Source: Girardia tigrina
Lineage: Eukaryota
NCBI GenBank assembly: GCA_001938485.1
Contig: MQRK01228891.1
Span: 94,178-158,177 of the forward strand
Reading direction: 5' to 3'
Length of the DNA stretch: 64,000 nt
The position numbers and the translations under genes were made by a program. Shown here piece by piece: positions 1-64,000 of this stretch. The notes under the pieces were generated by a model that saw nothing but the letters and a program-made list of their open reading frames with translations, did not search any database and had not been told where the DNA came from. Position 1 is the stretch's first letter, and each line of letters starts with the position of its first letter.

Positions 1-350
1 AGACCACCCGTCTTGTTGATGTCACTAGGAATAACTCTTTCCATTGTAACATTATCGGCATTTCGAGTGCCATCGACGAGCTGATCTTGCGCTTTGATGA
101 TGAACATTTCTGTTCCCTTCTGTTCTGAACGCCTCCAGCACGGTTTTGTTGTGTTTGTCAACTTGGTCATTTGTCGGGTAGATGAAAATGAAAAAAAAAG
201 CAGTGAAAATGAAATAGTGTATTGTCATCTAGAATACATCACTCCTGAAAATTTCAAGTCACCAGCACAACGGGAAGTGGGTGAAATTTCGATCGCAAGA
301 TTTGATCCATACAGACAAACAAACAAATGAAACGTAATAAAAGCTTGTAA

Positions 351-479
351 AAACATTAACTAAAAGTTATCAATTTAGAACGATGTCGAATGACGAGAGT
401 TTTGCTGAGAGATGTCCGAAAGACAATTCTGATTGTATTGAAAATAAAAGTTTGAAAACTAATGTTGGTGTTCTTAATA
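351..479 (+). mobile_element. 3' end of a TG...TA solo-LTR-like element (5'-truncated)
   Basis: Near-identical to 38686-38814, ending GGTGTTCTTAATA. Confidence 0.75.
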
Positions 480-3400
480 CGAACTTTGTAGACGAACAAT
501 CTGGAGATTTTTAAAAATCGAAATATTCCTAAATCGCAATGCTCAGCTTTCAAAGCTACAATTACAGTATGTCTTTTTAATCTCTTGTGTAAGCTGAGTG
601 TTTGCCATTACTATTACACCATTCAAAGAAGAAATCATATGTAATAATTTACAGAAAGAGCCGGAAAACTATATATCCTCATACTATAAGCATACAAATG
701 AATGATGTACACCAAATCTATACGAATTTATTCGTGGGCTGACTGGAATATATTTGATTCCCAAAATTTTATTAATTCAATATTTGTTTATTATATATCG
801 ATTTTCACGACATCCTTAAAACAACATAAATAATAACATTAACAAAGATTCATAAATAAATTTAATTAAAACAATAATTAAAAATCTTACCATATTTACT
901 GATTGAAAATAAACTAATTTATTTCATAATTAAAATGTAATTATTTTACGATTTATATAAAATCTGTTAATAATTAAGAGATATTAATTCTTTTTCATGA
1001 AAGTTTTTATTCAAATATTTAACTGAAATTTTATTTTTTTTGTTCAAAAATTATTAACATAAAAAAGCATTAAATTTTATTTCAAAGGAAAAACACAAAA
1101 TAATTTCATCAAATAAATAAATAATTTTAACATTAAAAAAAAAATTTTTTTTTATATTTTAAAATTCAACAACAAAAAACAACAAATAAAAATTTTAAAT
1201 GATAAAATAAATATCGGTATTAAAATTTTCTTTTTGTTTTTTTTTAATTTTTATTTTTGTATTATTAATTTCATCAAATCCAAACATTACAAAAATATAG
1301 AAGGTTGTTTTTTATCGTTTATTAAAGTTAATTAAAATCAAACAAATTAAATATTAATGTTTTTTTTAATAATTAATTAATTAAAAATAACAATTAATTT
1401 TTCTTTTTTTGATATAACAGAACAAGGTAAATAAATTATTAGGATAAAATTACTATATGAATCATATATAGGGGAATGTAATTATTTGCGCTGAGTCTGT
1501 ATGTCCGTCCCCCCGTCCTCCTGCCATCCCCCCATGTTATTCAAACTCTTTCTGTATGTTTCAATAACAATTTGTTCAAATATGTCTTGTGGAAATGTTG
1601 TGTTAACGTTGGGAATTGGTTGCATGTGTCCAAAATACCCAAGAAAATAGTCGAATACGGCAGCAAGCATTGTTAATGTAAGAAGCAGTTTAATGAGAAC
1701 TGTATTCTTCCCATTTCCATCGACATATTTCTGTTTGTGTATGGCAGGACTACTGGCGCATATTTTAATTGCAATTATTTTTCAAACATTAAATGTAGAG
1801 AGAGAGAAAGAAATTCTAATAATAAAGTGAAGAATTGCAATTTCGAGCCCGTTGTTGTCGTGTTAATCAGAAATCCATTTCGTATTGATTAGAAGCAAAT
1901 ATGTTCAAATTGAGAAATGGGAAAATTGATAGAATGCATCGCATTTTCGCTTGCTACGATTGATTTTTTAATGTGTCCGTAAGGATGTGCGATGTCTGCG
2001 AGGCGCGCAGACAATTTAATAATGTACATTAGGGACGATATTTAGCTTCTTGTTCTCCTCCAGCAGAGGTAACAGAATTTGAGCTCAAGACATCAGTTCA
2101 GAAATCGATTTACTGTTTGCTATTTTGCTTGGATGGTTATCTGAGAAATCAATATTATTTATATAAAATTTTCCTGGGTTTTTTTTGTTTTGATGAGCAT
2201 GTTTATATTTGAAAGAAAAGAAATTCCTAATAAATTATAATATTTTTTTTCATTTTTTAGGATTTTTTTTATTTTTAATTTAGTAAAAAAATAATTAAAA
2301 AAATAATTTAAAATAAATTAACATTTAATTTTTTTTATAAATTATATTTTTAAGATAGTTTTAAATTATAAATAAATAAATAATATATATAATCTGAGAA
2401 ATCAATATTTATATCAAAGAAATTTTTGTTCTGATTTTTATAAGCATGTTTAAAATTAATATTTTTTTTTAAAAAAATAAAATTTTGATTTTTTTTTAAT
2501 TTTACAATTTTCCTGAATTTTTAAAATTCTGTTTATATATATAAACTTAAAATTTGATATGCATAATTTAATATAAAAATTAAATAATAAATTTATTTTT
2601 ATTTATCCTTTTAATTTTATAAAAAATACTCAAAACTTATATTTTGCTATAAAAAATATTTTATATAATCAAATTTTGATTTTTTTGAATTTGTTAATAA
2701 ATTACAAATATTTTTTATCAAATAATTTAACATTAATAATCACATTATTATTTTTCTTCAATTATAATGAAAAATAAATGATATTTTTTAACATTTTTTT
2801 CTAAAAATTACATTTTGATATTTTCTTATTTTTATAAAAATAACTAACAATTTTATGATTTTAATACAATTTATTTATTTCTATTTTATTAAATATTTTT
2901 AATATTACTTTAATATTTATTTTGTAATATTTTTTAAGGCATTTTTTTAAATTTATTTTTTTTCAATTTAAATAAATAATTAAAAGAGTATCTCAATTAT
3001 CGAAAATTGTAAATTATCAATTTACAAGAGCATATAAATCTTGTCCCCCGCGACAGATCCGTGACGGATTGGCCCAACCCTGCACCGTGAGACCGGACTC
3101 AAATATTTATTGGAATTTAAGTCAAAAATTAAAATTAAAATTTATCAAAAGCTCATTAATGATGGAAGGAAGAAAACTTTTCGTGTAACAACTGATTCAT
3201 TAATTATTTACATATTTTGAATTCCTAATTAATATGCTTTTCCAAATATTTTAGTTTCTTGAAAACATATATTAATCTAATTTGAGTATATAATAATTGC
3301 CTGTATGGTTATATAAAATGCTTCGGGAATAAATTATCTTAATCGTCTTTAGGATACAATTTTATCATAAACAAAAGTTACTTAAAGAAAATCGAATTCC

Positions 3401-4789
3401 ATAGAACATTATGCCAGACTCATAAGACTAGGGGACAATTCTATTTATGCGAACGAATGAGTATTTATGCTGAGAATAGAACTTTTACATCGGGCCGGGA
3501 CAACATGGCGCCCGTGAGACTACATTCAGATGGAACATTTTCATTTTTTGATATCATTTTTTCGAAAGAAATTCACATTTTTCTGTAAAAGAAATATCAG
3601 TCTCATCTAAAATGAGAATGATTTCAAAGATGTTTTGAGTGCTTTCATTGTTTTCTACTTATCCTCGAGGGATAACACTCAAAAAGAAGTCCTCTTCTCA
3701 AAGGTTTCGTCGGGAAGTATTATCTAATGATATGGTTTTCGTTTCTCAGATTTAATATTTTTAAAAGAAGGCAATTTTTTGAAAGTAATTTTTTCGGCTC
3801 TGTTTAACACGTTGCCGCTCATGATGTTTAATGATATGTAGACAAATGACGGCTGTAGACGACTTACATTCTTGGATTAATAAAAACAGAACCATAGATA
3901 GTACAACGTGTACTAATGCATTAATGCAATGCAAATTGCGGCTATAACTGTCCTTAAAAAATTTTGGACATGTGTGATTATTTTCGATTTCGAATATGTA
4001 ACTGATGCTTAATTTCATATGGAAATATCTAATAATTAAGTGTTTCTTGGCATGATCTTGAAATAAAGGTGTGCGACAACGTGTTAAAGATCCTTTTCAA
4101 AAAAACATGATCTTTTAAGTTCTAAAAAAACAGATTTGGATAACTTTGAAATAAAAATTAAATAACCTATCCTTTTCTTAAAGATGACGGTTAAATTTGA
4201 GGTTCGTCTATCTTGAGGATCGTGATTAGTTTAAAATGGAAACAATAATGGAGTCTCTTAAAAATACATTTTTTATTTGTTTTACGTCCATCTTTCTTTT
4301 ATATCATCACTTAAGTGAAACCATAAAATAAATTCTGTTATAAAACTTTAATCCTCTTTATGTTTTTAATCTTCTTAATGATTACTTATTTTCTCTTCTT
4401 TAACGACGTAATCATTAGATCTTGTGGTTTTTAGTCCGAAACAAGAAAAAGTCATGTTATTAAAGTGATTCTTGATCATTAATTTTACCACCTCATTAGT
4501 AACACCTCACCTGCAACTCCATTCAAAAAGTTATCAAGATTTTAAAGTCTGCCAGAAATATCACAATAACTGTCCTTTCGACTGTGTTCATTAATCCATT
4601 TACGGAGAGAACAAGCAGTCTCTCCAATACATGCAGAGTTACACCAATTATATCTACACTTATAAACTACATCTTAGACCTTTGATTTCTTGACATTACC
4701 AAAAACCAATAATTGTAAAACATAAGGAAAAAAGCTAACTAAACGTAGTTTTGATTTTGTTTTATAATTTTTAAATTGAAAATCATGTT

Positions 4790-5337
4790 TTGAATACTCT
4801 TAGACAACGCTTGAGGACAACATGTACACAAACGAAAAGATAGATCACAATATTAAGGTTACATTGGATAAATTATGTACACATTCATAATTTGAGAATC
4901 GATTAAAAGAAGAAAAATAAATAAATACTAAATAAATAAAATAAAATAAATAATAATGAAGAAAAATAAATAAGTTAAAAGCTTCCTCTCGAATAAATCG
5001 AAAACGAATTGTAGATTGCAAGCTAATCTGGTTTAGAAATTTGATATTGACGGGTGTAAACACTTGTACATTGGTGAGACAAATCATCATTACAAAACCC
5101 TGATTAGTAAACATTCACAATCAAGCGGATCGAGTAAGGTTCTTGATCATTGGTTACACTGTAAAAATAGAATCTCTTCTGTTTCATAGGATGAGTTTTC
5201 TGTTTTACAGAATGGCTTTGATTTAGACTATGAGCGGCAGTTCTGTGAATCATTATTAATACGACACCTGAAACCCATTAATAAACATTCAAAATGAACG
5301 AAGTAAAGCCGTTTCAATTCTTAACATTTTTAATTAA
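4790..5337 (+). mobile_element. Degenerate Penelope-like element (RT thumb plus GIY-YIG endonuclease)
   Basis: Manual translation gives NLV*KFDIDGCKHLYIGETNHHYKTLISKH...KVLDHWLHCK and FCESLLIRHLKP. 4800-4885 is similar to 8740-8820. Confidence 0.8.
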
Positions 5338-5487
5338 ATAAATTTAAGTTTTCCATTAATATCAAATAATATTGTAAGAAATTACAATCTTTTACTTCAA
5401 AATTTTGTTTAATCTAACATTAAAATCAACATTAAAAAATCATTCTCAGTAACAAATTATACTTGGTTATGATGATGTATAAAAATT

Positions 5488-5488
<1 letters not shown>

Positions 5489-5549
<61 letters not shown>
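5489..5549. repeat. (CA)n(TA)n microsatellite
   Basis: Read directly; similar tracts at about 31821-31850, 37415-37455 and 40470-40511. Confidence 0.95.
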
Positions 5550-5552
<3 letters not shown>

Positions 5553-5863
5553 AGAGAAATATTTATACAGACAGACAAGTATATATAAACTATAAAATAT
5601 TTTTCGATTTGGTCAAAGAAATCGGTGGACTATTGAATCTACCGACAACATCGGTAATTACCCCCCCTCCAGAAAAGAGGTACTCGATTTAATAGCTTTT
5701 CAAGTAGTAAGTTTGAAATCGTATTATCGAAAGAACACATTTGATTGAAAATTTAATTTGAAGAAAAGGACTCATTTCCTGAATACGTGATTATTCTCGT
5801 AAATTGATCTTATCCTCGTCGAATAAATAATTTCATCAACCAAAATAAAATAATATATATATA

Positions 5864-8061
5864 CAGTAAGACCCCGCTTAGCGCTGCTCCGCTTAGCGCT
5901 GTTTCGGTTTAACGCGGTTTTATTTGAATAGGGTATTCCCCGAAAATTTATTATCAATTATTTATTATCAATTTATTATCAATTTATTATCAATTATTTA
6001 ACATTTGTTGCCGTTATTGTAAGTATAAATAAATGAAATACATTAAATAATAAAATTTTTAGTTTTACTATGGGTGATAATAAAAAACACGAAATTAAAG
6101 CGACAAGAAAGAGCATTTCGCTGGACACGAAAATGCAAGTGCTTAGAAGATTAGATGCTGGTGAACGTCAGACTCAAATTGGTACTGATTTGAACTTGTC
6201 AACCTCAACTATAAGGACAATTCTTAAGAATAAAGAAAAAATAGTATCATCAGCAACTACAACTACAACAACTTCTTCAAGTAGAGTTTCCCGTTCTAGA
6301 AATTATACCATAGAGGAAATGGAAAAACGACTTTCTATATGGATTGAGGACGAAATTGAACGCAATATGCCGTTAAGTCAAGCTATTATAATGGAAAAAG
6401 CGAAAAGAATTTTTTGTCACATTCAGGGTGAAACCGGCGACGCATCTGAAACATTCGTTGCAAGCCGAGGATGGTTTAACAGATTTAAACATCGTAATAA
6501 CCTTCACAACATACAGATTACAGGAGAAGCGGCAAGTGGAGATGCAAAAGCGGCAGCTGAATTCCCAGCGATATTAAAAACAATCATTGAACGAGGAAAC
6601 TATCGCCCAGAATTGGTATTTAATGTAGACGAGACGGGCTTATTTTGGAAGAGGATGCCAAAAAGAACATTTTTAAGTTTCGAAGAAAAACGTGCACCAG
6701 GCTTTAAAGCAGCGAAAGATCGCCTAACCCTTTTACTAGGTGGTAATGCCAATGGAGACTTTAAATTAAAGCCCCTACTTGTGTACCACTCAAAAAATCC
6801 TAGGGCGATGAAAAGAATATCTAAAGAAACTTTGCCTGTGATTTGGGTGTCCAATAAGAAGTCGTGGATAACAATGAATATTTTTAAAAATTGGTTCGTT
6901 GAACATTTTTGCCCCACCGTTAAACGCTATTGCGAAAGAAAAAATCTTAAACCCAAAGTGTTACTTTTGATGGACAATGCTCCAAGCCACCCAACGAATT
7001 TATCTAACATAGAAACAGGCATTTCAGTCGAAGTGGTTTTCCTACCACCTAATACAACTGCCCTGATCCAACCGATGGATCAGGGTGTTATATCAAATTT
7101 TAAGGCATACTATTTGCGGCGAACATTTACACAGTTGTTTGAGAAAACAGATGGACAAAACAAACAATCAATAAGAGATTTTTGGAAGAACTACAATATC
7201 CTAGATGCCGTAGAAAACATAAATCTTTCTTGGAATGAGGTGACAGAAAAATGTTTGAAAGGGGTTTGGAAGAAAATATGGCCAGATCTAAACAAAGAAG
7301 ATGACACTTTACAAGAGAATGTTAACATCAACGAAATAGTTGAACTAGCAAAACAAACGGGTATAGGTGAAGTTGATGTGCAAGATCTTGAAGAGATATT
7401 CGAAGAAAAAGCAGAAAGTTTTTCTAATGATGAACTCTCGGAATTGGCGCACCACGAAGAACACGAAAATATTGATAGTAGCGATTCTGAAGAAGAGCGA
7501 AAAGAACTTTCAACGGCATTTCTAAAATCTAGTTTAGACACTATAACGGAAATTATGGACCAATTTATAGAAAATGACACGGATTTTGATAGGAGCTCAA
7601 AGGCAAAAAGGGGTGTCATGGATGCCTTATCCACTTATCGAGAACTTCTTACACAGCGCAAACGAAAAACGCAATTGACATTAGACACATTTTTGTTCAA
7701 AAGACAGAAAACTGGAAATGAGGAAAAATTAGAATGATCTCAAATGTAAATGATGATTCATTTGTTTTTCATTTTTCGCATCGAGAGTTTATAATTTGAT
7801 TCACTTTTAAAGGTTGGTTTAAAATTACTTATACCTGGTGTATGTTTATTAATGTTCATTTATTTGTAAGAAATAAATTTTTGTTGTATTGTTATTAAAA
7901 AAACCATATTTAATAAACTTAAACGACACAATATACGTGTATTTTTTAAAATTCTCCCCTAACCCCAATATTAACATGATGACATAACCTCGTATAACGC
8001 TGTTTCGTATAACGCTCTACTTTGTTGGAACGTATCCCCCGTGTTAAACGGGGTATTACTG
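5864..8061 (+). mobile_element. Tigger/pogo-family DNA transposon, apparently full length
   Basis: TA-flanked imperfect TIRs CAGTAAGACCCCGCTTAGCGC versus (reverse complement) CAGTAATACCCCGTTTAACAC; subterminal repeats at both ends; encloses an intact transposase. Confidence 0.93.
6070..7737 (+). CDS. Tigger/pogo transposase, 555 aa (psq HTH, CENP-B-type HTH, DDD domain)
   Basis: RKSISLDTKMQVLRRL, FVASRGWFNRFKHR, FNVDETGLFWK, LLLMDNAPSHP, LIQPMDQGVI (34 residues between the 2nd and 3rd Asp); no stops. Confidence 0.95.
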   Translation: MGDNKKHEIKATRKSISLDTKMQVLRRLDAGERQTQIGTDLNLSTSTIRTILKNKEKIVSSATTTTTTSSSRVSRSRNYTIEEMEKRLSIWIEDEIERNMPLSQAIIMEKAKRIFCHIQGETGDASETFVASRGWFNRFKHRNNLHNIQITGEAASGDAKAAAEFPAILKTIIERGNYRPELVFNVDETGLFWKRMPKRTFLSFEEKRAPGFKAAKDRLTLLLGGNANGDFKLKPLLVYHSKNPRAMKRISKETLPVIWVSNKKSWITMNIFKNWFVEHFCPTVKRYCERKNLKPKVLLLMDNAPSHPTNLSNIETGISVEVVFLPPNTTALIQPMDQGVISNFKAYYLRRTFTQLFEKTDGQNKQSIRDFWKNYNILDAVENINLSWNEVTEKCLKGVWKKIWPDLNKEDDTLQENVNINEIVELAKQTGIGEVDVQDLEEIFEEKAESFSNDELSELAHHEEHENIDSSDSEEERKELSTAFLKSSLDTITEIMDQFIENDTDFDRSSKAKRGVMDALSTYRELLTQRKRKTQLTLDTFLFKRQKTGNEEKLE

Positions 8062-8669
8062 TATATATAAAATTCTGATAATTAAAATCTTCAGAACTAA
8101 ACCGGAATGTGTTTTTAAAATGGAAAATTGTGAAATAATCTAAATTCAGCCGTGATAAATTCTGTAAATTAATGGCAATTTAATTGGAATTTTAGAGTAA
8201 AAATAACATTTATTATGTACATGGAACACATCTTTGAAAAACAAAAGAATCCTAATTTTATTTTTAAAAAATTTTTAAGTAAAAATACAACATTTTTGAA
8301 GTATCTTTCATAGTAAGTGTTTAGGATTCCACAATTCTTTCGTGTTGGTTATATTTATTAAATAACCACTTCATAGAAACATTAGCCACACCATTTTAAA
8401 ATATATTTTGGGATTATATATTCAGACAGTTTTACCTTCATCTTCAGATCACTGATTTTGAGCCTTTTTACAGCTTGTATCTGTGAAATAAACGATTACA
8501 TTACGTTAAGGCAATCTGTTAAGTAAAGTTAATTTAAAACTCTTAACAAATTGTTTGTAAGGGATTAAGAAATTATACATTCACTAATTCCTCATATACA
8601 TTATAATAATTTCTTTATATTTATTTATATATATATATATTACTTAACTTTCTTTCATGATATACTTAA

Positions 8670-8875
8670 CATAACACAGAGTTTGCAGTTTGTCTTCCAA
8701 TTTCAAAACCACAAATCATAGTTTAAATAATCTTAGCGGGCTCTTGATGGAAAACATGTACACAAACAAACAGATAGCTCACAACATTAAAGTTACATTG
8801 GATAAATTATGTACACAAACACGGGTTAATAAAGAAATAAATGAAGGAAACATTGAAGAGTACAAACAAATAATC
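8670..8875 (+). mobile_element. Penelope-like element RT-thumb fragment
   Basis: HRVCSLSSNFKTTNHSLNNLSGLLMENMYTNKQIAHNIKVTLDKL resembles the PLE RxxxICS...L..NGY thumb; truncated by a mariner at 8878. Confidence 0.6.
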
Positions 8876-8877
8876 TA

Positions 8878-9490
8878 CAAGGTGCGATCCATAAGTCCTT
8901 AGACTCGACAAGAAAGCAAAGCCCAATCAACTTTCTTTTTTCAGAATCAGTACATGACATCAAAGTGAATCATTTCTCAATGCACGAGCCGTGTACATCA
9001 ACACACTTGTGCCAGTGAGCAACAAGCTCAGAGAACGCATTTTTGTAAAAATTTGGAGGCGAAGAATTGAGAATATCAAGGACTTTCTCCTTGAGGACAT
9101 CAACTGAATGAAATTGGACAACTTTCAAATGTTTCTTAGGTGTTTAAATAACGCAAAATCATTTGAGGCTAGGTCAGGGCTATAGGAAGGATGGGAAACC
9201 AATTGAAAGTCACAGTCATCCACAGCAGTCAAAGTTGCTCACGAAGTGTGAATGGGTGTATTGTCTTAAAGTAGTCACAATGGGATCCCTCTTGGCTTCC
9301 TATGAAACTTTCTCACATCGCGAAATAATTCAACATTATACTCACTATTCATTGTCAGTCCTTTCTCAAGGAAATCAATTTTATTAATGCCATGGGAATC
9401 CCAGAACACTGTCAGCATTACTGCTCGCTTGTATGAGGTGCCGCTTCGAACATTTCTTAGTTCTTCATTTGAGCTCAAGGGTCACTTCTC
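8878..9490 (-). mobile_element. mariner transposon relic
   Basis: VMLTVFWDSHGINKIDFLEKGLTMNSEY and PSYSPDLASNDF (YSPDL motif) on the minus strand; TA-flanked terminus CAAGGTGCGATCCATAAGT at 8878. Confidence 0.85.
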
Positions 9491-10739
9491 AATGCTGTCT
9501 TTAAGATATCCTTTTAAACGGAAATCTCCCAGATGTTATCAAGTCTCAACCAATATGCCTTTTTAATATCTTTTAGAGGTTTTCAAATTAATTTTGATTG
9601 CGATTATCATCCTTAAACTCAGAAACATAATTTAAAATTATTATTCTTTTTGTAACAAATTTCTAGAAACATAAATTTTTCTTTGACTGCACCTAGTTTA
9701 CTAACAAATGTAATTATATTTGTACATTCATATTGGAAAATGATTCCAAATTTAAAGAACAATAAACCTTTCTTGCAGGAATTACTTGTTTATTTAATGG
9801 ATTTTAGGTAGACCCACTTAAATTGGCAAGGGAAAGACATTTTATTTTGGAAACCAACAATAATGTTCTCAAAACATTAAAATTGATTTGTATAAGGGAT
9901 TAGTTTAAATTTAAGTTTCGCCAAAATAATTTATTATTTTTTTGATTTGAAAATTTAAAAGAAATAAATTAAAAAAATTAAATGTAGAGTAAAAATATGA
10001 TAAATAAATACTTATTTAAAATATGTTTACAGTAATAACAATTGATATATTTTGATAAAAGTTATGAAATAAGTTAAATAAATTTTAAATAAATTTTAAA
10101 TAAATAATTAACGGATCAATATTTAAGAAATAATTTTTTAACAAAAGGGTCTATTGTAAATTTAAATTAATTAGTTTTTATGATAAAGTTTCGTAGAAAA
10201 ATGTAAAATAATTTAAGGTTTAGGTTTTGTAAAATTTTCGTAAAAAATGTAAAAATAATTTGAAGTTTATATTTCGTAACTTTTCAAAATTTAATCGAAA
10301 AAATTTATGAATTAATTTTGGGCGAAATAATTAAATTAATAAGAAATTTGTTTAAGTATGTGAATTGTTGATATTAATAAATTTTGTGGTGTGAAATTAT
10401 GACTTCAGAATGTGATAATAATGAAAGTGGCATAAACGCTACTTACAATTTGAACAAAAGACTTTTAAAGAAAAACTATTTATTGAAATCCTAAATAATT
10501 AATTGATTAAATCATTAAATATTCATAATATTAATAATTGCACCTTATTCTGAAGAATTTAAAAACTTTAAAAAATGCATTGTTAAAAGCAACTAACAAT
10601 GAATTAAATTTTAAAATTATATAACGATCTCAAAAGCTTCAAAATATGTTCAGTAATAAATCTATTACATCTTTATCACTATTGTTAAGAGAACTCACAT
10701 ATTTGACAGAACATTTATTACATTCACATTTCTTATCAT

Positions 10740-11070
10740 CTTTATGGTGATCAATAGTAATGCTTTCACTTAGATACATCAATCAATTTTCAATATCTCT
10801 CATTATAATCTGAACTATACTTGATAAGATTAATTGTTAATTAGGTTACGTTATCCTAAAATCGATGTTCAATCGGCAGTCTCAACCAGCTTATTGAGAA
10901 TTTTTGATTAGCATGATTTCATGCAATCGATTACATAATCATCATTTTTGTATTTATATCCAGGTGAATTGATTATTAATTAGTGACCTGAAGATGACGG
11001 TTGATCCGTCGGACTATAATGTATTGAAATATATTTTTAAATGGATGAGTTTTGTTTGTAACAAAAAATT
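10740..11070 (+). mobile_element. Penelope-like 3' end (pLTR) with hammerhead-like motif
   Basis: YPKIDVQSAVSTSLLRIFD* C-terminus followed by gac-CTGAAGATGACGGTTGATCCGTC-ggac at 10985-11014; inverted homologue at 18740-18955. Confidence 0.65.
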
Positions 11071-13492
11071 TTCATCCTGATTGAAGTTTATAACTATGTA
11101 ATTGTTTATTAATTAAAATTTTCTTGTTGCTAATTAAACTCGGAATTTTATCAGTCACAACCTTTTTAGTAACTATGGAAAACAAGTAGTTTAATCCTCT
11201 ACCATCCATCCAGGATGGATAATTACGTTGACCAAAGGTACGTTGCAATGACACAATGAGACCACAAAGTGCGTGCATCCCAAAGCAAGTTTTACAAAGA
11301 ATGTCATATTCATCAACAAATTTTATATCTAAAAGACATGATGCAACTGACCCCTTGCATCTCATACAATAGGATGTATATAAATTATAAGAAACTTCCC
11401 TTCAAATTAGTAACTGTTTTCAGGGTCCGAAAGACTAAGATTTTTTCAAATATCGCTTGGAATTAAATAATTAATTACCCAGGAATAAATTGTTTGCATA
11501 AAAGAGGACTTTTCCATTAAATTTATTGTAAAAGAAATCATTTAATAAATACTTAAAGTAACATTTTTCTCAATGGTTTAAGTCTCAGTTTCTATTATCA
11601 ATATATTAATTATAAATGTATCAGAGTAATATTTTACACTTAAAACATATGCATTAAATTTGCATTAATGTCGCCGGGAAAGTTTTACTAAAAATGTTTA
11701 GAGGAAAAAGCCGTTCATTTAACAAAGAGAATATTAATAGGAAAATAAGAAAAAACTGATTTTATGCTTTTCTTATTAAAATTTATTTGTCATTTTAGAG
11801 TTAATAAAAAACTTAAATGAAAGGTTTGGTGTTCTTTTCCTTTTGTCTCCATAGAAAATAGTTGGAAAGTCAACATTATGGGCTTTTGTTTTCCAATAAT
11901 TCCTTTTGGAAAATCATTTGATAAAGAAAGAGGACGCTTGGAGTTTTAATAAATTTCCTTTAAAAACTAAATTTTCGTTGAAACTGACTTAGGATTTTGT
12001 GACCTCGTAAATTTTTGAATTTTAAAAATGTAACACTTAAAAAATTTTAAAGATATTTCATTAAAAATTTTATAATTGTGAAGATTTCAAAATGCTTCAT
12101 TAAACTAGATTTTTAAAATTTGTTGTTGAAAAACATTTTAAAATAAAGCTAAAATAAATTTTAAATTTACCTACAAAAGTTTAACCTATAAATTTTAGGA
12201 TTAACACAAATTAAGTTAAAAACTATTTTGTACATAATTTTTATTTGAATATAAAAAATTAAGGATTAATAAATTCAGGTAATATTGCAATTTAATTTCA
12301 TTTGATTATCAAATTTTTACAATTAATATTACTTAAAATCAGATTGTAATTTAATATTATTTAATGAAGCAATAAAACCAAATATCACAATTTAATATTT
12401 AAAATTAGGATTAGCGTTACGAAACTAAAATCGAATATATAAGATTTGAATGTTTACTTATGAGTAACAATTAAAGTAAATTTTACGTCAATAAAAATTA
12501 TAATAAATGAAAAATGAAAGACTTAATAAAATTTAACAAAATTTTGTGACAAGTAATAAAACTAATTTTAAACTATAAACATCAATTAGTAAAATTAAAA
12601 TTTATATCGATATTTATAATTATTTTATTTATAACTGGTTTGTGAGATATAAGAAAACATTGTTCCTCAGAAATATGTCCAAAATAGTTAATTGTTAGAA
12701 ATAAAATATGAGAGTTATGAACTCTTTTATTGATCACAAACCGAACACTGACAAAATAATAAAAGTATGTCAAGAAATAAAAGGAGATTCGTTTTCCATT
12801 TGCGAAGTTACTTCTGTTCTTTTACACATTTTTATTCTTTTTCTTTGTTTTTTTTGTAAAAGTGGCTTCAGTGGTTTCGGTGATAGGGTAGCACAGATTA
12901 CCACCTCTTCATTAGTTTACAGGAACTAATTCTAACAGTACAAGGAAATCTGTCGTTATTATGAAGAGCAATAAAATAGCTTTTCAAATATTTATTTTTA
13001 TTACAATTAGAACTGTTCTTACAACAATTCTCAAACACACTTTCTTGGTTAAAAATTTAATATTCTTATAATGTAAGATAAACACAATAAAAAGTATTTA
13101 ATTTTTAAATTTAATTTATTTTAATAATTTAAATTTATAAACGGATTGAATTACTTTCAAATAATTGATATTAAAAATCGGAGAGGCATCACTCTAAAAA
13201 ATAAATATACCAAAAAGTTTAATAAACAAACCATAATACTGGAAGATATTCCTCATAACTTAAATCCATCTTTATACATCACACTTTAACATAAACCCTC
13301 GTCCGATACTCGGGTGAAATTTCATCCTTGGTTGATTTTAAAAGGTTGTAGTTTCTAAAATTCCATACCAGTATTTTCTAACATTTTGTTATGAATTCAC
13401 ATTTATTTCAAAAGTCATTCAAATCACACTAATTAAATTGTTGAGCCGTTATAATAACAATGAAAATATTTTAATTACTTTATCAAGTATCT

Positions 13493-13573
13493 AGTCTGGT
13501 GCCAGCAGCCGCGGTAATTTCAGCTCCAAAAGTGAATATTAAAGTTGTTGCTGTTAAAAAGCTCGTCATTGAA
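13493..13573 (+). pseudogene. 18S rRNA fragment (universal GTGCCAGCAGCCGCGGTAA region)
   Basis: AGTCTGGTGCCAGCAGCCGCGGTAATTtCAGCTCCAAaAGtgaATATTAAAGTTGTTGCtGTTAAAAAGCTCGT matches the eukaryotic SSU consensus with several substitutions; no flanking rDNA. Confidence 0.9.
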
Positions 13574-14530
13574 ATTAGGGAATTAATATTTTAAAAATAT
13601 AAACATAAAAAAATCGAGGAATTTTTATAAGTAAATATATATTAAGAATGCTGCCATTTCTAAAAATATTTGAAGTACATTTAAAACGGATCGAGTGTTA
13701 GGGCTGAACTGGATGAGCGGACGAGCACCGATGAATTCAGAGAAGATTCCTGGAATAACGGTGCTTTCTCTGGCAAAAGGAGTGGAGGAGAACATCAACG
13801 GTAAAAATTAAATTACCGGATTCGGATAGCAAGAGTTTGCACACAAAACATTCAAAGAGATTACAAATAATTTTTTAATATATGTAAATTTATATGTATA
13901 TATAAGATACAAAATTCGTACTTCCAAAATTTACAGTGCCTTTCAGCCATCGTAACAGGGTGAAATTCTGTAAGCGTTTTTAGAAATGCTTTCAGGGTTA
14001 CAACAAAAAACTAAAATGATGAAAAACTTTTTTTACCTATAGTTTATTTTTAAATGAACAATATTTTTTTTACTATTCTATTTAGAATATCCGTTTATCT
14101 ATCTGTATTAATTATTTATCTTTATATTTATCTATATAATAAATTAATATTCATGATAAGGAGTGCAACGTTTCTTATGATTCAATATTTTTCAAAAAAG
14201 ATTTTTTTACAATTTTTCCTAGGCAGAGGACTAAGAAAAATGATCAATTCAGGTATAAATAAATATAGAAATATAAATTTAGTTCCAGAGTAATTCATAA
14301 GGGTCGTTTGCCCTCGCCAAGTCTGAATGTCTATTAAATAGACTTAATAATTAGGGTACGAATTTTTCGATAAAAACTAGTTATCTAAAATTCTCCTTAA
14401 TATCCAATTTCTTCTGTCTTTGATTTTTTGCCAAATTTTATGATAAAAAACGACGTAAAACTGCAACTGTATAAGATAATTAATGATTCCTATAAAAATT
14501 CCATTATATTTCGGAAAATCTTTAAATGTG

Positions 14531-15317
14531 TATTAAGAGCACTGACACAATTACTATGCAAACATTTATTACTTTACATTTAGAGTCATCACAACTCTTG
14601 GAAGTTCCTTCACTATTTGTCATCGCTTTAATTAGTGTTATTTCTGAATTTTTTAATAATGCTTATTTAAACAAATTTCCTAATTTTTCAATAACATTTA
14701 TTATTATTTTAACTTTAAAATTTTTCATAAAATTATAAAATAACTAGTAAATGATCCGTCGTGTATGACGTTTATTTAAAGTATTTTACTTCTTCTATAT
14801 ATCAAAAAAGTCAAAAAATTGTGTTACTGACAATTACCAACCGTTACCGACAATCGACAATCGTGCAATCGGTTATCGTGCTTTTATATTAATGGGAAGT
14901 GAGTTAAAATTGCAAAAAAAACAGTTTAAACATTTGCAGATAATCGTTTAAACATTAGTGTTAGTCACAGAATCAGCTTCAGAATTAGGCTTTTTTATTA
15001 ATAATAATTAAATTAATTTTTAAAATTATTCAAACCTCTAAAATGTCTTTCATTAAAATATTAAATATGTTTGTTTTAATTTTTGAAAAATATTACTTAT
15101 AATAGAAATTACCCTAAATTATTACTTTTTAAATTTTAGTTTTATCAGATTAGTAAATTTTTATTCATTTTAAAAATGTAAATTCTGTTCGAATAATCAG
15201 TTATTGCAAATATAATAAAGTACCAATTTTCCAATTTAGTTAGAGAATCATCATTCCAATTACAGCACACTCAAATAAACACACCACATCCCTACACAAT
15301 TTAAAATATTCCTCAAA
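14531..15317 (-). mobile_element. TG...TA solo-LTR-like element (longer copy, probably with a nested insertion)
   Basis: Ends TATTAAGAGCAC and AATATTCCTCAAA; flanks ATGTG/TTGTG (4/5 TSD). Confidence 0.6.
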
Positions 15318-18300
15318 TTGTGTTTTAGAATGAAATGAAATGAAGGCTGATCAAAACATAACTGGATCAAGTGTAACTGGAAGTAGAGATGGAATATGTG
15401 GTAACTCGACTACAGAGACGTTTTAAAAACACGTAAAACACTTGATTTCTTCAAAAGACTATTTAGCAAGCAAATTGCAGATCCAAACTAAAACATCTGT
15501 TACAAAAACATTATATATATAATTTTACTGCTTTTTTAAAGAAAGAAGCAACAAGATGTCTGAGTGATCTGTTTAACATGCTTTGGAAGTATAACATATT
15601 ATTATACAAAAAAACGAATTTTGTCCCTATTACCTCCATGAAGAAGTATACAAATAATACGAAAGAAATATGTTGATATTCTTAGAAAAATGAAATCTAA
15701 TTCCTACTATTAATTGTACAATTTACATGTAATATACGATACATCATGTAACAAGTTAAGCATATGCTTAACATAAAGGGTGTTAAAAATAAGAGAGAGA
15801 AATCAAAGACATTTTTTTATTAAGACAATTTTACAGACCATTTTCTTTATACATGAAGTTGTTATTGATCCAAGAAAGATTCAAAATTCGGATGGAGCAA
15901 AACTCATTTTGTATATTTCTTGAAGTTCTCAGAATTTAGTTTTTTAAAAGAAAAGTTTGTACATTTAGAAGTTGCGAATTGGCTTTATAGAATAACCAGA
16001 TCCGAACTGGGGTCTCGCAAGGATCCTGATTTAGCTTTTTCTACATCAAAGGGACAGAAATGTGTATTTCAAAGTAAAATTCGTCATGCCCCTGTAGTAT
16101 ATGATTTAATGGATCTTGAGAGTCTAAAACTGCATATTTATATAAAAAAGGATGTTTTTGTTCATTAGATAAAAATTTTTGTCGACTGAACACATGTGTC
16201 CTTATTATCATGTTTTCCTTGCTGACGTTTGAAAGGACTATTAGCCATATGTTACGGAAACTTATCAATTTTATTTATAGTTTGATCATGCTGACATTCT
16301 CCAAGGATACTCCGACTTTTAAGTTTATTTATATTTGAAAATATAAAAGAAATAATAAAGATATGTAATAAATGAAAGAGTTTTCTTCTTAATGTATTCT
16401 AAAGGACGATTGGAGAGATAAAATTATGCGATCAAAGGTTTACATGTTTTGCGAAGATCAGAGAAAGTGGTCTCAGGGACATGTGGGATCTATACCAACG
16501 AAATGTTCTTTTATTTTATCATAAAATTCATAATTATTCAATAATTAAATTAATATATTATTAGACAGTTTTAAAGAGTCATATATTAGCATTAGTTCTA
16601 CAAAGCATCCCCCACAAATATCAATGGCAAGAATGAAATATATTAATAATATTTGTAATCAAATGTTTCTTGCAATCATGTATGATGATATCTAATTATA
16701 AATACGTATAATATTACATAAAAAATAATGATTATAAATAAAATATTAAATTAAAATTTTAATATATTTACAGACTTCGCAACATTTTTCCGTCACAGCA
16801 GTCGTACCAAAATACGCCTCCGTCTGAGCAGGTTTATTTATTTATTTTTATATTATTTGTTTTCATTGAAAAGTTTCAATTAAATATATTTTATAAATAA
16901 GTAATAAAATTTTTGTTACAATTAAACATTAATTATTAAAATACGTTTTTGGTTACATTTTCGAAGAAAATTATTAAAAATTATTAAAATAATAATATTT
17001 AATAAACATAATTAATATATAATTAGAGATTGAACGACAAGTTAATATGAAATAGTAACGATCCTTTATTTTTTTATTTGGATGATGTAGAAATAATTCA
17101 ATAATTTCAATAATTTTAATAATTATAATTTTAAAATATTTATAATTTTTTTTCGTTTCATTTAATAAAAATTAAAAAAATCATTTAATTTGAATCTAAA
17201 ATTTATTCGAATCTAAAAAGAACATCCTCCCGGTTGTGGGATCAAATAGAAAAGAATTTAAATTAAGAAAAATGTAAAATTTAATTATAATTTTATTATT
17301 TTTAGTATTTGGAACGTATTTTAAATTATAATTTATAACGAATAAATTTTTGCACTTTTAAAGAGTTTTTCATGGAATTTATAAATTGAGTTTTTATTTA
17401 TAATTTTTTTTGTAAAATATAATATATAATATATGATTGCTTTTTCCTCGACTGGCTTTAGCTATTTCTGGTACCGACTTTTTGCTATGTTAATACGTTA
17501 GACCAAGGAAGTATTTAAAGTCAAAACTCCAATGTCATTTGAAACCATTGGTAAAGTGTTAACATCAAATTAGTGTTAGACCTGGACTGAACTTAATAAA
17601 TATTGTATTTGTTGGTATCCATAATGCTTCATTTTATTAATGCTTTTTAATCATATAATTATTATTTAGTAATATTTTTCTCAATAAATTGAAAAAAACA
17701 AGATAACAATATTGAGACAATTCTCATTTGAATCTTTATTGCAATTACATTTAGAGTCATTACAACTCTCAGAATGTCTGTCATCGTTTGCCATCGCTCT
17801 AATTGGTTTCGTATTTTTTATTTTTAATCATGATTGTTCGAACAATTTTTCTAAATCTTTTAAAAATACATAATTTTTGAAATATTAATTAAAAATAATA
17901 ATTTAAATCATTTCTAAATAAAAACACAAAATTTTAAAAAATGTTATCAAATTATTAAAATGACTTTAATTTAAGTTTTATTAAATTTATTTAAATTTAA
18001 TTAAATGTTTTTCTTTTCTTAAAAAATATTAAACTTAATTTAAATTGCTAATTTAAAAAATAAAAACTTATTATTTTAAATATATTAGAATAGTCAGAAT
18101 AGAACATTTTAAACATTTTTGTATGGGAAAAGATTTTTTTTACGAACGGATCATAAAGCTATCACTTTTATGATGACTACGAAAAACCCTATTACACCAG
18201 TTTCAAACATGGATAAATTTTGAAATTGAAAATAATTAGTATGAACTCAGAAATATATTGATCAAGAAAAATGTCAAATAGTGAATGCGCTTGTGATATT

Positions 18301-18739
18301 AATAAATGTTGTAAATCTCATATTGATGCTGTTAATAATAGTAAAATTCAATTCATAAGTCATACTGATCAATTATATTTCCTCTAAATCATACATTCTT
18401 AATAGAATGCGCGTTAATGTTTCTTTTTACACGTTACGATTTCTTTATATCTTAGTTTTTTGAATTTTCAAATACGGAGTATTTTTCGACGAATTTTTTT
18501 CGTTCATTCTAATGTGTATCACAAAAGTAAACCATTCAATATCTTTTTGCTTCTACATATGGGTAGTTTGTAAAAACTAGTGAATCATTTGATGTGGCTC
18601 AGCAATACACATCAATTTTAACTATATCAGCATGTCTAAAATTCGTCCGGAAGGCCTAAACTAGTCAATTGACTGATTTTTAGTGATCGCTGGCCCACAA
18701 AAAATATTTACTAAATCAAATAAGTAACAGTTAATTGAT

Positions 18740-18955
18740 TAAAAACAAAATGCATCCATTAAAAAAATATATTTCAAGACAACATATTTCGACGAATCAA
18801 CAGCTATCTTCAGGTCACTGATTAATTAAGAAATAAAAAAAATTTAAATAAATTCATCTGTAAAGAAATACAAAATAATAATTATGTAATCGATTGCATG
18901 AAATCATGCTAATCAAAAATTTTCAATAAGCTGGTTGATACTGCCGATTGAACAT
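18740..18955 (-). mobile_element. Penelope-like 3' end with hammerhead-like motif
   Basis: Inverted homologue of 10860-11070; reverse complement reads gac-CTGAAGAT-agctgttgattcgtc-GAAA-TATG-TT-gtc. Confidence 0.65.
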
Positions 18956-19549
18956 TTAGTATTAGTCCGCAACAACTTATTAATTTCCATAATTGGCACG
19001 TAAACTTTGGATACCTTTGATTTCTATTTTATGCATTCCACCGATCAGATTACTACTTATACATTAAATATGTAATTCACCTTGAGCATACTCTACAAAA
19101 AATATCATTTCTCGTTTTACATTGATTCAAGCAGTTGTCGGTAGCTTCAATCTATCATTTTCGACCTAGAAGATCAAAATCCTCTGTTTTCTTTGAATAT
19201 GGTTTGATTAATGATTGACTTCTTTTTTTAAACACGAGAAGAATGGCTTTTCCTCCTCAAAATAAAACCATTTTTGATCACAAAACATTTAATTGAATAA
19301 TATGCGAATTGTTCCTCGAGGGTTCTTCCCCTATAAGTAGTTGTTATTTAACAAATGATGGAAATTAATAAAATATAATTCGAAATTTTAACCCTTTAAA
19401 TTTGAGCATATTCACTTTTTTCCATCTTTGATTTGAGGTCATTTGTATTGCAATAAAAAAATTGTGAAAAAAATAGAATTTTATAATTTTTTGTTTGTAT
19501 TTCACATTATTATTTTATTTTTACTTAAAATGTTTTTTATATGTTTCAG

Positions 19550-20129
19550 TGCACAAGTTCTCCACAAAGAGGCTTCAATCAGTTAATCCAGGAATTATTA
19601 TCCACATATCAAGATCAACAAGAAAATTTATCACAGTTAACCGTGAAATACAATTTTCTATTAAACGCAATGGAAAGATTACTTTTCGATGTACAAAACA
19701 ATGTTGAATACTCTTTATTGGCATTGGGAATTTCTCAAACTATAAATAAAGTGAAGCATAATCAGATCAATCAGTTAAATCAGCTCAATTGTGCTTCTCT
19801 CATATCAAATGGGGTCATACCTATGATCAACCAGTCCCACCTGTTCAACAACTGCACCCAGTTGTCGAGCACCCCTTCAGACGTCACACCGACTTCTTCT
19901 GTCATAGATTTGACAAATCAAAGAACGAAATCTGAGGCGACAACCGCGATGGCATCAATCATTGACAAAAAACTTGATTCAACTAAAATAGATTTTCATA
20001 ACAGCTCAAATTCTAAGAAGATGACAAGTCTGGACAAGCTTGATAAACTAATCGACGAGACTGTCAAGAAGTCGACAAACAGAATTCCCATTTCTGACGA
20101 CAGTGCGCACAGTCCGGCCTCAAAATCTC
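19550..20129 (+). CDS. cux: cux exon: N-terminal coiled-coil-like and Ser/Thr-rich region
   Basis: Acceptor tttcag at 19544-49 after a pyrimidine tract; donor gtaagt at 20130. Phase 1 matches the next exon (C+AA=Gln). Heptad-like QLIQELLSTYQDQQENLSQLTVKYNFLLNAMERLL. An in-frame ATG at 19541 is an alternative start. Confidence 0.75.
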
Positions 20130-23100
20130 GTAAGTGTATTTGGTAACGCAGGCAAATGAGGGATATTTATGCAAATTTAATTACGAGAGGCTTTTCAAAT
20201 TGAGAAAAGAAAGTTATTTACTAATTTGAAAGATTCTTTTTTTGTGGGATTTATTTAAGATAATACTAATAATGAAAGGATTTTTATTTTCAATGCGTTT
20301 CGTTTGTTGAATTATATAGCGGGAAGTATTCAATGTTCTTGAAGCCCGGGGGATTTTGCGTACATTTCCTTAGCGTCGAAAGAGTCTCTTTTGTCTGGAA
20401 CATATTTCGTTTTAAAACCTAAAATTTCTTTAGTAAATAAAAAAAAATCACTGAAAAATAATCGTAAAATTGAGGAATTTCCAAAAAGATTGCCAGATGT
20501 TTTCGATAATTATTCTTCTGTCTGACTTTGCTTGAAGTAAAACAATATGGTATAAGTTTTCAATCTGATTCGAGAATGAAAAATTTATATTTTTTATGAA
20601 TAAATAATTAATAGTGGAATGAAATGTAATATTTTCTGTATCCTCCTACCCGACTTATTTTAATCCTGGTTCCGTTATAATTTAGGGTGGTCCACAGATT
20701 TATTTTTTACGTTTTGAAAAAGATTTTTAAAAAAATTCCATAATATTAAAAATATTTTCCTGTTATTATTTTCTAAAATTAAAAGATAATTTGTAGAAAA
20801 GAAACCCTTAGTGGAGGTACCATAAGACCCTTATACACTAAAACAATTTTTTGTTCCCGTTCTCATTGATAGAATCACTGGGTTCATATTTTAAGTAAAA
20901 TGGTCTTAGTGAATGTCAACTGTTTTTATTTCTGTTACTACATATTATGTTAATTATTATTTTTTGTCTCAATTCTTTTATTTGTTTTCATATGAAAAAT
21001 GTGTTACGCTAGATTTCGTTGTATTTTCGGTAAAAGTCAAAAAATATTTATTTAAGATATGTCACTAAGTTATAAAAACGTTAAATATAAAGCAATTAAT
21101 ATAATATAATAAAATATATTTAAATAAAATATCCGTACTTCAGAATGGCGCTCTGAGAATGTTCGATGAGAGACGATTTTCGGCCAATAAAATACGAAAA
21201 ATCTAAATAAAAACAAGTTAATAAAAAGTCTAGTGACAATTTAAGCGCAATTTCCTTATGTTATTCGGTGCCCAAATATTAAAACGTTTATATCAGTATT
21301 TGACTATGATTAATTTTTTGTNNNNNNNNNNNNNNNNNNNNNNNNNNNNNNNNNNNNNNNNNNNNNNNNNNAAAACTTTCTTCGGCAATATTGTTCTAAA
21401 TTATTGCAGGAATCGATTGGTAAATGTTTCAAGTCGCTAAGTGGTCTGGTTGCCGAGATATAGGCCAAAAACTGCATTTTTCGAGGTTTTCTGGCTTTTC
21501 CGGGAAATCCAGGAAGGAATTCCGGGAATTTTTTTGGCCCACAATCATCCTCCGAATTTGCTTAACATATTTGCTTTTGGAACTAGCCCTCGATATTGCT
21601 TCGTTGAGGAGAAGATACGACTTAAATCTGCGGACACACATCCACACAGAAATAACCAATTAATAATCGCAATTGTCAGTATGGAAATTGCGCTAAAAAT
21701 AATAAAATAATTTTTAATTTTTAAATTATTTAATTTTTTTTAATAATTAAAAAAAACAATACAAGTTATTTATAAAATAAAAATGATCTGGCGATACACT
21801 TAAATCTGTTTTTATGCGATTTTTTGTGTGATCTGATATAAAAAATTAAATTATGAGATCGCACAAAAAATCGCACAAATATAAATAAAAAAGACCGCAT
21901 AAAAATAGGATTGAGTGCATAAAATAGCTCAAAATATAGTAATAATTTTTCAAGCTTCAAATCACTATGAAGAGAAAATTTTATTTCGAACATACTTTTT
22001 AAATACGAAATTTCTGAAATGAATTTTTTTGGGATCATGTTACAGAGACGTCCATAAAATTACTTATGTTCAAGATAACCAAAAAAAGTTTCCATATCTA
22101 AAGATGTCTAAAATTTAAATATGTTAAAAATAAGAATAAAACTTTTAATAATAAGTTTATTCAATCCAAAAGCAAATTTATTAATTTTTTATAAGAACCA
22201 CCAGAAATATTATCTCGCAACATAAACTGTAATTTAATGGATGAATTATAATTTGTTTGAATAATATATTTTTTGTAAATCGAAAAAATCATCTTATTTT
22301 AAACACATTTAAATAATCCCGCACAAATTCCATTTAAACCCCTTTCATTTTCTTACAAAACCGTTTATTCATATTTCCATAGGATTCTACATTCTGGGCA
22401 TAAACACCTATATCGAACTGAATCAAGTAGCATGTTCATATCCAAGAATGTTAAGATATGATTAGGCCCTCAATCCATATCTGTGAATTAGTCATACCAA
22501 ATAATTGGCTTTTAAACAGTCGATGGCCTATTTGGCACGATACACATTATAACTCTCTAACTTGATAATACCAATAATTCTTCCATAAGGGGTTCGTACA
22601 TTCCAAAAGGTTAGTAACTTCTGAAATAAAATAAACACTAATTTGATTTCCAATAATTTTATTGGCATCACAACTCGAATTGCCTCCAGGACAATTATCC
22701 ACAAAACTTTTGTAGTTAGAGTAAATTATTTGAACAAAATTAAATTACAATTCCTTACTAAAAAAATTAAAAAATTTTTCAAGAAATATTTTAATTCATT
22801 TAGATACCTTATTTATAATTAAATTAATATTTACGATACAATCAACTATTAAAATAATTTAAATCCCTTTTAAATTGATTTAAAATATAGTAATTTAATT
22901 TTAAAGTTGTTATTTACATTTCAAAATTGTCCGAATAATCCGACGGTTCACAACATTCAAAATATCGATCTTCCTTCTGGGTGGAAGGAACACAATCCTA
23001 AAACAACATTCCAAGCACAACATACAATAAACGCCATTCCAAAATATCCTTCACACTTTTTATATTAAACGGAAAAAAAGACCATCATTTTCTTAAGACA

Positions 23101-26100
23101 AAAAATTATGTATTTTGTGAAGTTATTTCGAATTATTTAAACTTATAAACAATAACAAAATAAAATATTATCTGAACATAATAAAAAATATTTAAATTTC
23201 AATAGCTAAAACAAATGACAGGTTTTAATTATAACTTAATTAATTAACAATATTCAAAACTCTCAAAAACTATTTAAAATTATTTCAATAAAAATAATAA
23301 AAATAGTAAGGTGAAAACTTTGAAAATTGATAAATGAAAATATGACAAACAATAACAGCTGAATAAATATAATGAAACTCATTGACTGGCAGTGACAATG
23401 GGCCGACAATTCTGATGGAAAAATCAAGTTAAAACTTCTTTTATCATGAAGTGACTCTAGTACTCCATGTGTGGAATTAACCCTTTAAGGATGATCTCAA
23501 AAAATAAACAATTATGTAAAAATATAAGTCATGCCCATAACAGTAACGTAGATTCTTCCAATTCTCTTTATTTGATTCAATTTTCTGTTCTTTCACAGAG
23601 TAATATAAATAAATTCCGGACATCTGTACAAAAATGATAGGGTTTCTGAAAGTTACACAAGGTTTTTATTTTGCAATAATGTAAATCATAATAACGAATA
23701 ATAGTTAAAGGTTAAAAGCTTATTCGCCATGATAGTCATATAAAATGTTATTGATTCAGGCAACAGAGTTCTGATAATGCGCTTTAATAATAATAAAGCA
23801 AAATTGTTCGGGGTTTTTGTGAACTTTAAATTTTTGAAGATTTAAAATGTAAACCCATATTTATAGTTAAAATAAGTTCAAATAATTTTTACATTAGGTT
23901 TTAGAAAATCAATTTTAAAAGGAAAATTCTTATTAAAATGAATTTTTATAAGTGAAGTTCAAAATCAGAAATAAATATTTTTATGAAATTAATTTTACAC
24001 TGGAATTTATATTTAAAAATATTTTTAAATAATATTTTAAAAATCAAAAAAGGAATAAGTATTTTATTAAATTAATTTTACATTAGAATCCCATTAAAAT
24101 ATTTTATAATTAAAGGTTTAACTAGTATATCAAAAAATTAAATTTTTTATATCTATTTTTACGCAGACAGAACTCTACTTTGCCAACAAAGTTTTTAAAA
24201 TTAAAAAAAAATTAAAATATAAAAAATTTTAATTAAAAAACACATTAAAAATTAATATAAACTACTTATAATTGTACTACTACTTATATAAGTAGATATG
24301 TTGCAATTAATATTGTTCGTTAACTCTGAATTTTCCGTTTTTTCTCATTTTGGGATCTTAAAAAAAATTTTCGATCAAATTTTTACATAATCATTTATTG
24401 TCATCGAGAATGAGTAAGTGTGCAAATTTTGGAGAAAATTGATTGAGTAAAAAGCCTTCAAAAATAGGTTTCTAAATTCATTGGATATATATATATATAT
24501 TTACCTATATATAAAAAATGGAAAAATCATATTTAAGTTTTATTAACAACATCACAATTTGAATGTAAACATTTATTGACAACACAAACAGATTTTTCAC
24601 AACAATTGTCAGTAAGCAATCTTTCTTTGATTGATGTAGCTTTTGTTTATGTATTCAAATCTAAAAAAACAATGAATGGGAAATATTTTAATATTAACTT
24701 TTAATTTCTCATAATTTTATTGGTTAAAAAGGCATTACATAATAAAAAATAAACATTAATTTTTAAAATATATTAAATTTAATAAGTTAAAATCGTTTAC
24801 TAAAATATTATTAAAATTCATAATTATAAAACTTTAATTAATTAGTACTTTAAATTAATATCATTAAATTAATTTCATTAGATTCAAATAATCAATCAAT
24901 AAACATATCAATCCCATCTGAGTAGGAGAGTCACAAATCTAAACAGCATACAAACAAAAAACTTACAACATTCCAAATTTTCCCTCACAAGTTTAATAAA
25001 AACTGTAAAAAAATAAATGTAATTTATACAAAACTTTACCAAAATAAACTGAAAATATTGTTCCTCATAAATTTATTTGTATAATAGAAATTTTAGTAGA
25101 AATAAAATTTAGTCATGAATCTTGTTCTTAATCTCGAACCCAATACAAAATAATAATACTTTACTGAAAAACTTGGATATGAAGATGCTATAGGAGCACT
25201 GTGATAGCCAAATAATTGTTAATCAAATATCGCGTTTTTGTTAAATTTAATTCTATCTTTAAATCATTATCTGAATAATAAGCCTCCCCTGACTGTTACG
25301 GATAACTGTGTATTACAAATAATACTCATCATTTGCGCACAGGGTAGTGAATCATAGACTCTGTATCGGGTCGAAACAATTTGAAAAATACAAAGTTTTC
25401 TGATCCTCTCACACGGCTTCAGATGCAAGAGTGCGAGCTTTCAATGCACGGGCACGCTTCGGCTTCCCTCTGAGAAATGACCAATCGTGTTCCTTCGTTC
25501 CGTGATTCAGGAGACTTCTGGCTGTATGAACGCACTTAGTGCAACAGGCAAATGACCCATGAAACAATCCCTTATCCGTTATATTATACAGCCGAAAATT
25601 CAGCACCACACTACGGTTTACTCTTGGACAGTCCTCATCAGTTACACCGACAGACACTGGTATATCATGTTCCGCGTTCAAGTTCAAAGGTCCATTACGT
25701 ATTTCTGTTTCTTCTCTTTGTACTACTTGGATGTCCGTAGTACCATTACCGTGGATTCGATGATCAATTAATAAATGTCATTGTAGCCATCCATTAGTTT
25801 TATAAGTTTTGTGGCAGTTCTCCATGGGACATATGAATGAACCATCACCTCTCTGGCCCATCGGCACCGTGGTCAGATACACATTCTTAATGTGTCTTGT
25901 AAGTTCATTCTGCTAAGAAAATTCTTTAAAGCAAGAATGTAATGTGCAAGCTAATATTTTGATGCGCGGCTGAAGCATTTTCAGATATTCTTCTTTGTGT
26001 TCGACTGCCTCTTTCAGTCACTCAGATATGTTTCCTTTGATAAGGTGTTTCAATTCGTCATCATTTTCGAGAAGCCCTCTTTCGTTTAGGCTTTCCCTGT

Positions 26101-29100
26101 ATTCTGTCAAATCTGCCGGATCGTTGAATATCCAGAGCAATGCGCTCTCTCATCAGTTGCTTTTTTACGGCCGCTGATTCTGTGATCTTCTGAGGCGGTC
26201 TCAGAGTTTAGAACTCTTTGAACCTCAGTTACACCCTTCCGTGAATTGTACTCATAGAATACTATGCGTCTTTTGGCTAGAATCACTCTTGCCCCAGTCA
26301 GTCCAATTGTCATGTCCTTATTTGGAATCCTATCGAGTTTGGTATTCTTGAGAGCTATCCTCGTGCAGCATTTATGAAAGGCTTGTAATCGTGCAAAGTC
26401 CTTCTCAAGCATTGCCCAGTACTCACTACCATAATAGACCACAGGGAAAATACTAGTCTCAATCAGTTTTCTCTTCAATATTATTGAGACACGGTTACTC
26501 TGAATTGCAGGTTGCAATTCTTTAAGGTTCCGCATTCTATTTCGTATTCATTGACTAATATCCCGGTTGCAGCTACTACTAGTAGTCAATATACTTCCGA
26601 GATAACAGAATTCTTTCACCCATTCTATGACCTTCTCACCATTTGACTTGCGATATTCCAAAGCCTGATTCGTCAGTAAGGTACATGACTTTTGTCTTAG
26701 TAGCACTTATTGTCAGTCCAAACTCCAGAAATGTCCTTCTTAGTATATCCAGGTTTTTACAGGCTCGATCAATATCAGAGTCAATGATACAGATGTCATC
26801 TACATATGCAAGTATGTTCACTTGAAATTCAGTGCTATGCTCATCGATCAGGGCGACTACTTCCCCGAATCCTTTCAGTATAGCCGTTTCGATCACTTCA
26901 TCGAAGACGAAGTTGAATAAACTAGGTCCCAACACACATCCCGGCCTAATACATCTTTCCTTGGGAAAATTACTGTTTCCTACAGTCGCAATAAAATTCT
27001 CATAAAATTCTTTGATAAGGCAGAATCTTGTCGGTTCAGCCGAATCTTTTCAGGCAAGCCCACAGAACTTCGCACGGATCTTGTCAAATGGCTTTTCTAA
27101 ATCAATGAAGATCACATATGCCTTCTGGTTCCTGTATCGATCTTCTTCCTGTATACGCCTGAGTATACTATTGGCCTGTAACGTGCCTCTTTTCGCCAAA
27201 AACCAAATTGTCAGGGATCTAGTTTTTCTTCCATCACCGGTAGGATTCTATTTACGATGATTCGCGCAAAAACCTTACCAGTAACTTCAAAGAGAAAGAT
27301 ACCCCTATATTGTTCGGGTCGGATCTTCTACCTTTTCCTTTGAATAATGTCACCACTTTAGTGCTCCTCCAAGCCGGTGGAAATTCCTGAACACCGTTCC
27401 ACATCAGTTCAAAATCAAGCTTCAGTTTGTCAGCGAGTGGTTGCCCACCCCACTTCAGAACTTCAGCCATCACTCCATTCGATCCGGGCGCCTTCCCATT
27501 ACTCAGCTGCGATATAGCAAGCTTTATTTCAGCCTCGTCAGGAGAGTCAACTTTAAAGCAGCATTCTCCAGGGTATCGAGTCATATCTGCCCACTGAACG
27601 AGCGGGCGAGCTCCGAGAAGCTTTTGATAGTGACTAGCCATGAGCTCAGTGGATACAGAAGGCACTGTGTGAACAGTGTGTGTACCTTTGTATCCGGATT
27701 CCCTAAGATTCGCAGTTCAAGACAGTCCGTTTCATTTTTCTTGAAACTACCGGCGTTTATGGACTTTCTAGCTTCCATTTCCTAATAGAATTTCTTACCT
27801 TGTTCCGCGTTGCTCTCCAGTGTTGGAGATTCTCAGGGGAAGGGTGCAATGTTCTTTTAAGCCTTTTATAATTTCTTTCATTGATGAGCTGACATATTTC
27901 AGTTTTATGTTCATGTAACCAATTTCCTTTTAGAGGGGCGGCTTTTACCTTCTGGTACCTGTCAGTAATGTTGTAATTACATTCTCAGTATTATTCCATC
28001 CGGATTAAGTATCAACAATGATACGTTGAAGTTGGACAGACAAATATTCTCGGCCCTTGATAACAAGATTTTTCTGAACGTTTTTAGGCAGTCCAGTTTT
28101 AGGTTTCCAAGCCATCCGTGCTGTTTTATATCTTTTCAGATACAAAACTACGCAATCGTGATCAGAGCCACAGTCATAAAGATGTTTGCATTGAACATCT
28201 TTAACTTTACCCATGTTGTCTGCATGCACTTGGAAGTAATCAAGAAGGTCCCTCTTCTTTGTCGCAGGATGGCTCCAGCTAGTGCTTTTCCGTTCATTGT
28301 GACAGAAGAAAGTGTTCACAACTTTCATACCTCAATCATCGGCCAGTAATACTAATCTTTCCCCATTGTCTGACGTGTTTTCACTGTGTGCAAACTTTCC
28401 GACACTGGATACTGGATCCTCTGCTTCATATCTTATGCGACAGTTGAAGTCTCCTCCCACAATCGTCATAAACCCCCACTGTCTGGCTTCGATCTCTGCT
28501 TTAATAATCACAGTGGTAAGAAGGTCATAGAAAGTGGTTTTCTCATCGTCACTGTATCCGCAATGGGTGGGTGAGTAAACAATCACGATAATTCCTTTGT
28601 AAGAACCAATCTTCACTTTAAAAAGTCTTTCCGAGAAGACTTCAAACTCGACATCAACTGTAGGCAGTCTGGTCAGTAGACCGACCCCTCTTTCCCTTTT
28701 CTGTCCCATTTGTGGCCCGCTGTTGTAAAGGGTCCACTTATCGTACTTTTTCGTCACGACGCCCCATTTATGTGTTTCTGTCAGGATAGCTACATCAGCA
28801 TTTAGTTTTTCAAAAGTGTTTATGACACTTAAAACTTTCTCATCATCGAATCCACGCAAATTCCATGTACAGACCTTTAATCCAAAAAAATAAAAACCCT
28901 TTGCACTCGTAATGAAGCTTTAAAACCCCTGCAAATAACTCTGAATCTTTTCATCTTCGATCAAGATGAATTATTTTAATAACAAAAGAAACCATACGAC
29001 CAGAAAAATATTTCCCATTTTCATATTTCAACATTTACTAAAACTAATTAATTAGGATTTTAAATCGCAAAACTAAGGCGATAACACATCTCCAAGTTCT

Positions 29101-32100
29101 CAACAATATCAAAATCAACGAAGACGACTTAATTCCTATTCAATCAAAATCCAATCCTCATTTTCAAAGTTCTTCTTTCCATTCCGCTCAATCTCTCAAT
29201 CAATCTCACCTAAAAATAGTCTAATTCATAACTTTCTGTAGTGTAGTAGAAGTCACTGATACACGTAGATCCTAAATCCAGACCTTACCGCTAGACGTTA
29301 CTAATTATCGAATAGTTACGTTACGCTTCTAATTGCTTATCTAACCTGTTATCTGTGATCGAACAAGAGATTTGTTTGACTCTTTCCGTTGGTGATGGTA
29401 TAACATTTTTGTTAATCCAATCTTAATATTTATATAATTAAAGGAAGTTCGGATATCACCTCAGAGATTTTCTAACCTACACTAACTTTATTTATTGATT
29501 AATTTCAAACAATATTACTTACGAAACTCTTCTAAAATATAATTCATCCAGCTGCCCTGCGACGTCCATATTATAAATTATTGTCCTTCTTTTGTATTTG
29601 TAAACAAATACGTACAAAGTTTATATGCAACTAACTAAAGAAATTTAAAAATTCCGATGATAAATATTTATAATTTTTTATAAATAAAAAAATACATAAA
29701 AAATATTTTTTCATAAATTTTGTAACAAACGATTAACATTTATTTTTCACATAAAATATGAGAAACCAACTCATGCTCTGGAAAGCTAGAAAACTGCCAA
29801 TGTAAAGTAATTAAACTTTAAAAATGTTAATTAATAAAAAAAAATAAATTTTTTTAAAGCTAAAATTTCACGAGAATTTCGTACTAGTTTATGAGAAAAC
29901 TGAAATTCAATAATTTTTTATTCAATTAATTACTTCAGTGTTCTTTCAATAAATAATTAAAATGATCTTCAGTTTGTCGTCGAACATTCTTTAAAATTCT
30001 AAAGAAACTCAGCTTAAATCTTGTAATTCGGTAATTAATAATTATTTCTTATTTTATGTCAGTTCTGTGTGTTTTGTTTTCGAATTTTACATTTTTTATT
30101 AATAATTTCTAATTTTATCTTATTATTTGTATAATAATTGTATATTTAACTTAATTTCGCTATTTTAATCTATTTTTGGCTTATATCGTAAGTATGAGTC
30201 TTTATTTGTAATTTTTAGCATATTTTCTCATATGGAAAAAAGACTCTATTGTATTATGTATGTCTGTATATGTATTTCGAAAGCATTTTATTGTATTATA
30301 ATTTGTTATTGATATTTACACGGACACTCTTCTCTTTGAACTTTCGAAAATCAATCGTTTCATTATTCTCATGATCAGAATCTTATTTCAGTTTAAAGGA
30401 CAAATCGCTGATATATTTTGCTTGCTTTGATTGTACACTTATGTAAATATGTATAAAAAGACTTAATTAAAATAAAAAAATATTAAAAAAATAATTGAAA
30501 TTATTATTAAAATTGATTTAGAATTCAAATCTGAACAAAGACTTATTTTTTCGGGTTTAATATGTTCCTTTGCCGAATCGCCGTGCTTATGTACCGAGCA
30601 ATAATATTTTTTTTATTTTTTTTAATTTGTTTTGCGAATAATACATTTTTCAACTCGAGTGGCAAATGTTACCAAGGGTTCTGTGTATATAAATTCTTAT
30701 TCTTTTGTATCTTCTTTTTTTATTATTTCAAACCTTTTGTACCGATCTTTCTAGTTCTCTTTGGAATGCCGTACTTTAATCGGCAGTTACCATCATGGTT
30801 GTGAGGAATATTTTGTATGTTTGATGTTTTGTGTTTGAATGTGTATGTTGATTTGGAATTGTGTCTCTCCTACCAAGATGGATGATTTATATTTGAATTT
30901 TTATTATCTAAAAATATGTTATGTTTAAATTTATTTTTAATTTCAAATAATTTTAAATTTTTAAATAAGTTAATTAGTTTTTACAATTTTTAATAAATAA
31001 ATCAAATTAATATTTTTTAAATAATTAATAACCATTTTAATTATTATCCAATAAGTTTGGAGTAAATATTTTATTAAAATATTTATTTCTCCATTTGCAA
31101 AAAAATAATAAGAATTAATTCATTAATTAATTTAGTTTAGAATGCAAAAGTAAGAAAACTTTGACAAAGATTGTCTTAAGGACAATCAAAATTGTTTAAA
31201 TAAAAATATGAAAAGTGAAATTGGTGTTCTTAATAATGGTGAAAGAGTCGGTGTTGACGTTTGAAACGATAGGGAGAATTTATTTAAATAATATAAATTA
31301 AATTACAAAAATAAAAAAGCAATAAATGTGATATCTCGGGAGTCATTTTATAAGGATAAATTTCTAATTTAAATTTACTTATTTTCTGATCAAATCCTTA
31401 TTGCTATAACTAAACCGGCGAATCCAATTCATTCATAAAACCGTTAATACTTTATTCAACTAATTCTAGTGTGATACAAATTTTACCTGCGACTGTATCG
31501 TAATATCCACTTTATAATTTAGTATAAAGTAACTTATTCACTTTAATTTGTTGACCTACATAATAACAATTTTCTGTTATTTGGGATTTTTCTAGAGGCC
31601 TTCTTTTTCTCCTCCCGTTATAATATTCTTATAAGTTATATATTTTTATCACAAAAGTCCGTATTCTTTATTCATTATTGTTATAGAAAGAAAATATTTT
31701 AACGTAGATTTAAACACCTAAATATTCGTTCTTTTTATAGCAATAAACTGTGATAAAAAATCAATCTGTTGAAGTCATTTAAGTATTCCTCAGGATGAGT
31801 TATCCTAAAGAATACCGTGGATATATATATATATATATATATATATGTATACATGGAATTTAGAAACCTATTTTTTGAAGGTTTTTTAATCAATCAATTT
31901 TCTTCAAACTTTGATCACTTACTCATTCTCGATGGCAATAAATGAAAAAATTGAAATAAAAGACTTTAAGGTCTCAAAATCTGGGAAAAACGGTTCCATC
32001 GGAGTTCCTGAACAATATTTATTGAAAAGGATGTACTTATAAATTATAAGTAGTTTATATTACGCAACAAAATAAATTGAAACATTTTATAATTGATTTC

Positions 32101-35100
32101 TATATATCTAAACATATTATATGATAGATAAATATATATTGCAATTATTTAGAACTGTCGAATGAACCAAACCAAACACCCGTCAATCCGATCAACTATA
32201 ATATGGGAAACGCAATTCAACAGATTATCCGTCAGTTTTATCAAAATGCATCATTAAATACAGATAATATTGCTCTTAATGGAGCCACTACAACAGATTC
32301 TAGTTTTACCAACCTACCTTTGATTTCCTCTCGATCTGGCCTGGATAATATAAAAACATCCATGAACAGTTTTAGTCAACAAGTCACAGAGATCATTGGT
32401 AATACTACCATACCCTTTAACAACCTTGCGAACCGTACAAATCACTCATTCATATTGTGTAATAATCTAACTAATAACTCCATCCTCAATACTCGCCGAG
32501 ATCCTGTGGTTGTGTCGATGAGTACAACGCCAAAAGACACTATTTCCTCAAATATTAATGATATAAATAATGATACAAATAATATTATTGATGAAATAGA
32601 ATCAAATGGCATTCATGAAGATGAGGATATTGATCCTGCGGAATTGGATCCGACTGAAGTTGCGACACGAATCAGAGATATTCTGAGTTTGCATAGTATT
32701 GGACAACGACTTTTTGCCAAACATGTTTTAAATTTAAGTCAGGGTACTGTAAGTGAACTTTTATCTAAACCAAAACCCTGGTCAAAGCTTTCGGAAAAAG
32801 GAAGAGATAGTTATAGGAAAATGAATCAATGGGCACAAGATTCTGCCAGAGTTCAAGAACTAAAGTCCATTGCACCCCGCAAAGGTATTCAAATTTTGTG
32901 ATTTAATTAAAATCAACTTGCCTAAAACGCGGGGAAAAATTTATTGACCGACTAAATAAAATAAAATCTTTTCTAAATGTGTTACTATAAAGAAATTAAT
33001 TTATTGTAATTCCAAATTTAAACGAATCGGTCAGCAAATTTTAACTGCGTTATAGGACAAACTGTATAAAAATGTATATAAAGTATATAACAGAAATCAT
33101 AATTGTATCAGTGGTTTTTTATTATTGTAAAAATAAATGTTTCTTTACAATAAGAATTGCTGCGTATTGTTTCATTAAAATGGGTTTAACTTTTAAAAAT
33201 GATTAAATTTGACAAAACTACCTTATTATTGTATATTTGATCTGTTCTAAGCCTATATGAAGCAATATAAATGTGTATGATTTACATAAAAAATCATATT
33301 TATATATAATTATCACCCAAATTCCTAAATTGAGTTCACACAATTTACAAGTCTTGAGGATTTATCCTTTCTTTGTAACTGACTTTTGTCCAGCAATGTT
33401 ACTTCCACCTTCATTGCGAGTGTGTTCCTGGATTCTCTTACAGAGATGACACGAAGTCTCTCCAATGTTTGTGGCGTTACACCCATTACATATGTATTGG
33501 TAAAAAAGACCGAGATTTATTTCTGGTGTTAAATTTCTTTGGTGCTGAATATTATTTTTAATTTTATTTTATTACTTACTACCTTTTAAATATTTTATAT
33601 CCATTTGAATAAGGTATCGGCTGAACACATCATATTTAGGAAATGATCTATTATTAGTGTTGCAAGATTAATCTTATTCATGAAGATCTGTAAATTTATT
33701 ATTATTTTGACAATTATTGTGAAATTACATCCTTTATTACAACTTATTAGATCCTTTAAATAATGATTAAAGGAACAAAAAAATAAGGTCTTTAATCATA
33801 TTTCGACGATATTTAGATTAACAGGAACTGCTCGGTGTTGTTTTATTTCTGTAAATTTCTGACCGGCAAATAAATCGATTTTATCTTCAATACTCGAAAG
33901 AAATATTGCAGTCAAAGGGTGAGTCCATAAATTCTCCATCAACTTGTTTCTAAGAGTAATTATTGAACAACAATATATTTTTTATTTGAAATTTATAAAA
34001 GGCCATGAGAAGTAGAACAGATTATTCGTAAATTATTATGCATTTCTTACAGAGAATATTTCTTACCTACAAAACTATAACTGAAATAATAACAAATTAT
34101 TTTTTAATAAAGATATCTTAACATAGTCGATAAATCACTTGTCGAAAAACGCAGTAGAAGAATGTGAAAAATATGTTATTTTTTGGAATTCTAGTTGTGC
34201 AGGCTCTACAGGAATTTCCAATCTTTCTAAAAGAATAAGAATTATTGTAAATATTTCTTTAAATTCTTTATTAACAATATGATTTTTTTTCAATAATTAT
34301 TGATATTATACTGTTAATAAGTTTCGATGCATTAGAAATATCTAAGTATTTATTTCGCGATGGCAAGAATATGAATGAAACTGAAACCTGGCAACGTACA
34401 GAAATCAATAATTATTATTTTATGCATTAAAAAGTTTTAATTTTGATTAAGATGAACTTTTAATCCAATCTTTTTTATACGGAAGGACTGCAAGCATCTA
34501 TATTAGATTTTTATTTACAGTGTTTTAAATTTTGTAATTCTAAAATACTTTAGGAACTAATTACAAACGACTTAAAATAAATAAATAATTTTGTTAATGT
34601 TTTTTGAAAATTACAGCTGAAAAAATGAGTTTAATCTTTTCCAATTCAATGTCTCAAGAAAAGAACATTTTCTGTTAAGAAAATTGAGACAATTTTCATT
34701 ACAATCACATTTAGAGTCATTATGACTCTCTGAAGGTCGCTCGCCGTTTAACATTGCTCTAATTGGTTTTTTTACTTCTATTTTTAATCATGATTATTCG
34801 AACAAAATTTCTAAATCTTTTTAAAATATTTAATTTAAATGAATATTTATTATAATTAATAATTTTAAACATTTATTTGTAAAAACACAAAATAATAAAA
34901 ATGTTATCAAATTGTGAAAAATTCCTTTAAATTTAAATTTTATTAGTTTTATTTATATCTATTTAAATGCTTTTCTCTTTTTTTTAAAAAAATATTAAAC
35001 TTGATTTTAATTGTTAATTTAAAAAATTTTAACTTATCAAATGATTATTTTAATTATGTTCGAATAGCCAATCTGTAAATACGAAAAATACCACTTTCCA

Positions 35101-37414
35101 TCTGGGTGGGAGAATCACCATTCTAAATTCAACATACTTAAATCAACATACCGCATCACTACATTTACACAATCAAACAATTTAAAAAAATCCTCACAAT
35201 TTTTATGTCTAGTTTTATGGTAATTTTATGTTTGTTGAAACTTCCTAATTGAAGTAAAGGATTGACTTTTAATACTGATTATTTTTCGCAATTTGATAAC
35301 ATTTTTATTATTTTGAGTTTTTACAAAGAAATTATTAACATTAATAATTGTAATAAATATTCATTTAAATTAAATATTTTAAAAAGATTTAGAAATTTTG
35401 TTCTAATAATCATGATTAAAAATACTAATCAGGTTTGAATTAATTAATAAAATTAAAAACCTAATAAAATCAAGGAATTTTTTATTAAAAAATATAAATT
35501 ATAACTTTTGTATTTAAAACTAATAAAAATTAACATGTTGGTAAAAAATTGTTGTTTCAATTTTTACAGTATATTTATTAATTTTATATAGCTATGATTT
35601 TGTTAAATAGTTAAGAAAAAAATATTTTTTATGTTTTTAGAGTGAATTTTGGGTTTTCAAAATACTAAACGTTTTTTACTTATATATACTTGTAGATTTT
35701 TTAATTTATAATTAATATTTTAAGTGTTTTAAATTATTTATTTATAAATACCGACGATTTTTCGTGTTCGATAAAAATTTGATTAAAAATCTGTTCTATC
35801 AATGGACGATCTACCTGAGGATGTTCTGTTAAGAACGAAACATGTCTTGAATTGGGAAATAATAAATGGTTACGCAACCATATTAAAAATGAACAAAAAG
35901 AGGGGGGCATTAAAATAAGATAAGTTTTATCATTAATCTTGAATGTGTTTTGATAATATTTTCATAGAATTTATTAAAATTCTGTTATACAATGAAATAT
36001 TTATACTATTTATATAGAAAAGTAAAGTCAGAACGAATTCCAAATTTTGTTCAAGGTTTTATATTACAAATATTAAATTTCGATATTAAAATTAATTAAA
36101 ATACATAAATATTTTAGAAATTTTTTTACAATTATTCATTTTGTTTTTATTGTTAACAGAAATACTCTAAAAATATTTTTATTATATTAATAACATCAAA
36201 ATAATAACAAATTTGTGGAAAAATATATTCTTAAAATAAAGAAACAGAATAAATGAAAGCATTTATTGCAAATGACACAAAACGGAAATCTCAACACATG
36301 AAAAGAGATGAGAGAAGAACCACTCCACGTAAAATATAAATTCTTCTTAGGTAAATATAAAATTGAAAATTTTCAATTTTTTTCACAAAATTAAAAAAAG
36401 TATCGTATCTCCTTTTTGAGACTTAAAATGACTTACGATTTTAACTCCAATATATTATTGTCACAAGCTATACGTTTCGAGCATATTTGCTTATTGAAGC
36501 CTTAATAACTACTGCTATCTATCATATATGGTAAGCTTCGCTAGGCTTATCTAAAGATATCTCTACCGTCAAAGATCATAACTGATATTGATCATAAAGC
36601 AATTAAAAATGTAGCCCAACCAGGAACTTCAAGCTAAAATAACCGAATGAAGGTTTTTCTATTTGTACCTGTTATCGAAAGAACTCATTTATTAACAAAA
36701 AGGTTGTGATTGAAAAATTTTCAAGTAAAATCGGTAAAGTAAAGGTATATGGTCTCCCAAAACGTTTACATAATAATAAGATGCTTAAAGACAAATCATT
36801 CTAGAGAAAGAATCAAAAGGTCAACAAAAGAATCTGTCGAATTATCGAACCATAGTGATAATAGGTAATTGGAATGAAAATAATCATTCTTTAGATTTAT
36901 ATGAAATTTAAAAGAAGTTGTCGAAAAGCAAAAGTTATTTTTATCAGAATAATCGTAGAAAAAATTCTAATGCTCTATACAAAACCACAACATCGAATAT
37001 ATTAGTTACAGTGGTTTTGTGAGGAATATTTTCGAATGGTGTTTATTGTATATTGTTTGGTATGTTGTTTTAGGATTGTGTTTCTACCACCCAGATGGAA
37101 GATTGGTATTTTAAATATTTTAAAAGGTCTGATTATTTAATCAATTTAAAAAATTAAATAAACAACTTTAAAATTAAATTAACTTATCATAAATAATATA
37201 TATCTAAAATATTATTTTAAATAATTAAAATAATTTTGTAATCGAATTGTAAATTAAACTGTCATTTAAATTTGTTTGAATAATAAGACGTTTGCAAATA
37301 GAATTAATTTTATCAATCAATAAGGATGACTAGTTACAAGAGTTTGGTGAGAATTGTCCTAGTAGCAATTCAAGTTGTGATATCAATAATTGTACAGAAA
37401 ATTCAATAAGTGTT

Positions 37415-37455
<41 letters not shown>

Positions 37456-40400
37456 NNNNNNNNNNNNNNNNNNNNNNNNNNNNNNNNNNNNNNNNNNNNN
37501 NNNNNNNNATACTGCGATGTAATGTAAAACTTTTTGAATATGATATAAATGTATTACGACATGGTTTTTTACGCAGTACAACTTAAAGACATGAAAAGAA
37601 AAAGGTTTTACAATAATTGTTCAAAATATTCACCATTTTTCTGCAAACACAGATTGCATCGCTTCACAAAATTCGTGTAGCATTTTCGAATGATACGGTG
37701 ATCGATGTCTGACAGCACCCTTGAAATGGCGCCTTGTAGTTCGTCGAGGTTCAGATAGTTATTTTCGATGGCGGTTTTGTTGACAAATTCCCCGTTTCTT
37801 CAAATTTCTTCTTCCAATGCTGAACCGTTGTTCTCGGTGGCGGTTCACGTTTGAAACGCTCTTTAAAAATTTGACACGCTTTTGTGCAGCTTTCATAAAC
37901 GATTGCATGACTAGTGATGAAAACTTTATCTTTAATAGAAAATTCGATATTTCCACTTGCTTCAGCCATTGTACTGGCAGTTGGTGCATTTGAATCATTT
38001 GTTCATCATCTGCGTAGCATTAACACAACAAATAGTCAATGTTACAGCAGCCATCCACCAAAAAGTCCAAGAAGATAAAAGCTGAAAACCGACTGTTCAA
38101 TCCAGATTGTGAGGTGGATTTCTATATCATAAAGACTGGCAACTCAATGATGTGTCTAAGATGCAAGCAACAAATAACAACTTTGAAACGCTCAAATGCC
38201 CAGCAACATTATGACTGTTATAAGTCGCATGCGAAATATATGGCCTTTCAGGGTGAGGCAAGTGTGAGGAATATTTTAAATTTGGTATGTTGAAATTGAT
38301 TTGTTGAATTTTGTATGTTGAGTTTAGTATTTGTAAATGTGTTTCTCCCACCCAGATGGAAAATTGATATTTTAGATGTTCACAATAAATAATTATTCGA
38401 GAATAATTTATATAATTTATATTTTAAAGTAAAACATAAGATATTTAAAAACATTAAAAATATTAAATCTTTTCAAATCTTCATATTAAAATTTAAATAA
38501 AATNNNNNNNNNNNNNNNNNNNNNNNNNNNNNNNNNNNNNNNNNNNNNNNNNNNNNNNNNNNNNNNNNNNNNNNNNNNNNNNNNNNNNNNNNNNNNNNNN
38601 NNNNNNNNNNNNNNNNNNNNNNNNNNNATTTTAAAAATAAAATCAGAAAATAATGAAAAATTTGTTCGAATAATTGTTTATTAACAAACATTAACAAAAA
38701 ATTATCAATTTAGAACGATGTCGAATGACGAGAGTTTTTCTGAGAGATGTCCAAAAGACAATTCTGATTGTAATGAAAATAAAAGTTTGAAAACCCATGT
38801 TGGTGTTCTTAATAGCAAGAAAGCAAGCATACGATACAATGAATTCCAATCACATAAAGGAATCAACAATGTTCTCTAAGTTCAAGTCCACTTCTCATAG
38901 TCCCGAGGTGGAGGCAACATTCAGAGTTGCCTTTCTACTAGGTGCTGCAGGGAAAGCATATGCTGATGTCGAGCTATTCAAAGTATGTTTGCTGGAAGTT
39001 ATACAATGTCTGGAGCCATCACACCTTAAAAAATACAAAGACATATCTCTCTCTCGAAGAATGTTTGTGAGGCGACAGGAACAGTTGGCTGCCAACGTCT
39101 TGCAACAACTGGATGAAATTTGTAAGCAACCTGATGTCTTATTCTCTGTGGCATTAGATGAATCGTGTGATGCCACTGATACGGCACAGTTGCTTCATTC
39201 GCACTTCAACAACATCTTTTTACATCCATGAAGAACTCCTATCTCTTGCTAGTTTACATTCTACAATACGTGCAGCTGACATCTTTGCAGCGTTCAACAA
39301 TGTATGTGTCGAAAAAGGAATTTAAAGCAAACTTGTTGGCATGTGCCCAAACTGTACACCTGCAATGGTAGGCATAACTGGCGGCTTTGTGAAACTTCTC
39401 AAAAATCAAATTCGTACGCAATACCCTGATTCTCACTGTCTGGCCGCCTTCTTTTCACTTCTCTGCATCATTCATCATCAGGCACTATGTGCCAAGTTGG
39501 CTACATTGGACAACACCATTGCCATTATTAATTTCATACTTGCTCGTGCCCGTAACCATCGTCAGTTCAGAGAGCTTCTTCATGATGATGAATCAACTGA
39601 AAAGGAAGACATTTTGTACCACACAAATGTTCGTTGCCTGTCTACAGGAAGAGTCGTAAAAAGAATCTTTGAGTTGCAAGACCAAATAAAAGAATTTTAC
39701 ACCTCAAAAAGTGTGGAATGTAAACATTCCTTTGAGATATTTTGGAATACTTGAATGGTCTCAACATACAGCTTCAGGGCAAAAATCAAACTATATGTGA
39801 CCTGTGGCGTTGTATCAAAGTGTTCATGTGAAAATTGAAGCTGTTTCATAGCAAGTTTGTGAGAAAGTTATTCCTTACTATTGAACACTTTCCACTTCTA
39901 CATGAATTGATTAAAAGACATCCTAATGCAGAAATTAAATGTGATGACATCTATGATGTGTTCACTTTACTTATTGCTGAGTTTGACACACGATACTCTG
40001 ACTTCCAATGACAAGAGGATAACTTGTACTTGGTATATGAGCCGCATTTACTCGAACCTGAGACTGTGGCGGAAATATATCAATTGGAGATTTTGGAGCT
40101 CAGTGAGGATGCCGTGTTTAGTCATATTTTAATGCAGTATACTGTGGATTTGGATAATATTTATTTCTATTTACGAAAACTGTTTAGAATTAAGTATTTG
40201 TTAACTCTTTAATTTGCAGAATTTCAAACTGACTTTAAAATTTAAAATTATCTGTTTTTTTTACTTTACAACTCTGGCAACAAAGTTTCTTATTTTATTT
40301 TTTTAGAATAACTTTTAAAATTAGTGCAACATAATTATCCTTGTCTTTATATATTTCTTTTAAATCAATTATTTACAAATCCATTATTAACAAATTAATT

Positions 40401-40467
40401 TCATTTTAAATTTTTACTCTACAATTAAAATTTGATTATTTTCGAAAATAACTTTTAAAATTAATTA

Positions 40468-40514
<47 letters not shown>

Positions 40515-43500
40515 CTTAAAATTGCTTTAAAAACTTTTGATTTTAAATAATTCATTATTTTATAATTCTTTATAAAAATTAATTGTTTCCAAAATTTTGA
40601 GATTGAGCCCGTCCTTCACACATACTTCCGCCAACGACATATGAAGTCATCAAATGGATTTTCAATGAAATCTGGAGACATTTGATCCAAAAGATTATCG
40701 ACTTCTGTTGCTGTAGGGAAATGGCGGCTCCTAAGACTCTTATTAAGGGTATTAAAAAGTGCCAAATTACTAGGATCCAAATCTAGGTTGTTTGAACAAT
40801 CATTATTCCTTTAGATTAGCATCGTTGCTTGCAATTTGGTCGTGTAGCTCACAATAATATTGATCATTCAATGTCCTTCCTCTAATGAGGAAATCAATTA
40901 TAATTATTACACGATGGTCCCAAAACAAGCCCTAGCTTTAAGTCGATTTAGTCTAACTTGAGGAATGAAGTCCATAACATCCATGTCCAAGATAATATAT
41001 ACTTTCAATATCTTATAATATCTAAATTATCTAGTTTTTAAATATAAAGCTATTTATATCTCTCGAAAGTATAAATATATCAACAATTAGATATATTTGA
41101 ACCATAGGATTTTTTATTTTAGAATAATTTATTGATTTTATTCTGTTTTCAATTGACTGTCGACAACGAAGAGACGTATAACCCTTCTAAATTGAATTAT
41201 ATATCTAAAACCCATCACTTTAAATTAATTAGGTAAGGATAAGTAGCAATAAAACCCAAAAGAAACCTGAAAGCAAAAGAGATTGATGTAATCATCAATC
41301 AAGGACGAATTAGCAAATAAGTTGTTTTAGTTCACAATTTGAATGAGTGTTTCAAGTGACATCTATTGTATTTAATTAATTAAATTTAAATTTAATTAAT
41401 TCAATAGTAATTGAAATTATCTAGAAACTAGAGATCTAAGAAGACCAAAACCGCCGACCTCCGTTTTCGGAAAATACATAATTTGATATAAACTGAGATC
41501 TGATGTTGTTCCTTGCGAATATTTGTCTTCTTCGTGTCTGTTTTATACATCTTTGATCTTGACCGACCAGATTATTCCAAAAACCTTTAGAAAAATTTGA
41601 ATTTTCTAAACAGTTTGACGATATTTAATAACTAAATTCATTTGAAAGCACAAATTATCAAATAAGACCTTTTGATTAAATAATACTAAATAATATAATC
41701 ATATGAAAGTTTTAATATAAATTATATATTATATATAATTATACGGTACGCGACATTTTGACGTGAAAAAAGATTATTTTAGTTAAATTCAATTTTTTAA
41801 TTTATTCCGTAGCGAAATTCCGCGCCACTTTAAATATTCCGGCAGTGGGAGAATTCGCTCATCTGCTTCAACGTATTTTCGTCTTTTGGGAATAGAAGGA
41901 GAACTAGAAGAAAACTCATCATCAAGTTTGTCATTTATTCTCTGTGCTTTCCAAAGACCTTCCATGAATTTCCACATCGTTGGATGTGAGCCATTTTATC
42001 GTTTTTTATAGTTTAAATACAAGTTTTTATTATTTTTACGCTTTATTTTTTCGCGCCAAAATGTTCTGCTCCAATAAATATATATCAAAATAAATCTAAT
42101 AAAAGTTGTCAAATTTTATAATACAAAATCACATTGAGATCGTGTTCTCGAAGAATCAAAAACAGATCGATCATCAACAATTATAAATTTATACAAATTA
42201 ATTAACATAAAAGATCACAAATTGTCATATAATAATAATGCGTTATAATATTGTTAAATATTATTGGTAAATAATGCTATTTCTTATATTAAATAAAAGA
42301 TTTTAAGTCTGCTTTAAATGCCCATTCTGAATGATAATTACAAATTTGTTGGAGTGGGTCTTACCCATAGAGATTCATAGAATTACCCCTCGTAATATAA
42401 ATTAAAACCCTTTGTAAAAGACAGAACTTTATTCTTACAAATCACCCAATGATCAAGAACCTTAATCAATCGACATTAATTTGGGTTTCGAGATTACGAC
42501 AGTCCGTATCAATTAAAATTATATACCAAATTATGTTGTAATCCTCAAATCAGTCTCTGTTAATTAGGAGTGGAAACTTTGCCCATAGGATGTCATTAAA
42601 ACTACTTTACCGCAGCCCATAATTTTATAAACACTCTTTTTAAACATTATAAATCTTTCAGAATATGGAAAATTAATTATTTGTTTGTGCTCATCATTGC
42701 GATTTGTAAATCTTTCTTAATCAGTGTATCAGTATCCAATTTTTCGAATTTAGCTCTAATGTTTTACTCTATTTGTTTGTTTGAATATTTGGAATATTAA
42801 AAAAATTTGATCTTTGATATGAAAATTAAATTACAAATTCAAAACTCTGTAAACTAGAAATTTATCATACTCCTTATCTTTCCTCTCCAAAACTCGTTAA
42901 CGTTGTGTAGAGGCTCTAATCTATTGTCTTTCTACATTATTCAATTTGATATTCCTCATTCGTTCTAGTGGCAAGAATGTTTAGAAAAGAATATGTATTA
43001 TTTACTTCCAGTACCGTAGTACATGTGAGACCATTCCTGAGACATACATATCAGAGGAAGAGATTCCAGGAACATACTCGCAGCGGAGGTGGTAGAAATA
43101 TTGTCTTCATTCTACGTCATCTTTTGAGATCGGAGTCTGACTTCCTGATTGATTAATTTGTGTATCTAGAAATGATAATTTCTTAAGAAATTAAATGTTT
43201 ATATCATCTAATAATTCCTGAATATTTATTATGTCAAAAAACGAACTTTAAAAGTAATTTTGTAGTGACATAAGAGCTGTTGTTCTACCTAGACAAATTT
43301 CTAAACTATTTCTAGACTTTCTATATCATTTAGTTTTTCGTCAAAGCGATTTTGTTAACAATGCATTTTTTCTTTAAAGACGTAATTAGATACATAAAGA
43401 AAATCAATTTGTTCTAAACATGTAAAAAAAGTATAAATATGAGAAGCTTGTTAATTTTCTTTTTGCTGACAAATTTTAATAATTTAGAAATGATTAAAAT

Positions 43501-46500
43501 TTTTAAACATAATTGGATTTTAAAATAATAAATTTGGAATAAATAAATTAATTGGAAATAATAAATTTGAGATATAACAAATATTTAATATGGTAGAATA
43601 AAAAGTTTTCCTAAATTTTAAAATATATTGAATCAATTTAATTTTAGAATAAATTTAATTCGATTTGGATATTATTTTTAAGTTTCAGTTTTAAGAGGTT
43701 TAATGAGAATTTGATTTGTCAAAATAAATGTCGGTGAATTGAATATTAAAAGAAAGTTGAAAATTTGTTTTAAATAAAAATTATTATTTTGTGCTAATAA
43801 AAAAACTAATTATGAATAATTATGAATCCTAATTCAAATATTGAAAATGATATCAATGCAACTAACAATAAGAAAATTATAAATCTTGGAAATTACCAAA
43901 ACCTTAAAGAAACTTTTTTAAGAATTATTTGAAGAGAGTTAAAAAAAATTATACGTCAGTCTTTTGATCCTAATATTAACGTCCAAACTTTACTCAGTAC
44001 AACTTTATTGGGAGTGCAATATTTACGAAGTCGAACAATTAAATAAATTAATATATTCTTCAGAACATTCATTATAATGTATTGCAAACAAAAACATGTA
44101 ATATAATCGGTTTGTATTAGGATTCTCCGGTCACTATGCTGGGATGAGTCCGGCGACTCCCATAAAAGAAGATCATGAAACTCAGGAAAAGATAAAACGG
44201 ATTTTGAATGACGCTAAAATGGCGATGGCATCGACAAATAATAGCCAACAAACGAATGTGGAAGACGAAGTAAATAATAATTTTATTGTATGTAATTGTT
44301 GATTTTTAACTCTTGTAGTTATATAACTATACGAAACCAAACGACTCTATTCAGAATAATCAGTCAAATGAGTGCTCTCAAATCTCATATATGACATGCA
44401 ATCCAGTAACAGCCGTTTCAACAGATGCTACATCCAATGTTTTAGAGTTCGACATCAGTCAATTACAGAAGAAGATCGCGGCTCTACAGTCAACTGTTAT
44501 TTCCGGATCTGTGGTGACAGATTCTTTGCCACAAATCTCCGCTTCTTTGAACTGTCAACAATCACCACTCATTTTAATGAATTTTGCCAATATCGTTCCA
44601 TCATCATTAGTAATGAATTCAATTTCCCAAAATAACCCTTCTTTGGTACCGATAGTTCCTAATACTCAAATTTCTTCAAATAAAGCTATATCAGATACCA
44701 ATGATATTAAAAGTGAACCTGTAATAAATCAAAGTTATGGTTCGGATAATTCGGATGGCGGGAAGGGCAGCTTGGTTAATGAAAATAAAGCAACAATGTT
44801 AGAAAATAATTTGGAAATGGTATGTACAATCTTCTATTCAATTTTTAGTCATTATTTCTAATGGTATTCCTTAATAAATTTTAATAAACAAAAAATTAAA
44901 ATGGAGACAGTCAAAAACCTGTTTCTGTGGGGTCATTTTATGCGTGTTTTTATGCTTCTTTAACCCCTAAACGCGTAAACTCGAGTACGGTTCGGGTACG
45001 GTTTACTGGCAAATTTTTTCAAGCCCAAGCTGAACTATGGAATCAAAAGTGTTTGTATAACTTTGTTTCACCTTTTCACCCAAGTTGATCTGGACGAGGG
45101 AGCCTGTTTAGTCGCCAACCATTCGACGATGGGACAAGTATTACATGTTTACATGGTACCTGTAGCAGACATCTAGCGTAACCTGACTTGTAGTCAAGTA
45201 TTGTATTCATGTATTAAATAATATTAATACATTAATGATCAGCAATAAAAATGATTTTTGGGCCGTTTTAGGGAATACTAAATGCGCTTTAATGAGTTAA
45301 AATGAATAATCGTAACAAAGAAAAGTGAAAAGAAAGACAATATTAGAAACTAAACAAATTAAATTAAAATGATCATAAAGTTTATTGCATATTTGGAATG
45401 GCGATGAGAAAAATGAAATTAAATCAAAAAAATTTTAATAAAAGAATATTTTGTTTAAATAAATAAGCGACTGAAAAACTTTAAAAAAATGACAAATGGA
45501 ATATATAAACGTTGAATGTGGATTTTCTTATTGGATAAATGTTAATTGGTGTAATATCGCCTTTTCTCTTTCCTTCGCGATCTAGTATTTTATTACATAT
45601 GTTAATGAACTGTGACAATTATCGAATAATGCAATCGATCCACTCAGATATTTCACCGCACCACTCAAGGGAATGTCACACGATTACCTCGAGCGTACGT
45701 TCTGGGCGGTTCGACGAATTAAGCGGATCTATAACCAACCAAGATATAAACAATCGCTATATATATATGCCAACCCGGAACGCATGGAGAATGGACGCTC
45801 ACAGAGTGCTCGGGCTACTTCTCCGACCGGCGATACTCCGCACAATCAAGAGGTGCTGAGCACTGCCACGTTGTTCGGCGCGACAGCACATCAAAGATAA
45901 AAACTACTTAACTAAATACAAGTAAAAAATGCATATCCTTATAACGACACTTATGGCACTTTTATAAAATGTATTAAATAATAATATGTAAATATTTAGA
46001 CCAAAAATTTTAAAATAAGTTCGAACAGATACTTTACCAAAACTAGAGCGTAGAATTTTTACAATTTTTTATTCAATAATTTAGTACAAATTTAAATATG
46101 CATTTTAATATTATATTGATTGTTATATTTAATCATCCTTACAAAACCTCTCATATTCGTTGATAATTTATATTTCAATTTTTAAATAATTAATAAATGA
46201 CGCTAAAATAAATAAATAAATCGTCAACCCTCGGATGTTTAGGAATCGTTAATTTATTTTACAAAAATAAAATAATCAAACCGGGTACTGAATTCCAAAG
46301 ATAAAAGTAAATATATGTTTTCAATATTAATTTGTTAAATATTTACTCAATATTTACTCAGGAATCAAACGAGTTCCTTGAAAAACTCATGTTTGAACAA
46401 ATGCGGCAAATGTTTATAAATTATTAAATATAATTGTTTTAACAGAATTTTATTTACTTTATTGGAAATTTTAATTTTTTTCTATTGCAGAATTTATTGT

Positions 46501-49500
46501 CCGACCATTTTGATTCCAAAGCCCTCCATAACATCAACCATAAATCTTCTATAGAGCAAGAATCATTTGAAAAGTTACTTAAATCTTTTATGAATCCGAC
46601 TAAATTTTCCGAAGATTCTTTATCAAATGAGGAAATTAATACCAATGCTCTTGTAAACATGATCAAGGAGCATTTGACTAAAAACTCAATCAGTCAAAGA
46701 ACATTTGGATGTCTCTTAGGTGATAATTTTTGGATAAATTTATCGTTTTTTATTTCATCCTTTATTTTCTGATCTCGGTCTTATACTACTCGTGCAACCA
46801 ATTTTTTCAAAAAAATATAACACATATGAATAGGCGTCATTCATGACAAATCAAGCATACTGATTGCGCTGACAATATTAAAAAGTTTCTAGCACGTCAA
46901 ATTTAGAAGTTTTAACCGTTTTATATATGTATTGGAATGTAAATTACAGGAAAATGCTTGTTATTAACATTTATGGATTATCAACTGTTTTCAGTTGTCG
47001 GTGGTTGGAAATATTGGCTAGATCTTGACTTCCTCTTGTGAAGAACATTAACCTCCCTTTGCAGTCCCTTCGCCCATCATATTAGGACTGTACTTCACTT
47101 TGTAATGATTTTTCATAACTAAGATGTATTGATGGAAACGTTCATCTTGTCCATCACTAACGTCGGCCAGGTTACGCGGTAAGAAGTCTATGTGGGAGTG
47201 CTGAAAATTCATTTCGAGTGACGTTCGGGTTCCCATCGTCTTGTAATCAGCAAGCATCTTTGTCACCAACAGCTTATAGTCATCAGATTTCCTTTTGCCA
47301 AGAAATTCGTCGACAACAGATCTAAAGGACAGCCATGTTTCCAATTCCAATTCGATCAGTTTCATTTCAAAAGCCTGCAAAAAACGTCTCATATTTGCGG
47401 ACCATTAAAAATACCCTACCTTATTTTAGAATCACTTAATTTTGGGAACTTCTGATGCAGATAGTGGAAACCATTTCCATCTTTTTTCAAAACCTTTACA
47501 AAGTTCTTTTTATTAAACCAAGTTTAATGTGTAAAGGTTGATAAATACACATTGTCTGGGTTAACTAGAAGGTTTTTTTTGACATTCATCCTTCCTGACA
47601 TTTAGTTGTTGAATAATGCTTTCCGGTTGCACAAATAAACAAAGAAAGCAACAAAAAATTCACAAAAATTATATTTACTTCCCATAGTACTTTTTCAAGG
47701 CAACTTCGGTAATATTTGCACTCTTACTTGTTTTTATATGATTTTTACTTGTGCGACTTTTTGTGCTATTTTATATGTAGTTTCAAAAAATATTTTTTTA
47801 TGAACAATGTCTAAAAAATCGCATAAAAACAGGTTTGAGTGTAAATGGTATGGAAGAATTATTGTCACTAATAGAAAAAAAGTGGGTATAAAAAGAAATA
47901 TTTCAAAAATTTTATTAGTACTTATCAATGTATTTCGATTGATCAACCTTCATCGTCACTGACTAAATTTTTGATTCATTTACATATAATATTATATGTT
48001 TTATGTTACACCGAATTTTTGTAGTTACACAAATTCAGCATCATCCTCACGCGCGCACACACACACACACATATATATACTCTTTTATTTATTCATAAAT
48101 ACAGGAAATAAAAGATTTCATGTTACTAATTTTTTATTCGATAACAATATATGTTCCGCTATTACGGCATCATCAGTTGTCAGTTTATTTCAGAAAACAA
48201 GTCATTTACATTGATTATTGCACAATTTATCATTTTTAAAGAACTTAAATATGATTGGACAACTGACTTTGGAAATTTAAGCATGGTTTTAAATGCTTTA
48301 TTAATAATGCATCAGTGACTATCCTCGCATGATATGTGCAAAACATTTTCTTCAAAACTAAAAATTAAGACTCATAGTTAATACTATCTCTATTTTTGCA
48401 TTTTTTTAATGTGGTTGAGAATAGAGCTATTCCTACTCAATTTGGTGTGTTCAGCTATTCTAGAGCGAAGATACCAATTTGTTTCTCCAATGTACAAGGA
48501 TTCACACTTGTGACATTTAAATTGATATACTAGATTAGTGTTTGCTTTATTTGAGAAATATATTGACAGTTTATTCGTTATAAAATTACCCGGAAGTTAA
48601 AACCCGGGTAAATCCTTATTTTAACTCGGCAAATGACTTTTTCTTTCATTTTACATAATTTTTATTTAGGAATATAACTTATAGTATAAAAATATTTCTT
48701 CTTTATATAATTTAAGTTCTAACAAATAGAAAACTTTATATAATTATTGTAAATTGTTTTATTGTTTTACAAAATTAAATTAAAACTTGTTTAGATATAT
48801 ATTTTCATTTAGGTTTATCCCAAGGAAGTATATCGGATATTTTGTCCAGACCGAAGCCATGGTCATTATTAACAAACAAAGGAAGAGAACCTTACATAAG
48901 AATGTTAAAATATCTTTTTAAACCGAGTACTTTCAAAGTGGCCGATAATGGAACAAATAAAATTGACAATACCAAATTGGATTTTCAAACTTTTTCCAGC
49001 CACTCTCCGCCCAATTCGTCCTCAAGTCCCGTGTCCGCCACTGAATCCAGAGAATTCGATAGAAATAAAAGTTTTATTACAGATGCAAATCATGAATCAA
49101 ACACTTTAAACAATACTGAAAATATAATATCTTATCCGGATAATGAGAGTTATACAGTTTCGAGATCGTGTTCAACTGAAGAACGAGAATACGATAGTTT
49201 GGATGAAGATATGGTGAATATGAATGGAGAATTATGTGGAAGAGAGATCACAAGCTTTGATCAATTAGATCTAGAAGATTGGAAATTTGATGATTGTAAA
49301 GAAAAAATATTCAATTTAGCCCGAAGAATCGTTAATTTAGACACCACGTCCATAAGTAATGCAGTTAAAGAAATACTTATCGCTAATAACCTTGGTCAGA
49401 AGCTCTTTGGTGAATGCATTTTAAATCTTAGCCAAGGTTCTGTCAGTGAAATATTATCAAAACCAAAGTTGTGGAATCAATTAAGTTTTAAAGGTAAAGA

Positions 49501-52500
49501 ACCGTATATTCGAATGCAGTTATGGCTCAGGCAACCTGACAAACTTAATATATTATTAAATAGTCAAAACAATCATAAATATAAACAAAGTAAGTTTAAA
49601 ATCTTCAAGGGCTTTTGTAATTTACTTGGAAAGTTAATTAAATAAAACATTAAGGCGTCTAAATTTTTTGTTTGTATATTTGTATATTTGGGGTCATTTG
49701 TTTATATTAGGTCGTCAAGTATGAAATTCGTAGAACTACAGCCAAATTAATTAATAATTTACCAATACAAATATTTATGTCATTCATAAAAGTATGCAAC
49801 CATATTATTGACACCCTTTTGCTATTTGAGTAGCCGATCGTTGAGGATATTTGAATGAAAAGTTGGTGGACGAGAATCTATAATTTCTTCGGAGTAGAAT
49901 TTTTTTACTATCAAAAGGTTGTTCGAATTGAGGAAAAATGGTAATCAGAAGGGGTTAGGTCTGATGAGTATGTAGGATGACAGAAGCTTCAACTCAATTT
50001 CCTGTAGTTTTGTCTCGGTCTTAAGTGCAGTATATTGTTTTGAAGTCGACATGTTTACCAAACGCGGCTGTTTTTCTTTGAGTTTCTGCATCATATCTTT
50101 CAATAAGTTGCAGTAGACATCTGCTGTGATCAACGAAGTCAAAATACGGTTTCATGAAGTCAAAATCAATTGCTCCTGCTGTAGACCACCAAAAATTCAC
50201 CATCAGCTTCTTTTGATGAATTTTTTGCTTTGGACTGTGTTTTGTGGTTTGATGTATGTCCATTTAGCTTGCTGAACGTTTACAATTATAATATTGGATC
50301 TACTTTTTATCACAAGGGACGATTCGATTAGGACAGTGATCACATTTATAACGAGAAATCATCCTCAGGCAAGCATCCAAACTCTTTTGTTTCTGCTTTT
50401 CATTCAACTCGTGTGAAATTCGCCTATCCAACGTTTTCACTTTACCAATTAAAGACAAGTGATTCAATATTATTTACTTTATAACAGTAAATGTAGGTGA
50501 AAAATCATGAGCAATTTGTGATCGATTCGAATACACGGTTACCTTCAGTTCGTCATTATCTACCTGCGTTACTGGGAAACTCCGAGACTCATTTGTTGAG
50601 GTTAAAATTACCTCTTACAAATTTCTGGAACCAATATGAGACTGTCTGCTGTGTAAAATCTGCTGTGGAACACACTATTGATATTTAGCATGGTTTCTGA
50701 TGCTGTTCCAAGTAAAAACATTTACTTCATAATAGTTCGAATTTCTGCCTTTTCCATTTTTTAAAATAATGATTATCAAAAAATGTTATCAATAGTTTTA
50801 GTTAATTCTTATTAGTGTGTTCAAGAGCCAAGATGTGTAACAATCAAATAAAAATAAACGAAAAGCAAAATGTTACGTCTTTGTCAAATTATAACTACTT
50901 GAATTTATTGTAATCATACCTACAAATTTCATTCTTGACAACCTAATATATTTGCAACTATAAAAAGACTTACGCTTAATTTCTTTTGAAAATTTTGTTA
51001 CATGATAATTTTCTGACTTTTCCACGTTTTGGTCGAAAAGCAAATTATCATGGTACTATTATTTATTAAATTATTTTGTAAACTTGTCCACTACTAACAA
51101 ACATCATCAAGAGTTTGTGTTCACGTAAAAAATTCTTGGACTCCTTGAATAATATTTTTGAACGTTTTTGCGGGAAATCTTACATTATTTTCAAAATTTT
51201 ATGAATCTGCTGTTTAATCGTACTCAAACCAGGTTAATGTAAAATATGCATGATATTCAGATATGTACATTGTACTTTGTACATCGCGCAATCAATTGTA
51301 GATTATTCAAGTTTTAACTAAAAATCCTTACTTAAATATCTAGTGCTATGCAACTTGTATATCCTTTCCTCCATTTTTGGTACTAGGAATGCTTCTTTTC
51401 TGTTCATCTGTATGAAATCTATACACAATCAAATCGATACTTAGTCATTTTTTAATATGCATACCAGTGGTTTATTCAATGGTGAACTACAAGGTCGAAT
51501 ATTACCACTATCATATAAGTTCTTCATAGCTTCCTCCAAAATAGGTTCTAAATGCAATGGTTGTCTTCTTGGCTTGATATTTATAGGTGCACCTTTCGTA
51601 TTTATTGCGTGTTTTAGAAAATGAGTCCAACAGATTTCAGATTCGTTTGCCATAAATATATTCCTGTATCACTGACAATTTCTTTTAATATAAGTCATTT
51701 TGTAGTTTGACACATTCCATTGCTCGTTTTGCCCCACATTTTGCTTCTCGCTCATAAAAGTGATATAATATCTCTATTGGGTTAGTTTCTATACTTTGTA
51801 ATTATATTCCAAATCTTTTCTGAAATGCGACTCCTATCATTTCTGATTGTAAGTCTTCTACTACTACGAATTTGACCTTTCCTATCCTCTATTCTATCTG
51901 GAACAAAAGCCAAGGAATGGACAACAACAGCGCGGAACTAATTCAGAATGGAGGCGAAAATGCAGTGACCATTCTCCATGCAATATGCAACAAAATTTTA
52001 AAAAGTGGAGTTTGGCCGTCACAATGGACTGAATCTATCCTCATACCAATACCGAAGAAAGCAAATAGTAAAAAGTGCAGCGACTTTAGAACGATTAGTT
52101 TGATCAGTCACGCATCAAAGTTTACGTTGAAAGTGTTACAAAGAAGAATCACACCGAAAGTGGAGCAAGTTCTTAGCGAGATGCAGGCAGGCTTCAGAAG
52201 AGACCGCAACACTACGGAGCAGATAACCAACTTAAGACTAATTTGTGAGAAAACAAGAGACCACAAACGGATAATTTGTCATAACTTTATAGATTTCAAA
52301 AAAGCTTTTGACAGGGTGTGGCACGAAGCACAATGAATAAACAGAACATAGGAAAACATATCACGAATATTATTAAGAACCTTTACGAAGATGCAAAGAC
52401 AAAAGTGTTGACAAGTGAGCAATTTAGCGACTGGTTTAAATCATCAGTAGGAGTAAGACAAGGTTGCATTCTTTCACCAACACTGTTCAACCTTTTTCTT

Positions 52501-55500
52501 GAGAGAATTGTTATGGAAGCAATAGAAGATCTAGACGATGTTGGAATAAGCTGCGGAGGAACAAGAATAACCAACCTACAATTTGCTGATGATATAGACC
52601 TAATCGGCAAAGATGAGGTAGAGATTCAGGAACTCACGAACAGATTACACAAAGCGTCAAACAATTTCGGAATGGAAATCAGCAGATAAAAAAGCAAAGT
52701 AATGGTTTCAGGAAACCATAACAACGAGGTTAAACTGGAGATTTTCATTGAATGGGAGGAGCTGGAACAAGTAAGGAGTTTCAAATATTCAGGCTCTACT
52801 ATCACAGAGAATGGGGGAAGCGAAGAAGAAATCAGAAGCCGGATTGGTATATCAACAAGCGCAATGATTAAGCTTAGCACAGTTTTTAACTTCAAAGAAA
52901 TCCATCTCAAGAGCAGATTGAAGATCACTAAGGCTGTTGTCTGGGCAACACTCCTCTATGGATGCGAGAGTGGGACAATAAATCATAAGAGTATAGATAT
53001 GCTTAAAGCGTTTGAAATAAAGTGCTACAGGAGAATACTGAAGATCACGTGGAAAGAAAAGAAGACAAATGACTTTGTTTGGAGGAGAGTGACAGAAATA
53101 CTGGGTAAAAGACCGGAATCAATAGAAGAGATCATCAAGAGAGGGAAGCTGAAATTCTACGGTCATCAAATAAGAAAGCAAGCATTAGCAAAGGTTATGA
53201 TTGAGGGAAGAGTAGAAGGAGAAAGACCAAGAGGAAGACCAAAGAGGCAATGGATGAACGATTTAAAAGAATGGACTGGACTGAGTATGGAATGTCTCAG
53301 AAAAGAAACTACAAATAGAAAGATGTGGCGAAGGCTTGTTTATAATTGGGTGCACCCACGGCCCAACGACTAAGGTCAAAAGAAGAAGAAGAAGATTCTA
53401 TCTGGAAAATCGTATCGATCTCTCCTACTAATCCAATTTATGTCCCGTTTGCGGCTGTTTATTTCTGGTATATTTTTTCAACTCTGCATCCTGAAACTTC
53501 CTTGCTAATTTTGCAAAAATAATATTTAATGCTGCTCATGAGTCCAATATATACATTCAATCGTTTTCCTTTCAATCGTTACTGTTATGTTTAAAAGCGA
53601 TTATTGTCCAAGTAGCTTATCATATAATATCTCTGTCGTTCCTCATTCACTAGTTATCATAATTTTCAGTATACTATCGTCACTATCTTCCATACTTGAT
53701 TTCCTTTCAGACGCAAAAACTTTTTTATTGTATTCTGTTCGTACTATTTGGGCGTCTCCCTTATGACAGTGCTCGTCTTCTTATCCTTATTTTCTTTATC
53801 ATAACTGTCATTGCGTTCCTCATCTTTCATCTCATCATTATCATAATTATAAGTATAATTTTGTAGTTTGACACATTCCATTGCTCGTTTTGCCCCAAAT
53901 TTTGCTTGTCGCTCATAAAAGTGATATGATATCTCTATTCTGAACTGAGTGGTTCTCCCAAGTTTTCTCATGGAATCTGTCCTTATATTTTCCGTCATTC
54001 GAGTGAGATTTTTTTAAAGGCTATCCTTTTAAAACATATCCTTTTGTTTTTGAGTAAGGCGGTGTCCTTGGCGCAAACATCTGGTGCATGTTAAGTTTGG
54101 AAGGTTTCTTCTTATATGCCATTCTTTGTGGCATCCAGAACTTAACTTTCTTCTTCAATTTTGAAACTGATAATTCATATGCCACTTTGTTATACTATTG
54201 TCGATTCTGTCATTATTTCTGACAGGTGATCCTTTGATTAAGTTAAAACAATAGCAATACCATTTTAAATATACTTCGACGGTTTTACCGTTATCTCCAC
54301 ATCAATGATTATTCGTTTTTTTTATCGCTTGTATATGTAAAACCAATGACTATGTTAATCTAATACGTAAAATTATTCGAAAACTCTTTATTAATTTATA
54401 CAAATACCAACTCTTCATATATCAGTCTTAAAAAGCTTATATTCAGTGATCTGAAGATGATGGTTAAACCTTCGAAATATATTATCATAAAATATATTTT
54501 AAAATGGCGTTCGTATCGTTTTATCAAAAATTGCTATTATTTTTAAAATTTATTTTATATATTAATTTAACATTTTATTTATTCATTTGATTTAAAAACA
54601 TTAATGATACATATTTTTGTAAATAATTTCATTTTGTTATTTTTACGAATTGTAGAAAAGTTACAATTTTTACAATATTTTCGTTTCAAAAAAAAAGAAT
54701 ACAACTGAATATTAGATCATTATAAAATTTATTTATCAAAATTTTCTCAATAACTTGTAAGGGATTCTAAGGATTTAAAAAATATTTCCAAAATAACTAA
54801 ATTCTGAGGACATCCACAATTATGTTTTTAAAAAATTATTCATTTTTTTAGAATTATAAATTCAGAAAATTTTATGAATTTTGATTTTAGTATTTTCTGA
54901 AATTAGTTTCAGTCTCTTCATTCCAGAAGTCTGTATAATCTATCAAACTACATTTTATTCTATAAAACATAAAACATTTGCATCTGCCACATTCCGCAAT
55001 CGACCAAAGAGTCAGTTCATGCTGTTTGAATAAACGTCAAGTCTTTGGCAGCAAAACTCTGAACAATATTCTTTTTGACATCATATCATTTGCAAAGCGT
55101 TGATTGGCCAGGACATTTCATAACGACGGAAAAAGATGATAATACAGGTGCTGTACAGCTGATGTTGCAGAAACTCCCTGTCAACTTGTCTTGTTTGCAA
55201 TATGCGATCGTACGTTTTCGTTGAGCAATAACAACCTTTTTCTGTTTCTCAATTCTGCTCAATTGCCAGGAACGCTTGATGAACAATGGCAATTTGATCA
55301 CCATGCACATCAAATATATTCCCGTGTATTCTACCAGATTGTCACCATAATTTTTATCTAATGAATATCTTTATTCACATGTGTTCCTCAAGTGCTCATT
55401 CATATTTTCATTATCACTGGTTACTCGAATAAGTAAATAATTGTAAGTGGTAAAATGAATCATTTTGTTGTTGTCACTCAATTTGTGTCATAGCAGTTTG

Positions 55501-58500
55501 TCAAGCTTTATTCTGACGGCAGATTTATAATTTTTTTAATTTGTTACCTTTGGATTTTCATTTATTTATGGATACTGTAAGCGTAATTCGTCTTTAAATT
55601 TGGTAAAATATAATCAGTAATGAATTAACGCTTTAATTTGCACCTTTGTGTCATTGACACAAGCAGAACAAAAGCTTTCTAAACTTTATGAAGTTTACAG
55701 AAAATTAATATAATTCTACATTTTAATGACGGAACAGGAACAAAGTTAATTACTTTTTTGGTACCTAATATTAATATGTGATTATATTCTGATTAGATTT
55801 AAATTGAACGTAAAATGACTTGGAAGAAAGATGTCTCTATTAATGTTTACATCGACATGTCCTACCTTTGCTCTGACTCCACATGCAAGTAAATAATAAA
55901 TACTTCAAACTACCCATGACTTTAAACACCTTTTATTCGTAATTAAAATAAAATACAAAACATAAAACAAAGACAAAAAAATCAGTGGACTTTCTTTTCA
56001 CCATTTTTGTGGATTTTTAGATAATCGTTTGCCGGCGCTAATCGATCGTTGAAGTCCATTTCTGTGTCGATACAATTGACCGACTTTTTATTGTTGTTGT
56101 TATTATAACTACTACTACTATTGCTCATGTTGCAATTATAATCGCTCAATATTATTTTGATAAATAATATATGCCATGACAGAATAATGTTTAATTTTGG
56201 ATTTTAAATTTTACCAATTTCCACATAAACAAGTTGTGTTTATTTCTGACACAATTACGATTTGATAAATAGATAATTTCGATAAACAAAAAATCGATTT
56301 TTAATTTACAATAACCGAATTTATTTTTGTTGGGAAAATTGATTTTATGGAATTTCTATGGAAAATTGATTTTTTTTCGTAATTTTTTGTTTGCGAAATA
56401 AAAGATATTGAATCATAGTTGTTAATAATTTTTTTACTGAAAATAATGTTTTTTAAAATAATTTATGGTTTCGTTAATTTTAATTGCAACAAAAAATTTG
56501 TTATTGAATAATAATAAATGAAAATAACATTTTAATTATTTAAACCTCAGACATTTAAATATCTATCTTTCAAAGCAACGTGCTTCACCATATGTGTCAT
56601 TGCGAGCGGGAGAAGTAGATATGTAGGCCACAGAATAACTATTGTGTCGTCCCTTACATTTTGGATATTTTATACATTAAATTTGATCTTGTTCTTTGAT
56701 CCATTGCAGAGATTATGTGACGTCTCTCTAATGTAGGCCTCCTGACCCAGTGGCGGCACACGATTGCTCGTGCGGCACTTACCCAGGATAATAGCTCGTA
56801 CCGCTTGTCAGCAGCTGAGACGGTGTATCACTGTGTAGACAAACTCGCCTACCCTCATCTGATCATGGGCCCCGCCATTACACGTTTCCGTAATACCGCT
56901 CAGAAAATAGCATGCCTTTTACGGAGGTGGATTGCGAGCCCTTGTCCTCCATACTATGTTGATCAGCACCCCAAAAAGGAAAGCTTCGGACACTTTAGCC
57001 TTGAGAAGAGGACTCTAGTTTCCCAGAGACACCGCGTGGAGATATTTCCACTTGGCTTAGCACAGGTTACCAATATAACAGGTTCACTGCTCTCCAGTGT
57101 ATGTGGTGTTACACCCACAACTTTTATATTTAAAAATGAGATCGTGGTAAATACTGAAAGGTTGCAGGATTTTATATCTAAACATATTATTCATTTTATA
57201 AGATAGTATCGATTGTGAATAATTGGACGAAATTAATTACAATAAATTTCAATAAATCGCGTTCGAAATCTTTTAATATTAATAATTTACAGTTGTATTT
57301 TCAAAAAATAATTTTTCGATTTATATTATTATTATAAGATTTAGGAGTTTAATTTTTTGATTAAAGTGAAAGTTATACAAATAATTGTTAGAAAAATCTA
57401 AATTAAATTAATTATTATTATTGTGTAATAATAAATTGTTTGCATTTCTTAATTTCAAATTAAATTTTTATTTATTTATTATTTATAAACGAAGTATGTG
57501 GTCTCCGTGGGCGACTATTTCACAACTTCTTTTGCAAATAATTACATTAAATTAAGTAAATTATTCTATGGGATTTTATATCTAAAGGAATATCAAGAGT
57601 GGTCGCAAAAATCGCGTTCTTATTATCATTCGTTTTAGCTTTCCAACCGTTCTTATATACAACCTTATGCTAGAAACCTTAAATATACATTTTATTATCA
57701 AACTCTTATTTTTTTCCTATTTACAAACATCTTTGTAGATTTCCTCAATCAAAACGAAAGTTCCCTCAAAAAGTCTCCAATTAGTCCCAAAATTGAAAAT
57801 GAAACTGAATATGATTTAATGATGAATAACAATTGCGATGCGCATATCAGTTCGAAAACGTCTCCTAGAATTAATAAATTCATTTATAAAAAAGGAAGAA
57901 TCGTTTTTACCGAGTCTCAGAAAGCTGAGTTATTATCAATATACGAAATTTGTCCCTATCCGAGGACGGAACATTTGGAGGAGATCTCTAGGAAATTGAA
58001 CATACCTTTGAAAACGGTAATCGAAATCAGTTTTTAGTAGAAATAGTTCTTAAATTATTTATATTAAGATTAACAATTGGTTCCATAACTATAGAATGAG
58101 GAATAAAAATACCGCGAGATGTTTGACATTGAATTGTGCCAATGAGCACGAGAACTTCACCGAAACATCTGGCAATCAAATTGAATCTTTATCAATAGAA
58201 TCTGATATAAATTCAGAAAAGTCTCTACAAATGAATAAGGAAGAATCGTGCGTAAATGAACCATATTCGTGTGATGGGAGCGAAAGTGAAGGCTCGATGC
58301 CAGCTCCGCACCTTTATCCAGAGTCATCGCAACTAGAAGCTGTTACTATCGAGCATAATGTGACGGAAAACAATTTCGTTGAAGACGAAATCGGATACAG
58401 CATAAATAATTCACAAAATCTTTCAGTTCAAAGTATTGCCGGAAGCAATAAACGGAAACGAGCTAACCCTATCAAACTCGAAATGGTCGTTTCGAAGATG

Positions 58501-58611
58501 ACAAACAAGGACTCGGATCCTCACTATTCTCAATCGGGAGACTCTGACACACATGAACACAGCTCTACACTCAATTCTTCTTTTTCTAACAAAATTCCCA
58601 AACTCGAGTAG
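19550..58611 (+). CDS. cux: Cut/CUX-family homeobox transcription factor (coiled-coil + 3 CUT repeats + homeodomain); spliced model join(19550..20129,32153..32884,44121..44269,44319..44819,46491..46719,48813..49589,57739..58016,58069..58611), possibly 5'-incomplete
   Basis: All seven introns are GT..AG and phase-compatible (1,1,0,0,1,1,0). Joined length is 3789 nt, 1262 aa plus stop. Three CUT repeats ([48 protein letters not shown]) and a homeodomain ending NWFHNYR (His50, diagnostic of Cut/Cux). Confidence 0.93.
22627..23055 (-). mobile_element. TG...TA solo-LTR-like element, degenerate copy
   Basis: Homologous to 37018-37415 in the opposite orientation; motif TTCCTTCTGGGTGGAAGGAACACAAT; ends CCTTCACA. 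Confidence 0.55.
24280..24484. repeat. Dispersed non-coding repeat (other copies inverted at about 31855-32060 and 60220-60330)
   Basis: Shared TCATTTATTG(T/C)CATCGAGAATGAGTAAGTG...CCTTCAAAAA-TAGGTTTCTAAATTC; two copies abut (TA)n tracts. Confidence 0.75.
24541..24989 (-). mobile_element. TG...TA solo-LTR-like element
   Basis: Ends TATTAACAAC and TCCCTCACA; perfect 5-bp TSD AGTTT (24536-40 and 24990-94). Confidence 0.75.
25409..28880 (-). mobile_element. Degenerate LINE (APE endonuclease plus RT, RTE-like), frameshifted
   Basis: KVCTWNLRG, ILTETH, IVGGDFNCRI and GSDH (APE); KAPGSNG, FIDLEKPFD, LGPSLFN and LAYVDD (RT); C2H2-like remnants near the C-terminus. Confidence 0.9.
30800..31235 (+). 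mobile_element. TG...TA solo-LTR-like element
   Basis: TGTGAGGAATATTT...GGTGTTCTTAATA with perfect TSD ATGGT (30795-99 and 31236-40). Confidence 0.8.
32153..32884 (+). CDS. cux: cux exon containing CUT repeat 1
   Basis: [63 protein letters not shown]; acceptor tttag at 32148-52, donor gtattc at 32885. Confidence 0.95.
34680..35198 (-). mobile_element. TG...TA solo-LTR-like element; close relative at 17710-18100
   Basis: TTCCATCTGGGTGGGAGAATCAC motif and TCCTCACA end; 34685-35070 is collinear with 17711-18095. Confidence 0.6.
35815..35846 (+). ncRNA. Minimal hammerhead ribozyme core (Penelope type)
   Basis: CTGAGGA-T-GTTCT-gtta-AGAAC-GAAA-CATG-TC: intact core, 5-bp stem II, palindromic ACATGT stem III, GUC triplet; stem I is poorly paired. 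Confidence 0.6.
36540..37010 (+). mobile_element. Highly degenerate Penelope-like linker/endonuclease relic
   Basis: FVPVIERTHLLTKRL...KMLKDK resembles the PLE linker; an inverted degenerate hammerhead lies just upstream (36465-36503). Confidence 0.35.
37018..37415 (+). mobile_element. TG...TA solo-LTR-like element, 3' end lost in a microsatellite
   Basis: TGTGAGGAATATTTT start; GTGTTTCTACCACCCAGATGGAA motif. Confidence 0.65.
37610..37998 (-). mobile_element. Internally deleted Tc1/mariner-superfamily transposase relic
   Basis: N-terminal HTH (FKERFKREPPPRTTVQHWKKKFEETGNL) joined directly to a typical C-terminus (LDELQGAISRVLSDI...NFVKRCNLCLQKNGEYFEQL). Confidence 0.75.
38039..40140 (+). 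mobile_element. hAT (Buster/SPIN/GTF2IRD2-like) transposase pseudogene
   Basis: ENRLFNPD...MCLRC...QHY, ISLSRR, FSVALDESCDATDTAQLL, CIIHHQALCAK, YHTNVRCLS; frameshifts; interrupted at 38263-38814. Confidence 0.9.
38263..38814 (+). mobile_element. TG...TA solo-LTR-like element inserted in the hAT ORF (contains an N gap)
   Basis: TGTGAGGAATATTT...GGTGTTCTTAATA with TSD GCAAG (38258-62 and 38815-19); 3' part nearly identical to 351-479. Confidence 0.85.
41745..42072 (-). mobile_element. Short MULE-derived element
   Basis: HPTMWKFMEGLWKAQ...KRRKYVEADERI resembles a MULE transposase C-terminus; imperfect terminal IRs GG..ACATTTTG(A/G)CG(T/C)GAAAAAA. Confidence 0.6.
42250..42620 (-). mobile_element. 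Penelope-like GIY-YIG relic, same family as 4790-5337
   Basis: Reverse complement gives QHNLVYNFN, KVLDHWVICKNK and YESL; shares AAGGTTCTTGATCATTGG with 5136-5153. Confidence 0.6.
44121..44269 (+). CDS. cux: cux exon (post-CUT1 helix, absent from ORF track)
   Basis: Acceptor tattag, donor gtaaat. Reads GFSGHYAGMSPATPIKEDHETQEKIKRILNDAKMAMAS..., resembling the IxxILxxA(K/R) helix that follows CUT1 in Cux proteins. Phases 1 and 0 fit both neighbours. Confidence 0.85.
44319..44819 (+). CDS. cux: cux exon (low-complexity linker)
   Basis: Follows a 49-nt GT-AG intron (44270..44318); in frame with ORF 44391..44861; donor gtatgt at 44820. Confidence 0.85.
46491..46719 (+). CDS. cux: cux exon: N-terminal half of CUT repeat 2
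   Basis: Acceptor ttgcag; INTNALVNMIKEHLTKNSISQRTFGCLL; donor gtgata at 46720, phase 1. Confidence 0.9.
47000..47620 (-). mobile_element. Chapaev3-like (CMC) transposase relic
   Basis: WLSFRSVVDEFLG...YKTMG..SL..NFQHSHIDFLPRNLADVSDGQDERFHQ matches this family's HSHLDFFP.NLG.VSDEQGERFHQ signature; upstream LHIKLGL and FPKLSDSKI. Confidence 0.75.
47925..48620 (-). mobile_element. Penelope-like GIY-YIG 3' relic with degenerate hammerhead downstream
   Basis: Reverse complement gives NLVYQFKCHKCESLYIGETNWYLRSRIAEH and DALLIKHLKPCLNFQ; gtgacgatgaaggttgatcaatcGAAAtacattg at 47925-47963. Confidence 0.85.
48813..49589 (+). CDS. cux: cux exon: C-terminal half of CUT2 and complete CUT3
   Basis: [31 protein letters not shown] and [64 protein letters not shown]; donor gtaagt at 49590. 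Confidence 0.95.
49707..50946 (-). mobile_element. Full-length but decayed mariner (cecropia-like)
   Basis: TA-flanked TIRs TTAGGTCGTCAAGTATGAAATTCGTAG versus TTAGGTTGTCAAGAATGAAATTTGTAG; 1240 bp; KIHQKKLMVNFWWSTAG. Confidence 0.9.
51290..54230 (-). mobile_element. Ty3/Gypsy gag-pol relic, split by a LINE
   Basis: Zinc-knuckle-like CHKEWHIRRN..CTRCLRQGH near 54060-54140; RT N-terminus HAINTKGAPINIKPRRQP...IRPCSSPLNKPLV at 51441-51653. Confidence 0.75.
51904..53394 (+). mobile_element. 5'-truncated RTE-clade LINE with (GAA)n tail and 13-bp TSD
   Basis: FRTISLISHASK, FIDFKKAFD, GVRQGCILSP, QFADD, EGERPRGRPKRQW; TSD ATTCTATCTGGAA at 51891-903 and 53395-407; one frameshift and one stop. Confidence 0.95.
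54446..54488 (+). ncRNA. Minimal hammerhead ribozyme motif
   Basis: gtgat-CTGAAGA-T-GATGGT-taa-ACCTTC-GAAA-TATA-TT-atcat: 5-bp stem I (one G-U), one stem II mismatch. Confidence 0.6.
54980..55770 (-). mobile_element. Degenerate mariner relic
   Basis: TA-TTAGGTACC terminus near 55760-55770; decayed transposase C-terminal similarity in 55000-55330. Confidence 0.5.
57739..58016 (+). CDS. cux: cux exon: homeodomain helices 1-2
   Basis: KKGRIVFTESQKAELLSIYEICPYPRTEHLEEISRKLNIPLKT; acceptor ttgtag, donor gtaatc at 58017. Confidence 0.92.
58069..58611 (+). CDS. cux: cux last coding exon: homeodomain helix 3 and acidic C-terminus
   Basis: After a 52-nt intron (AAG acceptor) the frame reads INNWFHNYRMRNK, which restores canonical homeodomain spacing; TAG at 58609-11. 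Confidence 0.92.
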   Translation: MNNWFHNYRMRNKNTARCLTLNCANEHENFTETSGNQIESLSIESDINSEKSLQMNKEESCVNEPYSCDGSESEGSMPAPHLYPESSQLEAVTIEHNVTENNFVEDEIGYSINNSQNLSVQSIAGSNKRKRANPIKLEMVVSKMTNKDSDPHYSQSGDSDTHEHSSTLNSSFSNKIPKLE

Positions 58612-60785
58612 ACTCTCAATGAAACGATACAAATCTCTTTTTTCACTAACCTCTATTATTATAAAAATTGTTATTATTTATCTTTGAATACGTCATTTTT
58701 ATTGCTTTCAAATTTGAACACTTGTTACAAAATTTTGCGTCGTTTTGAAATTTTTCTGTGGCCTTAATTTGATTCTCATACGGGACCAATACTCTCACTC
58801 TATCACTGTGTATACTGGCATCATCCAGACTCCTCGGATTATCGAACATTCCAGTCTGTATATTATTGAAATAATTGTAATATAAACTTTTATTATGGAT
58901 GTTAAATATAAATTTTGTCCAGTAAAAGAGTTACAATGTGTTGTGGTTGTGAGTATTGATTCATAATGCGTATACACCCGAGTATAACACGAGATATTTA
59001 TGACCAGTACTAAGATGAAAATTGGACAATTGAGTTTTATCTGAGACATTTAATGCAAGTTACTCACGTACTGCAGTTACTTTCAGTTAATAACAAAGTG
59101 TCAAGAGTTTATAACAAATTCCTTATTTAAATTAAATATCGAAACTGAATGACCAATTAAAATTGAGCAAAAAAATTAAAAACATACATTGATAATAAGT
59201 CATTTCAGTCTACAGTTGTTTGCAGTTAGTAGTAGTAGATCATTGAATAATTTTGAATTACATATTAAAATTGTTAATTTAAAAATAAATAACCGGTATT
59301 TTTTACATTTTTTTAACATTTTACATTGATATTAACTAAAAAATGATTTCTACGCTAATACACACAAAACATACTACCACAACTCAATACACACATGATG
59401 CACACTCCATTTCCTTGCATTTAATAGTGAAATTTTTTGTATGAATATTTTTCAGTTTTCACCCACAAACCGTATTTACAACATTAATATTAAGGTATTT
59501 TATTATTAAAAATAATTTTTATTGATTGATTTTAGCTCAGAATCAAAAAACATCAATTTCGAACAATCACATGTAGAGAAGAAAACTATAAAATCGTAAT
59601 TTTTATTAATCTTTAAATATGATTTAAACTTAACTTAAGAGCATTTAAAGTTGGCAAGTTAAGGTTCATTAGAGCATAAAACAATGCATTTTAATTCTCT
59701 CAAAGACGTAAGTATTGCTATCAGTTAGTAACGAAAAGGAAGAACAAAATTATTAAATAACAATCTAATCTAATACAGAAAAAAAACTTTTTTACTCTGA
59801 TAGAAATTATTATGCCAGTATTTGTCATTAACACAGTGATGATTTAAACACTCACATTACTTGGTCTGAAACTGGTGGATTGAGAGCTGAGAGTCATGTT
59901 TTTTTACAATGGAATGTTATTATTGAAATCTTTAGTGATAAAATAGTGGAAAATACGGTAACTGTAATAATTTATGTCGAAATATCTAATGAAAGGATAA
60001 CAATAATTAAGTTAAAATAAAATTATTAAGTCTTATTTATATTCAGTTAAAATATATATTTCGAATTACAGTACTATATATATTTAATACTGAGTCCCTA
60101 TGCTTGCAAGTATTCTTTCGTTTGGGTTAACATTGATCATCTAGTATCAAAAGTGTCATTTCTAATTTAAAAACATTACAAAAATCAGGATAAAAAAGTA
60201 TTGGATCTCATGATTATTAGAATTTAGAAACCAATTTTTGAAGGCTTGTACTCAATCAATTTTCTGCACACTTTGCTCACTTACTCATTTTTGATGGCAA
60301 TAAATGATAATGTGAAAATTTGATCAAAGTAGGAAATCAAAAAAATATTTTTTTGCCAAAAACGTTTTACGATTATCAATAAATGTTTAAACGGCATTAA
60401 ATAAAATGTTTGGTTTTTTTTCCTTCCATGCTTTATAATAAATTTATTATGTTATTAATGACTATTTAATTTCAAAATGGAGTTGTCAAAATTTTTTGTA
60501 TGAACTTTTCCCATCGACAAAAGATAACATATAAAATTCTGTTGGTCAAGTAGAGTTCTGCCCGCATAAAGAATGGATATATAACAACTGTGACTTATGA
60601 CTGACTAGTTAGTTGGACAAATTCAACTGATTATGAATCTGACCAACACACTATATGTAATATATTTCTTACATCAGATTTGACATATTTTAAAAATAAT
60701 GTACAAATTTCTAATAAATAAACTTGAAAAAAGATGGCCATTTTTTATTATAAACAAATAAACGCCATTTAAAAATATATTTTAG

Positions 60786-60824
60786 GATAATATATTTCGA
60801 CGGTTTAACCGTCATCATCAGATC
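60786..60824 (-). ncRNA. Minimal hammerhead ribozyme (best-preserved copy)
   Basis: Reverse complement gat-CTGATGA-T-GACGGT-taa-ACCGTC-GAAA-TATA-TT-atc: intact core, 6-bp stem II, ATATAT palindrome, 3-bp stem I. Confidence 0.7.
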
Positions 60825-60880
60825 ACTGATTATGTTCTTTTTTTGTTCTTTTAAAAGCAATAAAAAAGAACATAATCAGT

Positions 60881-60919
60881 GATCTGATGATGACGGTTAA
60901 ACCTTCGAAATATATTATC
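60881..60919 (+). ncRNA. Minimal hammerhead ribozyme (mirror copy)
   Basis: gat-CTGATGA-T-GACGGT-taa-ACCTTC-GAAA-TATA-TT-atc; one stem II mismatch. Confidence 0.65.
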
Positions 60920-61700
60920 CTAAAATATATTTTTAAATGGCGTTTATTTGTTTATAAATTTCTAATAATAATTACATAATCATTGAAAAACTACATATTT
61001 TTACATTTTGATTTTTCAAACCCCACTATCAATTTTATTTATTCTTAATCAGTTTTAAGTATATTTCTATTTACTATATATACCAGAAATTGAACAAATT
61101 TTTTATAAAATTTATGTTTCTCAAGTATCATTCGTAGACGAGTCACTTCTATCTGTGAAAATGCTTTTTTTATCTGTCTATCTTCTCAATTTCGATTTTT
61201 AAACATATTAATTTGTCTTATTTAGAAAACATTTTCTTTGAAATATATTTATAGTCAGAAAATAAAATGTTCCTAGTGGTAACACAATGCCAAATAACAT
61301 GCTTATAAAACATTTTAAAAATATTTAATTTCATAATCGAAATTTCAGGATTCTCCATTTATACTGTGTAGTAACGAATCCTGACATTGTTTATAATAAA
61401 TAAAAAGATAAGATGTTCTTCTTAACTTATTTTTTTAGAAATAATCATTTAAGGAATTATAAATATGTGAGTATGAATACCTTTTTCTGCCAAATGAATT
61501 TATTTCATTTAGAGATTCTGAAAAAGCTTAATCTTCGATTGCCATTTCACAAAATTTATAATAAATCATAAACTTGTTGGGTATTAGAAATCTTTAATAT
61601 GATTATTTACTTTTAAAAAACACAAATCTTTATTCTTTAAACTTTAATCTGATCCTCAATAAATTTTGATAGCATTGAATACTTTAAGCACATGTTATCA

Positions 61701-61980
61701 TTATTGTGCAATACATGCCTTTTTCTTGACTATCCATTCAGGACGCGGAATGTAGGAGCTGCCTCTCATTGGTGAGTATTTATGAACATGTATAATCAAC
61801 TGATTTACAGATGCCAGAGTACATCCACTCTTCTTCTCCTTGCTTTCACCAGCTTCCTTTATTATCTTGGCATCTTCTTCATTGAGCCACTCTAAAATAT
61901 CATCTGATTCTAACATTGGCTTATTTTCGGTTTTGAAGGCTCTATGTGAAAGTTCTTTATCGACATTGGTATATGTGTTG
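61701..61980 (-). mobile_element. Maverick/Polinton-type polB-associated fragment
   Basis: SGCTLASVNQLIIHVHKYSPMRGSSYIPRPEWIVKKKACI resembles the SGW....I.KY.PL.GSSYI.LP..I..KKA.IN segment upstream of Maverick polB. Confidence 0.65.
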
Positions 61981-62424
61981 GGTATTAAATTATCTTTAAT
62001 TTAAATATTATTTTTTTAAAACACAAATCTTAAATCTTTAATCTTTATTCTTTGAACTTTAATCTGAAATCTTTAATCTGACTCCAATTAATCAGAAAGG
62101 ACTTCCAACATAAATGAATGAACACAAAATTCTTTTAAAAACTTTATTTTCCAATAACACAAAATACCACAGAGCTTATATTGTTCAATTCAATAGTATC
62201 AATAGACTTATTCACAAACGGATATTCGATGCGAGTTTATCAGATCACAGTTTGTTAATTTTCAAACTCTAAATCTTCTAAACGAACGATAACCGTTAAA
62301 CCCTTAAAGTCAAAATGAACTTTCTTCTCCTATACAGATACTTAGTTCGACTTCAACTTCAAGTAAAAAAATAAAAATAAAGAATTTAAATAAATTTACT
62401 CTATGCGGATTCTTCTTAAAAATT

Positions 62425-62696
62425 TGTTGGAGGAAATTGTTTGTGTCCATTATGACTGAATTCTTTGTTGTTTATGTACTAGTTTTTCCTAACCTTGAAA
62501 ATTGATAAAATAAAACAAAGACTAAAATATTTTTAACTTTTGATTCCAAATATTTCTAAACTAAATATTATTTTGTTTGTGTGGAATAATTATGTAAATA
62601 TTAATGTATTTTAATGTGTGTGTTGTTTTAATAATCATTATTGTAAACTGTTAATTCAAATATATTTTTCTTAGTTGGATATTCTATTTCACAACA
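62425..62696 (+). mobile_element. 5' LTR of a Ty3/Gypsy element
   Basis: TGTTG...CAACA termini, followed after 1 nt by a PBS and gag. Confidence 0.7.
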
Positions 62697-62697
62697 G

Positions 62698-62715
62698 TGG
62701 TGTCATGAGTAGGAT
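62698..62715 (+). promoter_or_regulatory. Primer binding site, tRNA-Leu type
   Basis: TGGTGTCATGAGTAGGAT, close to the common tRNA-Leu PBS TGGTGTCAG(A/G)AGTGGGAT. Confidence 0.75.
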
Positions 62716-64000
62716 CAAAGCCGATAGTGGAGATCACCAGTCGAAATTACTGGAAGTAATTTTGAATAGAATCCTGAAAAAGGACTCCGTCAAAACTCCG
62801 AAAACATTCGAAGAAGGGGACGATGCTGCCCAATTTTTGAAATGCATGGATGCATTTATGCGGTAACTTGAAATATCGGACGAAACACAAACTTACTTCT
62901 TCATGGAATACTTGGAGGAAGATGTTCAATGTTTTCTGAAGCTGCAGTGGGGTTACACCCAAAACCAAAAGAGTTTCGAATGGCTCAAGGAAACTTTTTT
63001 GAAGTTGTTCGGACGAAAGAAGTTAGATATTTCATCGTGGATGAAACTATTCGGCATCCGACAGAAGGATAGCCAGTCAACCAAGGACTTTATGAAAGAA
63101 GTAAGAATTCGTTGTTTTAAAGAATTACCGGAGTTGACCTCTGAAGAAAGAGAGCCAAAAACTCTCCAAGTTTTTATATATGGTTTTATGAATGACAGAA
63201 CTCAAAAAGCACTAAAAGTGTTGCAGCCTAAAACTTTGGATGAAGCATTCGAGATGATAAAAAAAGAATGTGTAACTCAAGAGATGTCGGCAATAGTAAA
63301 TGTGCTGACCGAGAATGATGAAATTCGAATGCTCAGGGATGAAGTTTCCGAACTGAACAAACGTATTACCTCATTGCAGGAAACGGTAAAAATGCTGCAG
63401 CAAGAAAGACAATCGAGTCAATGGAAAGGNNNNNNNNNNNNNNNNNNNNNNNNNNNNNNNNNNNNNNNNNNNNNNNNNNNNGGGAGCAGCAGTCACATTT
63501 TGAGAGACTGTAAAAAGTCTCGATTCTGCAAAAAATGCAACAAAAAGGGGCATATAGATAAGTTTTGTCTAAACGGAAAACGTAAATCAGTCCATGTGGT
63601 CTAGTCTGCCAGTATATCCAGTAATGAAAGTGAAACAGACACGGGAACAGGTATGGAAGAACCGAGCATTTGTCATATTTCAAATGCAAAGAAGTCGTAT
63701 GCCAGAGCGGTGAAAGAAACAGTTCCGAAACAAAAGGAACAGAATAATCTTCGAGTAAAGAAGAGCAGTTATAAAGTAAAAGATCAGAACAAACCAATGT
63801 GTTACGGTCGGATCAATGGGAACAGTAAAAAGATCTTATTAGACACCGGAGCCGAAGTGAATGCTATCAGTTGCAAGATTCAGATAAAACATTGAAAACC
63901 AGACGTTCATCCAGAAAAATCAAGTGTGCAGATGGATTTACAGTGCCTGTACGAGCGGAAATATCCCTGATAGATGAATTGGGTGCTAAAGGGAAAAGTT
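62706..64000 (+). mobile_element. Ty3/Gypsy gag-protease pseudogene (runs off the window)
   Basis: ORFs 62675, 62903 and 63653 share one frame separated by stops; zinc knuckles (HILRDC, CKKCNKKGHIDKFC); protease LLDTGAEVNAI. Confidence 0.9.

Follow-up and report, generated by a model that had tools for sequence, protein, structure and literature searches.

Minimal type I hammerhead ribozymes are known from the pLTRs of metazoan Penelope-like elements (PLEs). According to the accessible text of the report that described them (Cervera and De la Pena, 2014, PMC4209133), they combine a short helix I, a palindrome at 15.2-16.2, an extra nucleotide that separates position 9 from 10.1, and a G10.1-C11.1 pair, and they occur as thousands of mostly solo copies of several families, with opposite-strand pairs 100–700 bp apart and tandem pairs that enclose an RT ORF at a spacing of about 3 kb. 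The hammerheads that we describe here, from a 64,000-nt stretch of the Girardia tigrina genome ("the window") and from related loci elsewhere in that genome, share all of these features and are further examples of the kind described since 2014. Their small palindromic helix III is like the Drosophila/rotifer/shrimp variant, while their stem II is shorter (3–6 bp) than in the Schistosoma consensus (7–8 bp) (PMC4209133).

In Adineta vaga Pen2a and its relatives (Arkhipova et al., 2013, PMC3846280), the pLTR (about 200 bp) includes the first codons of the ORF and a putative TATA box, as here, together with an Inr-like sequence at a spacing of 20 bp. An optional tail (31 bp in Pen2a), inverted head-to-head pLTRs, and a palindromic junction also recur here. 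The target-site duplication is longer here (13 bp versus 8–10 bp), and the accessible part of the Pen2a paper mentions neither a hammerhead nor an upstream TTRCRTAA site, unlike the elements here. The promoter pLTR of Drosophila virilis Penelope (PMC2377424) contains a hammerhead whose helix III is a small palindrome, like the pLTRs here, but its promoter is internal and TATA-less, whereas here a TATA box is conserved in position. For the Poseidon element PAc of Anolis carolinensis (Frangieh et al., 2024, PMC11167929), activity has been shown, whereas that of the youngest family here (family A) is putative. The likely start codon within the hammerhead core and the upstream TATA box, which we discuss below, both have published precedents in the available texts on Anolis PAc and Adineta Pen2a. 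Finally, animal non-LTR retrozymes have type I hammerheads related to those of PLE pLTRs, as here, but they are described as short tandem units with one hammerhead each (bioRxiv 10.64898/2026.07.22.740005), whereas our motifs are solo or inverted ends of truncated coding elements.

Hammerhead copies in the window

The minimal type I hammerhead motif is genuine at nine of the ten sites that a first-pass annotation of the window had listed, and a further copy at 48176(−) brings the total to ten. These copies and the parts that neighbor them are as follows.

8401..8459, minus strand: decayed A-like hammerhead, with changes at G12 and A13 (C3 at 8447; profile and covariance model)
8660..8887, plus strand: PLE RT-thumb fragment beside the 8447 copy (PLE protein match)
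10553..10908, plus strand: relics of the linker and of the C-terminal endonuclease, upstream of the 10988 copy (PLE protein match)
10976..11034, plus strand: family C hammerhead with a dead core, A13, A15.1, and U16.1 being changed (C3 at 10988; profile and covariance model)
16775..58611, plus strand: host Cux (cut-like homeobox) gene (exon matches)
18767..18825, minus strand: family C hammerhead, core intact, with G10.1-C11.1 and one further stem II pair broken (C3 at 18813; profile and covariance model)
18912..18989, minus strand: C-terminal endonuclease codons upstream of the 18813 copy (PLE protein match)
35803..35860, plus strand: family B (ACAUGU/GUC type) hammerhead, a solo pLTR stub with an intact core and intact stems II and III, and with a C-U mismatch as the closing pair of helix I (C3 at 35815; profile and covariance model)
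47913..47972, minus strand: strongly decayed A/C-type hammerhead, the copy at about 47959; it has lost C3, its stem II is broken, and it lacks an endonuclease of its own; the weakest real site (profile E = 6e-4, covariance model E = 0.11)
48134..48188, minus strand: family H hammerhead that follows its own endonuclease relic at about 70 nt, with a changed A13 and damage to stem II (C3 at 48176; family profile and covariance model)
48248..48617, minus strand: GIY-YIG endonuclease relic of family H, with a frameshift and a stop (PF01541, E = 2e-4, just under the curated cut-off)
54255..54312, minus strand: decayed A-like hammerhead, diverging from 54451; changes at C3, A6, G10.1, and A15.1 (C3 position 54300; profile and covariance model)
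54439..54497, plus strand: family A-like hammerhead with its tail; core intact, U-U mismatch at the third stem II pair (C3 at 54451; family profile and covariance model)
60705..60968: one head-to-head, extremely 5'-truncated PLE insertion (repeat, fold, and target-site duplication analysis)
60775..60833, minus strand: family A minimal hammerhead, the sole fully intact copy; helix I of 3 bp, stem II of 5 bp, palindrome AUAUAU, cut triplet AUU (C3 at 60821; covariance model, 69.5 bits)
60872..60930, plus strand: family A hammerhead, inverted partner of 60821, on an arm without a tail; C-U mismatch at the third stem II pair (C3 at 60884; covariance model)

The cores (CUGANGA-U-stem II-GAAA-palindrome-UH) that had been called intact are indeed present at 35815(+), 54451(+), 60821(−), 60884(+), and 18813(−) (given as 18812), and the core boxes CUGANGA, GAAA, and UH are complete in five of the ten copies. 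The word "intact" applies to the core only, as the whole fold is intact at 60821(−) alone and the other nine copies are damaged. The decayed copies at 8447(−), 10988(+), 54300(−) (given as 54290), and about 47959(−) (given as 47950) also stand: family DNA profiles, which were built on loci outside the window, match them with E = 1e-20, 9e-42, 5e-12, and 6e-4, respectively, and the best match on the reversed window has E = 0.3. With the covariance model, eight of the ten sites have E < 0.004, the 47950 site has E = 0.11, and the next match has E = 0.86. The remaining candidate, 36490(−), is unsupported as a hammerhead: its sequence is unique in a genome search, and neither the profiles nor the covariance model detected it. 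An Rfam scan of the window returned 22 matches at E up to 10, with the hammerhead family absent from them. Minimal hammerhead variants can score below the Rfam hammerhead models.

Some of the proposed neighbors had to be reassigned. Copies 10988 and 18813 do lie behind GIY-YIG C-termini, as had been claimed, but the relic that had been tied to the 47950 copy (48248–48617) belongs to 48176, as a family H endonuclease leads into the 48176 type of hammerhead at 14 of 14 other loci. Two copies had also been placed inverted upstream of PLE ORF fragments. The fragment beside 8447 is real, but because its identity to the family A and C proteins is low (40–44%) and it has DNA in common with the stretch upstream of another endonuclease relic (4935–5334), it is probably a neighbor from a different family. 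No PLE protein fragment was found near 36490.

Covariation of the helices

We aligned 17 copies from 10 families. The core boxes CUGANGA, GAAA, and UH are invariant in all 17, rows that were picked from descriptor matches, that is, by their core; helix I was absent from every search pattern. The extra nucleotide between A9 and 10.1 is U in 17/17 copies, and G10.1-C11.1 is G-C in 16/17. Overall, 89.6% of the cells are paired (versus 24–50% in slid controls), and 10 of the 12 pairs show changes on both sides. The share of paired cells and the score for covariation were each reached by none of 500 shuffles. (By itself, the number of pairs that changed on both sides was matched by 40 of the 500 shuffles and so is not above them.) Stem II is 96% paired. 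The palindrome of helix III (AUAUAU, ACAUGU, or AUUAAU) is also paired in 96% of cells, with two-sided changes in two of its three pairs. The three inner pairs of helix I hold in 13–17 of the 17 rows with three to five pair types, while the fourth fails in 11. All three helices covary across the 10 families.

Parent elements and insertion ends

The proposed link between the motifs and PLEs is confirmed, in that an ORF with RT and GIY-YIG domains precedes the motif in genomic copies. The motif lies behind the stop of this ORF in copies of family A, in at least 20 of 24 loci of family C, in 14/14 loci of family H, and in 6/20 loci of family B (GUC type), two of which are near-duplicates. One family A unit has a motif on either side, the two being 2,558 bp apart. 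In families A and H, the ORF pieces form a single ORF with RT followed by a C-terminal GIY-YIG endonuclease with a CCHH motif; the PF01541 matches are weak, and this architecture is pieced together from interrupted copies. The element protein has 253 homologs, most of those listed with PF00078. Neptune elements are described as having a CX2-5CxxC zinc finger in the segment that links RT to the endonuclease (PMC8557442, available text), and this finger is absent from the linkers of families A and H, as read by eye. The traits of EN+ PLEs are present as well: 5' truncation, partial tandems, an inverted copy, and an optional tail of 30–40 nt. By these domain features, and not by a tree, we classify the elements as probable Penelope/Poseidon-type EN+ PLEs.

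The sequence shared upstream of the motif reaches into the endonuclease and RT by graded lengths, between 0 and more than 1,000 nt, and such a ladder is the mark of 5' truncation. The 3' ends are bimodal: measured from C3, 17 of 68 ends lie at +70–84 and 37 at +105–119, a ratio that is biased by the search query, and six copies continue into the ORF. Both classes occur in one insertion at 60718–60955, of which 60821 and 60884 are the two arms: the 60821 arm has a tail of about 32 nt and the other has none. This insertion is bounded by a 13-bp target-site duplication (60705–60717 and 60956–60968), and it is predicted to fold back into one long hairpin (−142.7 kcal/mol, z = −27). The prediction is thus that this hairpin keeps the only intact copy, 60821(−), locked against its inverted partner. 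An inverted partner is present in 10 of 29 other family A loci.

Taken together, we are confident that the motifs in the window are pLTR ends of 5'-truncated Penelope/Poseidon-type insertions that are decaying neutrally and are likely inert here. They derive from four families (A, B, C, and H), so the earlier "at least two PLE lineages" was right that there is more than one but was an undercount.

Abundance and decay

A strict hammerhead pattern has 22,140 matches in the genome, versus none for the reversed control pattern. This exceeds the largest count in the available part of the 2014 survey (about 9,000, in Xenopus; PMC4209133), with the caveat that the patterns differ. The genome-wide density is about 1 per 64 kb, and the window has four strict matches from three insertions where 0.99 are expected. 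The local excess (Poisson P = 0.02 for four matches, 0.08 for three insertions) is not persuasive in a window that was chosen for this feature.

In two of the families, the cores do not outlast their surroundings. In family A, 19 of 473 core positions differ versus 89 of 2,482 flank positions (P = 0.69), and in family B, 38 of 286 differ versus 145 of 1,210 (P = 0.55). In family H, the core has fewer differences (1/165 versus 32/781, P = 0.02), among copies that were found with a hammerhead-containing query. The window copies are thus likely to be decaying at the rate of their flanks, as judged from their sequences, and all of them are likely inactive where they are situated. The earlier statement that PLEs "seeded catalytic-RNA motifs across this locus" was too strong, given a density near the genome average, neutral decay, and no usable dimer partner. 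As all but one of the copies are damaged and the whole set is likely inactive, the finding is real but ordinary, and the locus carries little weight for a kind known since 2014 that recurs roughly every 64 kb. As a resource, the genome-wide set is useful, with at least 10 families whose helices covary, one of which is young (93–100% identity among the best-scoring copies).

Alternative roles for the motifs

The host gene, Cux, has exons near 16775 (a weak match), 19529, 32152, 44120, 46500, 48809, and 57765, and it begins with exons some 11 kb ahead of the window. Cux introns hold eight of the ten copies, and the 60.8-kb pair is 2.2 kb behind the Cux stop. As no core nucleotide is lost at 35815 or 54451, both of which are sense-strand copies in Cux introns, one or both might have been recruited for cutting or regulating the Cux pre-mRNA. 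We consider this extremely improbable: 35815 lacks the closing pair of helix I, 54451 has a mismatch in stem II, their palindromes differ, they are 18.6 kb apart, and their mixed active dimer is predicted at +6.2 kcal/mol versus −14.5 for the best alternative. Also, the observed decay of 4–13% per base should leave intact cores by chance. Another idea is that the motifs form an independent non-autonomous element, such as a retrozyme or a SINE-like element, instead of truncated PLE ends. Many copies are indeed solo stubs of 130–250 nt without coding sequence (e.g., 35815 and the 60.8-kb pair). However, the ladder of upstream lengths into the endonuclease and RT largely refutes this idea, and short head-to-tail units with a hammerhead each, by which retrozymes are recognized, were found neither in the window repeat list nor at family A loci. 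It is very unlikely to be correct, and we retain truncated PLE ends as the origin of the motifs.

A different question is whether active elements cut themselves at all, or keep the motif mainly as coding, promoter, or protein-binding sequence, with negligible cleavage in vivo. (The question is about the parent elements and does not conflict with relic status for the window copies.) The family A motif overlaps the start of the ORF, and even in intact copies the active dimer fold is predicted to lie 5–12 kcal/mol above the best alternative dimer. In Anolis PAc, moreover, insertion in vitro was unaffected by core mutants, and none of the RNA-seq reads had its end at the cut site, according to the available text (PMC11167929). 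The same text reports cleavage of PAc with C3/G8 rescue, and across our 10 families the core is invariant and three helices covary while the reading frame differs among families. As coding constraint cannot explain a motif that covaries despite differing reading frames, we think that a mainly non-cleaving role is doubtful and continue to view the motif as a putative ribozyme.

A likely promoter, a likely start codon, and a possible switch

In family A, A9-U-G10.1 of the core is in frame with the RT-endonuclease ORF and is likely, from the sequence, to be its start codon. Of the 13 copies that extend into the ORF, 10 have an AUG frame that is open as far as the N-terminal domain. The FLxxC motif falls at residue 62 counted from the core AUG, versus a median of 58.5 in the 44 of 61 full-length relatives that have it, and residue 97 is the next Met. 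This arrangement is not a general one, because families H and B have a closed frame and their core AUG is unused, unlike in PAc (PMC11167929, available text). The extra U remains in these two families, so its conservation is not explained by the start codon. By a crude pattern, N-termini encoded by a hammerhead occur at the same rate among relatives (2/61) as among internal Met residues (23/708).

Upstream, TATAWAWR occurs at −30 to −38 in 7 of 10 families, versus 2% in the background, and it was not found in families B, C, and F. A working element would have the order seen in family A and its relatives: the stop of the ORF for RT and GIY-YIG, a bZIP-like site (near −56), a TATA box (near −34 in this youngest family), the hammerhead, a hairpin, and the tail. 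In a partial tandem, the pLTR is likely the promoter of the next unit, and by its spacing from the TATA box the start site would fall on the 5' strand of helix I. For family A we also considered a 60-nt intron (GTAAGT...CAG) with its end at helix I, as D. virilis Penelope has a 75-bp intron in its 5' UTR (PMC2377424, available text), but it is unsupported: the donor-like word lies in the TTACGTAA palindrome and is not common to other families, and no such joint is among 15 of the 17 joints listed for RNA-run contigs, which are mostly of guessed type.

We suggest, with little confidence, that in the TATA-bearing Poseidon-type families the mRNA may start at helix I, so that the hammerhead would be the whole 5' leader, with the start codon inside it or next to it, and cleavage would remove the cap and the AUG. 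As the palindromic helix III is too short to close on its own, two motifs would have to come together for cleavage, within a tandem transcript or from two RNAs; by analogy with published systems, this dimeric cleavage would probably be aided by the element's own protein. If the proposal is correct, then one cut would switch the RNA from message to reverse-transcription template, or would stop translation as RNA or protein builds up, and PLE hammerheads, whose role is still open, would have a concrete and testable job. The shared layout of promoter, ribozyme, and start codon makes that role testable. Our literature search, which covered sources outside subscription journals and supplements and included the available part of PMC13725137, found no proposal of such a cap-and-AUG switch for PLE hammerheads, which is weak evidence that it is new.

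Behind the ribozyme, reverse transcription likely has two start sites with a spacing of about 35 nt. These would yield both classes of 3' ends and would leave a hammerhead at the end of every stub, no matter its length. An 836-aa Anolis protein (P0091) is among the homologs, at 32% identity, which does not imply that it is PAc. The 3' ends of family A lie about 65–78 and 100–112 nt after the core AUG, as compared to initiation sites 111–118 nt into the ORF in PAc (PMC11167929, available text).

Hammerhead copies in the window

The first-pass annotation listed ten hammerhead copies, and a plain descriptor recovered the five to which it gave complete cores: 35815(+), 54451(+), 60884(+), 60821(-), and 18813(-). 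As an Rfam scan of the window gave no hammerhead match, we gathered genomic copies and built one DNA profile for each family of hammerhead ends, leaving out the window's own loci. These profiles found nine of the ten listed sites (E = 1e-41 to 6e-4) and an additional site, 48176(-) (E = 4e-12); the best match in the reversed window, our control, had E = 0.3. A covariance model from 17 copies, a search that the annotation had suggested, agreed with the profiles: nine sites had E < 0.004, the site listed as 47950 had E = 0.11, and the background began at 0.86. Site 36490(-) was detected by neither search and has no second genomic copy, so we reject it as a hammerhead; also, the PLE ORF fragment that it was said to lie near is not there (no PLE protein fragment is nearby). 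Thus, the list of ten had one site wrong (36490) and one missing (48176). Genome-wide, a strict pattern gave 22,140 matches and the reversed pattern gave none. This is a density of 0.99 per 64 kb, and the window has 4 matches from 3 insertions.

Hammerhead copies (position of C3, strand, family, condition)
8447(-), more distant member of family A, core changes
10988(+), family C, core changes
18813(-), family C, G10.1-C11.1 lost
35815(+), family B (GUC type), C-U at the pair closing helix I, where family B has C-G
47959(-) (listed as 47950), probably family C, core changes
48176(-), family H, core changes
54300(-), more distant member of family A, core changes
54451(+), more distant member of family A, third stem II pair mismatched
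60821(-), family A, the only copy retaining the core and all helices
60884(+), family A, third stem II pair mismatched

Link to Penelope-like elements

The proposed tie to PLE ORFs holds, as the motif lies behind the endonuclease in families A, B, C, and H. In family A, the best 40 of 322 candidates are 93-100% identical across ~130 nt. The DNA upstream of these motifs forms a truncation ladder, being common over 0 to >1,000 nt, and it codes for the RT end and GIY-YIG domain. A frameshifted ORF at one locus lies between motifs separated by 2,558 bp, and an inverted partner accompanies the motif at 10 of 29 other loci. At least 20 of 24 family C loci and all 14 family H loci have the motif after an endonuclease end. 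Because of the latter, the relic at 48248-48617 belongs to 48176, so the claim that three sites follow GIY-YIG ends stands for 10988 and 18813 and fails for 47959. Family B is older, with a longer untranslated end; at 6 of 20 loci, including two near-duplicates, a same-strand endonuclease precedes the motif.

In each defining feature that could be tested, the motifs agree with PLE minimal hammerheads; they do not qualify as retrozymes and are further members of a class already described. Neptune elements are described as marked by a linker zinc finger (PMC8557442). The RT-endonuclease linker of families A and H has no such finger, so the clade is likely Penelope/Poseidon. (Family H also often ends at (TA)n, yet the linker zinc finger was not seen there.) The commonest family among 100 listed pattern matches is GUC type F/G (L135, L137, L142, L144, L146, L147, L149, L154-L156, L158, L161, L163), which often ends at (TA)n without a TATA block. 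Families D, K, and M have a third palindrome type, AUUAAU, and D has A at position 17 (L028, L053, L013, L033, L111, L216).

Covariation and decay

The core is invariant in 17 copies of 10 families, in which 89.6% of cells are paired and 10 of 12 pairs are altered on both sides. Stems I and II covary, as the annotation had proposed to check: across 500 shuffles, none reached the observed fraction of paired cells or the covariation score, although 40 reached the number of pairs altered on both sides. Because the rows were picked from descriptor matches, this choice favors stem II and some of helix III. Helix I, part of no search pattern, has 3-5 pair types at each of its three inner pairs.

Core conservation above the flanks, which the annotation had looked for among genomic copies, was not seen within families A and B; these copies decay neutrally. 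Among copies found via the ORF or upstream DNA, differences in core vs. flank were 19/473 vs. 89/2482 for A and 38/286 vs. 145/1210 for B. For family H they were 1/165 vs. 32/781 (P = 0.02), with a query that itself contained the motif. As cores are unprotected within families, we infer that selection acted on the parent elements and not on the window copies.

A diverging family B pair ~200 nt apart lies inside a larger repeat with flanks common for >1 kb at 85-97% identity (L060, L062, L063, L067-L070, L073, L076, L078). We interpret this pair as a PLE stub that was multiplied as a passenger, carried by another element or by a segmental repeat.

Putative start codon and promoter, and 3' ends

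In family A, an AUG is made up of A9, the extra U, and G10.1. Of 13 copies extending into the ORF, 10 keep this frame open as far as the N-terminal domain (AUG is replaced by AUA in one of them) and three are frameshifted; a 14th copy is interrupted by an insert. In this frame, the conserved FLxxC motif is at residue 62, in line with the full-length relatives: 44 of 61 carry the motif, at a median residue of 58.5. The next Met is residue 97. So, the core AUG is likely the start codon of this ORF. The predicted cut is 27 nt from its A, and Frangieh et al. describe this layout in Anolis PAc, with 26 nt (PMC11167929). Not every family shares it: in H and B the frame is closed, and other candidate AUGs lie in loop II (H) and 13 nt upstream of the core (B).

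Between -30 and -38 relative to C3, TATAWAWR occurs in families A (54/65), D (3/5), E (3/3), and H (9/11), as well as I, K, and M, and is absent from C, B, and F. Families A, D, E, H, I, K, and M, together with C (20/23), also carry, between -53 and -58, a TTRCRTAA-like word that is a putative bZIP site (C/EBP or PAR). The background chances are 2% and 0.1%, respectively. The usual TATA spacing would place the start site 3-7 nt before C3. The pLTR probably acts as a promoter; a putative TATA and Inr and an ORF start within the pLTR have been described for Adineta Pen2a (PMC3846280).

Family A 3' ends cluster at +70-84 (17/68) and +105-119 (37/68), which corresponds to the optional tail already described; RT probably starts at two sites behind the ribozyme. 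The shorter ends lie within the loop region of a hairpin predicted when individual copies of A, C, E, and H were folded.

Cleavage

PLE minimal hammerheads are reported to require dimers and to have low activity (PMC4209133); for PAc, protein assistance is reported, and cleavage was not needed for insertion in vitro (PMC11167929). Even for intact copies, the active dimer fold is computed to be 5-12 kcal/mol less stable than the best alternative. Because the predicted energies are far worse for the window copies (-1.6 vs. -19.6 for the 35815 homodimer and +6.2 vs. -14.5 for the 35815 + 54451 mixed dimer), cleavage of the Cux pre-mRNA by these copies is unlikely. Sites 60821 and 60884 form the two arms of a single head-to-head insertion at 60718-60955, which is bounded by a 13-bp target-site duplication. 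Folding of its + strand predicts a single hairpin (-142.7 kcal/mol) that would bury the motif in read-through RNA.

A residual lead is that if element mRNA were cleaved, the cap and start codon would be removed together. We found no such proposal in the freely available article texts that we searched; its component parts are already published separately.

Locus and host gene

The window has a G+C content of 28.7%, in an animal assembly of 1.43 Gb, and contains most of a Cux homeobox gene (+ strand). A 1,353-aa Cux orthologue matches exons at 19529-58611 and, weakly, at 16775; the first exons precede the window by ~11 kb. The introns contain relics of many transposon kinds. No hammerhead was detectable behind the six further PLE relics in the window.

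Other features
4566-4721(-), 4729-5334(+), 33320-33915(-), 42359-43059(-), 43855-44016(+), 57074-57209(-), further PLE RT/endonuclease relics; 4935-5334 ends close to a (CA)n(TA)n run
46443-46772 and 48779-49645, apparent CUT-like matches of the Cux orthologue, four stretches (one of them weak) spread over three exons
44278-44319 and 58019-58069, gaps of ~40-60 nt in the Cux matches, probably mini-introns
6037-7737(+), first Cux intron, unbroken 566-aa Tc5/Tigger-like DDE transposase ORF (CENP-B_N, HTH_Tnp_Tc5, DDE_1), which may be a young copy
34779-34922 and 35281-35424, MITE-like inverted repeats (144 nt, 94% complementary, 358 nt between), nested in a repeat common to 17731-18096
26107-28919(-) and 51824-53373(+), decayed LINE-type RT/APE relics
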